Shown here: positions 1 to 64,000 of the stretch, in pieces
How the letters are laid out: each line of letters opens with the position of its first letter
Position numbering within the stretch: position 1 is the stretch's first letter
Assembly (NCBI GenBank): GCA_017467585.1
Contig: JAFUSR010000004.1
Location: 600,620-664,619, forward strand
DNA length: 64,000 nucleotides
Source of the DNA: Clostridia bacterium
GTDB taxonomy: Bacteria > Bacillota > Clostridia > Christensenellales > UBA1242
Direction of reading: 5' to 3'
Notes under the pieces: generated by a model
What the model saw: the letters and a program-made list of their open reading frames with translations, nothing else
The model's database searches: none
Told to the model about the DNA's origin: nothing
Translations under genes and position numbers: made by a program

Positions 1-1184
1 TCAGCGCACATATCAACAATTTCTAGTGGTGGCATTGGTTTTTTGTTTATTCTCTCTTTAAGTTCTAACAGATGATATTCGCCAACAATTGCCTTATGAT
101 ATGTTTCAAGGTCTGGCGTTGCAGAGCCCAAAACAAGCGAACAACCACAAATTTCTGCTCGTTTTTCAGCCACTTCAATCGTGTGATATCTTGGGTTGCT
201 CTCGCTTGTATAACTTCCGTCGTGTTCCTCATCAATAACAATCAAACCGAGGTTTTCTGTTGGAGAAAAAATTGCTGACCTTGCTCCGACAACAATCTTA
301 GCTTTGCCAAGCAAAATTCGACGCCACTCGTCAAAACGCTCACCGGCAGAAAGTGCGCTGTGCATAAGGGCAACCTCGTCGCCAAATCTTGCCCTAAAAT
401 TTGCAACAACTTGTGGGGTTAACGAAATTTCAGGAACAAGCATTATTCCGGTTTTGCCTTGGTCGAGAGTCTTTTTCATGAGCGCCATATATATTTCGGT
501 TTTTCCGCTTCCGGTAACTCCATGAATCAAATATTTGCCAGTTTTTGTAGAAATTGTATCAACAACCCTTTGCTGGTCTTTTGTTAAAACAACGTTGTTT
601 GGTTTTGCGCTAAGTTCTGCAAGAGGCTTTCTCAGAACAGTTTCTTCTCGAACCAAAACAATTCTGTCATCAATCAATTTTTTAAGTGCACCAGCCCCAA
701 ACTGAGCATTAATTTTTGAACATTTGTCCTCACCAACTTCTAGCAAATATGCAAGAACGGCTCTCTGTTTTGTGGCGGTTGACCTAAGATTTGCCATATA
801 TGCTTTTGCGGTTTCGTCGTCAGAAATATATGCAACTTTAGAAACAAGTTCTTTAACTTTTCCCGTGCGCATTTCACTTGGCAAAAACAGCCTAAAACTA
901 TCACAAAGCCCAATGTTATATTTCTGTTTCAAAAATTTGGCCAGTTCAAATTGGTCCTTTTTTATAACAACAAAATCGTCAATAGGTTTAATAATCTGCT
1001 TAAGTTTGTCCGCGTCATAATCAGAAACATCAGTTTTTTCAACCAAATATCCCTCTTTAACTTGACGTCCAAACGGAACAAGCACCCTTGTTCCCACTTC
1101 TATATCATATGGCAAAATATAGTCGAAAACCTTGTCGACCAAGCTGCTTGCAATATCAATGATAACTTTTCCAAATTTTGCCAT
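1..1184 (-). CDS. priA: Primosomal protein N' helicase, 5' part; runs off the window edge
   Basis: Manual translation from ATG at 1184: MAKFGKVIIDIASSLVDKVFDY...VGTRVLVPFGRQ, Walker A HGVTGSGKTEIY, DEEHD motif. Missing from the ORF track because it has no stop in the window. Confidence 0.95.
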   Translation of the reverse strand, partial: MAKFGKVIIDIASSLVDKVFDYILPYDIEVGTRVLVPFGRQVKEGYLVEKTDVSDYDADKLKQIIKPIDDFVVIKKDQFELAKFLKQKYNIGLCDSFRLFLPSEMRTGKVKELVSKVAYISDDETAKAYMANLRSTATKQRAVLAYLLEVGEDKCSKINAQFGAGALKKLIDDRIVLVREETVLRKPLAELSAKPNNVVLTKDQQRVVDTISTKTGKYLIHGVTGSGKTEIYMALMKKTLDQGKTGIMLVPEISLTPQVVANFRARFGDEVALMHSALSAGERFDEWRRILLGKAKIVVGARSAIFSPTENLGLIVIDEEHDGSYTSESNPRYHTIEVAEKRAEICGCSLVLGSATPDLETYHKAIVGEYHLLELKERINKKPMPPLEIVDMCA

Positions 1185-1257
1185 GATTCTCCAAACAAAA
1201 AAGTTAGTATATACATTATATACTAACTTCTAGCATTCTGTCTAATATTTTTGTTGA

Positions 1258-1464
1258 TTAGTTTTCAGGGTGCTTAATAGTATAAACACCTTGATAGAAC
1301 TCACGACTAGCAAGTTCAATAGGTTTAACCTTTTGATTGTCTCTAAAAAATTCAGGGCGCTCAACAACTAACTCTTTTGCTCTTTTAGCAACAACCGTAA
1401 CAAGTGCATATCTGTTGCCAGCTTTTTTAATAACTTCTTCAATTGGTGGGTTAATCCATGCCAT
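1258..1464 (-). CDS. rpoZ: RNA polymerase omega subunit
   Basis: NRYALVTVVAKRAKEL and KPIELASREF motifs, 68 aa, next to priA. Confidence 0.93.
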   Translation of the reverse strand: MAWINPPIEEVIKKAGNRYALVTVVAKRAKELVVERPEFFRDNQKVKPIELASREFYQGVYTIKHPEN

Positions 1465-1536
1465 AAATGTTTATCTCCTTTTGTCTGACCTATTATAACT
1501 CAACTTTTAAAAACTTGCAAGTGAAATATTAACAAT

Positions 1537-3510
1537 TTATCTCAAAGAATACTTTTTCAAAATTTCAACAAACTCAGCCTCGTTTATTGTTTTAACACCA
1601 AGGGCCATCGCCTTGTCTAGTTTGCTGCCGGCATCTTTTCCAACAACAACAAGGTCGGTGCTCTTCGAAACACTACTGGTGCAAACAGCGCCAAGTTTTT
1701 CAAGGAGCGAAGTGGCTTCAATTCTGCTAAAGTTGTCAAGACCACCAGTCAACACAACCTTTTTGCCAAGAAGTTCACTTTCTATCGAACTGTTTGAAGA
1801 ATTTATTGGTTCAACGCCAATTTTAAATAAATCTTCAATTTGTTTTCTGTTAAACTCATCAGCAAAATATTCAACAATGTCGGTTGCAGAAATCTCTGCA
1901 ATGTCTGGAACAGCATCTAGGTCTGCAATTGTAGCTTCACTCAGTTTCTCAATGCTGCCAAATTGTGCCGCAAGTGTTCTTGCCATCTTCTGACCAACCC
2001 CGTCAATGCCAAGCGCATAAATCAAATTAGACAATTCTGGCTTTTTGCTTGCTGCAATGCCATCTAATATGTTCTGTGTTTTCTTTTCTTTAAATCCTTC
2101 CAACTCAAAAAGTTCATCAAAAGTCAACTTATAAAGGTCGGCAAAAACAGAAGTTCCAAACTTCTCATGCAACAGTTCAACAGTTTTTATGCTGAGCCCT
2201 TCAATGTTCATGGCCTGCCTGCCGGCAAAATGAGTTAGTCTACCAACAATTTGTTTCTTGCAACCAATGTGATTTGGACAATACAAATTTGCCACTGTTT
2301 CAATAAGTCTTGTGTGACACGATGGGCAAAACTCTGGTTTTTCAATTTCTTTGCTATCAGAAGAAGTTCTTGCTACAGACAAAATCTCAGGAATAACCTC
2401 GTTGCTTCGTCTGATAAACACTTGGTCGCCAATTTTGACTTTTTTTCTTAAAATGTCATTAAAGTTGTTAAGTGTTGCGCGCTTAACAGTAACACCACAA
2501 AGTTCAACTGGTTCAAGCTCAGCAACAGGCGTCAACTTGCCTGTTCGTCCAACCTGCCAGGTGATGCCAAGAAGTTTGGTGTCTGTTTCTTCAGCATCAA
2601 ACTTATAAGCAAGCATGCCTCTAGGAAATTTAGCAGTAAAGCCAAGTTCTTCTTGCACTTTTTTGCTGTTTATCTTTATGACAAGTCCATCAATCAAAAA
2701 GTCAAGTTTGTGTCGTTCGACATCAATTTTGTCAATGAATTTTTTAATCTGTTCAACGCTAGAAACAATTTCAAAAAACTTTGCAACCAAAAATTTCTGT
2801 TCAACTAAAAAGTCATGAATTTGCTGTTGAGATTCAAAATAATCGGTTTCTGAATAGTTTATGTTATACGCAAAAAAATCAAGATTTCTGCTTGCAGTAA
2901 TCTTAGGGTCTAAATTTCTAAGCGCGCCCGCAGCGGCATTTCTGGCATTTTTAAGTTTTTCTTCGGCATCATTATTAAATTTAGCGAGCTCGCTAAGCTT
3001 CATAATAACCTCGCCCTGAACAACAATATGGCCTTTATACGCAAGAGAAAGTGGCAGCGAACGAATTGTCTTTGCCTGAAGAGTTACGTCTTCACCAACC
3101 TCACCATTTCCGCGAGTGAGTGCTCGAACAATAACACCATTATCATATTCAACTGCAATAGGAAGCCCATCAAACTTATATTCAACACTATAGGTTGTGT
3201 CAAAATTCATAATGTTTTGGTTTCTCGATTGCCAATCTAAAATTTCTTCAAAGCTTTGAGCTTTGTCAAGGCTATAGAGTTTTGAAACATGCGATGCCTT
3301 AACAAATTTATCAAGCGCATCACCACCAATTTTTTGTGTTGGGCTATCTGGCAAAACAACACCCGTTTCTTTTTCAAGCAAAACAAGTTCTGAGTAAAGT
3401 TTGTCCCACTGTTTATCACTCATAATTGGGTTGTCATTAACATAATACGCAATGCTAGCTTCAGAAACTATTTTAGACAGTTCTTTCATTCTTTCAATTT
3501 TGTCTTGCAT
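1537..3510 (-). CDS. ligA: NAD-dependent DNA ligase
   Basis: EYKFDG adenylation motif, Zn finger CPSC...CPN, HhH repeats, C-terminal BRCT. Confidence 0.98.
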   Translation of the reverse strand: MQDKIERMKELSKIVSEASIAYYVNDNPIMSDKQWDKLYSELVLLEKETGVVLPDSPTQKIGGDALDKFVKASHVSKLYSLDKAQSFEEILDWQSRNQNIMNFDTTYSVEYKFDGLPIAVEYDNGVIVRALTRGNGEVGEDVTLQAKTIRSLPLSLAYKGHIVVQGEVIMKLSELAKFNNDAEEKLKNARNAAAGALRNLDPKITASRNLDFFAYNINYSETDYFESQQQIHDFLVEQKFLVAKFFEIVSSVEQIKKFIDKIDVERHKLDFLIDGLVIKINSKKVQEELGFTAKFPRGMLAYKFDAEETDTKLLGITWQVGRTGKLTPVAELEPVELCGVTVKRATLNNFNDILRKKVKIGDQVFIRRSNEVIPEILSVARTSSDSKEIEKPEFCPSCHTRLIETVANLYCPNHIGCKKQIVGRLTHFAGRQAMNIEGLSIKTVELLHEKFGTSVFADLYKLTFDELFELEGFKEKKTQNILDGIAASKKPELSNLIYALGIDGVGQKMARTLAAQFGSIEKLSEATIADLDAVPDIAEISATDIVEYFADEFNRKQIEDLFKIGVEPINSSNSSIESELLGKKVVLTGGLDNFSRIEATSLLEKLGAVCTSSVSKSTDLVVVGKDAGSKLDKAMALGVKTINEAEFVEILKKYSLR

Positions 3511-3521
3511 ACCATACCCCC

Positions 3522-5762
3522 CTATCCTATAATTTCCAATTTTGCATATTTAAGTGAAAGCGTTTTTGATCCAACACTTTCAAAATTAACAGTTACAAAA
3601 CCCGACGCAAAGTCTGTTACTCCAAGAGTAACAACGCCATTTCCAAAGTGTGGATGATGAACTTTTGTTCCCTTTTTATAATCACTATAATTAATCTTAG
3701 GCTTATTAAGCCCTTGTGATAAGTCTATAGATTCAGTTGACCTGTGTGACGAATTTGAGCCAGAAACATTAACAATGTTGATTTTGCTGGCAAGATTATA
3801 ATCCATGCTGTTTCTCTTTCCATAATCAACCGTTTTAATGTCATCAACCGTGAGTTTGGTTGGTTCAGCATCTATTTCGTTTAAAAATCTAGATGGCGCA
3901 GTATATTCGATTGTCTTCTTTTCAAAGTTAAAGCGAGTTCTAGACCGAGTTAAATAAAGTCTTTCTCTGGCCCTTGTTATTGCAACATACATAAGCCTTC
4001 GCTCTTCTTCAAGTTCGTTTTGACTGCCATTAATTGCCCTAGCAAGAGGAAATAATCCTTCGTTTAAACCAATTATAAACACAACCTTAAATTCTAGTCC
4101 CTTTGCTGAATGGACAGTTAAAACAGTTGCGTAGTCATCATCATCGTTCATGCTGTCAATATCTCTCATCAGAGTTATTCCCTGCAAAAACTCTTCAAGG
4201 TCGGCAGTTGTGTTGCTGTCTGAATATTCTTTAACACTAACCAAAAAGTCATCAACGTTCAGTTGTCTGTTTTCGTCTTCTTCTGTTTTTTTGCCGATAG
4301 CTTCTTTAATTTGAACCCTGCCAATCACATATTCAACAAGTTCATAAAGTGGCAGACTTTCTTTTTTGGCTTGCAGATCAACAAAAAGTTCACGAACAGG
4401 CTCAAGTTTTTTCGCAAGAACACCTTGTGTTTTGGTTGGATCCATGATAACATCCATCAAACTACAGCCAAAAATGTCTGCAATTTCCGTCAGGTTGTTT
4501 ATGGCAACATCTCCAATTCCTTTCTTAGGAAAAACCAACATTCTAAGCGCTGCTTCGTCATCTTTTGGGTTAGACAAAAGCCTAAGATAAGCAACCGTAT
4601 CTTTAATTTCTTTTCTTTCAAAAAATTTATGTCCACCATAAACTTTATAAGGAATGTTATATGTTATAAACTTTTCTTCAATGCTGCGGCTCAGCGAGTT
4701 AACACGCATCAAAACCGCAAAATCTTTGTAGCTATAATTTCCATAGGTCACAAGATTGTTTATTGCGTTCGCAACATATTCTGCCTCTTCAAGGTCGTTA
4801 TAACTAGAAAATTCTTCAACGCGTGCACCTTCTGAATTTTCTGTCCACAAGTTTTTGTCTAGGCGATTCAAGTTTCTTTTAATCAAAAAGTTTGCTTTTT
4901 GCAAAATTTGTTTTGTGGAACGATAATTTTGTTCAAGTTTAAACACCTGAACAGGCTTAAAATCTCTAGTAAACGCCAAAACATTTCCACTTTCTGCTCC
5001 GCGCCAACTATAAATGCACTGGTCTTCGTCGCCAACCACAAAAATATTGTTATATTTTTTTGCAAGCAGTTGAATCAAACGATATTGCGCATAGTTTGTA
5101 TCTTGAAATTCGTCAACATGAATATATTTAAACCTGTTTTGATAAAGCTCCAAAATTTCAGGTTTTTCAACAAACAACAAATAAGTTTTCGCAAGCAAGT
5201 CGTCAAAATCTAGCGCGTTTGACTTTTTAAGTTCTTTTTCATATTCTTCATAACAAGCAATAATAACATCTCTTTTATAAGAGCGTTCCATTTCGTTTTC
5301 ATATTCTTCTGGAGTCAACAAGTGATTTTTTGCATTCGATATATGATATCCCACTGTTTCAACGTTAACATTGGTATTTTTGTTCTCTAAAATGCGCTTA
5401 ATAACTCTGTCTTTTTCAACATCACCGTAAATGGTAAAATTCCTGTCATAGCCAATCTCTTCTGCGTGTCTGCGCAAAATTTTTGAGCACATAGCGTGAA
5501 ACGTACAAATCCAAGCGTCGCTTGCAGAATCAACCATACGCTCAATTCTAGACTTCATTTCGTCTGCTGCCTTGTTTGTAAAAGTTATTGCCAAAATGTT
5601 ATATGCCGGAACACCAACCTCATCAATCAAATATGCAATGTGGTGTGTGAGCATACGAGTTTTGCCACTGCCAGCACCAGCAGTAACTAAAACAGCCCCT
5701 TCCTTAATTTGGGCAGGCCTTTTTTGTTCTTCATTTAAGTTGTCTAAAATTGAATTTGCCAT
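3522..5762 (-). CDS. pcrA: UvrD/PcrA ATP-dependent DNA helicase
   Basis: AGAGSGKT, VDEFQDTN, VGDEDQCIYSWRGA, LEQNYRS, EEERRLMYVAITRA; pcrA-ligA synteny. Confidence 0.97.
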   Translation of the reverse strand: MANSILDNLNEEQKRPAQIKEGAVLVTAGAGSGKTRMLTHHIAYLIDEVGVPAYNILAITFTNKAADEMKSRIERMVDSASDAWICTFHAMCSKILRRHAEEIGYDRNFTIYGDVEKDRVIKRILENKNTNVNVETVGYHISNAKNHLLTPEEYENEMERSYKRDVIIACYEEYEKELKKSNALDFDDLLAKTYLLFVEKPEILELYQNRFKYIHVDEFQDTNYAQYRLIQLLAKKYNNIFVVGDEDQCIYSWRGAESGNVLAFTRDFKPVQVFKLEQNYRSTKQILQKANFLIKRNLNRLDKNLWTENSEGARVEEFSSYNDLEEAEYVANAINNLVTYGNYSYKDFAVLMRVNSLSRSIEEKFITYNIPYKVYGGHKFFERKEIKDTVAYLRLLSNPKDDEAALRMLVFPKKGIGDVAINNLTEIADIFGCSLMDVIMDPTKTQGVLAKKLEPVRELFVDLQAKKESLPLYELVEYVIGRVQIKEAIGKKTEEDENRQLNVDDFLVSVKEYSDSNTTADLEEFLQGITLMRDIDSMNDDDDYATVLTVHSAKGLEFKVVFIIGLNEGLFPLARAINGSQNELEEERRLMYVAITRARERLYLTRSRTRFNFEKKTIEYTAPSRFLNEIDAEPTKLTVDDIKTVDYGKRNSMDYNLASKINIVNVSGSNSSHRSTESIDLSQGLNKPKINYSDYKKGTKVHHPHFGNGVVTLGVTDFASGFVTVNFESVGSKTLSLKYAKLEIIG

Positions 5763-5821
5763 CTTTTATTCCTATGGAATAATTATAACACAACAAAGGC
5801 TTCTTCACAACAAAAAAACAA

Positions 5822-6166
5822 TTAAGCAAGCAAGTTATTTTTAATTATATATCTCTTTATTTCGTTAAACCTCTTAGTGGTTTTCAAAATATATTTTTCA
5901 CGTTCTTGCCTGCTCAAAGTTGAAATCAGTTTTTTGTCAATCACATAAGCGATTGGATTTAAGATTATTTCTTCTTTTTCTCGCTCTAAAACCTTTTTAA
6001 CTTTGGCAAACATTGGGTCATCTTCAATTTGTTTCATGTTTGCAACAACCATATAAGTTGTGCCAGCAGAAAGATATGCTTGCTTTTGTGGCTTTTGTGA
6101 TATTTCGCCAGCAGTTTTAAGTCTTTCTCTGGCTCTTTTTGCAAGTAATTTTAATGTTTCGTTCAT
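5822..6166 (-). CDS. Hypothetical basic helical protein, 114 aa
   Basis: ORF with GGAG RBS before ATG at 6166; no motif recognised. Confidence 0.7.
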   Translation of the reverse strand: MNETLKLLAKRARERLKTAGEISQKPQKQAYLSAGTTYMVVANMKQIEDDPMFAKVKKVLEREKEEIILNPIAYVIDKKLISTLSRQEREKYILKTTKRFNEIKRYIIKNNLLA

Positions 6167-6292
6167 AAGCAATTCTCCGTTTTTAGTTGAGGCATTTTTG
6201 CCACATAAGCAGCATATTAGCACAAAACATCAACAAATTTTCACAATCAAAAAATAAGACAAAAACAAACAAAATTTCTTAAATTTTTGCAC

Positions 6293-6316
6293 AAAAAAAG
6301 CAGGTTTATCACCTGC
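6293..6316 (-). terminator. Intrinsic terminator after rplS
   Basis: GCAGGT/ACCTGC stem followed by a T-run on the minus strand. Confidence 0.75.
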
Positions 6317-6337
6317 CTAGAAAATATGTAATCAAAA

Positions 6338-6682
6338 TTAAACTTTATCTTTAATTTTAGCACGTTTACCGCTGCGATCACGAAGATAGTAAAGTTTTGC
6401 TCTGCGAACGTCACCCTTTCTCACAATATCAATGTGATCAATCTTTGGTGAGTGCAATGGGAAAACTCTTTCTACTCCAATTCCATAAGATACTCTTCTA
6501 ACAGTAAATGTTTCACGAAGTCCACCATTGCGTCTTGCAATAACAATACCTTCATAGCCTTGAAGTCTCTCACGGTTTCCTTCAACGACTTTAACCCAAA
6601 CTTTTACTGTGTCACCAATATCAAATTTTGGTAAATCAGTGCGCATACTTTCTTTTTCAATTTGGTCAATAATATTAGCCAT
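6338..6682 (-). CDS. rplS: 50S ribosomal protein L19
   Basis: [29 protein letters not shown]. Confidence 0.99.
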
Positions 6683-6715
6683 TATAGTTCCTCCTAAAAA
6701 AATTGTTAGTATGTG

Positions 6716-6767
6716 GAGCGTTCTTGAACTGCGAGCTTGGTTAATCTCACAAACAGCGGACTCACTC
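6716..6767 (-). ncRNA. L19 leader (ribosomal protein autoregulatory RNA)
   Basis: Minus strand GAGTGAGTCCGCTG...TGTGAG/CTCGCA hairpin...CAAGAACGCTC; outer GAGTG/CGCTC pairing plus the CCGCTG and AAGA motifs I recall from Firmicutes L19 leaders; directly upstream of the rplS RBS. Confidence 0.7.
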
Positions 6768-6846
6768 TTTACACGCTTAGTAGTCTATCACACATGCAAA
6801 AATAAATCAAGTGGTTTAGACATTTTATTTTATAATTTTGAAAAAA

Positions 6847-7287
6847 TTAAAAAGCTTCTACAAAATGTTCAATTTTTGACTTGTTTCCGTCAACAAGAAC
6901 CGAAATAACATCAAATCTAAACCCGCAATTCTCTAAATGATTTTTGATAATAAACGCCTGAGCAAATCGCTTAATGTGGGCTTGCTTTTGCTTGTTTACT
7001 GCTTGTTCTGGCGCGCCAAACGCCAGTGAATTTCTAGCTTTTACTTCAACAAAAACATAAGTGTCAACAGCTTGCTTTTTAAGTAGTTCATAAGTTGGTT
7101 TGGTGATTTGATTATTTTTAAATTGAACTTTAAGAGCAGCAAGTTTCTGCCTTTTTGAATAAAGCGCAACAATATCAACTTCAGCTCCAGCAAGTTTTGA
7201 ATTGGTTTCAATAATTTTATAGCCAGCATTTTTCAAAAATTGCTGTGCCAAAAATTCGCCATCTTTCCAAGTTTTAGCATTAAACAT
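6847..7287 (-). CDS. yraN: YraN/UPF0102 family PD-(D/E)XK nuclease-like protein with a ~30-aa insertion
   Basis: GE..A..FL...GYKII, EVDIV, VFVEVKAR, RFDVI; rnhB-yraN synteny. Confidence 0.88.
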   Translation of the reverse strand: MFNAKTWKDGEFLAQQFLKNAGYKIIETNSKLAGAEVDIVALYSKRQKLAALKVQFKNNQITKPTYELLKKQAVDTYVFVEVKARNSLAFGAPEQAVNKQKQAHIKRFAQAFIIKNHLENCGFRFDVISVLVDGNKSKIEHFVEAF

Positions 7288-7888
7288 TATTCAAAAACCC
7301 CAAAAATGATTTTCTGTGAATATCTAAAACACCATATTTTTTTATGGCGTCAATATGTTGTTTTGTTCCATAACCCTTATGTTTTTCAAAACCATATTCA
7401 GGATATTTTTTGGCAATTTCGCACATCAGCCTGTCTCTGGTGACTTTTGCCAATATCGAAGCAGCAGCTATGTTATAACTGAGCGCGTCACCATGAATAA
7501 TAGGAAGTGTTGCAACATTAACATCAAGGTTTTTAATAGCATCAACCAACACAATGTCTGGCTTAATTTTCATGTTTTCAATTGCATTTTTCATTGCGAG
7601 TTTTGTTGCTTCCAAAATATTGATTTTGTCAATAGTCTTTTCATCGACAAATTCAACTTGGTAGCAAATGGCTTTCTCTTTAATTTTTTCAAAAAGAAAC
7701 TCACGCTTTTTCTCAGACAATTTTTTGCTGTCGTCAACACCATCAATAATGTCATCAAGTGGCATTATTACACATGCAACACAAACAGGACCAGCAAGCG
7801 GACCCCTGCCAACTTCGTCAACGCCAGCAACAAGTTTATAGCCATGGGCCATCATTTTGTTTTCATATTCTAATTTGCTTTCTGCCAT
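7280..7888 (-). CDS. rnhB: Ribonuclease HII
   Basis: GVDEVGRGPLAGPV, DDSKKL, IAAASILAKVTRD. Confidence 0.98.
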   Translation of the reverse strand: MAESKLEYENKMMAHGYKLVAGVDEVGRGPLAGPVCVACVIMPLDDIIDGVDDSKKLSEKKREFLFEKIKEKAICYQVEFVDEKTIDKINILEATKLAMKNAIENMKIKPDIVLVDAIKNLDVNVATLPIIHGDALSYNIAAASILAKVTRDRLMCEIAKKYPEYGFEKHKGYGTKQHIDAIKKYGVLDIHRKSFLGFLNNV

Positions 7889-8734
7889 TTAAATTTCATC
7901 CAAAGTTATTTTGCCAATTCTGCCTGTTCTAAAGTCATCTAAAAAGCCACGTCCAGCACGCAGATAATCAATCTCTCCACCGCGAAGGATAAAGCCTCTG
8001 CGCCTGCAAAACTCATCATAAATATCAATGAATTCTGCGTCTTTATCAAAGTCGCCATAGCGACTAATAACCAAGTTTTCGTGATTGATTATTAAATATT
8101 TCATCAACTCAAAACCTAGTTCAGAAATATCCAAAACATCGTCTTTAATCGAACCAACATAAGCCAACTTAAGCGCAAGATTTTGATCATCAAACCTAGG
8201 CCACAATGTTCCCGGGGTATCAAGCAAAACGAAATTGCTATCAACCTTAACCCACTGGGTAGATTTTGTAACCCCTGCTTTGTTTCCAGTAACTGTTTTT
8301 GCTTTTGAAGCCATGGCATTAATTATGCTAGACTTTCCAGTGTTTGGAACACCAATAACCATAATTTTAAAGTTCTTAACAACATTTTTCTGCTTGTTTT
8401 TTTCAATTTTTTCTGCAAGAAGTTCAGCTAGAGCTGTCGAAATTAAAGCTTTGGCGTTGCTTGCACTAGACGTAATTGACAAAACTTTCTTTCCTTGTTT
8501 CTCAAATTTTTGAACAAAAGCTTTGGTTTTTGAAGGGTTTGCAAGGTCAGATTTGTTTAAAACATAAAGAATTGGTTTGTGGCTTACAATTTCGTCTATC
8601 TTTGGGTTTAAACTGCTTTCTGGAATTCTAGCGTCAAGCACATAAATTAAGCAATCGCAAAGTTTGATGTTTTTTTGCATTTCATCAAGTGTCTTTTTCA
8701 TATGGCCCGGAAACCAGTTAATTTTATAACCCAT
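7889..8734 (-). CDS. rbgA: Ribosome biogenesis GTPase RbgA/YlqF; start trimmed to MGYKINWFPGHM
   Basis: INWFPGHM, NKSD, GVPNTGKSS, DTPG. Confidence 0.96.
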   Translation of the reverse strand: MGYKINWFPGHMKKTLDEMQKNIKLCDCLIYVLDARIPESSLNPKIDEIVSHKPILYVLNKSDLANPSKTKAFVQKFEKQGKKVLSITSSASNAKALISTALAELLAEKIEKNKQKNVVKNFKIMVIGVPNTGKSSIINAMASKAKTVTGNKAGVTKSTQWVKVDSNFVLLDTPGTLWPRFDDQNLALKLAYVGSIKDDVLDISELGFELMKYLIINHENLVISRYGDFDKDAEFIDIYDEFCRRRGFILRGGEIDYLRAGRGFLDDFRTGRIGKITLDEI

Positions 8735-8753
8735 AAATACTATTCCCCCATAT

Positions 8754-8776
8754 GGTATATTGTCAGACATAATACC
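8754..8776. repeat. Degenerate copy of the dispersed palindrome
   Basis: GGTATATTG-TCAGA-CATAATACC; two mismatches in the left arm; right flank matches the copies at 51343 and 63292. Confidence 0.75.
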
Positions 8777-8796
8777 CCAGAAAATCTGGCGAAAGC

Positions 8797-9468
8797 CTAC
8801 TTCTTGAGCAGGTCTGGTCTTTTTTGTTCGGTTAATCTTTTCGACTCTTTTTTTCTCCACTCGTCAACCTTTTTATGGTCTCCACTAACTAAAACTTCTG
8901 GAACTTCATGCCCCATAAAGTTTTGTGGACGAGTATATTGCGGATATTCTAACATATTATTAGAAAAAGTTTCATCTTCTGCACTCTCACTTTTTCCAAG
9001 AACTCCAGGAACAAACCTCGCAACGCAGTCAGTCAACACCATTGCAGGAAGTTCTCCCCCAGTCAAAACATAATCTCCAATGCTAATTTCTTCATCGATA
9101 AGCATGTCAATTATTCGCTGGTCAACACCTTCGTAGTGGCCACAGAGTAAAATTAAGTGCTCATAGTTTGACAATTCTTTAACAGTTGCCTGACTGAGAG
9201 TTTTTCCTTTTGGAGACATATATACTTTGTGTGCCTTTTCATATCCTTCAATTGATGTCATAGCATCATAAATTGGCTGTGGTGTCATAAGCATTCCAAC
9301 ACCACCACCAAATGGATAGTCATCACACTTTTTATGTTTATCTTTTGTGTAATCTCTAATGTCTATAACGTTAATTGTCAAGGCATGTTTGTCTTGAGCT
9401 TTGCCAAGCAAACTTGTTTTAAGCGGAACAAACATCTCAGGAAAAAGTGTCAAAATATCAATCTTCAT
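8797..9468 (-). CDS. trmD: tRNA (guanine37-N1)-methyltransferase
   Basis: DDYPFGGGVGM, CGHYEGVDQR, SIGDYVLTGGE, LEYPQYTRP. Confidence 0.98.
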   Translation of the reverse strand: MKIDILTLFPEMFVPLKTSLLGKAQDKHALTINVIDIRDYTKDKHKKCDDYPFGGGVGMLMTPQPIYDAMTSIEGYEKAHKVYMSPKGKTLSQATVKELSNYEHLILLCGHYEGVDQRIIDMLIDEEISIGDYVLTGGELPAMVLTDCVARFVPGVLGKSESAEDETFSNNMLEYPQYTRPQNFMGHEVPEVLVSGDHKKVDEWRKKESKRLTEQKRPDLLKK

Positions 9469-9958
9469 AATCTACTGCCACCTCTCCATAAATTTTTTCA
9501 TCAAAAATAATTTTTGAGTCTTCAACAGAAACAATCAATCCCTGTTTGTGACTCGCCATAATAAAATGTTTTGGAACAACCGACTTAATTAAAAACACAT
9601 CAGCACTTCCAAAGTTTAAAACTTCAACAATTTTGCCCAGTTCTTTGCCGTCTGTCAAGCAAACTTGCTTGTCAACCAAGTCAGCAACCAAAAACTTGCC
9701 CTTAGGAACTTCAATGGAATTTTTGTCAACACAAATAATTTTATTTCTAAAGTTTTCAGCTTCATTTCTCGAATTTATGCAGTCTAACTTTAGCGCAACA
9801 CCACCACCAACATTATAAGACTTTTCAATTTTAACTGGTTTTCCTTCAATAAAAACAGTTTTGTTTGAATAGTCAAAGTCAGAGACAAAAAGTTGAACCT
9901 TAATGTCTCCCTTAATACCTTGCGGTTTGATTATTTTTGCTATTTCAAAAGTTTCCAT
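9458..9958 (-). CDS. rimM: Ribosome maturation factor RimM
   Basis: AKIIKPQGIKGDIKV, PRC-barrel C-terminus, rimM-trmD synteny. Confidence 0.92.
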   Translation of the reverse strand: METFEIAKIIKPQGIKGDIKVQLFVSDFDYSNKTVFIEGKPVKIEKSYNVGGGVALKLDCINSRNEAENFRNKIICVDKNSIEVPKGKFLVADLVDKQVCLTDGKELGKIVEVLNFGSADVFLIKSVVPKHFIMASHKQGLIVSVEDSKIIFDEKIYGEVAVDYED

Positions 9959-10015
9959 CAATATTTCCTTTTTTCTTATTATAAACAATGACAAAATTTA
10001 TTGCAAGAAAATAAC

Positions 10016-10037
10016 AAAAAACCACCAAAATTGGTGG
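10016..10037 (-). terminator. Probable intrinsic terminator after khpA
   Basis: CCACCA/TGGTGG stem with T-run. Confidence 0.6.
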
Positions 10038-10046
10038 CTAAAAAAT

Positions 10047-10283
10047 CTATTTTTTATCAGTAAACTTAATGTTTACTCGTTTGCCTTGTTTGCGTGCGCT
10101 TGTTCTTGCAACAGTTCTGATTGAGTTTGCAACTCTGCCGCTCTTGCCAATAATTTTTCCAAAATCTGCTTCAGAAACTCTAACAAGAACATTGATTTCT
10201 TTTCCTTCGTCAGAAAGTTCAACAACAACTGCATTTTGATCTTCAACAAGGCTTTTAACGATATATTCAACTAATTCTTTCAT
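10047..10283 (-). CDS. khpA: KH-domain RNA-binding protein KhpA/YlqC
   Basis: GKIIGKSGRVANSIRT (GxxG), downstream of rpsP. Confidence 0.93.
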   Translation of the reverse strand: MKELVEYIVKSLVEDQNAVVVELSDEGKEINVLVRVSEADFGKIIGKSGRVANSIRTVARTSARKQGKRVNIKFTDKK

Positions 10284-10304
10284 ATTATTTACCCCTTAGT
10301 TGAA

Positions 10305-10562
10305 CTATTTTGCCTTTTTGCCTTCAATAACGCCACTCTTTTTAAGAAAAGCCTTAACTGTGTCTGTTGGTTGAGCACCATTAGCAATCCATTTTTTTGC
10401 AAGGTCTGCATCAATTTTAACTTCTTCTGGATTTGCAAGTGGATTGTAAGTTCCAAGTTGTTCAAGATACTCTCCATCTCTAGCTTTTCTAGAATCAGTA
10501 ACTACAACACGATAAAATGGTGTTTTCTTTGATCCAAGACGAGTCAATCTAATTTTTAACAT
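10305..10562 (-). CDS. rpsP: 30S ribosomal protein S16
   Basis: [21 protein letters not shown]. Confidence 0.99.
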
Positions 10563-10621
10563 TTGTTTTTCTCCTTTTTATTATTTTTATATATCATACA
10601 CGGCAGCAGCCGAAATATGCA

Positions 10622-11944
10622 CTAAAATCTTCTGCCAAACATTTTGGCAAGTTTGCCGTTGTTGGCGTTTTTCATGAGCATCTTTGTTTGCTCATATTGC
10701 TTCAAAAGCGAATTAACCTCTTGAATTGTCGAGGCAGAGCCAGCAGCAATACGCTTGCGCCTGCTTCCGTTGATAATTTCAGGGTTTTGACGCTCTTTTG
10801 TTGTCATTGAGCGAATTATTGCTTTAAACTTATCAATTTTCTTTTCATCAACGTCAGCAGGGTTAAATTTGCCGGCCATTCCAGGAACCATAGAGAGCAA
10901 GTCGGCAATGTTTCCCATTTTTCCTATTTGCTCAAACTGCATCAAAAAGTCTTCAAGCGTAAATTGATTTTTTTTGAGACGTTCTTCGAGTTTTGCCATT
11001 TCTTTTTGGTCAACAGCTTCTTGTGCCTTTTCAATCAGGGTTAAAACATCGCCCATGCCAAGAATTCTCGAAGCCATGCGGTCTGGATAAAATGGCTCAA
11101 TGTCACCAATTTTTTCTCCAATTCCGCAAAATTTGATAGGTTTTCCAGTAACAGCTTTAATCGAAAGCGCCGCACCACCACGTGTGTCGCCATCAAGTTT
11201 GGTTAAAACAACGCCAGAAATATCCAGTTGTTTGTCAAACTCTGTGGCAACATTAACAGCCTCTTGACCAGTCATGCTGTCAACAACAAGCAAAATTTCT
11301 GTTGGTTTCACCGTCTTTTTGATGTCAGAGAGTTCCTTCATAAGTTCGCTAGAAATTTGAAGGCGTCCAGCAGTATCTAAAATAACTGTGTCACAGCCAA
11401 TTTTTTTAGCATGGCGAACAGCTTCTTCTGCAATTTTAACCGGGCTAATTGTTCCCTTTTCAAAGAATTCAACGCCTGCGTTTTTCGCACCGATTCGAAG
11501 TTGTTCAATAGCGGCAGGACGATAAATGTCACACGCGACCAAAAGTGGCTTTTTGCCTTGCTTTTTAAGACTAAACCCGAGCTTGGCGCACATTGTAGTC
11601 TTTCCTGCACCTTGAAGACCACACATCAAGATGATTGTTGGTGGATTTGGGCTTACTGCAAGTTTAGAATTCTCGCTGCCCATAAGGCTGATGAGTTCTT
11701 CATTAACAATTTTAATAACTTGCTGACCAGGAGACAAACTTTCTAAAACTTTTTCGCCAACCGCTTTTTCACTAACCTTTGCAATAAAGTTTTTTGCAAC
11801 CAAAAAGTTAACATCGGCTTCTAAGAGCGCAACACGAACTTCTCTCATTGCTTCTTTTATTTCAAGTTCAGTGAGTTTTCCGCGCTTAGTTAGCTTTGAA
11901 AAAATATGATTAAGTTTTTCACCCAAACTTCCAAATAAAGCCAA
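10622..11944 (-). CDS. ffh: Signal recognition particle protein (TTG start)
   Basis: GLQGAGKTT, DTAGR, TKLD, Met-rich M domain. Confidence 0.98.
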   Translation of the reverse strand: MALFGSLGEKLNHIFSKLTKRGKLTELEIKEAMREVRVALLEADVNFLVAKNFIAKVSEKAVGEKVLESLSPGQQVIKIVNEELISLMGSENSKLAVSPNPPTIILMCGLQGAGKTTMCAKLGFSLKKQGKKPLLVACDIYRPAAIEQLRIGAKNAGVEFFEKGTISPVKIAEEAVRHAKKIGCDTVILDTAGRLQISSELMKELSDIKKTVKPTEILLVVDSMTGQEAVNVATEFDKQLDISGVVLTKLDGDTRGGAALSIKAVTGKPIKFCGIGEKIGDIEPFYPDRMASRILGMGDVLTLIEKAQEAVDQKEMAKLEERLKKNQFTLEDFLMQFEQIGKMGNIADLLSMVPGMAGKFNPADVDEKKIDKFKAIIRSMTTKERQNPEIINGSRRKRIAAGSASTIQEVNSLLKQYEQTKMLMKNANNGKLAKMFGRRF

Positions 11945-11956
11945 AATATATCTCCC

Positions 11957-12295
11957 TTATAGTTTTGTGATGATTTTGTGAATTTGTGCTGAAATTTTTG
12001 CCTGCAAAGCATCAGTTGTGTCGAGCGTTGATTGCAGCTTTAGTAAATCGGCCTTTGTTTGATTATACTTTTCGACAAAGCCACACTTTTTTTCAGTTTC
12101 ATATAATTGTTGTTCTGCTTTTGCAAGCGAATCGTGAACAGCTTGTCTCGTGATTTTTAACTCTTCAGCAATTTCAAACAGCGACATGTCGTTTTGATAA
12201 TACATTTCAAAAATCTGCTGCTGTTTTTCTGTTAAAAGATTGCCATAAAAATCAGCCAAAATACAAAGTTCAATTTTTTTGTTTAAATCAATCAT
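11957..12295 (-). CDS. ylxM: YlxM/UPF0122 SRP-associated HTH protein
   Basis: DFYGNLLTEKQ, DMSLFEIAEELKITRQAVHD; upstream of ffh. Confidence 0.93.
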   Translation of the reverse strand: MIDLNKKIELCILADFYGNLLTEKQQQIFEMYYQNDMSLFEIAEELKITRQAVHDSLAKAEQQLYETEKKCGFVEKYNQTKADLLKLQSTLDTTDALQAKISAQIHKIITKL

Positions 12296-12403
12296 ATTTC
12301 ACTTTATCTGTAAAGCATTTTTACTTTACACCTGTAATATTACACTAATATTTGCTAATTGTCAACATTCTTAACAAAAAAAATGGCCAAAATAAGACCA
12401 TTT

Positions 12404-13303
12404 TTATTCAAATATGCTGTCAACAAATTCTTTTGCGTTAAAATCCAAAAGGTCGTCAGCAGTTTCGCCAACACCAACAAACCTAATTGCCATGTCATAG
12501 TTTTGAGCAAGCGCAAAGACAAAGCCACCCTTGCTTGTTCCGTCGAGTTTGGTAACTGCAATATCCGTGAGTCCAATCGCCTCATCAAACAATTCAACTT
12601 GACTTAGCGCATTTTGGCCTGTTGTTCCATCAACAACAATCATCTTGTGATATTCAGCCTCAGGGTATTGTTTTTGTATAATTCTGTCCATCTTTTTGAG
12701 TTCTTCCATAAGGTTAACCTTGTTATGCAAGCGCCCCGCTGTGTCGATAATGACAACGTCGTTTTTGCGTGCTTTTGCACTAGCCAAGCCATCAAACACA
12801 ACACTTGCAGGGTCTGCGCCCTCTGTGCTTCCAACAATTTTAACCTTGGCGCGCTTTGCCCAAACCTCAAGCTGCTCACCAGCAGCAGCTCTAAATGTGT
12901 CGCCAGCAACAACAAGTGGGTTTTTGCCAGCTTTCGCATAGCGCTCTGCAATTTTGCCAATTGTAGTGGTTTTTCCAACACCGTTAACTCCAACAACCAT
13001 AATAACACAAGGATAAGAAAAGTCTTTTGCCTGAGCCTTGGTGAGAATATCAACCAAAACCTCTTTCAAAAGATTTCTGCAGGCATCTGTTGTTTTAACT
13101 TTATTCTTTTTAACAAGTGCCTTCAGGTTTTCCAAAATTTCTTCTGTTGTGCTCGCACCAACATCACTAGAAACCAAAACAAATTCAAGTTCATCATAAA
13201 AGTCTTGGTCAATGTCGTTGCCAGTAAAGGCATATTTAAGCTTTTCACCAAATGATTTTTTGGTGTTTTTCATTCCAGCAATAAGTCTAGATAAAAATCC
13301 CAT
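12404..13303 (-). CDS. ftsY: SRP receptor FtsY
   Basis: GVNGVGKTTT, DTFRAAA, DTAGRLH, TKLDG. Confidence 0.98.
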   Translation of the reverse strand: MGFLSRLIAGMKNTKKSFGEKLKYAFTGNDIDQDFYDELEFVLVSSDVGASTTEEILENLKALVKKNKVKTTDACRNLLKEVLVDILTKAQAKDFSYPCVIMVVGVNGVGKTTTIGKIAERYAKAGKNPLVVAGDTFRAAAGEQLEVWAKRAKVKIVGSTEGADPASVVFDGLASAKARKNDVVIIDTAGRLHNKVNLMEELKKMDRIIQKQYPEAEYHKMIVVDGTTGQNALSQVELFDEAIGLTDIAVTKLDGTSKGGFVFALAQNYDMAIRFVGVGETADDLLDFNAKEFVDSIFE

Positions 13304-13311
13304 AAATTCTC

Positions 13312-16300
13312 CTAAACAGCGTTATCAATTCTAATGGCATCACTAAGTTTAACAGAAACCATTTTAGAAACACCCTTTTCTTCCATGGTAACACCATACA
13401 AGCAATCAGCAAGTTCCATGGTTGGCTTTCTGTGAGTGATAACAATAAACTGAGTGTCTTTGCTATAATTTTTAAGATATCTCGCAAATCTATCTACGTT
13501 TGCATCATCAAATGCCGCTTCAATTTCGTCAAGAACGCAGAATGGCATTGGCTTTAACTTTAAAATTGCAAACAAAATCGCAACAGCAGTAAGAGCCTTT
13601 TCTCCACCAGACAACAGCGAAATGTTGCTAAGTTTTTTGCCAGGTGGCTCGGCAATGATATCAATTCCACACTCAAGCAAGTTTGATTCGTCTTGGAGCA
13701 AAAGTTCTGCCTTTCCGCCACCAAACAACTCTTTGAAGACTTTTTGGAAGTTTAAATTAATTTGTTCAAATTGGGTTTTGAACTTGTCTTCCATTTGTGT
13801 TGTGAGTTCCTTGATAATTTTAAGCAGGTCATCTTCGGCTTTAGAAAGGTCATCACGCTGACCCGCAAGGTCGTTATACCTTGCTGTAACTGTTTCAAGT
13901 TCTTCAATAGCGTTAACGTTAACATAGCCAAGTGACTGAATTTTCTTTTTAAAGCTTGCACTTTCAGCAAGAGCCTCTTTCAAATCAAACACCTCAAGTC
14001 TAAAGGCTAGCGCATCAGAATAAGTCATTCCATATTCTTCCCACACACGCTCTTGCATTGTTTCAACTTCAGCGTCTATCTGACTTAGCCTCATTTCTTC
14101 TTTAGCACGCTTCTCGGTTATTCTTTGAATTTCGCCAGAGAGTTGCATTTTGAGTTCATCTGCCTTGCTCATTGCAAGTTGCTTAGACTGTTTAAATTCA
14201 TCAAGCCCAGCAAGCTTGTTGCGAATTTCTTTAATTTGTTCCATGCTAGCCTTATAATTTTCGTCACCGGTAACATTATCTAGCATAGCAGAAAGTTCAC
14301 TAAGCTGAGTTGCGTTCTTTTGAAAAGCAAGCCTATTTTCACGATAGCGATAATCACTAACAGCAATATCAGAAGAAAGTTTGTCTATTTCAGCCGTCAA
14401 ACTTTCAATTAAACTTGCCTTAGATGTCTGTTTAATTTTAAGTTCTGTCAAACTGTCATAAAGTTCTTCTCTTTGCTTTCTGAGCATATCAAACTTTGTG
14501 TCGGCCTTTTTCTTGTTTTCGTTAGCCTCGCTGGTCTTAGCAATTGTTGCACCAACTTTAGCACTAGCAAGTTCAAGTGCATCACTAACAGCAACAATTC
14601 TGTCCATAAGAGCATCTTTTGCATACTCGGTTTGTCTAAATTCGTGTTCTAGTTCTGAAACTTGGTCATCGAGTTTGTCCGCCTCATCACGAGAGCGAAT
14701 AAGTTCAACTTCGATGTCGTGCACCTTTCCGTTAACAACAATAAGTTCATCATTGTTTGCTTGTTCTTTTGCCTTATATTCATCAAGTTTTTTAGTCTCG
14801 GCAGAAATTTCGTCAGCAAGCAACTTAAGTTCTTTGTTAAGGTCAGCAATTTCACGCTCACGACCAATCAGGTTGCTAGACGACTCTTTGCGGCTACCAC
14901 CAGAAATGCTACCCTGTGGGTTGATTACGTCGCCATCGAGCGTTACAACTTTTGCAGAATATCTAGTTGCTCGGGAAAGCGCAATTGCGTTGTCCATGTT
15001 GTCAACAATAACAGTTGAGCCAAGCAAACTCTTAAACACAGAATCAAGTTGTCTGTCATAAGAAATCAATTCGCTTGCAACACCAAGAACACCACGACTG
15101 TTTAAGTGGTCTTCAACAATGTCAGGAAGTCTGCGTTCTTTCATGCTAGAAATTGGCAAAAATGTTGCACGTCCAAACTTGTGGTCTTTCAAAAAGTTTA
15201 CAATATATTTTGCGTCGTCTTCGTCCTTGGTTACAATGTTTTGAACACTAGCACCAAGCGCCATTTCAATTGCAACTTCTAAATTGGCCGGAACTTTCAT
15301 AAGTTTTGCAACAACACCAACAATCATTTTGCTCAGTGTCGGGTTGCTCTTGGCTTGGTCTAAAAGACGCTTTACAGGAACAACAAAACCCTCGTTTTCT
15401 TCTGCCATTTCTTGAAGAACCTTGGCACGCGACATCTTTGTGTGATATTCAACCTTTTTGTCGTCAAGAGAAATCGACAAGTTGTTTCTCTTTTCGGCAA
15501 ATGCATTTGCGTCGTCTAAAAGGTTGGTCTGTTTAATTTTTGTGTCTGACAGTTTGTTAGACAGTTCAGCAATATCTTTTTGCTTTTGATCGAGTTTAGA
15601 CTGCAACGAAGAAATGTTATCTTTAAGTTCAGATAATTTTGAGTCGGTTTCAGTCTGTTTTTCTGCAAGCATGTTTTTTTCTGCTTGCAAGCTCGAAAGT
15701 GCCGATTTGTCGTCACCCAAGCTTTGAAGCGCGCTATAAATCTCTTCGCCAGACTCTTTTGTAGACTTTTCTCCCGCAGTAAGCCTGTCAACAATGTCTA
15801 AATATTCTTGATTAACCTTTTCGATTTGACGATCAAGTTCGCTGAGCATTGTTTTGTTTGTCTCTAGTTCAGTTGTTTTGTCTGTTATTGCTCTCTTTAG
15901 ATTTTCTTTTAAAATTTCGTCTTGCTTAATTTGAGAGTCAAGCCTAGAATTTTGCTCGGTTAAGTTGTTAATTTTTTCTTGAACAAGTTTTGCTTCACCA
16001 TTTTGTTTTTCAAGTTCAACGTTTAAATTCAAGAGTTCTTCACGAAGTTCTTCAATTGTCTGGTCTAGTTTGCTGATGCTCTCAAAACTTTGGTTATATT
16101 CGCTAACTGCATTGTCAAAATCTGCCTGCTTAACAGCAAGTTCTTGGTCAATTCCCTCAATTTTTAAACTGATTTCTTGTTTGTTGCTATTAGCGTGGTC
16201 ATATTGATAAACATAAATATTAAGTTCAAGATTTTTTAATTTTTCTTTATATTCCAAAAACTTTTTGGCGCTTTCAGACTGTTTGGTGAGGGGTCCTATT

Positions 16301-16902
16301 TGGTTTTCAAGTTCATAAATAATATCATTAAGTCTGGTTAAGTTGTCACGTGTTCGAAGAAGTTTACCTTCGGCTTCTTGTTTTCTGTTTTTAAACTTAG
16401 AAATGCCAGCAGCCTCCTCAAAAATAGAACGTCTGTCTTCTGGTTTAGCCGAAAGCAGGCTGTCAATTTTTCCCTGACCAATAACACAATAGCTTTCCTT
16501 GCCAAGGCCAGTGCCCCTGAGCGCATCTACAACATCTTTTTGACGAACAGGGTTTTTGTTGATTGAATATTCGCTTCCGCCACTTTTATACAACTTTCTA
16601 GAAAACACAACCTCGTCGTAATCCAGTGGAAAGATTCTGTCTGTGTTGTCAAAATAAAGAGAAACCTCACAATAACTAAGTGGTTTTCTCTCTTGTGTTC
16701 CGTTAAAAATAACATCTTGCATGCTGCTTCCACGCATAGATTTTGCACTGGTTTCACCCATAACAAAACGAATGCCATCGGCAACGTTACTCTTTCCACA
16801 ACCATTAGGTCCAACAATTGCAGTAACACCAGAGTCGAAACTGACTTCTAGTTTGTCTGCAAAAGATTTAAAACCATATAACTCCATTTTTTTAAATTTC
16901 AT
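13312..16902 (-). CDS. smc: Chromosome segregation protein SMC
   Basis: GPNGCGKSN, coiled coils, hinge GRATFLP, LSGGE, LDEIEAAFD. Confidence 0.98.
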   Translation of the reverse strand: MKFKKMELYGFKSFADKLEVSFDSGVTAIVGPNGCGKSNVADGIRFVMGETSAKSMRGSSMQDVIFNGTQERKPLSYCEVSLYFDNTDRIFPLDYDEVVFSRKLYKSGGSEYSINKNPVRQKDVVDALRGTGLGKESYCVIGQGKIDSLLSAKPEDRRSIFEEAAGISKFKNRKQEAEGKLLRTRDNLTRLNDIIYELENQIGPLTKQSESAKKFLEYKEKLKNLELNIYVYQYDHANSNKQEISLKIEGIDQELAVKQADFDNAVSEYNQSFESISKLDQTIEELREELLNLNVELEKQNGEAKLVQEKINNLTEQNSRLDSQIKQDEILKENLKRAITDKTTELETNKTMLSELDRQIEKVNQEYLDIVDRLTAGEKSTKESGEEIYSALQSLGDDKSALSSLQAEKNMLAEKQTETDSKLSELKDNISSLQSKLDQKQKDIAELSNKLSDTKIKQTNLLDDANAFAEKRNNLSISLDDKKVEYHTKMSRAKVLQEMAEENEGFVVPVKRLLDQAKSNPTLSKMIVGVVAKLMKVPANLEVAIEMALGASVQNIVTKDEDDAKYIVNFLKDHKFGRATFLPISSMKERRLPDIVEDHLNSRGVLGVASELISYDRQLDSVFKSLLGSTVIVDNMDNAIALSRATRYSAKVVTLDGDVINPQGSISGGSRKESSSNLIGREREIADLNKELKLLADEISAETKKLDEYKAKEQANNDELIVVNGKVHDIEVELIRSRDEADKLDDQVSELEHEFRQTEYAKDALMDRIVAVSDALELASAKVGATIAKTSEANENKKKADTKFDMLRKQREELYDSLTELKIKQTSKASLIESLTAEIDKLSSDIAVSDYRYRENRLAFQKNATQLSELSAMLDNVTGDENYKASMEQIKEIRNKLAGLDEFKQSKQLAMSKADELKMQLSGEIQRITEKRAKEEMRLSQIDAEVETMQERVWEEYGMTYSDALAFRLEVFDLKEALAESASFKKKIQSLGYVNVNAIEELETVTARYNDLAGQRDDLSKAEDDLLKIIKELTTQMEDKFKTQFEQINLNFQKVFKELFGGGKAELLLQDESNLLECGIDIIAEPPGKKLSNISLLSGGEKALTAVAILFAILKLKPMPFCVLDEIEAAFDDANVDRFARYLKNYSKDTQFIVITHRKPTMELADCLYGVTMEEKGVSKMVSVKLSDAIRIDNAV

Positions 16903-16909
16903 TTGTTTT

Positions 16910-17569
16910 TTACGCCTTTTTTAAAATTGATATTGTGTTTTTTGCCGCAATTTGTTCAGCGGTCTTTTTGTTTTTGCCCTCACCATAACCACACAGATTG
17001 CCATTAACAATAACAGTGCACTTATAAAATGGGTTGTGGCTTTCTCCATGTTTTGTTGTTGAATAAACAATTCTTTGATTTTTGAGCATTTCTTGAAGCA
17101 TGGACTTTGCGTTTTCTTCTAGGCCTTCTGCTTTAAGTTTTTCAATGGCATCTCCAAGAGACTCATCAACAAACTTTCTGCTCGCCTCAATTCCACCATC
17201 TAAATATAACGCTCCAACAACTGCTTCAAACAAATCGCACTTTTCTGCGCTGGTTGGCTGAGTTTTTTGTTCTCCTTTGCCTCTTAGCAAGAACTTGTCT
17301 AAACCAAGCTGAGAGATAACAAACGAAAGTGTTGGCTCACTAACCAAGCTTGCACGATATTTTGTGAGTTTGCCCTCTGGCAAGTTGAAAATTTTGTAAA
17401 GCTTGTCAGTAACAAGCAGTTCAAGCACTGCATCACCCAAATATTCTAGTCTCTCGTTGCTTTCAACGGACTTTTCATTTGCGTAACTCGAGTGAACAAA
17501 CGCCGTGTCTAAAAACGCTTTGTTTGCAAACTTGTGTCCTATGATTTTTTCAACTTGCTCTCTATTCAT
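16910..17569 (-). CDS. rnc: Ribonuclease III
   Basis: NERLEYLGDAVL, DLFEAVVGALYLDGG, C-terminal dsRBD. Confidence 0.96.
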   Translation of the reverse strand: MNREQVEKIIGHKFANKAFLDTAFVHSSYANEKSVESNERLEYLGDAVLELLVTDKLYKIFNLPEGKLTKYRASLVSEPTLSFVISQLGLDKFLLRGKGEQKTQPTSAEKCDLFEAVVGALYLDGGIEASRKFVDESLGDAIEKLKAEGLEENAKSMLQEMLKNQRIVYSTTKHGESHNPFYKCTVIVNGNLCGYGEGKNKKTAEQIAAKNTISILKKA

Positions 17570-18581
17570 TAGCGCCGCCTTCAATTTGTTTTAAGTTAGC
17601 GGTGAGGTTTTCTATCATTTTGGCTTTATATAACCCTCTCAGTTGCAACACACAACTATAAATTGTTTCTGCTTTGCTAGAGCCATGAGATTTAAGAACA
17701 AGTTTTTGAACTCCCAAAAATGCCGCACCAACAGAAGTATAATTAATTCTTTCTTTGGTCTTTCTGAAGGCTTTTTTAAGCAGCAAATATCCAAGTTTTC
17801 CTTTGAAACCAAGTTTTAGAATTTCTTCTTTCATAATTTTGTTGAGCGAATCAACACCACACTCAGCAGACTTCAAAAGAACGTTGCCAGTAAAGCCATC
17901 ACAGACAATAACATCATATTTTCCAGAAAGTGCATCACGAGCTTCCATATTCCCAACAAAATTGATGTTTTTGAGTTCTTTCAAACGAGCAAAAACCTCA
18001 TGAGTAAATTCATTGCCCTTGTGATCTTCTGTTCCAACACTCACTAACGCAACCCTTGGATTTTTAATTGAGTGCATAGCCTTCATATATTCACTGCCCA
18101 TAATGGCAAATTGAACAAGATATTCTGGCTTTGCATCAACATTTGCACCGCTGTCTATTAAAAGCGTTTTTGAGCCCATTAAATTAGGAAGTTCAGGTGC
18201 AAGCGCAGGCCTTAAAACGCCTTTGATTCGGCCAAGGCGAAGCGTTGCAGCAGTAAGCACAGCTCCTGTGCTTCCAGCACTGATGAGTCCAACAATGTCA
18301 TCACGATTTTTTAGTGCATCAAAGGCAACAACAATGCTGCTGTCTTTCTTTTGACGAATTGCAACTGTTGGGCTTTCGTCGTTCGAAATAACCTCTGTTG
18401 CGTTAACAATTTCAATCTTATTGCCGTTGTAGCCATATTCTGCCAAAATCTCTTTAATTTTTTCTTCCTTTCCAACGAGAGCAATTTCTACGTCGTCGAT
18501 TAAATTAACGCTGGTTATAGCGCCTTTAACAATCTCTTCTGGAGAATGATCTCCACCAAATGCGTCGATAGCAATTTTCAT
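17562..18581 (-). CDS. plsX: Phosphate acyltransferase PlsX
   Basis: IAIDAFGGD, SAGSTGA, DSGANVD, VCDGFTGNVLLKS. Confidence 0.97.
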   Translation of the reverse strand: MKIAIDAFGGDHSPEEIVKGAITSVNLIDDVEIALVGKEEKIKEILAEYGYNGNKIEIVNATEVISNDESPTVAIRQKKDSSIVVAFDALKNRDDIVGLISAGSTGAVLTAATLRLGRIKGVLRPALAPELPNLMGSKTLLIDSGANVDAKPEYLVQFAIMGSEYMKAMHSIKNPRVALVSVGTEDHKGNEFTHEVFARLKELKNINFVGNMEARDALSGKYDVIVCDGFTGNVLLKSAECGVDSLNKIMKEEILKLGFKGKLGYLLLKKAFRKTKERINYTSVGAAFLGVQKLVLKSHGSSKAETIYSCVLQLRGLYKAKMIENLTANLKQIEGGANE

Positions 18582-18742
18582 AAATAAACTCCTAAACGAG
18601 GATATTATATAATAAATATAATATTTTGACTAGCAAATTGAGCCACTTTTTGATTTTTTAATTGTCAAAATAATAAATTATTTTGCCCCTAAAACTTAAC
18701 AAAAAAGAACTTGTAACAAGCGTTTTGACCAGATATTTCCGT

Positions 18743-18764
18743 TGTTATGTCTGTCATAACACCC
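18743..18764. repeat. Dispersed palindrome copy
   Basis: TGTTATG-TCTGT-CATAACACCC, intergenic between rpmF and plsX. Confidence 0.9.
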
Positions 18765-18777
18765 TATTTTGTGCACA

Positions 18778-18810
18778 AAAAAACAACCCCTTTTGGGGTT
18801 GCTCTTTTTT
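18778..18810 (-). terminator. Intrinsic terminator after rpmF
   Basis: CAACCCC-TTTT-GGGGTTG stem with A and T runs on either side. Confidence 0.8.
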
Positions 18811-18815
18811 GCTCA

Positions 18816-19016
18816 TTAATCTTTTTTAGCTTTGTCAGCTTTAACAAGTTTCTTCTTTTCGCCATTATAGTATCCACAATTTGGGCAAACAGCGTGTGTA
18901 GCCTTCATTTCATGGCACTGTGGGCACTCAACAAGTGTTGGAGCTGTAGCTTTTCTATTTGCTGATCTGCGACTTCCTGTTGCAGCCTTGCTAACCTTAT
19001 GTTTTGGAACTGCCAT
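18816..19016 (-). CDS. rpmF: 50S ribosomal protein L32 (Zn-ribbon form)
   Basis: MAVPKHKVSK, CPQC...CPNCGYY; GGAGG RBS before 19016. Confidence 0.97.
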   Translation of the reverse strand: MAVPKHKVSKAATGSRRSANRKATAPTLVECPQCHEMKATHAVCPNCGYYNGEKKKLVKADKAKKD

Positions 19017-19111
19017 TGTTTTTCCTCCTGTATTTTTACCCAAGTGGGATTGTTTTTTGCACGGCAATTATATAACTATTGCGTGCGTTTGTCAATTGTT
19101 TTTGTTAAAAT

Positions 19112-20317
19112 TTATAGTCCGAGTTCGGCTTTTGTTTCTCTTGCAATTTGCAATTCTTCGTTTGTTGGAATAACAAATACTTTAACTTTGCTGCCAGGAG
19201 CAGAAATTTCGCCCTCTTCAATATGGGCATTAGCTTTAGAATCAATAACAATTCCGAGATATGTTAAATATCCAAGAACTCTCTCACGATAAGCAGCATC
19301 GTGCTCGCCAACACCCGCAGTAAATGTAATTGCATCAACACCGTTGAGCGCTGCAACATAGCTGCCAACAATTTTAGCATCACGATATGCTCTCATTTCG
19401 TTTGCAAGCTGCGCATTTTCTACTTGTGAGCGAGAATATTTGCCATCTTTGTTTGCTGCCATTGCATCAACATCGCGAGAGTCGCTGGCACCAGTGAGAC
19501 CAACCAAGCCACTGTTTTTGTTAAGGTAGTTCACAACACCATTAACATCAAAGCCATGTTTTTCGCAAAGTGTTGGAAGAACAGATGCGTCGATATTTCC
19601 AGATCTTGTTCCCATTAAGCAGCCATCAAGTGGTGTATAACCCATGCTGGTGTCTTGACAAATGCCATTGTTTACGGCAGAAAGTGAAGAACCACTGCCG
19701 ATGTGAAGAATAATAAACTTGCCTTGTCTGCCAATGAGCTCTGCTGTTCTTTGGCTAACATATTTGTGGCTTGTTCCGTGAAAGCCATATTTTCTGATGT
19801 GATATTTTGTATAGTCTTCTCCAGGAATTGCATATCTAAATGCTTTTGCTGGCATAGTGCTGTGAAAAGCCGTGTCAAAAACTGCTACTTGAGGAACTCT
19901 TGGCATAAGTTTTTGACAAGCATAAATTCCTTGCAAGTTTGCTCTTTGATGAAGTGGTCCAAGTGGAATTAAATCTTCGATTTTTGCTTGAACCTCTCTG
20001 TCGATTATTGCAGCCTTTGAAAAGAATTCGCCACCATGAAGAACTCTGTGTCCAACAGCGTCGATTTCGTCTAGACTTTTAATGCAGCCATTTTGTTTGT
20101 TGGTTATTGCTTCCAAAACAAAGTTAAGTGCAACTGAGTGATCCTTCATTTGAGGATAAGTTACTGTTTTGTTGCCAGCTGCGGCATAAGAGAAGATTCC
20201 CTCTTCAAGTCCTATTTTTTCACAGTTTCCTTTTGCAAGAACTTTTTCATTGTCCATGTCGATAACTTGATACTTAAGCGAACTGCTTCCTGCGTTTAAA
20301 ATTAAAATTTTTGCCAT
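19112..20317 (-). CDS. ackA: Acetate kinase
   Basis: LNAGSSSLK, GHRVLHGG, VFDTAFH, YGFHGTSH, IPTNEE. Confidence 0.98.
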   Translation of the reverse strand: MAKILILNAGSSSLKYQVIDMDNEKVLAKGNCEKIGLEEGIFSYAAAGNKTVTYPQMKDHSVALNFVLEAITNKQNGCIKSLDEIDAVGHRVLHGGEFFSKAAIIDREVQAKIEDLIPLGPLHQRANLQGIYACQKLMPRVPQVAVFDTAFHSTMPAKAFRYAIPGEDYTKYHIRKYGFHGTSHKYVSQRTAELIGRQGKFIILHIGSGSSLSAVNNGICQDTSMGYTPLDGCLMGTRSGNIDASVLPTLCEKHGFDVNGVVNYLNKNSGLVGLTGASDSRDVDAMAANKDGKYSRSQVENAQLANEMRAYRDAKIVGSYVAALNGVDAITFTAGVGEHDAAYRERVLGYLTYLGIVIDSKANAHIEEGEISAPGSKVKVFVIPTNEELQIARETKAELGL

Positions 20318-20329
20318 TATTTTTCTCCT

Positions 20330-21364
20330 TTATGAACCTTTAATTGTATTTTTGCTTTGCAACACTGTTATTGCAATGTTATAAATAATTTCTTCTGCCG
20401 TTGTTCCACGCGACAAATCGTTAACAGGCTTGTTTAACCCCTGCAAAATTGGACCAATTGCTCTTGTGTTGGCCACACGTTGAGCAAGCTTGTAGCCAAT
20501 GTTTCCGCTCATTATGTCTGGGAATATCAAAACGTTGGCCTTTCCTTCAACGTCGCTATCTCGACACTTAGACGCCGCAACAAGAGGACTCAAAGCCGCA
20601 TCGCCCTGAAGTTCTCCATCAATTCTAAGCATTGGATCTTTTCTTCTGACAATTTTATATGCCCTTTTTATTTTTTGCGTTTGTTCGTCGTCAACATCTT
20701 CGTGAGACTTTGTTGTAAACCCTAAAAGCGCAACGTTTGGTCTCATGTTGCAAATTGTTTTTGCTGTTTCAGCAGATAAAATTGCAGTGTCGGCTAGTTC
20801 TTCATCGGTTGGATTTATGTTTACAGCGCAATCTCCAAACACCAAAATTCCATTTTCACCAATCTTGTTGCCTTCTGGAACTTCAATTAGCATAACAGAC
20901 GAAACCTTTGAGATTTTTGGTCTTGCTTTGATAATCGAAAAAGCACCTCGAAGAACATCTGCAGTTTCTCTCACCGCTCCTGCAACAATTCCATCAGCAT
21001 CTTCACTTTTAAGCATCATCATTGCAAAAGTTAAATTGTCTTTAAGCGCCTCCATGGCTTTTTCTTCTGTCATGCCTTTGTCTTTTCGAAGTTGAAACAA
21101 ACTATAGGCATACATTTCTCGAGTTTTGCCGCTGCTTTTTGGGTCGATAATTGTTATGTTCTTTTGAGCTTTTCTGCGAATTTTAGATGCAAGCAAATTT
21201 TTGTCACCAAGCAAAATAATTTTGCACAAATTGTTTTCTGCTGCCCAGTTGGCGGCCTCCAAAATTCTTGGGTCGTGGCCTTCTGGAAGAACAATTTTTG
21301 CAGTGCTACCTTTGGCCCTTTCTATTATGCTGGCAAAAGGATCGTACTTTCTCTTTTTATCCAA
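20330..21364 (-). CDS. pta: Phosphate acetyltransferase
   Basis: IVLPEG.D.RILEAA, DGELQGDAA, FPDIMSGNIGYK, GPILQGLNKPVNDLSRG. Confidence 0.97.
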   Translation of the reverse strand: MDKKRKYDPFASIIERAKGSTAKIVLPEGHDPRILEAANWAAENNLCKIILLGDKNLLASKIRRKAQKNITIIDPKSSGKTREMYAYSLFQLRKDKGMTEEKAMEALKDNLTFAMMMLKSEDADGIVAGAVRETADVLRGAFSIIKARPKISKVSSVMLIEVPEGNKIGENGILVFGDCAVNINPTDEELADTAILSAETAKTICNMRPNVALLGFTTKSHEDVDDEQTQKIKRAYKIVRRKDPMLRIDGELQGDAALSPLVAASKCRDSDVEGKANVLIFPDIMSGNIGYKLAQRVANTRAIGPILQGLNKPVNDLSRGTTAEEIIYNIAITVLQSKNTIKGS

Positions 21365-21479
21365 CTATATTACTCCTCAAACTATTGCATAAATTTATTT
21401 GAATTGATATAATGATTATATCTACCTGCTAAGTATACAATACTTAACTTCAAAAAATCAACAGGATAACAAATTTTAT

Positions 21480-22643
21480 ATGGAATTTTGTGCAATAATT
21501 TCAGAATTCAACCCATTTCATAGTGGGCACGAATATTTGATTTGCCAGGCAAAAAAACAAACCAATTTGCCTGTTCTTTGTTTGATGAGTGGAAATTTTG
21601 TTCAACGCGGAGAACCAGCCATAACAAACAAATATGCTCGCGCACTTGCAGCAATCAACGCTGGAGCCGACATGGTTTGCGAGCTTCCTGTGTGTTATGC
21701 CTTGTCTAGCGCAGAAATATTCGCCTATGGGGCAATCAAAATTTTAAAGTCGCTTGGCTGCACAAAGCTTGTTGTTGGAGCTGCCCACACACAGTTAGAA
21801 GACTATCAATCCGCCGCAAGCATAAATCAAAAATCACTTGTCAGTGCAATGAAAAATGAGCTAGATAAAGGCGAAAACTACAGCAAAACACTTATTAACA
21901 TAACAACACAAAAATTGCCAAATGCTGCCGACATTTTTAAAGATGCAAGCAACATTTTAGCGTTAGAATATGTCAGACAAATAAAAAGACAAAAAGCAAA
22001 CATCGATGTTGTTTTGGTTAAGCGCACCGACGGCGGCTACAATTCGAAAAAAACAACCAATAATTTTGCAAGTGCCACCATAATCAGAGAGCTTCTAAAA
22101 AACCAAAAATTTTCTGACGCAAACAAGTTTATTCCTAGCTTTGCTCATTTTAAACCAGCAGATATAACAAGTTCAAACATCATAAATTCTGTTGCAATGT
22201 TCACTTTGCAAAATATGTCAGCAGAAAAACTTAACCAGTTTTATGATTATTCTGAAGGCCTGCCAAATTTAATATCAAACTTATCAAAAACCTGCACTAA
22301 TTTTGAAGAACTAATAAATCAAGCCTCAAGCAAAAGATATCGCACTGCACGAATAAAAAAATTGTGTTACTATCCTACAATCAATTTAACAAAAGAAAAC
22401 TTCAAAACTATCAAAAGTGGCCGCTCTGTTGTTAAAATGCTTGCGATAAAAAAAGACAAAAAGAAATTTTTATCTGAGTTTAACAAAAATTTTACACAGG
22501 TTATTGTTAGCCGCTCCGACTATGACAACTTAAGCCGCGCACAAACACTATCTGCCAAGCTCGATTTAAATGCTTCTAACTTATACAATATTTCACAAAA
22601 AGAATTTAATAGCGACATAAAAACCGGAACTATTTTTTGTTAA
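21480..22643 (+). CDS. tmcAL: tRNA(Met) cytidine acetate ligase (YlbM family nucleotidyltransferase)
   Basis: SEFNPFHSGH, MSGNFVQRGEPA, NILALEY, SATIIR; divergent from pta. Confidence 0.9.
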   Translation: MEFCAIISEFNPFHSGHEYLICQAKKQTNLPVLCLMSGNFVQRGEPAITNKYARALAAINAGADMVCELPVCYALSSAEIFAYGAIKILKSLGCTKLVVGAAHTQLEDYQSAASINQKSLVSAMKNELDKGENYSKTLINITTQKLPNAADIFKDASNILALEYVRQIKRQKANIDVVLVKRTDGGYNSKKTTNNFASATIIRELLKNQKFSDANKFIPSFAHFKPADITSSNIINSVAMFTLQNMSAEKLNQFYDYSEGLPNLISNLSKTCTNFEELINQASSKRYRTARIKKLCYYPTINLTKENFKTIKSGRSVVKMLAIKKDKKKFLSEFNKNFTQVIVSRSDYDNLSRAQTLSAKLDLNASNLYNISQKEFNSDIKTGTIFC

Positions 22644-22668
22644 AAAAAACACCACGTGGTGTTTTTTT
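22643..22668. terminator. Bidirectional terminator between convergent genes
   Basis: AAAAAAACACCAC-GTGGTGTTTTTTT perfect inverted repeat. Confidence 0.75.
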
Positions 22669-23461
22669 ATTTTGACAAATCTTTTAGCTGTCTTTTCTTT
22701 TTATCAACAATTTGTTTTGTTTTTTCTTGTTTTTGTTCCTCTTCAGAAACAATTTGTTTATTTAGATAATGTCTGTGCTCATAAATGCATACTGCGATTT
22801 CGTAAACAAAATACATAATATACATTAAGAACACTGAGGTCGCCCCACTATATTTAACTTCTGCAGTGGCAAGCATTGCCCAAAGAAAAATTGAAATTGC
22901 AAGAGCAACAAATCGAATTTTAAAATATGCCCCAATGCGCAAGTTGCGAGCAAGTGCGCTCAGTGCTAGTGCCGTTGCTGAAAAAGCATCAATCATGCAA
23001 AGCAGCGGAGATGATGAAATTGCTGAACTGAAAACATAAATTCCAACAAAGAACAGCACATAATAAAACAAAATGAATAAGCCTTCTTTGTCGGTTAATT
23101 TCTTGTCTCGCAAGATGAATGAATCGCCCTGATTCCTTATGGCCAAATATTGCATTGGAACATAATAAGCAATGTGTAATAATCCGTTTGCAACAAGCCC
23201 AATAGGAACGCAAATCAAAACATAAACCATGCTCATCATTATGCTTAAAAACAAACTAATTGGACTATTTAGTGGCAAAAACAAATTCCAAACAATGCCA
23301 ATAAACAAAACAAGTGGTCCAATTAATGTGTCTTTTCCAACAAGGGCCAGAAAAATGCTAAGGGCTAAAAAGATAGATGAAATTAGCACTTTTGCATATA
23401 AAAACCTATCAGAACGCGTGTATGGCAATTGGTCGTCTGAATAGTCTTTAGAAAAAATCAT
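22667..23461 (-). CDS. Divergent PnuC/SWEET-like multi-pass transporter
   Basis: About 7-8 hydrophobic segments; LHIAYYVPMQY and MIDAFSATALALSAL...LW resemble PnuC motifs; AGGAGG RBS before 23461. Confidence 0.55.
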   Translation of the reverse strand: MIFSKDYSDDQLPYTRSDRFLYAKVLISSIFLALSIFLALVGKDTLIGPLVLFIGIVWNLFLPLNSPISLFLSIMMSMVYVLICVPIGLVANGLLHIAYYVPMQYLAIRNQGDSFILRDKKLTDKEGLFILFYYVLFFVGIYVFSSAISSSPLLCMIDAFSATALALSALARNLRIGAYFKIRFVALAISIFLWAMLATAEVKYSGATSVFLMYIMYFVYEIAVCIYEHRHYLNKQIVSEEEQKQEKTKQIVDKKKRQLKDLSK

Positions 23462-23523
23462 AAAAGCCCTCCTATCAAACCATCTTGGTAATTTTACAAT
23501 AAAATTATAGCATAAACTTTCGT

Positions 23524-24534
23524 ATGACAACAAATAAAATATTAACCAAAAACAACAAAATTTTTAAGAACATAGAGCTGTTGCTATTGTCACTTTCAAC
23601 AATTTTTGTTTTGATAGTCATTTTAAGCAACCCAAAACGATATAACACAAGTGTTTTGCAGGGATTGACAATGTTTTTAACGTGTGTTTTACCAGGGCTT
23701 TTTCCTTTTATGTTTTTCACTAAACTACTTTCTAGTTTTGGCCTGATAGAAAAGCTATCATCAAGGCTAGAAAAACCAACAAGGCTCCTTTTCAACACCA
23801 GCCCGATTTCTAGCTATGTGCTTTTAATAAGCGCAATCAGTGGCTATCCTGTTGGCGCAAAACTTATCAGCGACCTATATTTGTCAAACTCAATCTCGCA
23901 GTCCGACGCAAAAAAGATGTGCTCTTTTTGCACAACAAGCGGACCACTATTTGTCATTGGAACAGTTGGTGCCGTTATGTTTGGAAACATCACTGTTGGA
24001 ATTGTTATTTATATATCGCATATTCTTGCGAGTGTTATGTGTGGCATAACACTTAGAGGAAAGTCGCAACAAAGCCAGAAAATTTCTAGCGTTGTGCCCC
24101 TCCACAGACCAGACAATTTGTTGTCTAAAACCATGCTCGACACAGTTCAAAACATTTTGCTTGTTGGTGGATATATCACCATTTTCTTTTTGATTTCAGA
24201 CATAATTTTTGACACAAAAATTGCGACGGTTGTTGCCTATCCGCTAGAAAAGTTTTTATCTCTCTTTGGCATAAGCGGTCTATCAAATGGAATTGTTGGC
24301 GGACTATTGGAAGTAACCCGCGGCTGCAAGATTCTTTCTGCCTTTACTGGCATTTGGCCAATTTGTTTTGCAGCAAGCCTAATTTCGTTTGGTGGGCTGA
24401 GCATAACAATTCAATCTATGGCCTACCTTTCTCGTTGCAAAATAAAAGCACGCTACTTCGTGTTTGTGAAGTGCGTGCATGCAATTTTTACTTTTTTTAT
24501 TTGCCTAGGATTGTGCAAGCTTTTTATTGTTTAA
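23524..24534 (+). CDS. ylbJ: Sporulation integral membrane protein YlbJ
   Basis: VLPGLFPFM, SAISGYPVGAK, FCTTSGPLFVIGTVG, GLLEVTRG, FGGLSI..Q. Confidence 0.9.
   Translation: MTTNKILTKNNKIFKNIELLLLSLSTIFVLIVILSNPKRYNTSVLQGLTMFLTCVLPGLFPFMFFTKLLSSFGLIEKLSSRLEKPTRLLFNTSPISSYVLLISAISGYPVGAKLISDLYLSNSISQSDAKKMCSFCTTSGPLFVIGTVGAVMFGNITVGIVIYISHILASVMCGITLRGKSQQSQKISSVVPLHRPDNLLSKTMLDTVQNILLVGGYITIFFLISDIIFDTKIATVVAYPLEKFLSLFGISGLSNGIVGGLLEVTRGCKILSAFTGIWPICFAASLISFGGLSITIQSMAYLSRCKIKARYFVFVKCVHAIFTFFICLGLCKLFIV
24031..24053. repeat. Dispersed palindrome copy inside the ylbJ coding sequence
   Basis: AGTGTTATG-TGTGG-CATAACACT, encoding S-V-M-C-G-I-T-L. Confidence 0.75.
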
Positions 24535-24991
24535 GATTGTTTTTAAGTTGAATAAGTGTTGCAGTAAGTTCGTCACGGCTGTCGTGAACAATATTTAAGT
24601 GCTCAGCCAAATAGTCCTCAACGGCTTTTAAAAGCTTGTCGACATTGTTTTTTGTTGCATCCAAAAGTTGTTCACAGCGCTTTGTTGCAAGGTTTGTCAT
24701 TTTTGTAGCCTCTTCTTCAGCCCTTTCCATAACGGCACTTTGTGAAACCAAGTTGTTTGCCTTTTCATTTGCGTCATCTAAAATTGCCTGTGCATCTGCA
24801 CGAGCAGTTTCAAGCAACTTGTCTTTTTGAGACAAAATATATGATGCCTCTTCAACAGCTTTAGGCATGTTATTTTTAAGGCTTTCTACAAGTTCTGCAA
24901 CCCTTTCTGTGTTGATTTTTTTGTGGAATAGTCCTGGTTTTGATTCGCCCACCTCTTCTTCGAGCTCGGCCAAAATGTCATATACGTTCAT
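24524..24991 (-). CDS. Coiled-coil hypothetical protein (DivIVA/ATPase-b-like), of the type usually found after rsmD-coaD
   Basis: Ala/Glu-rich heptads; position in the rsmD operon. Confidence 0.75.
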   Translation of the reverse strand: MNVYDILAELEEEVGESKPGLFHKKINTERVAELVESLKNNMPKAVEEASYILSQKDKLLETARADAQAILDDANEKANNLVSQSAVMERAEEEATKMTNLATKRCEQLLDATKNNVDKLLKAVEDYLAEHLNIVHDSRDELTATLIQLKNNLKQ

Positions 24992-24994
24992 AAT

Positions 24995-25546
24995 TTATCC
25001 TTTATGATATTCAAAGATTACCACTTTAACAGTACCATAATCTTTATCTTTAATCATTATATACTTTTGTGGATAATTTTGCAACACTTTTTTATTACTC
25101 ATTTCACAAACAACAATTGCACCATCACAAAGAAGTTCTTTTTTATGCAATAAATACAAGGCTTTTTCAAGATATTCACTCTCAAATGGAGGGTCCAACA
25201 AAACCATGTCAAAGGCGTCGTTGCGCTTAGAAAATGTGTGGAGAGCATCTTGAAAGTCGCTGCAAATGAGCTCTGTTCCGTTTGTGTCGTTTCTTAAATT
25301 TTGTTTTATTGTCTTTATGCTTTCTTTTTGCGCATCAACAAAGACAACCTTTTCTGCGCCACGAGACAAGCACTCAATTCCAAGTGCTCCACTGCCAGCA
25401 AACAAGTCAAGAACCTTACGCCCAGCAATGTGCTCATTAATCATATCAAACATGCTGCCTTTTATTCTCGCTAGTGTTGGTCTTGTTTGGTCTGTCGGAA
25501 CGCTCGCCAGTTTTCTTCCCCTGAATTTTCCTGTGATAATTTGCAT
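24995..25546 (-). CDS. rsmD: 16S rRNA m2G966 methyltransferase RsmD/YlbH
   Basis: IITGKFRGRKL, TRPT, LDLFAGSGALGIE.LSRGA, LDPPF. Confidence 0.96.
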   Translation of the reverse strand: MQIITGKFRGRKLASVPTDQTRPTLARIKGSMFDMINEHIAGRKVLDLFAGSGALGIECLSRGAEKVVFVDAQKESIKTIKQNLRNDTNGTELICSDFQDALHTFSKRNDAFDMVLLDPPFESEYLEKALYLLHKKELLCDGAIVVCEMSNKKVLQNYPQKYIMIKDKDYGTVKVVIFEYHKG

Positions 25547-26561
25547 TATACTTCCTTTTTACGCGGCAAGATATGCCTGTTAAAATCTCATAACAAATTG
25601 TATCACACCATTTCGCCAAATTGCAAACGGAATTATACCTTTTGCCATTTTTGCCAAAAATTGTAACTCTTTCTCCAACACTCACATCAACACCAGTCAC
25701 ATCAATCATAAAGCAATCCATGCAAATGTCACCAACAATTTTGCATTCTTGGCCTTTGACAATAACACTACAACCAGAAAGTTTTCGGTTTATTCCATCG
25801 GCGTAGCCAAGCGGAACAACGGCAATTGTCTTTTTCGATTTTGCCACAAAATGTGCGTTATAGCTAACAATATCTCCAGGCTGTATTTTTCTAATTTCAC
25901 AAATTTTGCTCTCGAGCGATAGTGCGCACTTGTTTTCGTTAAAATAAAGGCCAATTCCAACCCTGACCATGTCTTCTGCAAACATCAAGCCACCAGAATT
26001 AGAAATGTGACACAAAACATCGTTGAAATTTGCTCTTGCAACATCGAAAAACTTTGTCGCAATTTTGTGCTGTTTTTCCATGGTTAAAAAGTCGGAATTA
26101 TAAAAGTGGCTAAAAACTCCCCTCATGCAGATATTTTCTGACTTTTTTGCGCTTTCAACAATCTTTAAAAATTCATCAAAATTCGCACCGTAGCGGTTCA
26201 TTCCGGAGTTGATTGCAACATGAATTTTGAACCTTTCTTTTTGACGTTTGAGTTCTTCAACAATTTCCACTCTGTCAACCGCAAATTCAATGTTTTTATA
26301 TTTAATTTTTTTAATGTCTTCAATGCTTGGCGGCGACAACACCAAAATTGGCTTGCCAGAATATTTGGCAAGGGCGTTCGCTTCAAGAACATTTGCAACC
26401 GCAAAATAGTCTACAATGTCACAAATATATTTTGCGAGTCTAATTCCAACGCCATAAGCATTTGCTTTAACAACGGCACAAAATTTGGCCTTTGTTTGGC
26501 TTTTTATTTTAATTATGTTATCTCTGATTTGGTCAACAAAAACGTTTAATGTTCCACTCAT
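25446..26561 (-). CDS. alr: Alanine racemase
   Basis: AVVKANAYG (PLP lysine), SGMNRYG, VPLGYADG, VGDICMD, TICYEIL. Confidence 0.95.
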   Translation of the reverse strand: MSGTLNVFVDQIRDNIIKIKSQTKAKFCAVVKANAYGVGIRLAKYICDIVDYFAVANVLEANALAKYSGKPILVLSPPSIEDIKKIKYKNIEFAVDRVEIVEELKRQKERFKIHVAINSGMNRYGANFDEFLKIVESAKKSENICMRGVFSHFYNSDFLTMEKQHKIATKFFDVARANFNDVLCHISNSGGLMFAEDMVRVGIGLYFNENKCALSLESKICEIRKIQPGDIVSYNAHFVAKSKKTIAVVPLGYADGINRKLSGCSVIVKGQECKIVGDICMDCFMIDVTGVDVSVGERVTIFGKNGKRYNSVCNLAKWCDTICYEILTGISCRVKRKYNANYHRKIQGKKTGERSDRPNKTNTSENKRQHV

Positions 26562-26606
26562 GGTTATCAATATCTAACTTATGAAATCATCAGAAATTTT
26601 GTGCAC

Positions 26607-26637
26607 AAAAAAAGACGGCCACGCCGTCTGTTTTTTT
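26607..26637. terminator. Intrinsic terminator after metG
   Basis: AGACGGC-CAC-GCCGTCT with A and T runs on both sides. Confidence 0.8.
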
Positions 26638-28198
26638 ATTGTTTTGAAAGTTCTTCAAGTTCTTTGGCAACATCGAGCCTTGGAAACAAGATTGGCAATG
26701 TTTCAAGAACCTTTCCCTCTTTAAGATTATAAAAACTTTGCTCGCCAATTTTCGCCTCAACGCCAAGCACATCAAGCACCTTTTTGCTTACATCTGGCAA
26801 AAATGCAGACAAGTGAACTGTTCCAATTCTAATTGCTTCTAAAAGGTTTCTCAAAACTGTGTCAAGACGCTCTTTCTTTGCTGGGTCTTTTGCTAGTATA
26901 TATGGCTCAGTCACTTCAATATATTTGTTTGCCTTGCTAAATATCGCAAAAATGCTAGCAAGAGCCTTTGAACTGTCTAAGTTTGCCATGTGAGCCTTTA
27001 CATTTTGTTCTTCTTGAAGAACAATGTTAATGAGGTCTTTATCTAAAACATCAAGTTCTTGAGAATGAGAAGGAACAACTCCATCTCTATACTTTTTAAG
27101 CATCGAAAGTGTTCTGCTAACTAAGTTTCCATAGTTGTTTGCAAGGTCGCTATTAATTCTGGTTAAAAATCCCTCGGTTGAATAGTTTCCGTCTGAACCA
27201 AATGGAATTTCTCTAAGCAAGATATATCTTACGGCATCTGAAGAATATCTTGGAGCCAAAATTCTTGGGTCTACACACTCAACGCTTGCAACTTCTTTGC
27301 TCTTAGAGAGTTTGTCTCCGCCAAAAAGCAACCAACCATGACCAAACACCTTTTTAGGAAGTGGAATATCTAGCGCCATTAAAACTGCTGGCCAAATAAT
27401 TGCATGAAAGCGCACAATTTCTTTTCCGATTATGTGAACATCTGCTGGCCAATATTTTTCAAACATTTTTTTGTCTCTTAAATATCCAACACCAGTAAGG
27501 TAGTTAGTGAGTGCGTCTATCCAAACATAGATTGTATGTTTTGGGTCAAACGGAACTGGAATTCCCCATTTTACGCTTGTTCTAGACACACACAGGTCTG
27601 AAAGACCTGGCTTGATAAAGTTGTTAACCATTTCGTTAACACGGCTCTGTGGTTGCAAAAATTCTGGGTTGTCTTGATAAAGTTTCAAAAGTTTGTCACC
27701 AAACTGGCTGAGTTTGAAAAAATAAGCCTCTTCTTCTTGGTCGATAACCGCTCTACCACAATCTGGGCACTTTCCGTCAACAAGTTGACTTTCTGTCCAA
27801 AAACTTTCGCAAGGAACACAATATTTTCCTTTATATGAACTTTTGTAAATGTAGCCCTTGTTATAGAGTTCAGAAAAGACATGCTGAGCAACTTCAACAT
27901 GGTCTTCATCGGTTGTTCTAATAAATCTGTCGTAGTTGATGTTTAAAAGTTTCCAAAGGTCTTTCGCATCTGCAATAATCTCGTTTAAATATTCCATTTC
28001 AGACTTGCCGGCATCTTTTGCACGACCTGCAATTTTTTGACCATGCTCGTCTGTTCCGGTCAAATAAAAAACATCTTTCCCAAGCAATTTGTTATATCTT
28101 GCAATCGCATCACAAACAACAGTTGTGTAGCAATTTCCAAGCGTAAGTTTGTTGCTTGGATAATAAATTGGGGTTGTAATATAAAATTTTTCTGCCAT
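26636..28198 (-). CDS. metG: Methionyl-tRNA synthetase, MetRS1 type, short form without the C-terminal tRNA-binding domain
   Basis: FYITTPIYYPS, LTGTDEHGQK, CVPCE/CPDC knuckle, YVWIDAL, KLSKS. Confidence 0.97.
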   Translation of the reverse strand: MAEKFYITTPIYYPSNKLTLGNCYTTVVCDAIARYNKLLGKDVFYLTGTDEHGQKIAGRAKDAGKSEMEYLNEIIADAKDLWKLLNINYDRFIRTTDEDHVEVAQHVFSELYNKGYIYKSSYKGKYCVPCESFWTESQLVDGKCPDCGRAVIDQEEEAYFFKLSQFGDKLLKLYQDNPEFLQPQSRVNEMVNNFIKPGLSDLCVSRTSVKWGIPVPFDPKHTIYVWIDALTNYLTGVGYLRDKKMFEKYWPADVHIIGKEIVRFHAIIWPAVLMALDIPLPKKVFGHGWLLFGGDKLSKSKEVASVECVDPRILAPRYSSDAVRYILLREIPFGSDGNYSTEGFLTRINSDLANNYGNLVSRTLSMLKKYRDGVVPSHSQELDVLDKDLINIVLQEEQNVKAHMANLDSSKALASIFAIFSKANKYIEVTEPYILAKDPAKKERLDTVLRNLLEAIRIGTVHLSAFLPDVSKKVLDVLGVEAKIGEQSFYNLKEGKVLETLPILFPRLDVAKELEELSKQ

Positions 28199-28249
28199 TT
28201 CTTCTTCCTTTAATTATCGGCAAAAAGTCGATTTTTGTCAGGTTTTTCG

Positions 28250-28272
28250 GCTATTATGTCAGACATAATAGC
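28250..28272. repeat. Dispersed palindrome copy, fully symmetric variant
   Basis: GCTATTATGTC-A-GACATAATAGC. Confidence 0.88.
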
Positions 28273-28276
28273 ATGA

Positions 28277-28576
28277 TTATTCGTGATAAATTATCTCTTT
28301 GCCACATTTTTTAGCATAAGCAATTGCTCTCTTTGTTGCCTCGCCGATATATCCGCCGATGTTAACAACATAAATAGCATCTGCAATTTCGATTTTCTTA
28401 TAGTGGGCCACTTCAATGTTGTGCATTTCGTCAATGTTATCTAACTTATCTGATTTTTTGCTATAGACACATTGAATAACTGCCCAGCCCTGCTTTGCTT
28501 CTATTCTGCGCGCAATTGTGCGCATTTCTTTGTTAAATTTCATGCTTCCGCACATTGTTACAACTTTGATTTTCAT
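28277..28576 (-). CDS. Small DUF4406/N-deoxyribosyltransferase-like fold protein
   Basis: VTMCGSMKF, H.KKI..ADAIYVVNIGGYIG..T...I.YA...GK pattern. Confidence 0.6.
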   Translation of the reverse strand: MKIKVVTMCGSMKFNKEMRTIARRIEAKQGWAVIQCVYSKKSDKLDNIDEMHNIEVAHYKKIEIADAIYVVNIGGYIGEATKRAIAYAKKCGKEIIYHE

Positions 28577-28592
28577 AAATATATATTCTCCT

Positions 28593-29321
28593 TTAAATTA
28601 TTCCACCATCAACACCTACAACACTTGCGGTCATGTAGCTTGCTTCATCACTTGCTAAGAAATAAACAACTGATGCAACGTCTTGCGGCGTTCCTATTCT
28701 TCCAAGAGCTGTCTCATTTTCTAACTCTTTCATGTCGTCGATTGTGATATTTTTTGTCATGTCTGTCAAAATAACACCAGGGCAAACACAATTAACATTT
28801 ATGTTTGAGTAGCCAACCTCTCTGGCAACAGCTTTTGTAAAAGCAATTATTCCACCTTTGCTCGCGCTATAAACAGTTTCCATGCTGCCACCAGCAACTC
28901 CCCACATGCTCGACACATTAACAATTTTGCCATATTGACGAGATATCATGCTAGGCAGTGCCTCTTTTGTTACATAAATTGTTCCAAGCAAATTAGTGAG
29001 CAACAGATTCTCGATTTCACTTGTCTTTGTGTCGATTAATAGTTTTGTGAGTGCCGTTCCTGCGTTATTGACCAAAACATCAATGTAGCCAAAAATCTCG
29101 AGTGTTTGTTTAACCAAGAGTTTTGCCTGCACAGGGTCGCCAACATCAGCGCGAATGGCAACAGCTCTAACCCCATTTCTTGTGAGCTCATCAGCAAGAT
29201 TTTCAGCTTTTTGCTGACTAGAAACATAGTTTATAACAACATTATAGCCACCACTTGCAAATTTTCTTGCAATGGCTTCACCTATTCCCCTTGATGCTCC
29301 TGTGATTAAAACCGTTTTCAT
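28593..29321 (-). CDS. SDR oxidoreductase; more similar to YmfI/EfpI (EF-P 5-aminopentanone reductase) than to FabG
   Basis: TGASRGIG, NNAG, NVSSMWG, YSASK; the SSxWG segment is YmfI-like. Confidence 0.7.
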   Translation of the reverse strand: MKTVLITGASRGIGEAIARKFASGGYNVVINYVSSQQKAENLADELTRNGVRAVAIRADVGDPVQAKLLVKQTLEIFGYIDVLVNNAGTALTKLLIDTKTSEIENLLLTNLLGTIYVTKEALPSMISRQYGKIVNVSSMWGVAGGSMETVYSASKGGIIAFTKAVAREVGYSNINVNCVCPGVILTDMTKNITIDDMKELENETALGRIGTPQDVASVVYFLASDEASYMTASVVGVDGGII

Positions 29322-29438
29322 TTTGCCCTCAAATATTATTATAATTAACAAAAAAACAATTGTCAAAGACTTTAGTTGGAGTAAAAAATATTTTTTTGAA
29401 TTAAAAAAGCTGGTCACCCCAGCTTTTGTTTTTCTTTT

Positions 29439-29951
29439 CTACATTGAACGTTCTTGCAAATCAACAGAATAATAAACTTCTTTTGTTTTTGAATTTGTAA
29501 CTGTTTCAATCTTAGAGGTTTCTGCCCCAATTATTTCACCTAATCGTTCAATGTCACCAAGATAAAAAATACAGTCATCACTTAAATATTGAGATCTTCC
29601 CATGTCTTCAAGTGCTAAGCTATAACCATGAGTTTCATAAGAAAAATTCACCACAAAATTTTTGTCTTTTTGGCTGACATTAACATCATAAAATGTTATT
29701 ATCTCTGAATCTCTGTCTTTATAAGCATAGCTATAGCTAATTTCTTTCTTCGGAAATTCAAGTGATTCATAGTTCAAACCGACGGCGTTCATGTCTGATA
29801 GCGCACGCTTAACAATTGACGAATCTATTTTAGACAAATATTCATCAGCTGTGATTTTAGGATAAAAGAACACAATTTTGCTGCAGCCCGCAAGTGGAAA
29901 CGCAAACATTGTTGCTGCAGTTAATAACAATTTTTTTGAAGGTCTTTTCAT
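29439..29951 (-). CDS. Hypothetical lipoprotein
   Basis: Basic N-terminus, hydrophobic stretch and LAGC lipobox; GGAG RBS. Confidence 0.75.
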   Translation of the reverse strand: MKRPSKKLLLTAATMFAFPLAGCSKIVFFYPKITADEYLSKIDSSIVKRALSDMNAVGLNYESLEFPKKEISYSYAYKDRDSEIITFYDVNVSQKDKNFVVNFSYETHGYSLALEDMGRSQYLSDDCIFYLGDIERLGEIIGAETSKIETVTNSKTKEVYYSVDLQERSM

Positions 29952-30025
29952 ATAATTCTCCACAAACATTTTTTACAGCATGCATTATATTATACATTAA
30001 CTCTTTTGTCAATATTGATTTTCAC

Positions 30026-30048
30026 AAAAAAAACACCTGGCGGTGTTT
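30026..30048 (-). terminator. Intrinsic terminator immediately after the tRNA 3'-half copy
   Basis: Minus strand AAACACC-GCCA-GGTGTTT followed by a T-run. Confidence 0.75.
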
Positions 30049-30052
30049 GTTT

Positions 30053-30085
30053 TGGTGAATCGCCAGGGGTTAGCCAACTGGACCC
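30053..30085 (-). pseudogene. Degenerate 3' half of tRNA-Lys (variable loop, T-arm, acceptor, CCA)
   Basis: GGGTCCAGTTGGCTAACCCCTGGCGATTCACCA matches the intact tRNA 3' end at 27/33 positions; the T-loop is altered. Confidence 0.75.
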
Positions 30086-30184
30086 AATGTATGCGACAGC
30101 ATTCAGGGGTGCGACAATATGTTAAACAATGGTTTTTTGCAAATCACATATTAAGCAAGGTAGAATTCCTGGCGAAAAATAAAT

Positions 30185-30209
30185 AAAAAAAACAGGCTTT
30201 TGCCTGTTT
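30185..30209 (-). terminator. Intrinsic terminator after tRNA-Lys
   Basis: AAACAGGC-AAAA-GCCTGTTT followed by a T-run. Confidence 0.85.
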
Positions 30210-30214
30210 CATTT

Positions 30215-30290
30215 TGGTGGATCGCCAGGGGTTCGAACCCTGGACCCCCTGATTAAGAGTCAGATGCTCTACCAACTGAGCTAGCGATCC
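30215..30290 (-). tRNA. tRNA-Lys(CUU), 76 nt, CCA encoded
   Basis: GGATCGC/GCGATCC acceptor, GCTC/GAGC D-stem, anticodon loop CT-CTT-AA, CAGGG-TTCGAAC-CCCTG T-arm. Confidence 0.97.
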
Positions 30291-30410
30291 ATGATAACAT
30301 AATTTTCTCTGTTTTTTAGATTGGGTCCAGGGAAACCCTTCCGCTCGCACCAAAGTGCTCGCACGCTTTGGCTAAAAACTTGCCACTGGCAACTTTTTAA
30401 ACGCGTCGCG

Positions 30411-30454
30411 CCCAGATTAAGAGTCAGATGCTCTCCTAGCTGAGCTAGCGATCC
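30411..30454 (-). pseudogene. 5' half of a second tRNA-Lys(CUU), ending after the anticodon stem
   Basis: 40/44 nt identical to the intact tRNA 5' part; then replaced by ~90 nt of hairpin-rich non-tRNA sequence with no T-arm or acceptor 3' strand. Confidence 0.85.
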
Positions 30455-30484
30455 ATATTCGCTTAAAATGAACGAACAAATAAT

Positions 30485-30514
30485 ATTATACACATATCAA
30501 GCAAAAAATCAAGA
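30485..30514 (-). promoter_or_regulatory. Sigma-A-type promoter for the tRNA locus
   Basis: TTGATT-N18-TATAAT upstream of the 5'-half copy. Confidence 0.6.
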
Positions 30515-30529
30515 ACTTTTTTTGTTTTG

Positions 30530-31069
30530 TTAAAACTTTTGATTGTTGCTTTCTATTCCGTAAACATTTTGATAAATCAGGTTTAAACAATTGTTAACAT
30601 CTTTAGCAAAATCTTTGTGAGTCATTATATTAAGTTTTAAATTTGAAATAAAATTTTTCTTGCGGTAACTTGGCTGAAAATAGCAAATGTTGTGATGAAC
30701 AAAATTTAACTTTTCATAAAAATGAATTCTTCGTTGCGCAATGGCGTTCTCTGGTGGTTCAACTTCAAAAATAATATTATTGCCATATTTTTTGTTAAAC
30801 TCAGTTAAAATTTTTGTTCCATATCCACGTCCACGAAAATCTGGCAAGACTGCAAAATGCTCAATAAAATAAAAGTCTTTAACCTTCCAATAAACAAGAT
30901 AAGCAACCAAATCGTTTCCATCATAAAAAAATCTTGGGCAAAACTGTTTGTTGTTTTCAATCAAATTTCTAATTTGGGTTTTTGTTCTTCTTTCGACAGA
31001 AGGAAAATCTTTTTTGTGAATTTCATAAAAATAATCAACTTCCGCCGTGGTTATTGGTTCAATTCTCAT
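30530..31069 (-). CDS. GNAT family N-acetyltransferase
   Basis: FIEHFAV.P.FRGRGYG acetyl-CoA loop, IIFEVEPP, RRIHFYE. Confidence 0.9.
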   Translation of the reverse strand: MRIEPITTAEVDYFYEIHKKDFPSVERRTKTQIRNLIENNKQFCPRFFYDGNDLVAYLVYWKVKDFYFIEHFAVLPDFRGRGYGTKILTEFNKKYGNNIIFEVEPPENAIAQRRIHFYEKLNFVHHNICYFQPSYRKKNFISNLKLNIMTHKDFAKDVNNCLNLIYQNVYGIESNNQKF

Positions 31070-31150
31070 ATGTTAATTATATAACACACTCATCAAGCTT
31101 GTCAAAAAATTTGTTGACAACACTCAAATTGATTTGTTAGCATATTAATT
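31070..31150. promoter_or_regulatory. Back-to-back sigma-A promoters; both transcripts apparently leaderless
   Basis: Minus: TTGACA-N18-TATAAT-N6-ATG. Plus: TTGACA-N18-TAGCAT-N7-ATG with a TG extension. No Shine-Dalgarno on either side. Confidence 0.6.
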
Positions 31151-31672
31151 ATGAACAATAAACTTATTGCAGTTGACATTTTCGACAACCAAATTGGCAC
31201 GGTTTCTAAAGAAGAAGCTCACAAAAAGCCTGTTCTTCACAGGGCTTTTTCTGTGTTTCTCTATCATGACAACAAAATTTTGATTCAACGTCGTGCGTTT
31301 TCTAAATATCATTCTGGCGGGCTTTGGGCAAACACGTGTTGCAGTCACCCAAGAACAAACGATATTTTGGCCGATGCAAAACAAAGACTGAGCGAAGAAG
31401 TTGGAATTGTCGTTGAAAAAAACTCACTTTCTGAGCTCTATTCGTTCACCTATCTTTCTAAGTATGCCGAAAACCTTTATGAATATGAATTTGACCATGT
31501 TATTGTTGGTGAATATGATGGTTCTTTTGCCCTCAACAAAGACGAGGTTGAAGAAATGCGATGGGCAGACATTAACGAGCTTGCAACAGACATTGTTAAA
31601 AATCCAAAAAAATATGCAACATGGTTTTTAATCTGCGCTCCAAAAGTTATTGAATATATCAACAAAAAGTAA
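31151..31672 (+). CDS. idi: Type 1 isopentenyl-diphosphate delta-isomerase (Nudix fold)
   Basis: LHRAFSVF, QRRA..KYH.GGLWANTCCSHP, EYEFDHV. Confidence 0.93.
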   Translation: MNNKLIAVDIFDNQIGTVSKEEAHKKPVLHRAFSVFLYHDNKILIQRRAFSKYHSGGLWANTCCSHPRTNDILADAKQRLSEEVGIVVEKNSLSELYSFTYLSKYAENLYEYEFDHVIVGEYDGSFALNKDEVEEMRWADINELATDIVKNPKKYATWFLICAPKVIEYINKK

Positions 31673-31754
31673 CAAATTTTTATGTTTTTCAATAAAAAAC
31701 TGGTATTGACACTGCCAGTTTTTTATGTTAAGATTTCCTTTGGAGAAAGCGCAT

Positions 31755-32387
31755 ATGAACAATACTATCGAAATAACATATACAGACGGAGCAAAAACCA
31801 TCATTGAACAAGAAGAAACATCAATAAACATTGCTCACCTGCCTAATTTTAAAAAAATTGAAAGCATTTCTTTTGGCGAAGGCTTTGAATATATCTATGC
31901 TTACGACCAAGACTCAACAGAAGTTGAGGAACTCGCCGACCTTGAAAATTTAAAAAACGTTACTCTGCCTAACAGTTTAAAAACAATTGGATTTGGCTGT
32001 TTTTCTTTTTCTAACATTGAAACCCTAAATATTCCTAATAATGTTGTTGAAATTCAAAAGTTTGCGTTTTTTATGAGCAAAATAAAAAAAGTTAATTTTC
32101 CGCCTCATTTGAATGAAATTGGAGAATATGCCTTTGCTTATTGTGAAAACATTAAAAGCATTCACATTCCATATTCAACAAAGAATGTTGGAAAGCATGC
32201 CTTCAGGGGTTGCAAAAGCCTTGAAAGCGCAAGACTTTCTAAAAACATGACAGAGGTTGAAATTGGAACTTTTGAAGGTTGCACAAAACTTGAAAATGTT
32301 ATAATTCCTTCTAGCATTGTTTCTGTTGGTTCATCTGCTTTTTTGGGCACTCCTTTTGCAGAAAACATCGCAAGACAAAAAGACTAA
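31755..32387 (+). CDS. BspA/TpLRR-type leucine-rich repeat protein, no signal peptide
   Basis: Repeated (L/I)PxxLxxIGxxAFxxC units; GGAG RBS before 31755. Confidence 0.88.
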   Translation: MNNTIEITYTDGAKTIIEQEETSINIAHLPNFKKIESISFGEGFEYIYAYDQDSTEVEELADLENLKNVTLPNSLKTIGFGCFSFSNIETLNIPNNVVEIQKFAFFMSKIKKVNFPPHLNEIGEYAFAYCENIKSIHIPYSTKNVGKHAFRGCKSLESARLSKNMTEVEIGTFEGCTKLENVIIPSSIVSVGSSAFLGTPFAENIARQKD

Positions 32388-32399
32388 ATTTATGTTAAC

Positions 32400-32429
32400 A
32401 AAAAAAACAGCCAATCGGCTGTTTTTTTT
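32400..32429. terminator. Bidirectional terminator between the LRR gene and mscL
   Basis: A-run, CAGCC-AATC-GGCTG, T-run. Confidence 0.8.
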
Positions 32430-32432
32430 AAT

Positions 32433-33044
32433 CTATTTTGCTTGTTTTGCAAGCAGGTCGCGAATTTCTTTAAGCAAATCTTCTTGTGTTGGGTTTGCTT
32501 TTCTGTCGGCTTCTGCTTTTGCGGCAGCTTCTGCATCTGCCTTTGCCTTTTCGGCTGCTTCTTTTTCTGCCTTTTCAGCAAGATATGCTTCTCTGTCTGC
32601 TTTTTTGAATGGGTTTTTGCCTGCTGCTTTCATTGCCTTTCTGTCTTCTCTAGTTAGTTTTGGCTTAACATCGTCAGCTGCCTTGTGCAAAAGTTTGCTG
32701 CTTTCCATTGCCACTTTCAAAATGATAAAGAGTGTCATGGCAATAATTAAGAAGTTCAAAACTGCTGTGATAAAAGCACCCCAGTTAATATAGATGCTCT
32801 TAGCAAGGTCAACAACTGGGTCGCCATTTGCATCAACTGTTTCAACTTTCTTTAAGAAAGTAAGAGCGCCTTCGAGCCCATTGCCAGCTCCAGACAACGC
32901 CAAGTTAACTAGTGGCATGATTATTCCGTTGGTAAATGCAGTTACAATTGCAGAAAACGCACCACCAATAATAACGCCGACAGCCATGTCTAGAATATTT
33001 CCACGGCTGATAAAGGCTTTAAATTCTTGAAAAAACTTTTTCAT
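32433..33044 (-). CDS. mscL: Large-conductance mechanosensitive channel with an extended C-terminal region
   Basis: EFKAFISRGNILDMAVGVIIGGAF, INWGAFITAVLNFLII, EDLLKEIRDLL. Confidence 0.95.
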   Translation of the reverse strand: MKKFFQEFKAFISRGNILDMAVGVIIGGAFSAIVTAFTNGIIMPLVNLALSGAGNGLEGALTFLKKVETVDANGDPVVDLAKSIYINWGAFITAVLNFLIIAMTLFIILKVAMESSKLLHKAADDVKPKLTREDRKAMKAAGKNPFKKADREAYLAEKAEKEAAEKAKADAEAAAKAEADRKANPTQEDLLKEIRDLLAKQAK

Positions 33045-33218
33045 TTGATTATTCTCCTTTTTAAACTAACTTTAGTGTAACAAATATTGCCGGCATTTTC
33101 AAGCAAAATATTGAATTTTGTGAAATTTAAATCGTCAAATCTTTTGCGCGAACTTGGTTGACAAAAAGTTGTCTTGAGTTTATTATTTATCTGTTAACAA
33201 AATTTATCGAGGAAATTT

Positions 33219-34607
33219 ATGAAAAAGACAGACATTAAAATCTTACACAAAACTTACGCCCAATTAGACGGCAAAGAAGTTACTGTTGCTGGTTGGATTA
33301 AAAGTGTTCGAAACAGCAAGACATTTGGCTTTATCGACTTAAACGACGGAACAACATTTGCAGGTGTTCAAGTTATTTTTAACGACACCCTTTCTAACTA
33401 TGAAGATATTTCAAAACTTAATGCTGGTTCTTCAATTATCGTAACAGGAAAACTTGTTTGCACACCAGAAATGAAACAACCTTTTGAAATTCATGCGAGC
33501 GCAGTTGAAATTGCAAATGCAACAACCGACGAATATCCACTTCAAAAGAAACACCATTCTGTTGAATTTTTGCGCGAAATTGCATATTTGCGCCCAAGAA
33601 CCAACCTTTTTAACGCCGTGTTCCGCATCAGAAGTGTTGCAGCCTTTGCAATTCACAAATATTTTCAAGAAAATGGCTATCTTTATGTTCATACTCCTCT
33701 TATTACCACAACCGACTGCGAAGGCAGCGATCAAATGTTTAAGATAACAACTCTTAAATTTAATGACCTTCCTAAAAACCCAGACGGCACTGTCGACATG
33801 ACAAAAGACCTTTTTGGAAAACAAGCATATATAACCGGAAGCGGACAACTCCATGGCGAAGCTTTTGCACTTGCAAACAGCAAAATTTATACATTTGGGC
33901 CAACTTTTAGAACAGAAAACAGCAACACAAAAACTCACGCAAACGAATTTTGGATGATAGAACCAGAGATTGCCTTCTGCGATCTTGAAAACCTTATGGA
34001 CATTGAAGAAGAAATGCTCAAGAGCGTTGTTGGCTATGTTCTTGAAAATTGCCCTACTGAAATCAACTTTCTAGACAAGTTTGTTGCAAATGGCCTTCGT
34101 GAAAAACTTGAAAAACTGCTTTCTAGCAAGTTCACACGCATTGACCATGCAGAAGTAATCAAAATTTTGCAAGCCGCACCTGTTAAATGGGAATTCAGAC
34201 CAGAAGAAGGCGGCGACATTGCAAAGGAACACGAAAAATATATCACTGAATATTTTGGTGGCCCAGTGTTTATTAAAAACTGGCCAAAAGACATTAAAGC
34301 ATATTATATGAAACTAAACCCAGATGGCAAAACCGTTGCTGCTGTCGACCTTGAAGTTCCTGGCGCTGGCGAGCTTATGGGCGGAAGCCAGCGTGAAGAA
34401 GATTATGCAAAAATCTGCAAACGCTGCGACGAAATGGGTGTTGACAAATCAGCCATTGACTGGTATTTAAACCTCAGAAAATTTGGTTCTTGCGTTCACT
34501 CTGGCTTTGGCATGGGCTTTGAGAGACTTGTTATGTACCTCACTGGCGTTGATAACATTCGCGACTCTATTCCATTTCCAAGAACTCCAAAGAACTGTGA
34601 ATATTAA
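33219..34607 (+). CDS. asnS: Asparaginyl-tRNA synthetase
   Basis: OB-fold N-terminus, SGQLHGE, FRTENSNTKTHANEFWMIEPE, GFGMGFERL. Confidence 0.97.
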   Translation: MKKTDIKILHKTYAQLDGKEVTVAGWIKSVRNSKTFGFIDLNDGTTFAGVQVIFNDTLSNYEDISKLNAGSSIIVTGKLVCTPEMKQPFEIHASAVEIANATTDEYPLQKKHHSVEFLREIAYLRPRTNLFNAVFRIRSVAAFAIHKYFQENGYLYVHTPLITTTDCEGSDQMFKITTLKFNDLPKNPDGTVDMTKDLFGKQAYITGSGQLHGEAFALANSKIYTFGPTFRTENSNTKTHANEFWMIEPEIAFCDLENLMDIEEEMLKSVVGYVLENCPTEINFLDKFVANGLREKLEKLLSSKFTRIDHAEVIKILQAAPVKWEFRPEEGGDIAKEHEKYITEYFGGPVFIKNWPKDIKAYYMKLNPDGKTVAAVDLEVPGAGELMGGSQREEDYAKICKRCDEMGVDKSAIDWYLNLRKFGSCVHSGFGMGFERLVMYLTGVDNIRDSIPFPRTPKNCEY

Positions 34608-34619
34608 TATTTTTCAAAC

Positions 34620-34653
34620 AAAAAAGAGCGACAGATGTCGCTCTTTTGTTTTT
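34620..34653. terminator. Bidirectional terminator after asnS
   Basis: AAAAGAGCGAC-AGAT-GTCGCTCTTTT. Confidence 0.8.
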
Positions 34654-34658
34654 CGCTT

Positions 34659-35126
34659 TTATTTGTCTTCTTCAAGTTGGGCTTTGGCCTGGTTATATTC
34701 ATCTTCGGTTATAAGCCCGTTTGCTTTAAATCTTTCGAGTTTTGCCAGTTTTTCGGCCTTTTCTGATTCTGTTTTTGGAACGTCAATTTCAACCTCAACA
34801 GGTTCGGAATCAGATTTTTGTTGTTGAGGCTCTTGTTCTTTTACGTCGTTAACAACAACATTATTTGAAATTGAAAAATATGGAATAAGCGAAATTAAGC
34901 CAAATGGAAAATATAAAACGCAGCCAAAGATTGTCCACGCCTGAACAAGTTTTTTGTTCATTGAAAGTTCTAGCCCGCTCATTTCTGAATAGTTAGAATA
35001 TCTGTGGGCTGCAATAACCGAATAAACCCCAAGTGGCAACAAAATGAGTGTTGAAATCAAGATTATTCCATAAAAATATGCAATAACCGTCATGATGTTA
35101 TAAACCACATAATTATTTTTGTTCAT
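34659..35126 (-). CDS. Membrane protein with a C-terminal SHOCT domain
   Basis: Two hydrophobic segments; KLAKLERFKANGLITEDEYNQAKAQL. Confidence 0.8.
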   Translation of the reverse strand: MNKNNYVVYNIMTVIAYFYGIILISTLILLPLGVYSVIAAHRYSNYSEMSGLELSMNKKLVQAWTIFGCVLYFPFGLISLIPYFSISNNVVVNDVKEQEPQQQKSDSEPVEVEIDVPKTESEKAEKLAKLERFKANGLITEDEYNQAKAQLEEDK

Positions 35127-35790
35127 TTTTCTCTCCTACTTTAGCAACGGTGTTGGTTTTGATTTTCTTTCTTACACTTTTAAACAAGTCAACACGGCTC
35201 TCCTTTCCGATAATAAGCCTTTTTATGTTTGCCCTGTGAGCCCACCATGTGAGCACAAAAATTGCAAACAGAATAAAACAAATTATAAGTCTGTCTGGAT
35301 TTTCAAGAGCCTTTGCCTTGAAGCCTTCAACAACAGTTAAAACAGTAACCGACAAGAAACTTCCAACCGACACATATTTAAACACAAGCCAAACCAGCAA
35401 GAACACAACAAGCACAATGGTTGTAACCAGTGGGTCTACCACCATAAACACGCCAAGCATTGTTGCAATTCCCTTTCCGCCCTTAAACAGATAGAACACT
35501 GGAAAAACGTGTCCAACAATTGCAGAAACACCTGCAATATAAGTATATGTCAGATTTTTGAAAACAAGAAGCACAACAAGTGTTGGAATAACACCCTTTA
35601 ACATGTCTAAAACAAGGTTAATTGCTCCAACGCCAACACCAAAATTTCGAATGGTGTTTGTTGTTCCTGGGTTTCCGCTTCCGAGTTTGGTTATGTCTTT
35701 ATGGTGTTTGCTAGAAATAATTCTTGCAAAACTAATGTTTCCAAACAGATATGAGCAAACCGCAATAAGCACAATGTGCCACCAAATCAT
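35113..35790 (-). CDS. plsY: Glycerol-3-phosphate acyltransferase PlsY
   Basis: GSGNPGTTN, GHVFPV...FKGGKGIAT, AHRANIKRL. Confidence 0.96.
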   Translation of the reverse strand: MIWWHIVLIAVCSYLFGNISFARIISSKHHKDITKLGSGNPGTTNTIRNFGVGVGAINLVLDMLKGVIPTLVVLLVFKNLTYTYIAGVSAIVGHVFPVFYLFKGGKGIATMLGVFMVVDPLVTTIVLVVFLLVWLVFKYVSVGSFLSVTVLTVVEGFKAKALENPDRLIICFILFAIFVLTWWAHRANIKRLIIGKESRVDLFKSVRKKIKTNTVAKVGEKNEQK

Positions 35791-35805
35791 AGGTTTTCCT
35801 CCAAA

Positions 35806-37134
35806 TTAAAATATGTCTCTTTCGTCTTTTGCTTTAAGGGTTATGCGAATTGGCGTTCCCGAAAAGTCAACCGCCTCGCGAATGCTATTTTCAAGATATC
35901 TCTTATAGTTGTCTGCCATAAGAGTTGTGTCGTTGACAAACAGAACAAATGTTGGTGGTGTTGTTCCTGTTTGTGTTGCATAAAATATCTTAAGTTTTTT
36001 TCCACCTTTGCCAGACGGACTGCTTATGGCATATGCATTTTGCAAAATGTCGTTAAGTGTTCCCGCTGTGATTTTTTTGTTGGCGTTTTTCCAAACCTCT
36101 TCAACAGTTTGCATAAGCTTTTCAATGCGCTTTCCGGTGAGAGCACTTAAATATACACTCTTAAAATAATCCATATATGCAAGGTCTGTGGCTAATTGCT
36201 TTTCAAACTTGTTTATGGTTGTGGTGTCTTTGTCTATCAAATCCCACTTGTTCATAACAACAACGCTTGGCTTAAGTTCTTCGTGAATCAGCCCTGCAAT
36301 TCTAACATCTTGCTCGCTGATTGGCTCGTTTGCGTCGATAACAAGAACCACAACGTCTGCACGGCGAATGCTGTCGATTGTTCTAAACACACTATAGCGC
36401 TCGGTGGTTTCGTCTTCAATTTTGCTCTTTCTGCGCAGCCCTGCTGTGTCGATAAGTGTATATTTTTGTTTGTTATAGTTAAACGGAATGTCAACGGCAT
36501 CTCTAGTTGTTCCCGCAACATCACTAACAATAACTCTATTTTCGCCAAGAAGCCTGTTAATTATGCTGCTCTTGCCTGCATTTGGCTTTCCAACAATTGC
36601 AACTTTAATTCCTTCGTCTGTTGGCTCTTTGCTGTTTTCTGGCAGAGCTTCCACAATCTTGTCTAAAAGGTCGCCCAAACCAGTTGCCTGCTCAGCAGAA
36701 ATTCCAATTGGGTCGCCAAGACCAAGGCTATAAAACTCATATAAGTCTTCTTCACGATAGTTATCGAGTTTGTTCACCACCAACAAAACAGGTTTGCTGG
36801 TTTTTCGAAGGCGTGCGGCAACATCTAAGTCGCTAGAAGTTAAGCCCTCTTTTCCATCAACAATAAACACAATAAGGTCTGCCATGTTAATTGCAATGTC
36901 TGCTTGCGCCAAAATGTGTTTGCTAAACTTGTCGTCACTCTTAAGTTCTATTCCACCCGTGTCGATAAGTGTAAAGTTGCGTCCACACCACTCACCATCA
37001 GCATAAATTCGGTCTCTTGTGACTCCCGGTTCGTCGTTCACAATAGAAATTCGCTTTCCAACAATTCGGTTGAAAAGCGTTGACTTGCCAACATTTGGTC
37101 TTCCAACAACTGCAACTAAAGGTAGCCTTGCCAT
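35806..37134 (-). CDS. der: Ribosome biogenesis GTPase Der/EngA
   Basis: Two G domains (GRPNVGKS, GKPNAGKS), KH-like C-terminus. Confidence 0.98.
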   Translation of the reverse strand: MARLPLVAVVGRPNVGKSTLFNRIVGKRISIVNDEPGVTRDRIYADGEWCGRNFTLIDTGGIELKSDDKFSKHILAQADIAINMADLIVFIVDGKEGLTSSDLDVAARLRKTSKPVLLVVNKLDNYREEDLYEFYSLGLGDPIGISAEQATGLGDLLDKIVEALPENSKEPTDEGIKVAIVGKPNAGKSSIINRLLGENRVIVSDVAGTTRDAVDIPFNYNKQKYTLIDTAGLRRKSKIEDETTERYSVFRTIDSIRRADVVVLVIDANEPISEQDVRIAGLIHEELKPSVVVMNKWDLIDKDTTTINKFEKQLATDLAYMDYFKSVYLSALTGKRIEKLMQTVEEVWKNANKKITAGTLNDILQNAYAISSPSGKGGKKLKIFYATQTGTTPPTFVLFVNDTTLMADNYKRYLENSIREAVDFSGTPIRITLKAKDERDIF

Positions 37135-37248
37135 AAAATTCTCCTAAACTTATAATTTATTATATAATAAAGCTCGCGGGCAAATCAACCACTTTTAAAC
37201 TCTTGATAAAAAATAAATAAAAAAAGTTACTGCTTTAGCAGTAAATAA

Positions 37249-37273
37249 GGGTGTTATGTCTGTCATAACACCC
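37249..37273. repeat. Dispersed palindrome copy, 10-bp arms
   Basis: GGGTGTTATG-TCTGT-CATAACACCC. Confidence 0.92.
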
Positions 37274-37288
37274 GAAAAACATTGTAAT

Positions 37289-39136
37289 TTAGCCCCTGGC
37301 TCTCTTTTTTGTGAACACTCCAGCAAACAGTTCGCTAAAAAATCTTGAGACTTTGTATCTTGCGTTTTTAGAAAAGATACAAGCTATTCCAACGCCCAAA
37401 ATTGCCGTTCCAATTAGCCCCAAAACAATCCACAGAGACGACCAACTTGCTCCACTTCCCTCGTTTGAAAGTCCGGCAATTACATTTGTTGTTCCGTCGC
37501 CGCTTTTAAGGCTTATATCTTGAAGGCTATAGGCGCTGGCATTTTGTGAGCCAAACAACACCACATCAATGGTTTTTGAAAGTGGCTCCGTGCTTGCAAT
37601 TGCAAGGTCTTTTTCGATGTTTTCTGACCCAAATTCAAAGAGCATTGCAAATGGCGAAAGTTGCTGATTGTAGTTGCCGCCACCCATGTAAATGTCTTTA
37701 ATTAAGTTTGGATAAGCTTTGTCTGCATATGCTTTTATGCTATAGGCAAATTTTTTGTTTTCTTCAAAATTTTGATTGCTAGAGCCTACAACCATTCTGA
37801 CTTTGCTCATCTCTTTTCCGTTGACCGTTGTTGCATACTCTTTTCTTGGGGTGCTATCTCTGTGAATATCAAAAATGGCTGTAACACCCTTGTCTAAAAG
37901 TTTTTTTGCAGTTGCTTGACTTCTAGTGTATGCACCACTATTGTGTGGCAAGTGCAGGCTTTCGTCGTATTCTGTTTCAATGCCAAGTGTTTGAAAGTTT
38001 TTGACGAGCTGTTTTCCTACATCATGAATTCCGCCCTTGCCATAGACACTGTCTGTTCCGTCGGGCGTAAAATAACTTTCGTCGTTGTGAGTGTGATAAA
38101 CGCCAACATATTTTTTAGATTTTGCATAGGCAACACTTTCAAGTTTGCTAACCCTTGTTATGTTATATTCTGGAAGTTCCTCGTCTTTTATATATTTGGC
38201 ATAGGCAGTTTTTGTTCCTTCGTTCACCCCAACAATTTCATAAAGTTTGTTATCTCCCGAAAGATAAAGGTCGCCATTTTCAACAATTCCACCCTTATAA
38301 AGTACAACATCTTCTTTGCTGTTATAGTCATAGATTGTGTAATAAGCCACAGTTTCTGCTGCATAGCTTACTTGGTTTGGATTAACACCCACAAATCCAA
38401 CAACTGCAAAACTTGCTGCAACAATTATTGCTATTGACGAAAGTTTTTGTTTGGTGTGAGTCTTTTTTTCTAACTTTCCGTTTTTCTCACTGTCGTAAGT
38501 GTGGGTGTCAAAATTAAATTCCTTTTTCTCTTCGTCTGGTTTTGCGGTGGTGAATGCTCTGCCAAAGAACTCAGCAAGCCCAACACTAATTAGTGCCGCA
38601 ATAACATAAGTTCCAAATGCTCCGCCAGTTCCAAGACCTAGCACTGTTGGTGTTCCCAAAAAGATGTTGACCAGCCACTGAACTGTTTGTGAAAGTGAAA
38701 TTCCAAGAATTGCCGAAACAAAGGCATTGCGCCTGCTGCGACCAAGCGTGTATGCCACAATTCCTGCCACTATGCCATATAAAAATGTGTTGTCAACAAC
38801 AATGTCCTCGGCACTTGCACTTGGCATAAGCCAATCAAGCCCATAGATAACGCCAGCAACAACAATCGTTCCAATTGTGGCGCGAAGCAAGTCTCTGCTC
38901 CAACCACAGCTCACGAGCAAATAGATGCACAGCATAAATGGAATAATGTAGCCGCCAATCGACACGGCGAAATATTCACCAATATGTATTGGTGGAATTG
39001 CAATTCCTATTGCAATTAGCAGCAAGATTATTATTGCCTGCTTGTCGTTCAGTCTGAGCCCATCTAAAATTCTTTGGCCAGCCCCCAGCATCAACAAAAT
39101 TATTATTGCAGTCAATATTCCTAAACTAATTGTCAT
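37289..39136 (-). CDS. spoIIP: DUF1614-like membrane domain fused to stage II sporulation amidase/endopeptidase SpoIIP, with a C-terminal TM
   Basis: N-terminal RILDGLRLND and GRSRRNAF (DUF1614-like); C-terminal YHTH.DESY, DIHRD, YNQ, FEFG (SpoIIP). Confidence 0.85.
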   Translation of the reverse strand: MTISLGILTAIIILLMLGAGQRILDGLRLNDKQAIIILLLIAIGIAIPPIHIGEYFAVSIGGYIIPFMLCIYLLVSCGWSRDLLRATIGTIVVAGVIYGLDWLMPSASAEDIVVDNTFLYGIVAGIVAYTLGRSRRNAFVSAILGISLSQTVQWLVNIFLGTPTVLGLGTGGAFGTYVIAALISVGLAEFFGRAFTTAKPDEEKKEFNFDTHTYDSEKNGKLEKKTHTKQKLSSIAIIVAASFAVVGFVGVNPNQVSYAAETVAYYTIYDYNSKEDVVLYKGGIVENGDLYLSGDNKLYEIVGVNEGTKTAYAKYIKDEELPEYNITRVSKLESVAYAKSKKYVGVYHTHNDESYFTPDGTDSVYGKGGIHDVGKQLVKNFQTLGIETEYDESLHLPHNSGAYTRSQATAKKLLDKGVTAIFDIHRDSTPRKEYATTVNGKEMSKVRMVVGSSNQNFEENKKFAYSIKAYADKAYPNLIKDIYMGGGNYNQQLSPFAMLFEFGSENIEKDLAIASTEPLSKTIDVVLFGSQNASAYSLQDISLKSGDGTTNVIAGLSNEGSGASWSSLWIVLGLIGTAILGVGIACIFSKNARYKVSRFFSELFAGVFTKKRARG

Positions 39137-39155
39137 AACTTTTCTCCTTTACGCT

Positions 39156-39184
39156 TAGTATCGGCAAAGTTTGACAAATTATGC
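39156..39184 (-). promoter_or_regulatory. Forespore sigma-F/sigma-G-type promoter for spoIIP
   Basis: GCATA-N17-GATACTA followed by an AAAGGAG RBS. Confidence 0.6.
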
Positions 39185-39218
39185 ACAAAAAAACAAGACT
39201 TCGAGCCTTGCTTTAAAT

Positions 39219-40049
39219 TTATTTTTGAGTTGTGTCAAGTTCAACAACTTTACCCTTTAAATATTCTAGCACTCCTTTTGGGTTTTCAAACACGAGTTTA
39301 TAAGAAACAAGTTGTTGCTTATGCTTTTTAAACTGGTTGTTCTGTTGTTTGTTGCCATATTTGTCGTCACCAACTAGCGCGTGACCAACATGAGCTAAAT
39401 GCGCACGAATTTGATGGGTTTTTCCAGTTTCTATTTCAACCTCTAAAAGCGAAGAAAGATTATTTGAACTTAAAACTCGATATTTTGTTATTATTTTTGA
39501 GTAACCTTCTTTGGGCGAATCAGAAACAAAAACTATCGACTTTGTCGCAACCTTTTTGAGATAGGCAACAAGGGTGTCGGCACGCCTAGGCATTTTTCCA
39601 ACAACCTCAGCCAAATAAAACTTTTTGATTGCGTGAGTTTTGAACATTTGCTCTAGTTCTTTTTTTGCTTCAAGGTTTTTTGCAAACACAACAAGTCCTG
39701 TTGTGTTTCTGTCTATTCTATGAACGGCAAAAACGCCCTTTCCCGCCCCAGCAAGCATTTTGTCTAGTGTTTGTTCGTCGCCGTCGCAAACCTCAACCCC
39801 TGCAGGCTTGTTTGCCACCAAAATGTTGCTGTCTTCAAACACAATCTCAACATTTTTTGTTTTTTCTTTAATTCCAAAAATTTCTAGTTTATCTCCTGAG
39901 CAAACCACTTGGTCATCGGAAACTCGCTTGCCATTGACTTTTATGTTTTTCTTTTTTATCAAAATTTTTGCTGCAGAATAAGACAAATGGAACTTTTCCA
40001 TTAAAAGTTTAGACAACTTTTGCTCTTTATCTACAATCAAAACTTCCAT
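39219..40049 (-). CDS. RluA-family pseudouridine synthase with an S4 domain
   Basis: HRIDRNTTG catalytic Asp, TGKTHQIRAHL, GHALVGDDKYG. Confidence 0.93.
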   Translation of the reverse strand: MEVLIVDKEQKLSKLLMEKFHLSYSAAKILIKKKNIKVNGKRVSDDQVVCSGDKLEIFGIKEKTKNVEIVFEDSNILVANKPAGVEVCDGDEQTLDKMLAGAGKGVFAVHRIDRNTTGLVVFAKNLEAKKELEQMFKTHAIKKFYLAEVVGKMPRRADTLVAYLKKVATKSIVFVSDSPKEGYSKIITKYRVLSSNNLSSLLEVEIETGKTHQIRAHLAHVGHALVGDDKYGNKQQNNQFKKHKQQLVSYKLVFENPKGVLEYLKGKVVELDTTQK

Positions 40050-41919
40050 AACACTTTTCCTTGCAGGTTTTGCATTTTTTGTTTCGAGTATATTTTATCA
40101 CGACAGCACCGCCGAGCGCAAGCACAATCAAAACAATAATGGCAGTAACAACGTTACTTGCTATGAGATAAAACACAAGGCTTGCCAAATAAGCAATTGC
40201 AATTTGATAAACAAACACAAAAAGCGCAAACTTTTTGCCAATTTCCTTACTCATTACACTGATGGCTGATAGACATGGCGAATACAAAAGCACAAACACC
40301 AAAAATGCAAGAGCAGACGCAGGCGAAAAGTGAACAACACTTTGTGGCATTGCAAGACTTGCAGCAAGAGCCGGAAGGCTTCCGACAACGCCGTTTATAA
40401 TTGCTAGCGACGAAACCACCATTTCTTTTGCGGATAATCCAACAATCAGGGCGACAACAGCACCCCAATTATTTAAGCCAATTGGTGCAAAAATTGGGCT
40501 GACAAAGTGTGCCACAGAATATAGAATTGAACTTTCAACCGTAGTCGCATATTTAAAGGTTATGGTTACGTTGGAAAGAAGCCAAACAACAACCGAGCAC
40601 AAAACTATTGTTGTTCCCACTCTTTTTATAAAATCTAAAGTGTTAGAGAGTGCGTTTTTGATTGTTTTGACAGGATTTTGAACTCTGATTGGTGGAATTT
40701 CCATAACAAACTGCGAATCTGTTTTGTTGATTGCTTTATATGCCACAAAACTAACAAACAAACCAAGGACAATTGAAAAAACATAAAGAGCAAAGATTAT
40801 TAGCACTTTAAATTTGTTGAAAAATGCCGAGCACACAAGCAAAAATATTGGAAGTTTTGCGTTGCAACTTGCAAATGGCAACACAAGTGCTGTTCGCTTT
40901 TTTACATCTATGCTCTCTAGCGTTCTTGTTGAGAGCATGGCAGAGGCCGTGCAACCATAGCCAAGCAAGATAGACATGACGCTCTTTCCAGAAAGACCTA
41001 TCTTTTTAAGTGGTCTGTCAAAGCAGATGGCAACCCTCGACAAATAGCCCATATCTTCGAGAAAATTTAAGCACAAATTCAAAATTATTACCTGTGGCAG
41101 AAAACTGACAACAACGCCTATTCCACCTATTATTCCGTTTGAGACAAGCGAGTGCGCCCACGGAGTTATGTTTAGTTTTATAAGAATTCCATTAACGTAA
41201 TCTGAAAAATAGTTAAACAGATTAGAAACAACACTGGTTAAGCACTCTCCCAGGTGACCAAAAGTTAAATAAAACACAAAAAGCGCAACTAGCATAAATA
41301 TTGGAAGTGCCCAATATTTGTTATAGAGCAGTTTGTCTAATTTTGAATAACCATAAATTTTTTCTCTGTAGCCTGAAGAAGACATAATTTCATCAATTTT
41401 GTTAAAAATTTGACCGCGAGAGCACACACAATCAAAATTTTCTCGCGGTTTTTTGCCTTCGGCAACTTTTTGCAAAATTGCTATTGCCCCGCTGCGCTTT
41501 CTTGCGTCTATTGGAACAACGGGAACTCCAAGTTTTCTTTGAATTTCAGCATAGTTTACACTTACTTCTTTTGACATGTTGACCGCAACAACAACACTAT
41601 AATTCTGTTTAATAAGTTCAATTGCAAGAAGCAAACTCCTTTTCATTGTGTTTGCATCAACCAAGCAAACAACAACGTCTGACTTGTGCTCTTCAAGATA
41701 GGTTGTGGCAACCTTTTCTTCTCCAGTGTAGGCAGTTAACGAATATATTCCAGGAAGATCAACAATTGTTCCCTCACTTTCGCCCAATTTAAAACTTGAG
41801 ATGCTTTTGTCGACAGTTATTCCATGCCAATTTCCAACATGGTTGTTCTTTTTTGTGATGGTGTTAAAAAGTGTTGTCTTGCCTGTGTTTGGGTTTCCAA
41901 CCAAAATTATGTTAGTCAC
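40027..41919 (-). CDS. feoB: Ferrous iron transporter B (GTG start)
   Basis: GNPNTGKTTLFN, DLPG, TM domain, Cys-rich tail CKTCKEKC. Confidence 0.95.
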   Translation of the reverse strand: MTNIILVGNPNTGKTTLFNTITKKNNHVGNWHGITVDKSISSFKLGESEGTIVDLPGIYSLTAYTGEEKVATTYLEEHKSDVVVCLVDANTMKRSLLLAIELIKQNYSVVVAVNMSKEVSVNYAEIQRKLGVPVVPIDARKRSGAIAILQKVAEGKKPRENFDCVCSRGQIFNKIDEIMSSSGYREKIYGYSKLDKLLYNKYWALPIFMLVALFVFYLTFGHLGECLTSVVSNLFNYFSDYVNGILIKLNITPWAHSLVSNGIIGGIGVVVSFLPQVIILNLCLNFLEDMGYLSRVAICFDRPLKKIGLSGKSVMSILLGYGCTASAMLSTRTLESIDVKKRTALVLPFASCNAKLPIFLLVCSAFFNKFKVLIIFALYVFSIVLGLFVSFVAYKAINKTDSQFVMEIPPIRVQNPVKTIKNALSNTLDFIKRVGTTIVLCSVVVWLLSNVTITFKYATTVESSILYSVAHFVSPIFAPIGLNNWGAVVALIVGLSAKEMVVSSLAIINGVVGSLPALAASLAMPQSVVHFSPASALAFLVFVLLYSPCLSAISVMSKEIGKKFALFVFVYQIAIAYLASLVFYLIASNVVTAIIVLIVLALGGAVVIKYTRNKKCKTCKEKCYGSFDCR

Positions 41920-42136
41920 AAACAACAATCCTCTTGCACGTTTTTTCGTCCAACCCAAGCAGTGCCCCACGAACACTGACCAGCATAACACCTTTAAAGC
42001 GTTTTACAACCAAAACCGTTTGCCCACAAACAAAGCCATATTCTTCTAGCCTCGAGGCAAGTTTTTTATCTTTTTCTAAAAGGCAGACAACTTTGGCTTG
42101 TTTTTGCTCTGATATCTCACTTAATAACTTTTCCAT
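41912..42136 (-). CDS. feoA: Ferrous iron transport protein A
   Basis: RLEEYGFVCG..V.VVKR, LVSVRG; stop overlaps the feoB start. Confidence 0.85.
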   Translation of the reverse strand: MEKLLSEISEQKQAKVVCLLEKDKKLASRLEEYGFVCGQTVLVVKRFKGVMLVSVRGALLGLDEKTCKRIVVCD

Positions 42137-42176
42137 CAATAACAAGTTTATTTACATTCATCAAAATAAATTACAC

Positions 42177-42206
42177 AAAAAAAACATGCCCTAAAGCATG
42201 TTTTTT
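42177..42206. terminator. Intrinsic terminator after nrdR
   Basis: AAAACATGC-CCTAAA-GCATGTTTT. Confidence 0.75.
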
Positions 42207-42216
42207 GTGTTACCTG

Positions 42217-42696
42217 TTATTTTCTGTCAGTTGGCTTGATATCGAGTTTCTTTTCAAAGTCATTAATAAAATCAAAAAATGTTGAAATGTCTTTGAATTG
42301 CTTATATACACTCGCAAAACGCACATAACTTACTTCGTCGAGTTCTTTAAGACCCTCCATAACATATTCTCCAATAATTTGAGTTGAAACCTCTTCTTCG
42401 AGCTTGTTATAAACCTTTTTTTCTATTTCATTAACAAGTTCGTCAATTTGTTTCATTGTTACAGGGCGCTTTTCGCAAGCACGAACAATTCCGCGTTTTA
42501 CTTTTGTTATGTCGAAAAGTTCTCTTTCTCCATTTCTCTTAACCACCATAACTGGCGTCGTTTCAATTGTTTCGTAGGTGGTAAAACGCTTTCCACACCC
42601 CAAACACTCCCTGCGTCTGCGAATGGCGTTTGTTTCTTCAACAGCACGGCTGTCAATAACCTTGCTGTCTTCATCACCACAATAAATACACTTCAT
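42217..42696 (-). CDS. nrdR: Ribonucleotide reductase repressor NrdR
   Basis: MKCIYC...RRRRECLGCGKRFTTYE, ATP cone, YVRFASVY. Confidence 0.98.
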   Translation of the reverse strand: MKCIYCGDEDSKVIDSRAVEETNAIRRRRECLGCGKRFTTYETIETTPVMVVKRNGERELFDITKVKRGIVRACEKRPVTMKQIDELVNEIEKKVYNKLEEEVSTQIIGEYVMEGLKELDEVSYVRFASVYKQFKDISTFFDFINDFEKKLDIKPTDRK

Positions 42697-42701
42697 AATT
42701 T

Positions 42702-42756
42702 TCTCCAAATGTTGTATTACGCCACACATTATACTACAAAATATAGTGCTTAGCAA
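42702..42756 (-). promoter_or_regulatory. nrdR sigma-A promoter overlapped by tandem NrdR-box-like sites
   Basis: TTGCTA-N17-TATAAT; box 1 CACTATATTTTGTAG fills the spacer; a weaker box 2 lies 32 bp away over the RBS. Confidence 0.7.
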
Positions 42757-42765
42757 CTGCTTTTG

Positions 42766-43080
42766 TTAACTTTCTTTTTTTACACTTCTTCTAAATTTTA
42801 AATATGGCGCAAGTGGCGACTGTTTTTGTTCTTGTTTTTCTGGTTTTGGCTCTGGCCCGAGACGAACCAGAAGAACATCTTCACCTATTTTTTTGATATT
42901 GTCAATAGCAATAAAAATGTCTTCGCTTTTATGCATGAATTTTTTGATTCCTGGAACAACAACACCAAGAACCTTTCCTGTTGGAACTTCAAAAGTTATG
43001 TCAATTATGTGCCCCAATCTCTTGCCGTCAAAAATGTTAATTACTTCTTTGTTTTTTAGATCTACAAAACTTATTTCCAT
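42766..43080 (-). CDS. YlmC/YmxH family sporulation PRC-barrel protein
   Basis: DLKNKEVINIFDGKRLGHIID, IKKIGEDVLLV. Confidence 0.92.
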   Translation of the reverse strand: MEISFVDLKNKEVINIFDGKRLGHIIDITFEVPTGKVLGVVVPGIKKFMHKSEDIFIAIDNIKKIGEDVLLVRLGPEPKPEKQEQKQSPLAPYLKFRRSVKKES

Positions 43081-43176
43081 AGTTTAAATATATGAGGCCG
43101 CCAGCAAAAAATGAACCATTAAGTTTGTATAAAAACCGCAATTTTTCACAACAATACTATTTTAAGGAGGTGGAAA

Positions 43177-43941
43177 ATGAGCAAGGTGGTGATTTGTGGA
43201 ATTGATACAAGTTCACTCCCAAAGTGCACAAACGAAAAATCTAACGAACTTATGGATCAGATAAAAAAAGGAAAACCTGGGGCTAAAGAAGAATTTATAA
43301 TGCTTAACATGCGGCTTGTTCTCTCAATTATTAAGCGCTTTAACATTAGCGAAAACAACTCAGACGACGTTTTTCAGGTTGGCATGATTGGACTTATTAA
43401 AAGCATCGATAACTTTGACACTTCGCTTGGAGTTAAGTTCTCAACCTATGCTGTTCCCATGATAATTGGCGAAATCAGAAGATATATTCGAGATAACAAC
43501 GCGGTTAAAGTATCACGAAGGCTTCGCGACATTGCCTATCAGGCCATGCAGGCAAAACAGCAGCTTTTGAAAACTTGTGCTAGCGACCCCACCATTGACC
43601 AAATTGCACAGGCTTTAGAAGTTCCTGTTCGCGACGTGGCTTTTGCACTAGACGCCATAAGCGAGCCAGTTAGCCTTTATGAGCAGGTTTATGGTGACGA
43701 CAACGAAAACATGCTTGTTATGGACCAAATTAAAGACCTGCAAACAGAAAATAACATGCTCGAACAAACCGCGCTTAAAGAAGCATTAGACAGCCTTGAC
43801 GAACGTGAAAAACAAATTTTGATGCTGCGTTATTTCGATGGAAAAACACAAACAGAAATTTCTGAAGAAATTGGCATTAGTCAAGCACAGGTTTCCAGAC
43901 TCGAAAAAGACGCCATAAGTCTTGTTAAAAAGATGATTTAA
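43177..43941 (+). CDS. sigG: Forespore sigma factor G
   Basis: KVVICGIDTSSLP N-terminus typical of SigG, DDVFQVG.IGLIKSIDNFD, FSTYAVPMIIGEIRRY. Confidence 0.93.
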   Translation: MSKVVICGIDTSSLPKCTNEKSNELMDQIKKGKPGAKEEFIMLNMRLVLSIIKRFNISENNSDDVFQVGMIGLIKSIDNFDTSLGVKFSTYAVPMIIGEIRRYIRDNNAVKVSRRLRDIAYQAMQAKQQLLKTCASDPTIDQIAQALEVPVRDVAFALDAISEPVSLYEQVYGDDNENMLVMDQIKDLQTENNMLEQTALKEALDSLDEREKQILMLRYFDGKTQTEISEEIGISQAQVSRLEKDAISLVKKMI

Positions 43942-43968
43942 AGCAACCCCCAAAGGGGTTGCTTTTTT
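43940..43968. terminator. Bidirectional terminator between convergent sigG and sigE
   Basis: AAGCAACCCC-CAAA-GGGGTTGCTT. Confidence 0.85.
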
Positions 43969-44669
43969 TACGCCAGTTTTAAAATTTCTTTTTTGAGTTT
44001 AAACAGAATTTTCTTTTCTATTCGGCTGATATAACTTTGCGAAATGTTGAGTTTGTCGGCCACCTCTTTTTGTGTCATCTCCTTTCCGCTATAAAACCCA
44101 TAGCGCATGTTCATTATTTCTCTTTCTCTGTCTGGAAGCCCAAGCAAAACCTCGTGAAGCGTTGATGTTTCGTCCTCTTGCTCTATGCCATTCATAACGT
44201 AATCTTTGTCGGTGCCAAGAACGTCGGCAATTGAAAGTTCGTTGCCCTCACTGTCGGTGTTCAGTGGTTCATCTAGGCTGACTTCACGTTTGGTTTTGCT
44301 GACTTTACGCAAATACATTAAAATTTCATTTTCAATGCATCTAGAAGCATAAGTTGCAATCTTTATGTTTTTGTCGCCCTTAAAACTGCCAACGGCCTTA
44401 ATTAGGCCAATTGTGCCAACACTGATTAGGTCTTCGGTGTTAACCCCAGTGTTTTCAAACTTTTGGGCAGTGTAAACAACAAGGCGCAAGTTGCGTTCAA
44501 TTAATTCTTGTTTGGCCTCGTCGCTTCCAACCGACAGTGCCTCAACCAAAAATTTTTCTCGAGCAAGTGTTGGCTTTTCTGGCAAAACCTCGTCGCCAGA
44601 CACAATATAATTTACTGTTTCTTCTTTGATTTTTTTAAAAAATTTCTTTAACAATTCAAACATATTCAT
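43968..44669 (-). CDS. sigE: Pro-sigma E
   Basis: Basic amphipathic pro-sequence, YIVSG...LP, EDLISVGTIGLIKA, ATYASRCIENEILMYLR; follows spoIIGA. Confidence 0.95.
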   Translation of the reverse strand: MNMFELLKKFFKKIKEETVNYIVSGDEVLPEKPTLAREKFLVEALSVGSDEAKQELIERNLRLVVYTAQKFENTGVNTEDLISVGTIGLIKAVGSFKGDKNIKIATYASRCIENEILMYLRKVSKTKREVSLDEPLNTDSEGNELSIADVLGTDKDYVMNGIEQEDETSTLHEVLLGLPDREREIMNMRYGFYSGKEMTQKEVADKLNISQSYISRIEKKILFKLKKEILKLA

Positions 44670-44684
44670 TTCTCCCCACTAAAA

Positions 44685-45500
44685 TCAAAAGCAGCTGGCA
44701 TTTAAAAGTGCGTCGTGACTTTTAATTGTGCTGTCTGTGCAAATTCCAACAAAACAATCTATCGGCCTGCCTGAGACCAAAAATTGGCTTGGTTTGAATA
44801 CAGTTATAAAGTTTGTGCCAGATATTGTTATGTATTTAATCTTGTGAATTTTTTCGAGTTTTCCACACGAATTTGTTGCAAGAACTATGTCGGCATATAC
44901 ATTGGTTGGCAAATGCGTTTTAACCGCCGACAAATTTACTATCACAACGCCCTTGTTGCTTTCTGGGTCAACCAGTTTGTTGCCCGTGTCGATAAACCCA
45001 GTTATGGCGATTTTGCTGTCACCAATTTCAAGGGTGCAATCTCTTGTGAGAAGAAAATCTCTTTTTAAACTGAAATAATCAACAAGCAAATGTGAAATTG
45101 AATATGCAACAATGCCAAGCGATGCTTGGAGCAATAAATAGCGATTGCTGATGTAATTTATGGCGGTTTGATGAGTAACGACACTTAGCACAAACTGTCC
45201 GCCCAAAACCAGCACCAAAAAAGCAAAATAAACTGCGCCAAATTTAATTAATTTTGAAATGTGATTAAGGCCAAACACAATTATTAGCCCACTTAGTGAG
45301 CTGAAAAAGACAACGAGCATCTCAGCAACAAGGTTGGTTTTGAAATAATCTAGCAAAAACTTGATTGTTGTTTGAACCAAACAAAACAAGCAAATTTTGA
45401 TTAAACCTGCCTTGCCTTTAAAAACTTTTTTGCAAACAAAAATCGCAAGCATGTTCAACACAAAATTACACACTAGATATAATTCTAAAAATGTTGGCAT
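44685..45500 (-). CDS. spoIIGA: Sigma-E processing peptidase SpoIIGA
   Basis: N-terminal TMs, GFIDTGNKLVDP aspartic protease motif. Confidence 0.9.
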   Translation of the reverse strand: MPTFLELYLVCNFVLNMLAIFVCKKVFKGKAGLIKICLFCLVQTTIKFLLDYFKTNLVAEMLVVFFSSLSGLIIVFGLNHISKLIKFGAVYFAFLVLVLGGQFVLSVVTHQTAINYISNRYLLLQASLGIVAYSISHLLVDYFSLKRDFLLTRDCTLEIGDSKIAITGFIDTGNKLVDPESNKGVVIVNLSAVKTHLPTNVYADIVLATNSCGKLEKIHKIKYITISGTNFITVFKPSQFLVSGRPIDCFVGICTDSTIKSHDALLNASCF

Positions 45501-45588
45501 ACTTGCATTATATTTGATTGTTTTGTTTATAAAACTATTTGGAAGATTGTTATTTTGTCAAAATTTGACTTTGTTTAAAACTTTGCAC

Positions 45589-45618
45589 AAAAAAAGGTAG
45601 CAAATTAAGCTACCTTTT
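45589..45618. terminator. Intrinsic terminator after ftsZ
   Basis: AAAAGGTAGC/GCTACCTTTT. Confidence 0.8.
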
Positions 45619-45621
45619 ATT

Positions 45622-46887
45622 TTATCTAAACTTTTTGCGCAAAAATGGTGGCAAGTCACTGTCGTCGATTTCTATTCTTGAACTAGACAAGTTATCTTCT
45701 TGTTTTTCCTCAACTGGAGCAACGTCTGGCTCTTCTTTTTTTTGCTCTTCAATTTTTGCTGGTTCAGCAACTGGAGTCACAACATGTTGTTGTTCAACGT
45801 GTGGGATTGTTGAAGATGGCTGAGAAATGACTGTTGTTTTTCCACCAACAATATCTGAAAATTTAAATCTATCTTGTTTTGCTTCGCCAACTGCTGGTTT
45901 TGGAATGTTATCTGTTCTCTTCTCGTCGTCTTCGAATTTGCTTCCAGGGAAACCTGTTGCAACAATTGTTACAGAAACAGTGCCCTTATATTTTTCGTCG
46001 ATTGTTGCACCAAAAATTGTGTTAGCTTCTGGGTCGATAACCTCTTTAACAAGTTTAACGGCTTCGTTAACTTCGCCAAGAGTTAGGTCGTAGCCACCAG
46101 AAATGTTAATAATAACGGCTTGAGCACCTTCGATTGTTGTGTCGAGAAGCGGACTAGCAACAGCGCCACGAACGGCGTCGATATTTCTGTTTTCGCCCTT
46201 GCCAATGCCAATGCCCATGTGAGCAAGACCACGATTTTTCATAACCGTTCTAACATCGGCAAAATCGAGGTTGATAAGGCTTGGTGTTGCAATTAAGTCG
46301 GCAATTCCTTGAATGCCTTGACGAAGCACGTCATCGGCATATTTAAAGGCGTCTACAACGCCAGTTGTGCTAGGGACAACCTCTAGAAGTCGCTCATTAG
46401 GAATTACGACCAATGTGTCGACTGCACGACTCAAATTCTTTATTCCGAGTTCTGCATTTTGCATGCGGATTCTGCCCTCAAAAGCAAATGGTTTTGTAAC
46501 AACCGCAATTGTTAAAATTCCCATTTCTTTTGCAATTGATGCAATAACAGGAGCAGCACCTGTTCCTGTTCCTCCGCCCATGCCTGCTGTGATGAACACA
46601 AGGTCTGTTCCCTTAAGTTTTTCAGCAATTTGTGCTCGGCTCTCTTCTGCTGCCTTTCTGCCGACTTCTGGGTCGGCGCCGGCGCCAAGACCACGAGTTA
46701 ATTTTTCGCCAATTTGAATTTGAATTGGTGCGTTGTTCATGAGCAGTGCTTGTTTGTCGGTGTTAACGGCAACAAATTGTGCACTTTTGATGTTTTCTGC
46801 AATCATGCGGTTAACAGCGTTGCAGCCACCGCCGCCGACACCAATAACCAATATTTTACATACTGCATTTTGTTCGTTGATTTCCAT
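45622..46887 (-). CDS. ftsZ: Cell division protein FtsZ
   Basis: [27 protein letters not shown]-terminal DLPPFLR. Confidence 0.99.
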
Positions 46888-46892
46888 TATGT

Positions 46893-48041
46893 TTACCACC
46901 TTGAAGAATAAATTAAGTTATAGTTGTTTTCACTTTGCGCAAGTGCTGCATCTAAGAGTGAAATTTCTGATGAATAGTCTGGGCGTGTGCTCTGAGCAAG
47001 ATTTGGAGAAACAATTTCAACTTTTCTTCCAAGCTTTCTTCCCAGAAAGTCCTTGATGCCCTTTATGTAGCTAATTCCACCACCAGTTAAATAAACCGGC
47101 AAGTAGTCTGGAAATTCATATTCACATCTATCTAAGCACTTTTGAATGTATGATGCAATGATTTCTATTCTTGCCTCAGCAATTTCGTTTGTTGTTTTTG
47201 CTGAATATGCCGAAATGAACTCTTTGCCCATTAAGTCATAGGTTTCGTTGTCGCCAGTTTGCCATCCTAGAACGATTTTTCTCTTTAGGGATTCTGCCTG
47301 GTTAAAGTCTATTTTTAAAACTTGAAACAAGTCGCCAGTTATGTGCCCACCGCCCATTGAAAAGCTGTTTAAAAACAGAAGTCCGTCGCCCTGGCTGAGC
47401 ATGACGTTTGTGGTTAAATATCCGCAGTCTACCAAAATGGCGTATCTGTCGCGGATATGTGGGTCTAACAGATAGTTGCTTTCAGCAAGAGTTGATGCAA
47501 TAAAGGAAACATGTCTTATTCCAATTTCGGCCATAATTTGAGAAATAAAGTCAAGAAAATTGTTTTCGGCCATCATGTAACAAATTTTTGCAGACAAGTG
47601 ACTCGTTACCTTTCCTACGGGGTCGATAAGTCGTTTTCCATCGTCTAGGGTGCAATAGATGACACTGTTGTTGATTATTGAATATGTTGGGTGCTTCTTT
47701 GCACCTTTGTGCATAAGCGCCAAAAGGTCTACTTGTTTGATTTTTTTCTTCTTGCCAAAGTTAACGGTTAACTCTTCAGAGTAAGTGCTGCAAAATTCGC
47801 CAGGAACACCAACAAAAACATCAGTTACTTTTGTGTTAGATGTTTGTTCTGCGTTAGATATGCTCATTGCAATTACATTTTTTAAATCAGATGGTGAAAA
47901 GAATTTTCCGTTTGAAAATCCATCATAGCTAACATTGCCCTTTCCTGCAATTTTGAAAGAGCCATTAACTCCGCGTTCACCAATGAGTGTAACAATTGCC
48001 GATGAACCAATGTCTATAACTGTTGTTTGTTTTTTAAGCAT
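46893..48041 (-). CDS. ftsA: Divergent FtsA-like actin-family protein
   Basis: IDIGSS phosphate-1 loop, [17 protein letters not shown]; directly upstream of ftsZ. Confidence 0.85.
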
Positions 48042-48105
48042 TTGTGCCCTCTTTTTGTGTCGCCAATCTTCTTGGAGACTTTCAGTCGTTTTACTTTATA
48101 AATAA

Positions 48106-48135
48106 AGTATAATCTTATTTTTGATGTGTTGTCAA
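48106..48135 (-). promoter_or_regulatory. Sigma-A promoter of ftsA-ftsZ
   Basis: TTGACA-N18-TATACT. Confidence 0.65.
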
Positions 48136-48168
48136 ACAAAATATAGGCTGCTTTTGCCCTTTTTAAGC

Positions 48169-48196
48169 AAAAAACAGGCTTTTTAGCCTGTTTTTA
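48169..48196. terminator. Intrinsic terminator after ftsQ
   Basis: AAAAAACAGGCT-TTTT-AGCCTGTTTTTT. Confidence 0.8.
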
Positions 48197-49060
48197 AAGC
48201 ACATGTAATTCAATTTCTCCTGTTGAATTGGTGTAAACTTCGATGTCTGTGTCTGATGTATATTCATCTTTAATTCCAGTTGATTGGTCGAGATAAGCGT
48301 TCCACAAGAAAGACAACTTTTCAAAAGTATGCTCATTAAGGCGCCAAACATCAGCGGTTATTGTGTAACCATTTGATGTTGCAAGTTTTATTTTTGCTCT
48401 TTGGTCATATTCGCCAGCTGTGTAATATTCAATTGAAATGCAGTCTTTCAAAATGTCTTCATAAAGCGCATTGCGAGAACCGCCGTTTGCAACATGAGCG
48501 CTATATGCTGCACTGACAAATGTTTGAACTTTTGACTTCAGTTCTGAGTCGCTTAAAAAGTCGCCCGTTTGAACCTTGTAAGCATCGTCGTAGTTGTTAA
48601 TTATTGGCAAGTCATATTCAGTTTGATCTTCCAAAACATAGTCTAAAATTTTTAGCTCGTTGTCTACAACAAAATAGCCATTTGTGCTGCCCTGTTCTTT
48701 GATGAGGGCAACTGGCTCACGTTCGCTATAATAAACTGTTATTCTGTTAGGAAAATTGCGCACAATTTTTTCTATTTTAACATATGGGTTTTTCTTTTCA
48801 ATGTTTTCTATGTTTTTGCCAAAACTCATAAAGAGCAAATTTCCACCCTTGTTAAAGTTTGCATCATTTTTCATTTGAGATTCGAGTGTTGCAGTTGAAA
48901 TTGTTCCGTGATTAAACAGCCTACTTCTTGAAGAACTGAGATATGTTGTGGTTAGTTGAAAGTCTATTGTGTGCAAAGTAAAAACCATGGTGACAACGAG
49001 CACTAGCGCCACCAGCACACCAAGAGCAATACTAATTCCTACAATATTTTTCTTCTTCAT
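48194..49060 (-). CDS. ftsQ: FtsQ/DivIB-like bitopic protein
   Basis: Basic N-terminus, single TM, POTRA-like NPYVKIEKIVRNFPNRITV..SEREP; dcw position. Confidence 0.75.
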   Translation of the reverse strand: MKKKNIVGISIALGVLVALVLVVTMVFTLHTIDFQLTTTYLSSSRSRLFNHGTISTATLESQMKNDANFNKGGNLLFMSFGKNIENIEKKNPYVKIEKIVRNFPNRITVYYSEREPVALIKEQGSTNGYFVVDNELKILDYVLEDQTEYDLPIINNYDDAYKVQTGDFLSDSELKSKVQTFVSAAYSAHVANGGSRNALYEDILKDCISIEYYTAGEYDQRAKIKLATSNGYTITADVWRLNEHTFEKLSFLWNAYLDQSTGIKDEYTSDTDIEVYTNSTGEIELHVL

Positions 49061-50315
49061 TCTGTATCCTGTGTATTTTTGCTCCAATTGAAGCTAACTT
49101 TTGTTCAAAATTTTCATATCCTCGGTCGATATACTCAACATTTTCAACGATTGTTTTTCCTTTTGCCGCAAGCCCGGCAAGAACCAGTGCTGCACCACCG
49201 CGAAGGTCGTGAGCCTGAACTGTTGCTCCAACCAGGCAACCTTTTTTGCCAAAAATTGTTGCTTGATTTTGGTCAACCGTTATGTTTGCGCCCATCTTCG
49301 CAAGTTCAGTTGCGTGGCCAAGGCGATTTTCAAACATGGTTTCAACAATTGTGTGTGTTCCACTAATGTTGCAAAGCAGCACCATGGTTTGTGACTGCAA
49401 GTCTGTTGGAAAATTTGGATATGGTTCGGTTTTAATGTTTGCACATTTTTGAGCGCACTCCACCGAACTAACATATATATTATCACCATTTAACCATATT
49501 TTGCAACCGAAACCACACAAAAAATCAACAAGCCACTTATTGTGGTCAATTTTTGCATTTTTAATTTCTAGTTCTCCACCGCAGAGCGCAACCGCAAGCA
49601 TATATGTTCCAGCAATTATTCTGTCTCCTATCGGAAGGTAGTCTGCTGCATGAAGCTCGCACACCCCCACAATTGTTATTGTGTCGGTTCCCTCGCCAGA
49701 AATCTTTGCTCCGCACTTATTCAAAAACCTGCACAAATCAACAACTTCTGGCTCTTTGGCAACACCATGAAGAATTGTTGTTCTTTCACTTTGCAGTGTG
49801 GCACACATGATGAGATTTTCAGTTGCACCAACGCTCGGCATTTTTAGCCACACTTCGCCACCTTTAAAACTTTGGCAATTGCAGCTGACGGTCTGCTTGC
49901 TTTCTGCAACATTGACCCCAAGCGTTTGAAAGCCAGCAAGGTGAATGTCAATTGGTCTTTTGCCTATGTTGCAACCACCTGGGGCACACATCTCGCAACG
50001 ACCCAGCCTAGAAATTAACGGCCCAAGCAAAAAGACAGATGCACGAATCTTTTTTGTTAAATTTTCGTCTAACCGAAAATTTTCAATTTTTGAGCAATCA
50101 ATCTCTAAGTTATTCTCTTTTTTTTCAACCACCGCACCAAGTTTTTTTAAAATTTCAGACATGTTTTTTATGTCGCTAAATTCTGGCACATTTAAAATGG
50201 TAACCTTTTCTTTTATCATAACACATGCTGCCATGATTGGCAAAATTGCATTTTTTGAACTTTCAACCTCAACACTTCCAAAGAGTTTTGAGCCACCACT
50301 TATTTCAAATTTCAT
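49032..50315 (-). CDS. murA: UDP-N-acetylglucosamine 1-carboxyvinyltransferase
   Basis: KNAILPI, RASVFLLGPL, PGGCNIGKRPIDIH, PNFPTDLQ, DLRGGAAL. Confidence 0.97.
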   Translation of the reverse strand: MKFEISGGSKLFGSVEVESSKNAILPIMAACVMIKEKVTILNVPEFSDIKNMSEILKKLGAVVEKKENNLEIDCSKIENFRLDENLTKKIRASVFLLGPLISRLGRCEMCAPGGCNIGKRPIDIHLAGFQTLGVNVAESKQTVSCNCQSFKGGEVWLKMPSVGATENLIMCATLQSERTTILHGVAKEPEVVDLCRFLNKCGAKISGEGTDTITIVGVCELHAADYLPIGDRIIAGTYMLAVALCGGELEIKNAKIDHNKWLVDFLCGFGCKIWLNGDNIYVSSVECAQKCANIKTEPYPNFPTDLQSQTMVLLCNISGTHTIVETMFENRLGHATELAKMGANITVDQNQATIFGKKGCLVGATVQAHDLRGGAALVLAGLAAKGKTIVENVEYIDRGYENFEQKLASIGAKIHRIQNEEEKYCRN

Positions 50316-50337
50316 GAAAACCTCACTTAGATGATTT

Positions 50338-50366
50338 ATTATATGAAGCTTTCAAAAAAAATTTGC
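50338..50366 (-). promoter_or_regulatory. Sigma-E-type promoter candidate for murA-ftsQ
   Basis: GCAAATT-N14-CATATAAT. Confidence 0.5.
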
Positions 50367-50381
50367 TTACAATAAAATCTT

Positions 50382-50410
50382 AACAAATTGTGTGGCTACG
50401 TCATAAATTA
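50382..50410 (+). promoter_or_regulatory. Sigma-K-type promoter candidate
   Basis: AACA-N16-CATAAATTA. Confidence 0.5.
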
Positions 50411-50456
50411 ATAATTGGGGAAACACTTCCCCAAATTTACAATAAAGGAGAAAAAT

Positions 50457-51299
50457 ATGGCAACTACCGTATCAAATCAAGCAAGTGTAACATTTGGTTA
50501 TGAAGGGGCAACCGGAACAGTAACAAACGACTCTAATGTTGTGTCTGCAGTCATTAACGATGAATATAGCTTTAATTTGGAACTAACTAGCAGTTCAACA
50601 AGTTATCGCCCTGGCGAAACAATTACTTATTTTGTTAAAATCACCAACACTGGCTCTGCACCACTAACAAACATTGTTGTTAGCGACGACATGGCTGGCG
50701 GAGTGATTAATTATATTGCTGGCACAGCACAGATGATTTATAACGACATGATTACCCCTCTTTCTTCGTCTAGCGACAACCCTCTTGTTTTAAACCTTCC
50801 TATTTCGCTTCCTGCCGGAGATGGCGTTATTGTTACATATAACACCACAGTTGATAACTTTTTAACGACAAGAGTTACAGAAATCATTAACACTGTTACA
50901 GTAACAGCATCGGCTGGCACTGGCACAATTGCAAAATCTGCTAGCTTAACCCTGACCATAGAAGATTTTGCTGATGTTTTGATTGAGAAATCTCAAAGCA
51001 CAGACAACGTTAATAACAACGGAACAATGATCTATACGCTAACTCTCACCAACCGTGGCAACTTAGACGCAGAAAATGTTGTAATTTCTGACCAACTTCC
51101 AACGCAATTTACAATTTCTAGCATTGTTTCAAACAACGACGGAACAACTCACAGCTATTTGCCAAGCGAATATACACTCTCTGGCACAAACGAGTTAACT
51201 CTTCCGAGCGACACAGGAACTCCAATTGTTGTTCCTGCAGACTCTGGAACTGGCGATAACATAACCACGATAACCATAACCGGAACACTTGCAAACTAA
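50457..51299 (+). CDS. Thr/Ser-rich protein with two DUF11-like Ig-type repeats and no signal peptide
   Basis: PGETITYFVKITNTG...NIVVSD and MIYTLTLTNRG...NVVISDQLP; AAGGAG RBS. Confidence 0.8.
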   Translation: MATTVSNQASVTFGYEGATGTVTNDSNVVSAVINDEYSFNLELTSSSTSYRPGETITYFVKITNTGSAPLTNIVVSDDMAGGVINYIAGTAQMIYNDMITPLSSSSDNPLVLNLPISLPAGDGVIVTYNTTVDNFLTTRVTEIINTVTVTASAGTGTIAKSASLTLTIEDFADVLIEKSQSTDNVNNNGTMIYTLTLTNRGNLDAENVVISDQLPTQFTISSIVSNNDGTTHSYLPSEYTLSGTNELTLPSDTGTPIVVPADSGTGDNITTITITGTLAN

Positions 51300-51310
51300 C
51301 AAAAGAAAAC

Positions 51311-51339
51311 AAAAAAACAGCGGATTTTCCGCTGTTTTT
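51311..51339. terminator. Bidirectional terminator between the DUF11 gene and ftsW/spoVE
   Basis: AAAAACAGCGG-ATTTT-CCGCTGTTTTT. Confidence 0.8.
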
Positions 51340-51342
51340 GTT

Positions 51343-51365
51343 TGTTATGTCTGTCATAACACCCC
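51343..51365. repeat. Dispersed palindrome copy
   Basis: TGTTATG-TCTGT-CATAACACCCC. Confidence 0.9.
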
Positions 51366-51405
51366 ACAAAATCTGGCTAAAACCAACAAAACTTTATTTG
51401 CTTGG

Positions 51406-52551
51406 CTAGGTTGCCATGCCTATTATGTTTTGATTAAATTTTATGCTCTCTCTGCGAATGTTTTGAAGCACGCCCACTGCACTCATGAAAACCACAAGCG
51501 AAGTTGAGCCTGCACTGATAAACGGCAGTGGCAGTCCTGTTGGCGGAATGCTTCCGGTGACAACTGCAACATTCATTAAAACTTGAATTGCAATAATTGC
51601 TGTTATTCCTGTTGCGAGATAACAGCCAAACCTGTCTTTGGCCTCCCTTGCAATTTTTAGTCCGCGGTAGATGACAACTAAATAAACGAGCAGCAACAAC
51701 ACACAACCAACAAACCCGCACTCTTCTGCAAAAATTGAAAAGATAAAGTCGCTTTCGGCAAACGGCAAAAACAGATATTTTTGTCTGCTGTTAAAAAGTC
51801 CAACACCAAACCAACCCCCACTGCCAACGGCATAGAGACTTTGAACAAGTTGAAAGCCCTCTGACTGAGCGCTCTGCCACGGATTGATAAAAGCCATAAG
51901 TCTGCGCATGCGATATGGCGCAACGAGCACCAGCACCACCGCAGCCGCAATCATTGGAACAATTATTATTAAAAAGTGTTTGAGCCTTGCCCCACCAACC
52001 ACAAGCATTACCATCATTGTTAGCGCCATGCAAATTGTTATGCTCATGTTTGGCTCTAAAATGATTAACAAACACATTATTCCGCCAGCCAACAAAACTG
52101 GCAAAATTCCAACAAATGACTTAACCTTTTCATAATTTTTGGCAAGGTAGCCCGCAGAAAAAATTACAAAACCAAACTTGGCTATTTCTGATGGTTGAAT
52201 TGTGATGAATCCCAAATTTATCCATCTTGTTGCGCCATAGTTGGTTACACCAATTTTAGGCAAAAACACAAGGCCAAGCAAAACCGCGCTTACACCAAGC
52301 GCGACATAACGGATTTTCTTTAAGTGGTCATATTTAACAAAGCTCATAACCAGCAATCCAACAAGACCGACGGCAGCTCCAACAACCTGCTTTTTTGCAA
52401 AAAACATCTTGCTTCCGTAGGTTATTTCTGCCGAATAAAAACTGGCAGAATAAACAAGCACAATTCCAACCGCAACAAGAAGAATTGTTGCAAAAAACAA
52501 AACATAATCGAACCTAGGTTTTTTCGTGACTATTGTGGAAGTTATTTTCAT
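51406..52551 (-). CDS. spoVE: SEDS peptidoglycan polymerase FtsW/SpoVE
   Basis: GATRWI, IQPSEIAK, GFQLVQS..AVGSGG..G.G, PFAESDFIF, GLPLPFISAG. Confidence 0.9.
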   Translation of the reverse strand: MKITSTIVTKKPRFDYVLFFATILLVAVGIVLVYSASFYSAEITYGSKMFFAKKQVVGAAVGLVGLLVMSFVKYDHLKKIRYVALGVSAVLLGLVFLPKIGVTNYGATRWINLGFITIQPSEIAKFGFVIFSAGYLAKNYEKVKSFVGILPVLLAGGIMCLLIILEPNMSITICMALTMMVMLVVGGARLKHFLIIIVPMIAAAVVLVLVAPYRMRRLMAFINPWQSAQSEGFQLVQSLYAVGSGGWFGVGLFNSRQKYLFLPFAESDFIFSIFAEECGFVGCVLLLLVYLVVIYRGLKIAREAKDRFGCYLATGITAIIAIQVLMNVAVVTGSIPPTGLPLPFISAGSTSLVVFMSAVGVLQNIRRESIKFNQNIIGMAT

Positions 52552-53851
52552 TTCGCTTTAATTCCCTCACGATTCCACAAAAGCACTTGCCCCTCTCTTC
52601 ATAGCCAGAAAACATGTCAAAACTTGCACAGGCCGGGGAAAGCAAAACAACGTCGCCCGAAGACGCATGTCTGATTGAGCTTATGATGGCCTCTTTTAAT
52701 GTGTCTGCACAGCAATAATTTGTTATGCCGTGTTTTGTTGCACAAGATGCAAGAAGTTTTTTTGTTTCCCCAATAAACACATAAAATTTGACATAAGAAT
52801 TTTTAATCTTAAAAATGTCGTCAAACTTAAGACCCTTGTCACTGCCACCCAAAATCAAAATTGTTGGTCTGGTCATGCTTTTTATGGCGCAAACAGCTGA
52901 AGCAGGATTTGTTGCTTTGCTGTCGTTGATAAAAGTTATGCCACCAAAAGTCGACACGGTTTGCAGTCTGTGAGCAACAGGTTTGAAACTGGAGAGTTTT
53001 TCCCTGATGACTTCTGGCTTTCGTCCCGCCAACATGGCGCAACAAACAGCGCAAACCGCGTTGGACAAATTGTGTTCTCCAACAAGTTTTACATCAGAAA
53101 CGCTCGCCACGCGTTTAGCCTTTAAATAGCCCGGCACACACTTTGTGGTATCTCTAAAATATATGCCGTCGCCACGAACAAAACAACCATTGACCTGCTT
53201 TTTTGTTGAAAAATAATAAACCTTGCTGGTTGGCAGTTTTATCTTTGAAACAACTTTGTCATCGGCGTTTAAAACGGCAAAGTCTGATTGTGTTTGGTTT
53301 TTAAATATTTTGAGTTTGCTATTTAAATAATTCTGTGTTGTTTTGTGATAGTTTAAGTGGTCTGGCGCAAAGTTTAAAAATGCCGCAATGTTTGGCCTAA
53401 AACTGGTGGTTTCAGCAAGTTGAAAGCTGCTGACCTCAGCAACCGTAATGCTATCATTATTTGTCCTGTCTGCAAAACTAGAAATTGGTGTTCCGATGTT
53501 TCCACCAACAAAAGTGTTGTTACCCTCTAACAGTTTTCCTATTAAGCTTGTGGTTGTGGTCTTTCCGTTTGTTCCGGTGACTGCAACAAGTTTTCCTGAA
53601 AGATGAGCGCAGCCAAGTTCAAGTTCGCCAACAACATTAATGCCAAGTTCTTTTGCCCTTTTCACAATTGGGCTATCTGGCTTCACCCCAGGGCTGACCA
53701 CCACAAAAGACAGACCACAAAGCAGTCTGTCTATGTCTGAGTTATTTATTTTTCTGTCGTCTTCGACTATTGAAATTGTGTAACCCAATTTTTTTAGCAG
53801 TTTGCAAGCGCTCTTTCCTGAGATTCCAAAACCAATAATCAAAACTTTCAT
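52514..53851 (-). CDS. murD: UDP-MurNAc-L-Ala:D-Glu ligase
   Basis: TGTNGKTTT, EVSSFQL, NDSKATN, LSPACASFDMF. Confidence 0.97.
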   Translation of the reverse strand: MKVLIIGFGISGKSACKLLKKLGYTISIVEDDRKINNSDIDRLLCGLSFVVVSPGVKPDSPIVKRAKELGINVVGELELGCAHLSGKLVAVTGTNGKTTTTSLIGKLLEGNNTFVGGNIGTPISSFADRTNNDSITVAEVSSFQLAETTSFRPNIAAFLNFAPDHLNYHKTTQNYLNSKLKIFKNQTQSDFAVLNADDKVVSKIKLPTSKVYYFSTKKQVNGCFVRGDGIYFRDTTKCVPGYLKAKRVASVSDVKLVGEHNLSNAVCAVCCAMLAGRKPEVIREKLSSFKPVAHRLQTVSTFGGITFINDSKATNPASAVCAIKSMTRPTILILGGSDKGLKFDDIFKIKNSYVKFYVFIGETKKLLASCATKHGITNYCCADTLKEAIISSIRHASSGDVVLLSPACASFDMFSGYEERGKCFCGIVRELKRNENNFHNSHEKT

Positions 53852-53860
53852 TGCCGCCCC

Positions 53861-54871
53861 CTAAACAAGTTCAATGAGCGCAACCATTGCCCCAACAACA
53901 AGGGTTATTGTGGCATACATTACTGAGATTCTAACCTCGTGCATTCCTTTTTTCTCGAAATGATGATGCAGTGGCGCCATTAAAAATATTCTTTTTTTTG
54001 TTAGTTTATAATATGACACCTGAAGAATTACTGACACACTGGAAGCGACGAACATAATTCCCAGAAATGGAAGATATAGTGTTGTTTTTGTTGTGATGAC
54101 CATGGCCGCAAACATTCCGCCAAGTGCAAGTGAGCCTGTGTCGCCCATGAATATTTTTGCAGGAAAACTATTAAAGAGCAAGTAACAAAGTAGCGCACCA
54201 AGACTCGCAAAAACAACAACATTCACCGAGTTGATTTGCTGCAAATAAATTGTGGACTGACCTTCAAACGTCCTTCCAAACAAAATGAGCAACAGCGCAA
54301 AAAAACTGAGCAAAAATGACAAACTTGTTCCTGTTGCAAGGCCATCGAGGCCGTCGGTTAAATTGACGCTGTTTGTCGTTGCAATAATCACAAACACATT
54401 AAGCGGAATAATCCACCAACCGATGTCTATCACCCTTCCAGAAAACGGCAAAATTATTGCGCTTCCAATCAAACTGCTTTTAAAAGCAAAAACACTGAGA
54501 ATTATTGAAAATGTAAGCTGAAAAATTATCTTTTGATATGGTCGAAGCCCCATGTTTTGCTTGAATTTAAACTTTAAAAAATCATCCAAAAACCCAACAA
54601 GCCCAAAGGCAAACAGAGACATGAGCGAAACAAGACCAAGCGTCATGTTTTGTTTGTCAAAAAATATCAAACTGGTGAGCAAGATTGCTATGATAAAAAT
54701 TATGCCACCCATGGTTGGAGTTCCACTCTTTTGCTTGTGGCTTTCAACATAATGCAAAATTACTTGCTTTACCTTTTCTTTTTTTATTATAGAAATGATA
54801 ATTGGACTAAGAATTAAACTCACAAAAAATCCAACCAGTAACACAAGCAGCAACTTTGCATATTGTTCCAT
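53861..54871 (-). CDS. mraY: Phospho-MurNAc-pentapeptide transferase
   Basis: KSGTPTMGG, NLTDGLDGLA, FMGDTGSL, MAPLHHHFE. Confidence 0.98.
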   Translation of the reverse strand: MEQYAKLLLVLLVGFFVSLILSPIIISIIKKEKVKQVILHYVESHKQKSGTPTMGGIIFIIAILLTSLIFFDKQNMTLGLVSLMSLFAFGLVGFLDDFLKFKFKQNMGLRPYQKIIFQLTFSIILSVFAFKSSLIGSAIILPFSGRVIDIGWWIIPLNVFVIIATTNSVNLTDGLDGLATGTSLSFLLSFFALLLILFGRTFEGQSTIYLQQINSVNVVVFASLGALLCYLLFNSFPAKIFMGDTGSLALGGMFAAMVITTKTTLYLPFLGIMFVASSVSVILQVSYYKLTKKRIFLMAPLHHHFEKKGMHEVRISVMYATITLVVGAMVALIELV

Positions 54872-54883
54872 AAGTTTCCCCCT

Positions 54884-56314
54884 TTAAGCCTGTTTTAAAC
54901 TTTCTTTAATTATTTGTTTGTCGCTATATTTCAATTTGGCGCCCTGAACCTCTAAATAAGGCTCCGCACCCTTGCCCGCAACAACCACAACTTCGTTTTT
55001 TGTTGCGGCAGAAATTGTCTCACGAATTGCTTGACCTCTGTCTAAAATTAACTGCCATTTTTTCTTGCAAAAACCAGAAATGATATCCTGCGCAATTTTG
55101 TAGTTGTCTTCATAGCGAGGGTTGTCAGTTGTTATTACAACTTTATCGGCGTATTTTTCGGCAATTGTGCCCATGATGGCACGCTTGGTTGTGTCGCGAT
55201 TTCCGCCACAGCCAAACACGCACGTGATTTTGGCTTTTGGCTTTGAATTTCTGACAGCAACAAGCAACTTCTCAAGACCATCTGGTGTGTGAGCATAGTC
55301 TAAAACAACCATGCAATTTCCAAAAAACGTTTGATATCTGCCCTCAACACCACCAAAAGACTCAAGTTGCTTTATTATTTCTGAATCTGTCATCATGGCG
55401 CGCCTGCAAATAGCAATTGCAACAACCATGTTTTGCAGATTGAAATCACCCATCAGCGGCGATGCACAAGAAAAGGTCTTTCCTTCTGCGTGATAATCAA
55501 AAGTTTGACCATATTTAGTATGTTTTACATTGTCTACAAATATGTCTGCTTTTTTGTTTGTTGAGCAACGAACCACGTTTTTTGCCATGGTGGCAATTTT
55601 TTCGCCAAAACTAGTGTCTGTGCAGACCACTGCACTGTTGTAGTTTTTTTCTTTAAAAATCTGCGCCTTTGCATCGAAATAATTTTGCATGTTCTCAAAA
55701 AAATCTAAGTGGTCTTCAGACAGGTTTGTAAATCCTATTATGTCTGGCATAACACCCCATAATTTCTGATAATAAATGGCATGGGCGGAGATTTCCATCA
55801 CAACATATTGAACCCCACTTTTTGCCATTTGAGACAATAGGTTTTGAAAAATTATTGGGTCGGGAGTTGTCATGTTGGTTTGAATTTTTTTATCCGCAAA
55901 TTCTGCTCCATTTGTGCCAATTGTTGCCACTTTATATTTGCAAGACAAAATGTGACTGACCAAACTCACAGTGGTTGTCTTTCCGTTTGTTCCGGTAACC
56001 CCAATAATTTTTAATTTTTCCGCTGGTCTATCAAAATAGTTTGCAGCAATCAAACTCATGGCTTTTCTTGCGTCTGGCACTATAATCTGCGTAACTTTTA
56101 TGCCACTTATTCCCTCTTCAGTGACAATTGCTTTTGCTCCACGCTTTATTGCGTCGCTAGCATAGTTAGTTCCAAGATTTGTCTTTCCTTTTAAACAAAA
56201 GAACAAACTATCTTTTTTGCATTCGTCAGATCTGACGCACAAACTTTTTATGTCTAAATTCTTTTTTCCAATAATTTTGCAATCTATGCCACTTGTTAAT
56301 TCTTTTAGTTTCAT
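54884..56314 (-). CDS. murE: UDP-MurNAc-dipeptide ligase MurE; DNPR motif indicates meso-DAP type
   Basis: TGTNGKTT, TTPDP, FTNLSEDHLDF, DYAHTPDG, TDNPR. Confidence 0.96.
   Translation of the reverse strand: MKLKELTSGIDCKIIGKKNLDIKSLCVRSDECKKDSLFFCLKGKTNLGTNYASDAIKRGAKAIVTEEGISGIKVTQIIVPDARKAMSLIAANYFDRPAEKLKIIGVTGTNGKTTTVSLVSHILSCKYKVATIGTNGAEFADKKIQTNMTTPDPIIFQNLLSQMAKSGVQYVVMEISAHAIYYQKLWGVMPDIIGFTNLSEDHLDFFENMQNYFDAKAQIFKEKNYNSAVVCTDTSFGEKIATMAKNVVRCSTNKKADIFVDNVKHTKYGQTFDYHAEGKTFSCASPLMGDFNLQNMVVAIAICRRAMMTDSEIIKQLESFGGVEGRYQTFFGNCMVVLDYAHTPDGLEKLLVAVRNSKPKAKITCVFGCGGNRDTTKRAIMGTIAEKYADKVVITTDNPRYEDNYKIAQDIISGFCKKKWQLILDRGQAIRETISAATKNEVVVVAGKGAEPYLEVQGAKLKYSDKQIIKESLKQA
55736..55758. 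repeat. Dispersed palindrome copy inside the murE coding sequence
   Basis: TATTATG-TCTGG-CATAACACCCC; encodes W-G-V-M-P-D-I-I on the minus strand. Confidence 0.8.
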
Positions 56315-56327
56315 GTTTATATTCTCC

Positions 56328-58241
56328 TTATTCCATCACTAGCAAAACAATGTCGCCCTCTTTAACCATGCTTCCTGGGCCTGCAATTTGCTGAGTTACT
56401 CTTTTTCCGTTTCCGCTGACCAAATATTGAAGTTTTAAGCTGGCCAGTGTGCTTCCCGCTTCTGAAAGAGTCATGCCGATTAAGCTAGGAAGTTCAATTG
56501 TTGCTTCGGTTTTCGACAAATCATATTCCGCATTGGCTTGCGTTTCACTGAACCTGAGGTCTATTATCTTTTCAAAAATCTGTTTGGCAACAGGAGCCGC
56601 AACAATTCCACCATAATATGCCCCCTTTGGCTCGTCAACTGTTACAAGCACAATATATTCTGGCTTGTCTGCTGGATAATAGCCAACAAACGAAGCCACA
56701 TATTTGCCCTGAGCAATGGCACCATTTTGATACTTTTGAGCAGTGCCTGTTTTGCCGGCCAAGTTGTAGCCATCAATCCTCGCATATTTTCCGCCACCCT
56801 TTGAAACAACCTCTTCTAGCATTATGTTAAGTTGTTTAGATACCGATGGTTTGAAAACCTTGTTTAAAATGGTTGCACTCTTTGAATAGATTGTCTCACC
56901 AGACGAAGTTGAAATTTTTTTGACCAAATATGGTTGCATAACATTTCCGCCATTGATTGCCGCCGATATTGCGTTGACCAGTTCTAACTGGCTGATTGCT
57001 ATGGTTTGTCCAAAGCCCATTCTGGCCAGGTCTGCATCGGTTGCAATGTCTTCTGGCATTAAAACTGCCTTTGTTTCTCCAGGAAAATCTAGGCCGTAAG
57101 CTGACGTAAAACCAAGTTCGTTTAAGTACCAATAGAACTTGCGAAGACCAATCTGGCTGATTAAGTCCATAAACACGCAGTTGCAACTGTTGTTGAGCCC
57201 CTGCTGGAGAGTTTGTGGGCCGTGGCCTGAGCGACGCGAACAATTTATTCTGACTCCATTGATTATTCTTGCTCCACCGCAATAGTAGTAATGTTCCCTG
57301 CTTGTTATGCCCTCGTTGAGAGCAATTGCCGCAACAATAACCTTAAATGTTGAACCTGGCTCATAAGTGTCTGACAAAACCTGCGCACGACTGAGTTCGT
57401 TTAGTGTTTGAATGTTTGACCTATCTATATTGTTAAGATTAAAACTTGGCTGTGTGCTGATTGCAACAATTTCGCCGGTGTTTGGGTTCATCACAAGTGC
57501 AGAAGCATTTTTTGCCCCAGTGTTGTTCATGGCTTCTGCCAAAATTTTTTCTGTGGCCTGCTGAATTTGAAAATCTATGGTCAGTTCTAGGTTGAGTCCG
57601 TCGATGCTATCAACATAATAGCTAACCGACGAATTAAGTGACTTTCCGCGAATGTCGGTTTCAACCAAAGTTACACCATCTATTCCCTTAAGGTATGAAT
57701 TATATTGCCTCTCAAGACCACTTTGTCCATCGCCATCTGACGACAAAAAGCCAATTATTTGACACAGCAGGTTGTTGTAGTGATAATCTCTGCTTGTGGT
57801 TGAGGTGAAAAAGATTCCGCTTTGATAGCCAGAGAGAACTTTTTGAACCACGCTCTTTTGAAGTTGCTTTCCAATTAAAATTTCACTATAGTTATATTTG
57901 TCTAACTTTTCTAAGATTTCATCTTTTGAAATTTCTAGCGCTGATGACAGCACCTCTGCCACTGCATCTCTGTTTTCTATGTCGGCCTTTCGAACGTAAC
58001 AATCAAATGTTGTGTGACTGGATGCGAGCGCAACACCGTTTCGATCGGTGATTGTTCCGCGCTTGGCTGAAATTGGCAAATCTCTGAGCCACTGCGAAAG
58101 ACCTCGAGACTGAAGCGAATAACCACTCAACACCTGAAGATAAAATAATCTTATAAAGATTAGCAAAATTAAAAAGACAGCACAAAGAAAAATGGCTGAA
58201 ATTCTTCTTTGAACTGACAATGTTGTGTATTTAATCTGCAT
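56328..58241 (-). CDS. spoVD: Class B penicillin-binding protein (SpoVD/FtsI) with one PASTA domain
   Basis: Single TM, AKRGTITDRNG, YEPGSTFK (SxxK), SCN (SxN), GKTGTAQ. Confidence 0.9.
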   Translation of the reverse strand: MQIKYTTLSVQRRISAIFLCAVFLILLIFIRLFYLQVLSGYSLQSRGLSQWLRDLPISAKRGTITDRNGVALASSHTTFDCYVRKADIENRDAVAEVLSSALEISKDEILEKLDKYNYSEILIGKQLQKSVVQKVLSGYQSGIFFTSTTSRDYHYNNLLCQIIGFLSSDGDGQSGLERQYNSYLKGIDGVTLVETDIRGKSLNSSVSYYVDSIDGLNLELTIDFQIQQATEKILAEAMNNTGAKNASALVMNPNTGEIVAISTQPSFNLNNIDRSNIQTLNELSRAQVLSDTYEPGSTFKVIVAAIALNEGITSREHYYYCGGARIINGVRINCSRRSGHGPQTLQQGLNNSCNCVFMDLISQIGLRKFYWYLNELGFTSAYGLDFPGETKAVLMPEDIATDADLARMGFGQTIAISQLELVNAISAAINGGNVMQPYLVKKISTSSGETIYSKSATILNKVFKPSVSKQLNIMLEEVVSKGGGKYARIDGYNLAGKTGTAQKYQNGAIAQGKYVASFVGYYPADKPEYIVLVTVDEPKGAYYGGIVAAPVAKQIFEKIIDLRFSETQANAEYDLSKTEATIELPSLIGMTLSEAGSTLASLKLQYLVSGNGKRVTQQIAGPGSMVKEGDIVLLVME

Positions 58242-58295
58242 AAAAAAATCCCTCAAACTTAGTTTAAGTATATTCGTTTGAGGGATAATAAATGA
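58242..58295 (-). promoter_or_regulatory. 11-bp hairpin covering the spoVD RBS, with a sigma-E-like promoter whose -10 lies in the loop
   Basis: ATCCCTCAAAC-N17-GTTTGAGGGAT then a T-run and ATG; TCATTTA-N14-AATATACT. Confidence 0.6.
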
Positions 58296-58297
58296 TT

Positions 58298-58900
58298 TTA
58301 ATTAAATAATCCAGCTAGAAAGTTGCAAAGGCTATCGAACCAGTTTGTTTCGATTTGTGCTGTTGGTTTTGCAACTTCGGTAACTCCTTGAAGGGCTGTT
58401 CCTGTTGCCTGTTCAGTGAGTCCTTGCTCTGTTGCACGAGTCAAAACATCATTTTCGAGACTCTCATATTGTTGTTGAAGAGAATTTACAGTTTGTTGTT
58501 GTTCATAAACAACTTGTTGCTTTGCAGCAAGCGTTGCATTGAGTGAGCCAAGTGTTACGGCATTTCCAATCATAAAGGCAACGAGTGCGCAAATGCAAAT
58601 CGCAATAACGCTGATTAAAATTTTGCCGTGAGCGTTTAAATGAACTTTAACAGGGGTTTCTGGATGTTGCTCAATTGCGCGGTCAATGGTTAGCATGTCA
58701 ACTTTGCGTTGACCTTCGACTTTGATTGATTGAACATCAGACTGATAATGCTTTTGGACACTGATTGTTGAAGTATCTTCAAAATCTAAGTTGCTAAAAA
58801 TTGGTCTGCGATATTGTGTATCGGCATTTTCTCTGCTTGAAAATATTCCTCTTCTAACAGTGGTTTGTGTAGTTACTCTTTCTTGTGTCTCTGTTGCCAT
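58298..58900 (-). CDS. FtsL-like bitopic coiled-coil protein with a long N-terminal region
   Basis: Single TM plus coiled coil, located between rsmH and the PBP gene. Confidence 0.65.
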   Translation of the reverse strand: MATETQERVTTQTTVRRGIFSSRENADTQYRRPIFSNLDFEDTSTISVQKHYQSDVQSIKVEGQRKVDMLTIDRAIEQHPETPVKVHLNAHGKILISVIAICICALVAFMIGNAVTLGSLNATLAAKQQVVYEQQQTVNSLQQQYESLENDVLTRATEQGLTEQATGTALQGVTEVAKPTAQIETNWFDSLCNFLAGLFN

Positions 58901-58920
58901 AAGCGTTGCCCCCTTTATTT

Positions 58921-59850
58921 TTATAATTTTTCTATAACTCTTAGCTTGGCACTTGAACTTCTGCTGTTTTGTTTTAGTTCATTTTCGCCAGCTGTTATCA
59001 TTTTTCCAATGAGTTTTGCTTCTGCCCTGTGACCACAAACGCAAATTGGCAGGTTTGGTGGACAGATGCAATCTGTTGAAAGGTCTCGAAATGTGTGTTT
59101 GACTATGCGGTCTTCTAGGCTGTGAAAGCTGATGACTGCAAGTCTTCCGCCCTTTTTGAGACTGTGTGTAGCATCAACCAAAAATTGCCCCAGTTCGTCT
59201 AGTTCGCCGTTGACTTCAATTCTAATTGCTTGAAATGTGCGCTGAACATTTGATGAACCATCGTTACCACGATATCTCGGAACACTTGAAAGAATTATTT
59301 CTTTAAGTTCCTGAGTGGTTTCAATTGGTTTAGCCTTTCTTACTTTGTCGATTTTGTTGGCTATGCTGGTTGCAAATTTCTCTTCGCCATAGTCTTTGAT
59401 GATTTGTCTAAGTTTTTCGGCACTATAGGTGTTAACGACTTCGTAAGCAGAAAGTTTTTGTGATTTGTCCATTCTCATATCGAGTTTGGCATCGGCCCTG
59501 TAACTGAATCCGCGTTCGCTGTTGTCTAGCTGATAACTTGAAACGCCCAGGTCTACCAAAATTCCATCTACCTTTTCTATTTTGTTGTCTTTTAAAATTT
59601 GAACCAGGTTTTTGAAATTGTCGTGAACGTAAGTTACGCGGTCACCAAATTCGCTGAGTCTTTTTTTGCTTGCAGCAAGTGCTTCGGCGTCTCTGTCTAT
59701 TCCTACAAGCTTTGAGCCGTTTGTTCTAGACAAGATGTGAAAGCTGTGGCCAGCTCCACCTAGTGTGCAGTCCACATAAATTCCATTATCTTTGAGATTG
59801 AGCCCTTGCATGCACTCTTCGAGAAGCACGGGAACATGTTTGAATTCCAT
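58921..59850 (-). CDS. rsmH: 16S rRNA m4C1402 methyltransferase
   Basis: HVPVLL, DCTLGGAGHS, DLGVSSYQLD, FQAIRIEVN, ISFHSLEDRIVK. Confidence 0.98.
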   Translation of the reverse strand: MEFKHVPVLLEECMQGLNLKDNGIYVDCTLGGAGHSFHILSRTNGSKLVGIDRDAEALAASKKRLSEFGDRVTYVHDNFKNLVQILKDNKIEKVDGILVDLGVSSYQLDNSERGFSYRADAKLDMRMDKSQKLSAYEVVNTYSAEKLRQIIKDYGEEKFATSIANKIDKVRKAKPIETTQELKEIILSSVPRYRGNDGSSNVQRTFQAIRIEVNGELDELGQFLVDATHSLKKGGRLAVISFHSLEDRIVKHTFRDLSTDCICPPNLPICVCGHRAEAKLIGKMITAGENELKQNSRSSSAKLRVIEKL

Positions 59851-60273
59851 CTATACCCCAAGCCCTGCGAGCGCTTTGCTGCTTTCGGTGAAATCGTCAC
59901 CAGAATATGCGTTCCATTCTTCTTCTGACCAAATTTCCACTCTGCTTCCTGAACCAATAAAGACAATGTTCTTTGTGATTTTTGCATATTCACGAAGTTC
60001 TTTCGCAACAAGAATTCTTCCTTGTTTGTCTTCTTCGGTTTCAAAAGCTGATGACAGAACCATTCGAACAGGTTTTTGAACTTCAGCATCAAAGATAGGA
60101 AGACTTGTTAGTTTTTGATAAACTTCTGAGAACTTTTCTTTGCTAAATGCATACAAACAGTTGTTGGTGCCTTTAGTGATGATGAAGTTCTCGCCAAGTT
60201 CATCTTTAAACTTGGCTGGCATACGCATGCGGCACTTTTCATCTATTTGGTGACGATATGTTCCAATTAGCAT
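59851..60273 (-). CDS. mraZ: Transcriptional regulator MraZ
   Basis: IDEKCRMRMPAKF, DKQGRIL, RVEIWS. Confidence 0.95.
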   Translation of the reverse strand: MLIGTYRHQIDEKCRMRMPAKFKDELGENFIITKGTNNCLYAFSKEKFSEVYQKLTSLPIFDAEVQKPVRMVLSSAFETEEDKQGRILVAKELREYAKITKNIVFIGSGSRVEIWSEEEWNAYSGDDFTESSKALAGLGV

Positions 60274-60306
60274 ATGCTTTTACCCCCTTCTCATCTTTGT
60301 AAATAA

Positions 60307-60354
60307 ATTATAATTCATTTAATTTTGAATTTGCAACCACTTTTGACCACTTTT
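60307..60354 (-). promoter_or_regulatory. mraZ sigma-A promoter with MraZ-binding direct repeats
   Basis: TTGCAA-N18-TATAAT; AAAAGTGGT twice at 10-bp period abutting the -35. Confidence 0.75.
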
Positions 60355-60414
60355 TAATAAAAAAATTAATATTTTGCAAAAAATTTTGCCATTTTTATCA
60401 CTTTTTTACATTTT

Positions 60415-60430
60415 TAGAACGCTTGTTCTA
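60415..60430. promoter_or_regulatory. LexA (Cheo)-type box
   Basis: Minus strand TAGAAC-AAGC-GTTCTA fits GAAC-RNRY-GTTC. Confidence 0.55.
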
Positions 60431-60527
60431 TAATTTTATCGATAGTTTGTTCTAAAAAATTGATATACCCCTATGGGCATGTATTTGTTTAAAACCCAAA
60501 CAACTTTTTCTAATATTTTTTATAAAT

Positions 60528-60555
60528 AAAAAAGGTGGTGCAAAATTGCACCACC
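60528..60555 (-). terminator. Intrinsic terminator after the hypothetical membrane-protein pair
   Basis: GGTGGTGCA/TGCACCACC stem with a T-run on the minus strand. Confidence 0.75.
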
Positions 60556-60578
60556 CGGCTATTTAAAAATTTTTGATT

Positions 60579-61007
60579 CTATTTTGCGTTTGCCATGCCG
60601 TTATATGCCATCGACAAAATAGCAACTGCTCCAACAACGCAGAGAATAAACACCACAAGAGCTATCCAAGAGATTGCTCTTCTGTTTAGTTTTAATTGTT
60701 TGATTGTGCGCGAAAGAGCAAAAAAGAACAATTCTATTGAAACAAGAACAAGACCAATTCCTAGCATAATCAAAATTATGTTTAAAAATATGCCAAGGTT
60801 GCGCGTGAATCCAACATAAAGCGAAATTGCACCACCAACACTAAACACAGCAAACAAAACTGATTGCAAAATTGCTCTCCAACCAAAGTATTTTGAAAAT
60901 GGTCTCAATTCTGCATCGTTTTTTATATTATTATATATTTCTCTATCTTCTCCAATTTTTGCAATAAAATTCAAAAAATGCAAAAGCCCATTCATTTTAT
61001 CTGCCAT
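60579..61007 (-). CDS. Hypothetical membrane protein, ~3 TM
   Basis: Hydrophobic segments; GGAGGT RBS. Confidence 0.75.
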   Translation of the reverse strand: MADKMNGLLHFLNFIAKIGEDREIYNNIKNDAELRPFSKYFGWRAILQSVLFAVFSVGGAISLYVGFTRNLGIFLNIILIMLGIGLVLVSIELFFFALSRTIKQLKLNRRAISWIALVVFILCVVGAVAILSMAYNGMANAK

Positions 61008-61010
61008 TTT

Positions 61011-61829
61011 TTACCTCCACATACTTCTGCTAATATTATCTCTTACCTCTTTTTTGTGTTTAACGCTTTTGATAGCATCAACATGAGCTCTATAATTGTC
61101 TTGCTCTTCCTGAGGTAAAGTTTTAAACCACTCTTTGGCATGAATCTTATCGCGAACAAGTTTGACAAGCATAGTAATAAACCCTGCTACAATAACAAGA
61201 GCAACCCCCAAGATTATGCCAATTGTGAGTGCTGAGTTATCTTTTATGATAAACAATAGCATAATTGCTATTGCTGCTGTCGCTATTATGACAACAACCG
61301 AACTTAAAATAAATCTGTTGATTGTTAAACTATAGGCCATTTCTTCTTTTGTTGCAGTTGAGAGTTGAAGTGATTTAACCCCATTATAAACAAGATAGCC
61401 TGCAATAACACCAACAATTCCTAAAATGACAGCCACCGCAATAAAGCCCATAAACGCTCCAAAGCCAACCAAACTTGCCCTTATGTTTAAAACATCCCAT
61501 GATTCTGCTGAACCTGAATCAATTGAAACACCAAGAACTGGTGGCAACATTGTTATTGCACAAAACAAAAATATTGCAAAGGCAACTGCTGCAAGCGCAA
61601 ACATTATTCCCGCAAACACAACATATGGGGTTCTTTTCTTATCCACCTTGTGAAGCTCATGATCTAGATATGGCACTTCAACTTTATACATTTTTCCATA
61701 AAGTCTAGCCTTTTGAACTTCTTTATAAGACAATTTTGAATAACTTTCTTTTTCAAATTTATCTTTTGGTTCATCAGGTGCATTCTGTTGCTCAACAGGA
61801 TGATTGTTTTGCTCAGTTAATTCTTCCAT
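61011..61829 (-). CDS. Hypothetical membrane protein, ~4 TM
   Basis: Acidic N-terminus, four hydrophobic segments; AGGAGG RBS. Confidence 0.78.
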   Translation of the reverse strand: MEELTEQNNHPVEQQNAPDEPKDKFEKESYSKLSYKEVQKARLYGKMYKVEVPYLDHELHKVDKKRTPYVVFAGIMFALAAVAFAIFLFCAITMLPPVLGVSIDSGSAESWDVLNIRASLVGFGAFMGFIAVAVILGIVGVIAGYLVYNGVKSLQLSTATKEEMAYSLTINRFILSSVVVIIATAAIAIMLLFIIKDNSALTIGIILGVALVIVAGFITMLVKLVRDKIHAKEWFKTLPQEEQDNYRAHVDAIKSVKHKKEVRDNISRSMWR

Positions 61830-61892
61830 AATCTGCCCTCCTAACTAATTTAAATATATAATATTTATATACATGTGGTCAATTAAATTGCA

Positions 61893-62600
61893 TTAGTTTT
61901 CATAAATCAAAACCGGGGTGTTATTAATGTGATCAGTTGCAGTAAAATAATAGACAACCCCATTGCGTTCAAGAACTTTTTCCATGTTAACGACTTTTCC
62001 ATGAAGGTGTCCAAAAATCACCTTGTCTACTTTGTATTCTTCTAAAAGTTTAGTGAAATTGCTATCTTCTTTTGTCATGTTATATGGAGGATAGTGAATC
62101 ATGCAAATAACTCTGTCGCCTGTCTTTCTTTGCTTCTGCATGTCTGCAAGTGTTAGTTTGAGTCTTTCGGTTTCGCGCTTATAGAGTTTGTCATCTTCTT
62201 TTTCGAGCTGTTTGCCGTGTTCTGGAACAGTCCAACCACGAGTTCCACAAACAAGAGTTTTTTCGTCTATTCTAACACAATCGTTTTGAATTGCCTGAAT
62301 TGAAGGAGGCAAAATTGAGCGCACTGCGCTTATGCTCTTCCACCAATATTCGTGATTTCCTTTAATCATAATTTTTTTGCCAGGGAGCTTATCTATCCAC
62401 TCAAGGTCTGGAATTGCTTCTTCGAGTTTCATTCCCCAACTTATGTCTCCACCAAGCAAAACATAGTCGTCTTCCGCAACAAGTTCTCTCCAGTGCTCGC
62501 TGATTTTTTCTGTATGATTTGGCCAAGCCCCACCAAATATATCCATTGGTTTGTCGCAGGCAAAACTTAAATGTAAATCGCTAATCGCCCAAATTTTCAT
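61893..62600 (-). CDS. Calcineurin-like metallophosphoesterase
   Basis: ISDLHLS, GGDISWG, KGNHEYWW, HYPP, FGHLHG. Confidence 0.92.
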   Translation of the reverse strand: MKIWAISDLHLSFACDKPMDIFGGAWPNHTEKISEHWRELVAEDDYVLLGGDISWGMKLEEAIPDLEWIDKLPGKKIMIKGNHEYWWKSISAVRSILPPSIQAIQNDCVRIDEKTLVCGTRGWTVPEHGKQLEKEDDKLYKRETERLKLTLADMQKQRKTGDRVICMIHYPPYNMTKEDSNFTKLLEEYKVDKVIFGHLHGKVVNMEKVLERNGVVYYFTATDHINNTPVLIYEN

Positions 62601-63213
62601 TATCATTGCCCTCCACAAACTGCCATATTCTATCGATAAGCGGCTCCTTGCCGATTTTTTTCTCACTGCTTGTCAAAAACACATTATCAATTCCCACTTT
62701 AAACTTTGCGGCAATTGAAACTTTGTTTCGCGCTGCTTCTGCACGAGAAACTTTGTCTAACTTTGTTGCAACAATTGTTGTGGCAATATTGCACCTAAAC
62801 AAATAATCAAACATTTGCAAATCTTGAATTGTTGGCTCGTGGCGAATGTCAACTAGCAAGATAACGGCCTTTAAGTTAGTTGTTTTGTTTAAGTAGCCCT
62901 CAATCATATCTTTCCAACGGTTCTGTTCGGCGTGGCCAGCCTTTGCAAAACCATAACCAGGAAGATCAACGAGCATAAACTTTTTTTCGTCATTTTGGTC
63001 TTTTGCAACAAACTCAAAAAAGTTAACTAGGCGCGTGCGACCCGGTGTGCTGCTGGTTTTTGCAAGTTTTTTGTTATCTGCTAGCAAATTAATAAAGCTT
63101 GACTTGCCAACATTGCTTCTTCCCACAATCGCAATTTCTGGCATGTTAAAACCTGCATAGCCCGAAGCGTCTGCATAAGATAACACAAATTTTGAACTCT
63201 TTATATTTGCCAT
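62581..63213 (-). CDS. engB: GTP-binding protein YihA/EngB/YsxC
   Basis: GRSNVGKSS, SSTPGRT, DLPGYG, TKLD. Confidence 0.96.
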   Translation of the reverse strand: MANIKSSKFVLSYADASGYAGFNMPEIAIVGRSNVGKSSFINLLADNKKLAKTSSTPGRTRLVNFFEFVAKDQNDEKKFMLVDLPGYGFAKAGHAEQNRWKDMIEGYLNKTTNLKAVILLVDIRHEPTIQDLQMFDYLFRCNIATTIVATKLDKVSRAEAARNKVSIAAKFKVGIDNVFLTSSEKKIGKEPLIDRIWQFVEGNDNENLGD

Positions 63214-63288
63214 ATATAAATATATTAACAAATATGCAAGCAAAAATCAACAAAATAAAAAACAAGCAAATTCTGAGCAAAAAAATAA

Positions 63289-63314
63289 GGGTGTTATGTC
63301 TATCATAACACCCC
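63289..63314. repeat. Dispersed palindrome copy, 10-bp arms
   Basis: GGGTGTTATG-TCTAT-CATAACACCCC. Confidence 0.9.
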
Positions 63315-63338
63315 ATAAAACCTGACAAAAAGCCACTT

Positions 63339-64000
63339 TTAGGCTGGTTTTTTGTCTTGCTCTTTTTTTGACTTTCTAAGAGTTTCAACACTTATTTCTT
63401 GACCATTTGCATCAACAATTATCTTGTAAATGTTGTCGTCGCTTGGGCTTTCATACATAATTGGAAGCATTGATTCTTCAATTATATTTCTGAGTCCCCT
63501 TGCCCCAGTTTTAAGTTCTAGTGCACGGCGACTAAACAGCCTGATTGCCTCATCGCTAAACTCAAGATTTATGCCGTCCATGTCGAACATCTTTTTATAT
63601 TGTTTGACAAGTGCATTTTTTGGCTCAGTTAAAATTCTAACCAAACTCTCTTCGTCGAGGTCGCTAAGACTCACAACAATTGGAACTCTTCCGACAAATT
63701 CAGGAATTAGACCATATTTAATTAAATGTTGTGGTTTTATTCCCTTAAGTGCGCCCTGTTCTTTTTCGACCACCTTGCCGCCAAAGCCGAGACTGGTTTT
63801 CTTTTTGTTGTCGTCGGCAATAATTTTGTCTAGCCCAACAAATGCACCTCCACAAATAAAGAGAATGTTTGTTGTGTCGATTTTTATCATCTCTTGATTT
63901 GGATGTTTTCTGCCACCCTGAGGTGGAACGCTGGCAACCGTTCCTTCGATAATTTTGAGCAGAGACTGTTGAACTCCCTCGCCTGAAACATCTCGTGTGA
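63339..64000 (-). CDS. clpX: ATP-dependent Clp protease ATPase subunit ClpX, 3' part; starts beyond the window
   Basis: [43 protein letters not shown] loop, [18 protein letters not shown]. Confidence 0.97.

Follow-up and report, generated by a model that had tools for sequence, protein, structure and literature searches.

The REP/BIME and REPIN-RAYT repeats of Escherichia and Pseudomonas are strictly extragenic, occur in high copy number, carry a conserved 5' GTAG-type tetranucleotide and have a cognate Y1 (IS200/IS605-like) RAYT gene, which is usually flanked by REPs. An IS1595 MITE requires a parent IS with DDE_Tnp_IS1595, terminal inverted repeats and a target-site duplication. Sites that organise the chromosome include parS of the parS/ParB system, a 16-bp TGTTNCACGTGNAACA palindrome near the origin; matS of the matS/MatP system, a 13-bp GTGACRNYGTCAC site found on both sides of dif in genomes that encode MatP; and dif/XDS, whose 11-6-11 arms have CATAA and TTATG facing the central spacer and which lie in the terminus region. 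An intrinsic terminator closes a transcription unit and combines a G+C-based stem-loop with a U-tract behind it. We know of no Ter-domain organiser in Firmicutes that compares with MatP/matS, nor of any work on how the chromosome is organised in the uncultured Clostridia with reduced genomes that live in gut and rumen.

The window analysed here, a 64-kb stretch of such a genome (G000, 973 kb), contains the palindrome TRTTATG-N5-CATAAYA exactly at 18743, 24033, 28252, 37252, 51343, 55736 and 63292. These seven positions had been given correctly by an earlier, sequence-only reading, and with 7 matches observed versus 0.00 in 100 dinucleotide-preserving shuffles they are not a product of chance. 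Other matches with two mismatches, at 28755, 35096 and 42715, are at chance level (~1 expected per window), and the profile search recovered none of them. Since the spacers of the eight window copies are TCTGT (three times), TCTGG, TCTAT, TGTGG and TCAGA (twice), a TCTGN spacer in six of eight, as first described, holds only when either strand is counted. The conserved core is the 21-bp palindrome G-TRTTATG-N5-CATAAYA-C, and the unit is larger than the core recognised earlier: in the window genus an extension, CCCCAT-W4-YCTRG, stands on one side of 10 of the 11 intergenic copies and of the murE copy, and is followed by a species-specific tail. The whole unit, ~45-50 nt long, is asymmetric and occurs in both orientations. 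When 48 copies from at least 10 genomes are aligned, every column of the arms is either invariant or conserved to 90% or more.

Isolated half-sites are not enriched (66 observed versus 56 expected for GTGTTATG, and 31 versus 28 for GTATTATG), and we therefore take the inverted pair to be the unit. Because an uptake sequence of the DUS or USS type would be one motif in strong excess across the whole genome, these near-expected counts also led us to reject that option. Inverted pairs of the Neisseria DUS and Haemophilus USS resemble the family in being protein-read motifs that often form a terminator hairpin after genes, that occur in coding sequence without a length change and that diverge into lineage 'dialects'. 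Unlike DUS and USS, the palindrome has no enrichment of half-sites, a copy number ~100 times lower and regional clusters.

The degenerate copy proposed at 8756 (TATATTG TCAGA CATAATA, two mismatches) proved real; this copy (8751 to 8797, plus strand) carries the family extension CCCCAGAAAATCTGGCGAAAGCC and takes up the space from the trmD stop to the rbgA start. It is present at the matching place in the sister genomes G001 and G003. In 24 sampled genera with rbgA after trmD, the two genes overlap or lie no more than ~110 nt apart with no palindrome between them; thus, we regard the element as a gain of ~60 nt. The second copy (18720 to 18766, minus strand) lies between rpmF (L32) and plsX, again with orthologous copies in G001 and G003, and a conventional terminator of unrelated sequence is found 22 nt away at 18784-18801. 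The fourth (28232 to 28275, minus strand), between a conserved 99-aa ORF and metG, has an orthologous copy in G003, and its plus strand is called terminator-like by the terminator scan. The fifth (37247 to 37287, plus strand) immediately follows the spoIIP stop; on the minus strand a separate conventional terminator (37227-37244) comes next, ahead of der. The sixth (51341 to 51384, plus strand) is in a convergent gap, 19 nt past the stop of ftsW/spoVE, and a bidirectional terminator of unrelated sequence (51313-51339) lies 3 nt away. The eighth (63287 to 63333, plus strand) lies 6 nt past the clpX stop, and its minus strand makes a good intrinsic terminator, with the stem GGGGTGTTATG/CATAACACCC followed by TTATTTTTTT.

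Terminator features were found in full for the copies at 37252, 63292 and C2:703408 and in part for those at 28252 and C2:674870; they are missing from the in-frame copies, the trmD/rbgA copy and copies beside a separate terminator. A T-run in the sense direction follows only 3-4 of the 11 intergenic copies of the window genome, and unrelated conventional terminators lie 3-25 nt from the copies at 18743, 37252 and 51343. These adjoining terminators and the few sense T-runs suggest that the copies are not needed as terminators. A search of the window against Rfam 15 returned tRNA as the sole match and no known RNA family at gathering score; around the eighth copy, the best scores were at most 26 bits against cut-offs of at least 39 bits.

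The two remaining window copies are in frame within genes. The third (24032 to 24052, without strand) consists of the palindrome only, G-TGTTATG-TGTGG-CATAACA-C, within a gene for a ylbJ-like membrane protein, a name that is tentative given that Pfam yields a weak, sub-threshold Gate match alone. This in-frame site is shared with G001, G003 and G015, the last from a different genus, and so spans four species in two genera. The seventh (55733 to 55775, plus strand), the palindrome plus CCCCATAATTTCTGA, lies in the part of murE that encodes the Mur_ligase_M domain and brings no change in length. Here the palindrome forces residues off the family consensus: carriers encode G-V-M-(P/S/T)-D-I-I versus roughly G-I-K-F-D/E-V-G, and so stand apart from the consensus of 26 further genera taken for comparison. 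The arms are fixed, and the middle codon varies freely (CCA, TCA or ACT). The murE site is found in G000, G001 and G015, is degenerate in G003 and has been lost in G004; together with the ylbJ site, it is the oldest that the window genus shares with the neighbouring genus of G015. The Rickettsia RPE are likewise palindromic repeats of small genomes that occur both in protein-coding genes and between genes. However, an RPE inserts 100-150 bp and thereby adds residues, whereas the murE copy, the one in-frame copy checked against outgroups, adds no length and is encoded through the choice of residues and codons.

The sequence-only reading had proposed a chromosome-wide site, and in this respect it was wrong. 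In the window genome, 12 of 13 strong copies (two of the 13 in frame) fall within 94 kb (P about 8e-12) at C2:609-703 kb, the terminus-proximal part of one replication arm. The array is confined to one side of the terminus, as placed by the skew switch; for the genus, sites recur about every 5-10 kb along roughly 160 kb of that arm. Spacing is more even than chance in the window genome (CV 0.48, P = 0.007), in contig C6 of G003 (CV 0.26, P = 0.0008) and in contig C39 of G054 (CV 0.24, P = 0.014), although this could in part reflect operon lengths. The genome is ~90% coding, and the intergenic copies lie close to the upstream stop codon. Within C2:540-706 kb, 7 of the 10 intergenic copies are in co-directional gaps and 3 in convergent gaps; none is in any of the 17 divergent gaps of this region. 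A decayed copy is present at C2:570887.

The element is confined to one sub-clade of ~1-Mb uncultured Clostridia MAGs from gut and rumen. Carriers have 3-22 copies per genome, and almost none are found with reversed-pattern controls. Conservation in sister genomes, where the flanking proteins are 50-80% identical, was borne out by copies kept at orthologous places in G000, G001 and G003, for example trmD/rbgA, L32/plsX, the 99-aa ORF/metG, the FTHFS flanks and GH18/spoIVA; more distant carriers have their sites at other loci. Most intergenic copies share ~25 nt beyond the palindrome, and each species has its own tail consensus, also at orthologous loci. G003, which has more sites than G000, contains sub-families with CAAGG..CCTTG and CATAGTA. 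The loop is free between lineages, with a consensus in each, such as the five identical ACAAA copies of G054, and in G051-G058 the arms are unchanged although the loop differs. In G051, G053 and G054, most copies read AAAATAAGG-TGTTATG-N5-CATAACA-CCTTATTTT, and A-run/T-run flanks are common.

As the sequence-only reading had stated, the family differs from parS, the Noc site and dif; its sequence matches none of parS, matS, NBS, XDS and RBM. Three canonical parS sites with exact TGTTTCACGTGAAACA are present elsewhere, at C2:35160-35238, and parS was rejected for a family of 7-5-7 geometry near the terminus. The block order, TTATG-N5-CATAA, is the inverse of the dif arrangement, and dif identity was therefore rejected as well; a weak dif-like candidate lies elsewhere, at C2:540593. 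A Xer-like recombinase was dismissed as a partner, because it is universal in the family and does not track the motif. Rejection of matS rests on a different sequence and on sites that lie on one side of the skew switch.

We saw no trace of a mobiliser or of a mobile origin. A search for PF01797, the Y1/RAYT transposase, gave hits in 6 control genomes but in none of the 5 genomes of the genus. The suggested link to ISNwi1-group IS1595 elements failed, with PF12762 (the IS1595 DDE transposase) in 0 of the same 5 genomes and no direct duplication beside the aligned copies; an IS1595-derived MITE was set aside for a unit that is one hairpin with a tail on one side rather than two terminal repeats. 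No gene was found to be bracketed by copies in a recurrent or mobiliser-suggesting way. Plasmids gave no match, and viral contigs gave matches at chance level only.

Our leading, though tentative, explanation is that the palindrome is a recognition site kept by selection for a putative sequence-specific factor, probably a dimeric DNA-binding protein, and that it marks a chromosome domain. The data show the conserved sequence, its placement, the in-frame cost in MurE, the clustering with its spacing and the lack of the transposases tested; from there we infer that a protein reads the site, that it does so on duplex DNA and that the function is chromosome organisation; of the earlier proposal of a protein-binding, organisation-type site, this much remains the best single reading, without the chromosome-wide extent. 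Instead of controlling single promoters, the sites would mark or structure a domain, much as parS, matS, XDS or gyrase-binding BIMEs do. In a genome that is mostly coding, they are parked largely in short 3' gaps after stops, where the palindrome may double as a terminator or sit beside one, and elsewhere codon and residue choice embeds them in coding sequence. New intergenic sites have also arisen through copying of the ~50-60-nt unit. Like parS/ParB, matS/MatP, NBS/Noc, XDS/XerD and RBM/RefZ sites, the family consists of near-perfect palindromes, in 10-25 copies, that are regional, tolerated in coding sequence, kept at orthologous places and independent of orientation and promoters. Unlike them, it has a cognate protein that is only putative (of three candidates tested as the binding protein, none was supported), a one-sided array, an asymmetric copied tail and terminator-like flanks.

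Several observations argue against such a recognition site and fit alternatives that take the unit as a copied element or as a folded hairpin. The shared tails, the sub-families and the 60-nt gain show that copying of the unit has taken place. Furthermore, the loop is free between lineages, the distant carriers use other loci, and sites have decayed at C2:570887 and in murE of G003 and G004. A REP-like hairpin repeat is a possible, if on balance doubtful, account. A short unit would be copied, or homogenised by gene conversion, through a putative structure-specific enzyme, would come to rest close to terminators in 3' gaps and would then be inherited vertically like REPINs; side benefits may be termination or protection of mRNA 3' ends. 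It agrees with the species-specific tails at orthologous loci, the lineage-specific loops, the larger number of sites in G003, the position just past stop codons and outside divergent gaps, and the covariation of the stem. REP/BIME and REPIN-RAYT repeats are also short, lineage-specific hairpin palindromes, mostly in 3' extragenic gaps, with a genome-wide family consensus and long vertical persistence, and some REP/BIME copies, which occur at roughly one per 10 kb, are terminators or gyrase/IHF sites. However, RAYT and IS1595 transposases are absent from the five genomes, the alignment has no GTAG-type 5' tetranucleotide, no bracketed gene recurs as a candidate mobiliser, and REPs number hundreds of copies versus 7-22 per genome here. 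Unlike REPs, the family is confined to one region and has in-frame copies in essential genes. These are orthologous, bring no length change, cost residues in MurE and include the oldest shared sites, and the even spacing likewise weighs against a repeat. The earlier REP/MITE option is therefore weakened by the in-frame copies and orthologous retention, and keeps in its favour the marks of copying.

A role in RNA appears rather improbable: the hairpin would act in transcripts as a bidirectional terminator, a 3'-end stabiliser, or a site where an RNase or RNA-binding protein binds or processes the RNA, and the stem sequence would be conserved because this factor reads it. The predicted hairpins are stable (-6 to -25 kcal/mol), three window copies are called terminator-like, and A-/T-run flanks prevail in G051, G053 and G054. 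The outer stem covaries from GC to AU, and G:T wobbles exceed A:C mismatches by 13:5 when the element is read on its own strand. On the sense strand, the asymmetric pair is G:U in ylbJ of G015 and in murE of three species. Yet the orientation of the unit is independent of transcription (~10:8) and wobbles are sense-compatible in only 10 of 18 copies. Copies also occur inside essential genes that are translated, and termination there would do harm; conventional terminators adjoin several copies, terminator stems in other parts of the window are unrelated in sequence, and regional clustering has no obvious RNA rationale. An ordinary operator of a dispersed regulon, for example of the membrane-anchored PadR-like regulator at C2:541945-543876, is very improbable. 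The palindrome would suit a dimeric regulator, the PadR-like start codon falls within a degenerate copy, GGGGTATTATGTCTGGCATAGATA, and the neighbours include the sporulation and cell-envelope homologues spoIIP, spoVE, spoIVA, ylbJ, murE and the GH18 gene. However, the copy at the PadR-like start is not conserved in G001, G003 or G004, most of the family has the PadR-like gene, motif-free genomes among them, and the ~34 nt conserved are far beyond the need of an operator. Operators are expected in the promoters of a regulon or just past them, often at the regulator's own gene too. Copies here lie just 3' of stops, inside genes or with a terminator between them and the following gene, and divergent promoter gaps contain 0 of the 10 intergenic copies; we therefore agree with the sequence-only reading that a regulon operator is unlikely.

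Returning to the recognition site, a narrower version would make the copies loading, anchoring or barrier sites of a putative novel DNA-binding protein, forming an evenly spaced array over a terminus-proximal domain. Such a system would be the Firmicute equivalent of matS/MatP or XDS/XerD, using a site of its own that matters enough to be encoded within murE and ylbJ at the expense of conserved residues. We consider this version unlikely as a whole. Deep conservation, the regular array and the imposition on murE nevertheless provide a testable handle, with the 21-bp palindrome as a bait and the phyletic pattern as a guide to the partner gene. Should the family instead turn out to be a REP-like replicator that lacks a RAYT, a new mechanism of mobilisation or homogenisation would be implied, and with it a rare example of palindromic repeats entering genes without a length change. 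Further in-frame sites are common to G051 and G053/G054.

The pattern TRTTATG-N5-CATAAYA occurred exactly seven times in the window (18743, 24033, 28252, 37252, 51343, 55736 and 63292) and in none of 100 dinucleotide-preserving shuffles of it. Allowing two mismatches recovered the copy at 8756, together with three matches at background level. Thus, the dispersed family of eight copies described in the sequence-only reading stands well above chance. Judging from the flanks, the unit extends beyond the core recognized there to ~45-50 nt, is asymmetric and occurs in both orientations. In G000, the window's own genome, it reads (A-run)TAAGGG-TGTTATG-TCTGN-CATAACA-CCCC-AT-AAAA-YCTGGCGAAAAC-NC-ACTTTTT. 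The arms, G-TRTTATG and CATAAYA-C, were identical in all carrier genomes, and the 5-nt loop was lineage-specific: TCWGA in the lineage of the window's genus, ACAAA in the more distant carrier G054, and TTTYG in two others, G051 and G053. Half-sites on their own were not enriched, and the orientation of the unit was unrelated to the direction of transcription.

The tails of several copies contain mini-hairpins with A-rich loops (window 8775-8797, 51362-51384 and 63311-63350, among others), which may represent a second small hairpin of the unit. Their stems vary between copies (GGC-GAAA-GCC, GCG-AAAA-CGC, TGG-CTAAAA-CCA, CTG-GCGAAAA-CAG), and ACTTTTT usually follows them in G000. At one locus of the same-genus genome G003 (contig C20, 9994-10067), two family palindromes lie in tandem, 10 nt apart, and have to share one extension unit, which serves both.

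The G000 assembly (973 kb in 4 contigs, 93% complete) contained 10 exact matches. A profile search with the 49-nt unit returned 12 full copies plus a palindrome-only copy in ylbJ, and another, derived from 48 copies, returned 13 strong hits along with a few decayed copies. Twelve of the 13 strong copies fell within 609-703 kb of C2, the contig on which the window occupies 600620-664619 (P = 8e-12); the remaining one was at C2:334 kb, and weaker copies reached C2:543.8-545.7 kb. Because the sign of the GC skew changes at ~C2:540-545 kb and genes converge there, we take this position to be the terminus. The array thus occupies the third of one replication arm nearest the terminus, and the earlier proposal of a chromosome-wide site has to be given up. 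The 12 array sites had a mean spacing of 8.5 kb (CV 0.48), more even than random (P = 0.007). Even spacing was also seen on G003 contig C6 (8 sites, CV 0.26, P = 0.0008) and G054 contig C39 (P = 0.014), and was absent on three other contigs tested. A replication fork-trap of the Ter/RTP type was rejected, since orientations on the single arm were non-uniform (7:4).

Three exact matches to canonical parS (TGTTTCACGTGAAACA) lie outside the window, in tandem and 39 bp apart, at C2:35160-35253, and probably form an origin-proximal ParB loading site. The skew switch taken as terminus is located within C2:539880-552130, also outside the window, among lexA, RNase H, a membrane-anchored PadR-like gene, serS, a Xer-like recombinase, RNase Y and recA; the minus strand at C2:540593 has a sequence weakly resembling dif, ATATTCTATAATATAAATTTTGTCAAGT.

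The array region is core chromosome, containing trmD, rbgA, plsX, ackA, smc, metG, der, spoIIP, clpX, engB, FTHFS, spoIVA and dinB as well as dcw genes (a PBP, murE, mraY and ftsW/spoVE). Its 10 intergenic copies occupy short gaps, -4 to 50 nt past the upstream gene's stop codon; seven of these gaps are co-directional, three convergent and none divergent (available: 109, 17 and 17, respectively). Two further copies, 55736 and 24033, fall within murE (Mur_ligase_M) and a ylbJ-like membrane-protein gene, respectively. Syntenic housekeeping genes lie between the copies, whose orientations are mixed, and this argues against an integron-like cassette array. Elsewhere on the contig, a reading of C2:104900-106200 revealed no resemblance to the palindrome, and the profile search placed no copy nearby.

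For ~28 copies in G001 and G003, both of the same genus, we compared the flanking proteins with the G000 proteome. Many copies occupied orthologous sites even though the flanking proteins were only 50-80% identical. Orthologous copies were found in the trmD/rbgA gap (in three species), the L32/plsX, 99aa/metG and GH18/spoIVA gaps, on both flanks of FTHFS, and at both in-frame sites (ylbJ and murE); nearly all such sites fall in C2:570-703 kb of G000. Among the genera sampled, 24 keep the trmD-rbgA order; in these, the two genes overlap or are separated by at most ~110 nt without a palindrome, so the element represents a ~60-nt gain at this locus. This copy is also missing in G015, a member of the neighbouring genus, indicating that sites have been added over time. 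Loss occurs too: C2:570887 is a decayed remnant in G000 of a copy intact in G003. A short-chain dehydrogenase gene (C2:674918-675736) separates a family copy from FTHFS in G000 and is not at that position in G001 or G003, which suggests that it was gained beside a copy in G000.

The exact pattern occurred 6-15 times in each of five genomes of the genus, compared with 0-2 occurrences in 20 further genera of the same family. When a 25-nt version was searched against one genome per species (185,579 species), matches came almost only from small uncultured gut and rumen Clostridia MAGs. With one mismatch allowed, carriers held 3-22 copies each, and reversed-pattern controls gave almost none (two, in G003 only). 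The carriers are the window's genus, G015 and the more distant G051-G058. By Xer-like recombinase identity most of these are the closest relatives of G000, with only G052 and G057 as divergent as non-carriers, which makes a single origin within a sub-clade probable. Outside the window's genus and that of G015, the MAGs classed as carriers are CAMRVD, CAYTHL, CAMOCH, JAFWBI, CABUZJ, JAZRNH, JAZOTD, CAJKVX, JAZRDJ, SVIK01 and JAFSXW; the family's other genera are non-carriers. No plasmid matched and viral hits were at chance level; a text search of the literature for the motif matched only primers.

The in-frame copies point to selection on the palindrome itself. At the murE site, 26 other genera encode roughly G-I-K-F-D/E-V-G, and the carriers G000, G001 and G015 encode G-V-M-(P/S/T)-D-I-I at unchanged length. 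The carrier codons are GGT GTT ATG NCN GAC ATA ATA, with the arms fixed and the loop codon free. The site is degenerate in G003 (G-I-I-L-D-V-I) and lost in G004, of the same genus (N-I-H-F-E-V-I). The ylbJ site is common to G000, G001, G003 and G015, and in-frame copies are present in other genes of G051, G053, G054 and G056, some of them orthologous between genomes. Such copies are not readily accounted for by mobile-element insertion.

We tentatively favor a cis-acting recognition site that would mark a chromosome domain. The sequence-specific factor reading it would most simply be a protein that binds DNA as a dimer. This interpretation fits best because the arms are invariant over deep divergence, copies are kept at orthologous sites, in-frame copies cost residues, the site is independent of orientation and promoters, and placement is regional and evenly spaced. 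The reader protein, recognition of the duplex and the domain function are what we infer from these properties. Intergenic copies would be accommodated in 3' gaps, in which the palindrome may do no harm or double as a terminator. Most copies in G051, G053 and G054 resemble bidirectional terminators; only three window copies were flagged as terminator-like, and those at 18743, 37252 and 51343 adjoin unrelated conventional terminators. Perfect bidirectional terminators with A-run/T-run flanks lie at window 26613-26629, 34622-34647 and 51313-51339, the last being the one beside the copy at 51343. Their stems are unrelated to the family, so ordinary terminators here are diverse in sequence. An ordinary operator seems quite improbable, given the independence from promoters.

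A hairpin copied in the manner of REP elements is possible, if doubtful, and an element acting as RNA is a less likely reading of the same signs: common tails, sub-families, lineage-specific loops and stem covariation. Most intergenic copies have the extension in common, and the tail after CTRG follows a species-specific consensus also where loci are orthologous (CTRGCRAAAAC in G000 and G001, CTRGSGTTGCGGC in G003, which also has CAAGG..CCTTG and CATAGTA sub-families). Across 48 copies the 13-bp stem was 78% paired, with a covariation score above all 500 shuffles, both inflated by the relatedness of the copies. Outer stem pairs change from GC to AU, and R:Y pairs numbered 18 AU, 15 GC, 10 GU and 5 AC, counts inflated in the same way. 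Hairpin energies ranged from -6 to -25 kcal/mol. Used to discriminate between DNA and RNA readings, the ratio of G:U to A:C came to 13:5 when counted on the strand of the element itself and to 10:8 when counted by the sense strand, a split that favors neither. No Rfam family matched at gathering or permissive thresholds. As for copying, a transposase search of the genus found neither Y1/RAYT nor IS1595, which leaves the IS1595 lead of the sequence-only reading unsupported, and the in-frame copies weigh against insertion.

Several candidate partners of the cis site were rejected. The PadR-like regulator (C2:541945-543876) is a membrane-anchored protein of 643 aa that begins with a PadR domain, continues through a long acidic linker and ends in membrane segments. 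A degenerate copy overlaps its start codon in G000 (GGGGTATTATGTCTGGCATAGATA), and G001, G003 and G004 have no palindrome at the corresponding position. This mimicry, confined to G000, is largely the ribosome-binding site plus M-S-G-I codons. A HEPN orphan (C2:162779-164572), considered as an RNase partner, had homologues only in G015 and G053 among 33 related genomes, and most motif carriers are without it. The Xer-like recombinase beside the terminus (C2:547339-548433) is single-copy and near-universal (31/33 family genomes) and does not track the motif. At a G051 locus (contig C6, 728-746), a one-mismatch match to the palindrome (TATTATGAATAATATAGCA) overlaps the initiation codon of a gene resembling phosphofructokinase; here, as with the PadR-like gene, spacer, ATG and AT-rich codons have probably produced the near-match by chance.

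Follow-up and report, generated by a model that had tools for sequence, protein, structure and literature searches.

A repeated hairpin-forming module and an independent 3' copy flank an intact tRNA-Lys(CUU) gene in a Clostridia genome

The window, a stretch of 64,000 nucleotides from a Clostridia bacterium (GenBank assembly GCA_017467585.1, contig JAFUSR010000004.1, positions 600,620 to 664,619), belongs to a genome of 0.97 Mb with 37% GC, four contigs and 37 tRNA genes, which is referred to here as the source genome, G000; related genomes are numbered from G001 onward. The sole tRNA gene of the window, tRNA-Lys(CUU), was located at 30290..30215 on the minus strand by ARAGORN and by Rfam (69 bits), and the neighboring genes encode GNAT, lipoprotein, SDR, MetRS, NUDIX and MscL proteins. 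The tRNA gene is intact, has no second Lys(CUU) counterpart in the source genome and, as the original prediction had proposed from the sequence, stands between two partial copies of itself. We use X for the conserved part of the upstream insert and L for the tRNA piece ahead of X. The features in transcript order are as follows.

30485..30512, minus strand: sigma-70-type promoter (TTGATT-16-TATAAT), found by a consensus scan with 10/12 positions matched, driving the L-X-tRNA transcript
30411..30454, minus strand: L, a duplicate of tRNA-Lys(CUU) positions 1-44, 40/44 identical
30338..30412, minus strand: X core, a covariance-model match (63.7 bits, E=3e-11), running GGCGCGACGCG, TTTAA, P2 hairpin (30398-30374), TAGCCAAAGCG, P3 hairpin (30362-30343), GGAAG
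30319..30337, minus strand: X tail, including CCCTGGACCC (30332-30323), the reverse complement of tRNA positions 44-53
30291..30318, minus strand: A-rich spacer from the X tail to the tRNA, not conserved across genera
30215..30290, minus strand: intact tRNA-Lys(CUU), found by ARAGORN and Rfam
30185..30210, minus strand: intrinsic terminator 1, of the tRNA transcript
30086..30184, minus strand: unique 99-nt segment from terminator 1 to the 3' copy, occurring once in the genome
30053..30085, minus strand: 3' partial copy of tRNA-Lys(CUU), positions 44-76, 27/33 identical without gaps, ending ACCA, with a degenerate T-loop
30026..30048, minus strand: terminator 2, directly after the 3' copy

Both halves were found where they had been predicted (30454-30411, 40/44, corresponding to tRNA positions 1-44; 30085-30053, 27/33 and ending ACCA, corresponding to positions 44-76), as were the promoter (30512-30485) and the two terminators (30210-30185 and 30048-30026). 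The segment before the 3' half, given as ~90 nt, measures 99 nt. The insert described as a hairpin-rich piece of ~90 nt does contain hairpins (P1, P2 and P3), but the stretch from L to the tRNA is 120 nt long and consists of a 75-76-nt core, a 19-nt tail and a 28-nt spacer, the first GG of the core overlapping the end of L and being common to both. In L, the acceptor strand is unchanged, and the D-loop and one anticodon-stem base are altered. Both partial copies abut one point, a G run at tRNA positions 43/44. The claim that the halves together rebuild one full tRNA is correct as to this shared junction and the coverage of positions 1-76, but their D- and T-loops are degenerate and a terminator lies between them, so that a functional tRNA-fragment system using the halves as a pair, one of the options originally offered, is unlikely. 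A split or permuted tRNA gene was likewise rejected, as L has lost the G18G19 context, the T-loop of the 3' copy is changed and the halves are separated by a terminator. Overlapping contigs from three metagenome samples tile 29900-30650 with zero differences and matching depth, which excludes the mis-join that the original prediction had named as a risk.

X is present in six copies in the source genome, all upstream of tRNAs and each placed in sense orientation between promoter and tRNA. At the present locus it begins with GGCGCGACGCGTT after the 5' copy; the five further copies lie in tandem before tRNA-Lys(UUU) (two copies) and singly before tRNA-Leu(UAA), tRNA-Asn and tRNA-Thr(CGU), and each of these is preceded by the exact or near-exact first 19 nt of its own tRNA, ending at G18G19 in the D-loop. 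The L piece at tRNA-Leu has no sequence relation to those at Lys, Asn and Thr, and the promoter-L-X-tRNA layout is repeated at the Asn, Leu(UAA) and Lys(UUU) modules. The upstream segment is a repeated module, contrary to the possibility that both segments are unique; of the two, it recurs widely at other tRNAs, whereas the downstream one does not. A covariance model made from the six copies detected X in 15/41 relatives, nearly all in one family of ~1-Mb genomes, and a core pattern search of one-genome-per-species bacteria found it in at least 120 stretches, nearly all of which, among the matches listed, are from gut or rumen Clostridia MAGs (Christensenellales, Oscillospiraceae and Ruminococcaceae). 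Tandem arrays of the form (L-X-spacer)n occur. The core pattern also matches three viral contigs, and on a viral contig that has X twice, nrdDG and PhoH were found but no mobilizer. X-bearing contigs were also found in metatranscriptomes, where the assembled contigs show presence and core edges. Rfam returned only tRNAs and no match to X, with E up to 5 on the source-genome copies and up to 0.01 on six public loci; X as a known Rfam RNA (riboswitch, ribozyme, sRNA, T-box or tmRNA) was dismissed for want of a covariance-model match. Full-text literature searches on tRNA-leader motifs, bridge RNA with tRNA and palindromic elements in tRNA genes gave no description of X, which is, as far as these searches show, widespread in gut and rumen Clostridia and undescribed. 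We are highly confident that the 5' half and the insert belong to the X family and that the locus is no assembly artefact.

The edges of the X core were defined by contigs of unrelated organisms, which diverge exactly at two points 76 nt apart; only long forms were available for edge definition by long/short pairs among the loci examined. The 76-nt core is GC-rich and forms three hairpins: P1, in which core positions 3-5 pair with the GCG of AAAGCG; P2, a 10-bp helix; and P3, a hairpin with tandem G.A at its base. A GAC/AAA internal loop and a UUAAG/UA loop are conserved. Analysis of 58 distinct cores indicated that P1 and P2 together had standard pairs in 93.9% of cells versus 67.7% in shuffles, two-sided changes in 175 cells versus 52, and a covariation score of 0.61 versus 0.15, with slid controls all at most 0.10. 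Pair 3-52 is C-G in 42 copies and G-C in 14, and nearly all of the 62 distinct P2 sequences fold to a helix of ~10 bp. Across the stems, 702/752 cells are Watson-Crick, while G.U accounts for 4 and A.C for 8 (G.U on the X strand, 4, versus on the opposite strand, 8), with no wobble asymmetry. Such nearly pure Watson-Crick pairing, with G.U as rare as A.C, points to stems that are probably selected as palindromes at the DNA level rather than at the level of RNA alone. P2 scores as terminator-like, and the fold of the L-X leader is unexceptional (z = -1.8). Direct reading of the sequences revealed no terminal inverted repeats, as the left end is GGCGCGACGCG and the A-rich right ends (e.g., CAAACAATACTATA) do not match it in inverted form.

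Among the matches listed, about one fifth of the public X copies adjoin a tRNA, and 104/130 have no tRNA within 450 nt downstream. The other public copies are mainly between convergent genes (27/71, among the matches listed) or just after a same-strand gene, and they often interrupt a terminator-like hairpin or sit in another repeat. A 5'-UTR riboswitch was ruled out, since X is found mainly 3' of genes or between convergent ones. A flanking direct repeat with at most two mismatches was detected at 14/72 copies versus 3/72 in the control, mostly at tRNA-linked copies, among the matches listed; the repeats are 17-46 bp or more in length, and in repeat-flanked copies X starts at a nearly constant distance (157-187 nt) from the junction of the intact target. 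With such a repeat at only ~20% of copies, target-site duplication at every copy was rejected and is no general property of X.

Three junction classes can be distinguished among the tRNA-linked copies of relatives. In one, the junction is at G18G19 of the D-loop and X is sense to the tRNA; in another, found only at tRNA-Lys(CUU) and in G000, G007 and G016, it is in the variable loop at position 43/44; in the last, it is at the border of T-stem and T-loop, X is antisense to the tRNA, and the flank corresponds to the last ~16 nt of the tRNA plus the terminator, in reverse complement. Antisense copies make up about half of those linked to tRNAs in relatives. On the left, the flank is identical to the target as far as the junction, which is always at GG; this flank rule also applies in other genera, and likewise where X is antisense and flanked by the 3' end of the tRNA. 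G008 and G036 additionally have X within a dead tRNA copy that lies downstream of the live gene. The tail, in turn, is often the reverse complement of the target just past the junction: cognate tails of the Lys(CUU) and T-loop types match at 9-11 of 12 positions, versus a mean of 6.9 for non-cognate ones, and the D-loop-type tail is the complement of GGTAGAGC or GGTAGCGC across the junction, with a weaker match in the source genome. At tRNA-Lys(CUU), the tail element of the present locus is complementary to positions 44-53, and the tails in G007 and G016 are complementary to positions 43-54 of their own tRNAs; in G016, both the tRNA and the tail differ, yet they still match each other. Simple insertion is insufficient to account for a tail that is complementary to the target past the junction and changes with the tRNA, and this tail rule suggests either selected base pairing or a target-recognition segment.

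The two sides of the locus occur independently in relatives. At the syntenic site of G001, a member of the same genus, tRNA-Lys(CUU), the terminator, the SDR gene (78.5% identical) and the MetRS gene are present without X and without partial copies, which is the empty allele that the original prediction had suggested looking for; G001 and G002, also of the same genus, both lack X. G007 and G016 have L(1-44), X and tRNA-Lys(CUU) with no clear 3' copy, L being 44/44 identical in G007 and matching the acceptor stem of the genome's own tRNA in both. G003 lacks X, and its tRNA and SDR gene are separated by tandem units of 59 nt plus positions ~40-76. In G004, a Thr(CGU)-type L with X precedes an identical tRNA-Lys(CUU) with no 3' copy (the site listed as L168 and L030, on contig C52 of G004), where tRNA leaders appear to have been exchanged through recombination between X copies. 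The gene for the 176-aa lipoprotein in the window (29439-29969, minus strand), which separates the 3' tRNA copy from the SDR gene and has a perfect TTGACA-17-TATAAT promoter, is also absent from the syntenic G001 locus, and thus may have been gained or lost along with the downstream rearrangement.

Comparison of X cores between sites suggested two modes of evolution. D-loop-type cores are 87-97% identical within a genome, and at the orthologous Asn sites of G000 and G004 the cores are 70% identical with spacers at 86%, which indicates concerted evolution or recent spread within a genome. The three Lys(CUU)-type modules, on the other hand, are mutual nearest relatives across genera (79-86%), so that the module of the present locus, with its junction at 43/44 and L of positions 1-44, belongs to an old site-specific lineage common to three genera. 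As L in each genus has the acceptor-strand sequence of that genus, it may have been maintained by gene conversion from the adjacent tRNA, by selection or by re-creation with each insertion.

On the downstream side, the 99-nt segment has no second copy in the source genome, and the segments at other such sites are likewise locus-specific, with no shared family. A search with filters off and E up to 10 found no decayed X between the tRNA and the 3' half. The segment opens with TCGCCAGG (30175-30168), which is able to pair with CCTGGCGA of the 3' copy, and the two together fold as a rod (z = -3.2); the 3' copy has TTGGCTAA where the tRNA has GGTTCGAA. Comparable downstream 3' copies are present in the source genome at Glu(CUC), Leu(UAA), Arg(ACG) and Asn, and in G003 at tRNA-Lys(CUU). 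Those at Glu and Leu(UAA) are plain tandem duplications starting inside the tRNA, given that the sequence following the tRNA is found again behind the partial copy. Both lie outside the window, the one at C1:58179-58700 starting from the last 19 nt of tRNA-Glu(CUC) and the one at C2:589007-589560 from the last 10 nt of tRNA-Leu(UAA); they span 130-150 nt downstream, including the terminator, with copies 96% and 84% identical. Also outside the window, at C3:100-327, a 35-nt copy of the 5' end of tRNA-Ile(GAU) lies 109 nt upstream of the gene, with no X between. The 3' copy at tRNA-Lys(CUU), together with its own terminator, fits an old duplication of the tandem type or a displaced attR-like end, and would have arisen separately from the X side.

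As the original prediction had stated, no integrase is present, in that none was found within ~80 kb of the locus. The source genome has three tyrosine recombinases, at 330 kb, 336 kb and 548 kb of contig C2, the locus being at 631 kb, and integrases adjoin tRNA-Leu(CAA) and tRNA-Leu(AAG), where a partial tRNA copy is present. The block at C2:330025-336191, outside the window, in which ~5 kb from tRNA-Leu(CAA) to tRNA-Leu(AAG) is enclosed by two tyrosine recombinase genes, probably represents a small integrated element; a 5' partial copy of tRNA-Leu(CAA) (positions 4-50) lies 45 nt upstream of that gene. RT, IS110 DEDD, TnpB, Y1/HUH and IS4 DDE enzymes are absent from the source genome, and none tracks the presence of X. 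By domain, PF01609, PF01548, PF07282 and PF01797 are absent from the source genome and nearly all of its family (f1); Y1 (PF01797) occurs in only 6/41 genomes and is absent from most X carriers, IS110 DEDD (PF01548) occurs in 3/41 genomes, all without X, and RT (PF00078) is absent from the source genome and 12/15 X carriers. A search for the IscB RRXRR domain gave no match, with control genomes equally silent. As to X as an OMEGA guide RNA of IscB or TnpB, which would call for an effector nuclease gene, TnpB is absent from the source genome. The family f1 genomes (G000-G024, ~1 Mb) are almost without IS110, IS4 and TnpB transposases and mostly without RT and Y1; their repeat modules are nonetheless homogeneous within each genome.

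Taken together, we lean towards regarding X as a non-autonomous palindromic DNA element whose insertions into tRNA loops survive by partial duplication of the target, and which now forms part of a leader RNA. The locus would then be an intact tRNA-Lys(CUU) flanked by the products of two unrelated events. In the upstream event, X (76-nt core, tail and spacer), spreading as DNA, would insert at GG sites in hairpin-forming DNA, that is, terminators, other repeats and the D-loop, variable loop or T-loop of tRNA genes. As 17-46 bp of the site would be duplicated at tRNA genes, X would end up between a truncated L, on its far side, and a complete tRNA, on its near side, and would then be co-transcribed within the pre-tRNA leader. 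In the downstream event, a segment from the same G run would have been duplicated, or left as the attR-like end of a lost integrated element, and the 3' copy would have decayed afterwards. Against an insertion element weigh the failure to find a mobilizer, the lack of terminal inverted repeats and the direct repeat at only ~20% of public copies. Furthermore, the sense orientation and promoter-proximal position of all six copies in the source genome make a function possible, and not only the survival of harmless insertions. A rival reading takes X as a domesticated cis-acting pre-tRNA leader that delays or gates folding and RNase P processing, with the tail pairing with the tRNA (positions 44-53 here, the D-arm in the D-loop types), L competing for the 3' acceptor strand, and P2 possibly serving as a weak attenuator. 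The uniform placement between promoter and tRNA speaks for it, as do the tail complementarity that tracks the tRNA sequence in G016 compared with G000 and G007, the retention of each genus's acceptor strand by L, the Lys(CUU)-type lineage kept across three genera, the terminator-like score of P2 and the X contigs in metatranscriptomes. We nevertheless regard this reading as unlikely, given that X is antisense to the tRNA at about half of its tRNA-linked sites in relatives, that most copies (the 104/130 above, among the matches listed) have no tRNA nearby downstream, that many relatives, including G001 and G002, do without X, and that the stems lack the G.U pairs typical of RNA-level selection while the fold score is only z = -1.8.

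The same flank and tail relations could mean that X is the guide-bearing part of a programmable recombination or transposition system, in which L and the tail read the two target strands around the junction. The arrangement of left flank, core and inverted right flank recurs at three junction classes in both orientations, cognate tails exceed non-cognate ones (9-11 of 12 versus a mean of 6.9), and the junction is always GG, but the carriers (for Y1, most of them) lack an IS110, TnpB or Y1 enzyme, L is simply flanking DNA, the D-loop tails of the source genome match their targets only partly and most X copies have no such target relation, all of which makes this improbable in our estimation. 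X as the non-coding half of a programmable insertion system, with the enzyme supplied in trans by a phage or an unrecognized host protein, is to be rated just as low; if it were true, one 76-nt scaffold would home to the loops of many tRNA genes and to terminators while enough of the target is copied to keep the tRNA alive. More doubtful still is the nested cassette first proposed, an insertion of ~325 bp (X, spacer, tRNA-Lys, terminator and 99 nt) at 43/44 of an older tRNA-Lys gene. It would explain why the halves share the G-run boundary and jointly cover positions 1-76, and it is in keeping with spacings of 164 and 162 nt and with an 11-nt match, including 3 non-tRNA bases, between the reverse complement of the X tail (GATTGGGTCCAGGG) and the junction of the 99-nt segment with the 3' half. 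The separability of the 5' and 3' sides among relatives argues against a single cassette, however: L(1-44), X and the tRNA occur without a 3' half in G007 and G016, 3' copies occur without X in G003, the leader is a different one and the 3' half is absent in G004, and the G001 allele is a plain tRNA. In addition, no other X locus has a matching outer 3' half, D-loop-type modules never being accompanied by outer positions 20-76 downstream, and the 99-nt segment is unique. The remaining option of the original prediction, two successive integrations, holds insofar as separate events fit best with sides that are independent in relatives, but not insofar as both copies are taken for integrase scars. 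tRNA genes are classic att sites, and the reading of both partial copies as scars of integration and excision at tRNA-Lys(CUU), with X as the remnant arm of an integrative element, could call on the integrases and partial copy at tRNA-Leu(CAA)/tRNA-Leu(AAG), on the resemblance of the 3' copy with its own terminator to a displaced attR end, and on the tandem 3' copies at the syntenic G003 site. We consider it very improbable, because an attP-carrying element cannot account for near-identical X cores at five tRNAs, each with its own flank, and also in view of an upstream duplication that represents the 5' rather than the 3' end of the tRNA and of the lack of an integrase within ~80 kb.

The preferred reading of X as a palindromic DNA element was compared with known systems. 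REP/BIME, pneumococcal BOX, RUP and SPRITE are small interspersed palindromic repeats of bacteria, and Rickettsia palindromic elements insert into genes without destroying them (PMC10969869). X resembles the former group in being short, multi-copy, non-coding, hairpin-forming and mainly 3' or intergenic, and in forming mosaic clusters with insertion of elements into one another and copies alike within a genome. It differs in its fixed 76-nt three-helix core with conserved unpaired GAC/AAA, UUAAG and tandem GA, in its occurrence inside tRNA genes with a compensating duplication and in carriers without RAYT or another transposase; with regard to REP/BIME, X consists of multi-copy extragenic imperfect palindromes, but the RAYT is missing from the source genome and most X carriers. 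Like MITEs and Rickettsia palindromic elements, X is non-autonomous and ~100-200 bp in size, has direct repeats flanking its tRNA-site copies and is tolerated inside essential genes of reduced genomes. Unlike them, it has no terminal inverted repeats, and its duplications are long and variable (17-46 bp) and limited to ~20% of copies; none of the MITE hallmarks (terminal inverted repeats, fixed-length duplication at all copies and a related autonomous IS) was found, and the host gene is saved by duplication, not by in-frame insertion as with Rickettsia elements.

A partial tRNA copy beside an intact tRNA is also seen at the att sites of integrative elements, and this likeness may apply to the 3' half, which does represent the 3' part of the tRNA (44-76) that such scars duplicate; L (1-44) and the 1-19 pieces at four tRNAs do not. 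No integrase accompanies X, the tRNA part duplicated next to X is the 5' end, or the last ~16 nt where X lies on the other strand, and one X type serves many tRNAs. The target loop of the IS110 bridge RNA and the guide bases at IS200/IS605 ends are target-recognizing segments. X is like these in that the flanks of its core relate to both sides of the target junction on opposite strands and that its targets are hairpin-forming DNA, but it has no recombinase or Y1, its L is long and plain flanking DNA, and its scaffold is unrelated. An overview of the IS110 bridge RNA or seekRNA and of the IS200/IS605 internal guide sequences is available (PMC13604230). R2 elements and their ORF-less derivatives are co-transcribed with the RNA gene that they occupy (PMC3414825). 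X likewise is a structured 5' module on the promoter of a host RNA gene, flanked by sequence of that gene; it differs in that RT is absent from the source genome and 12/15 X carriers, in showing no evidence of self-cleavage and in its bacterial setting.

X accounts for a class of odd tRNA loci in which truncated 5' or 3' tRNA copies surround a GC-rich insert, and its covariance model lets annotators recognize them. If X is mobile, it is an example of a parasite that resides in single-copy essential RNA genes of 1-Mb genomes with survival of the host and no resident transposase, and if the flank and tail relations are functional, they would represent a new mode of DNA-target recognition or a new layer of pre-tRNA control. 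X-carrying Clostridia contain mosaics of several small repeat modules, and at L049:6576-6607 a second short conserved block, commoner still in metatranscriptome contigs, is located ~30 nt downstream of X. ARAGORN found no tmRNA in the source genome. The tmRNA gene of G016 has an X-like piece immediately on its 3' side, after which comes an apparent copy of the 3' end of that gene. At C4:27100-27330 of the source genome (minus strand, outside the window), an X-like P2 hairpin is present within an RNA-like stretch ending in a T-arm, an acceptor strand and a CCA-like sequence, which may be an ssrA-linked X variant or an interrupted ssrA.
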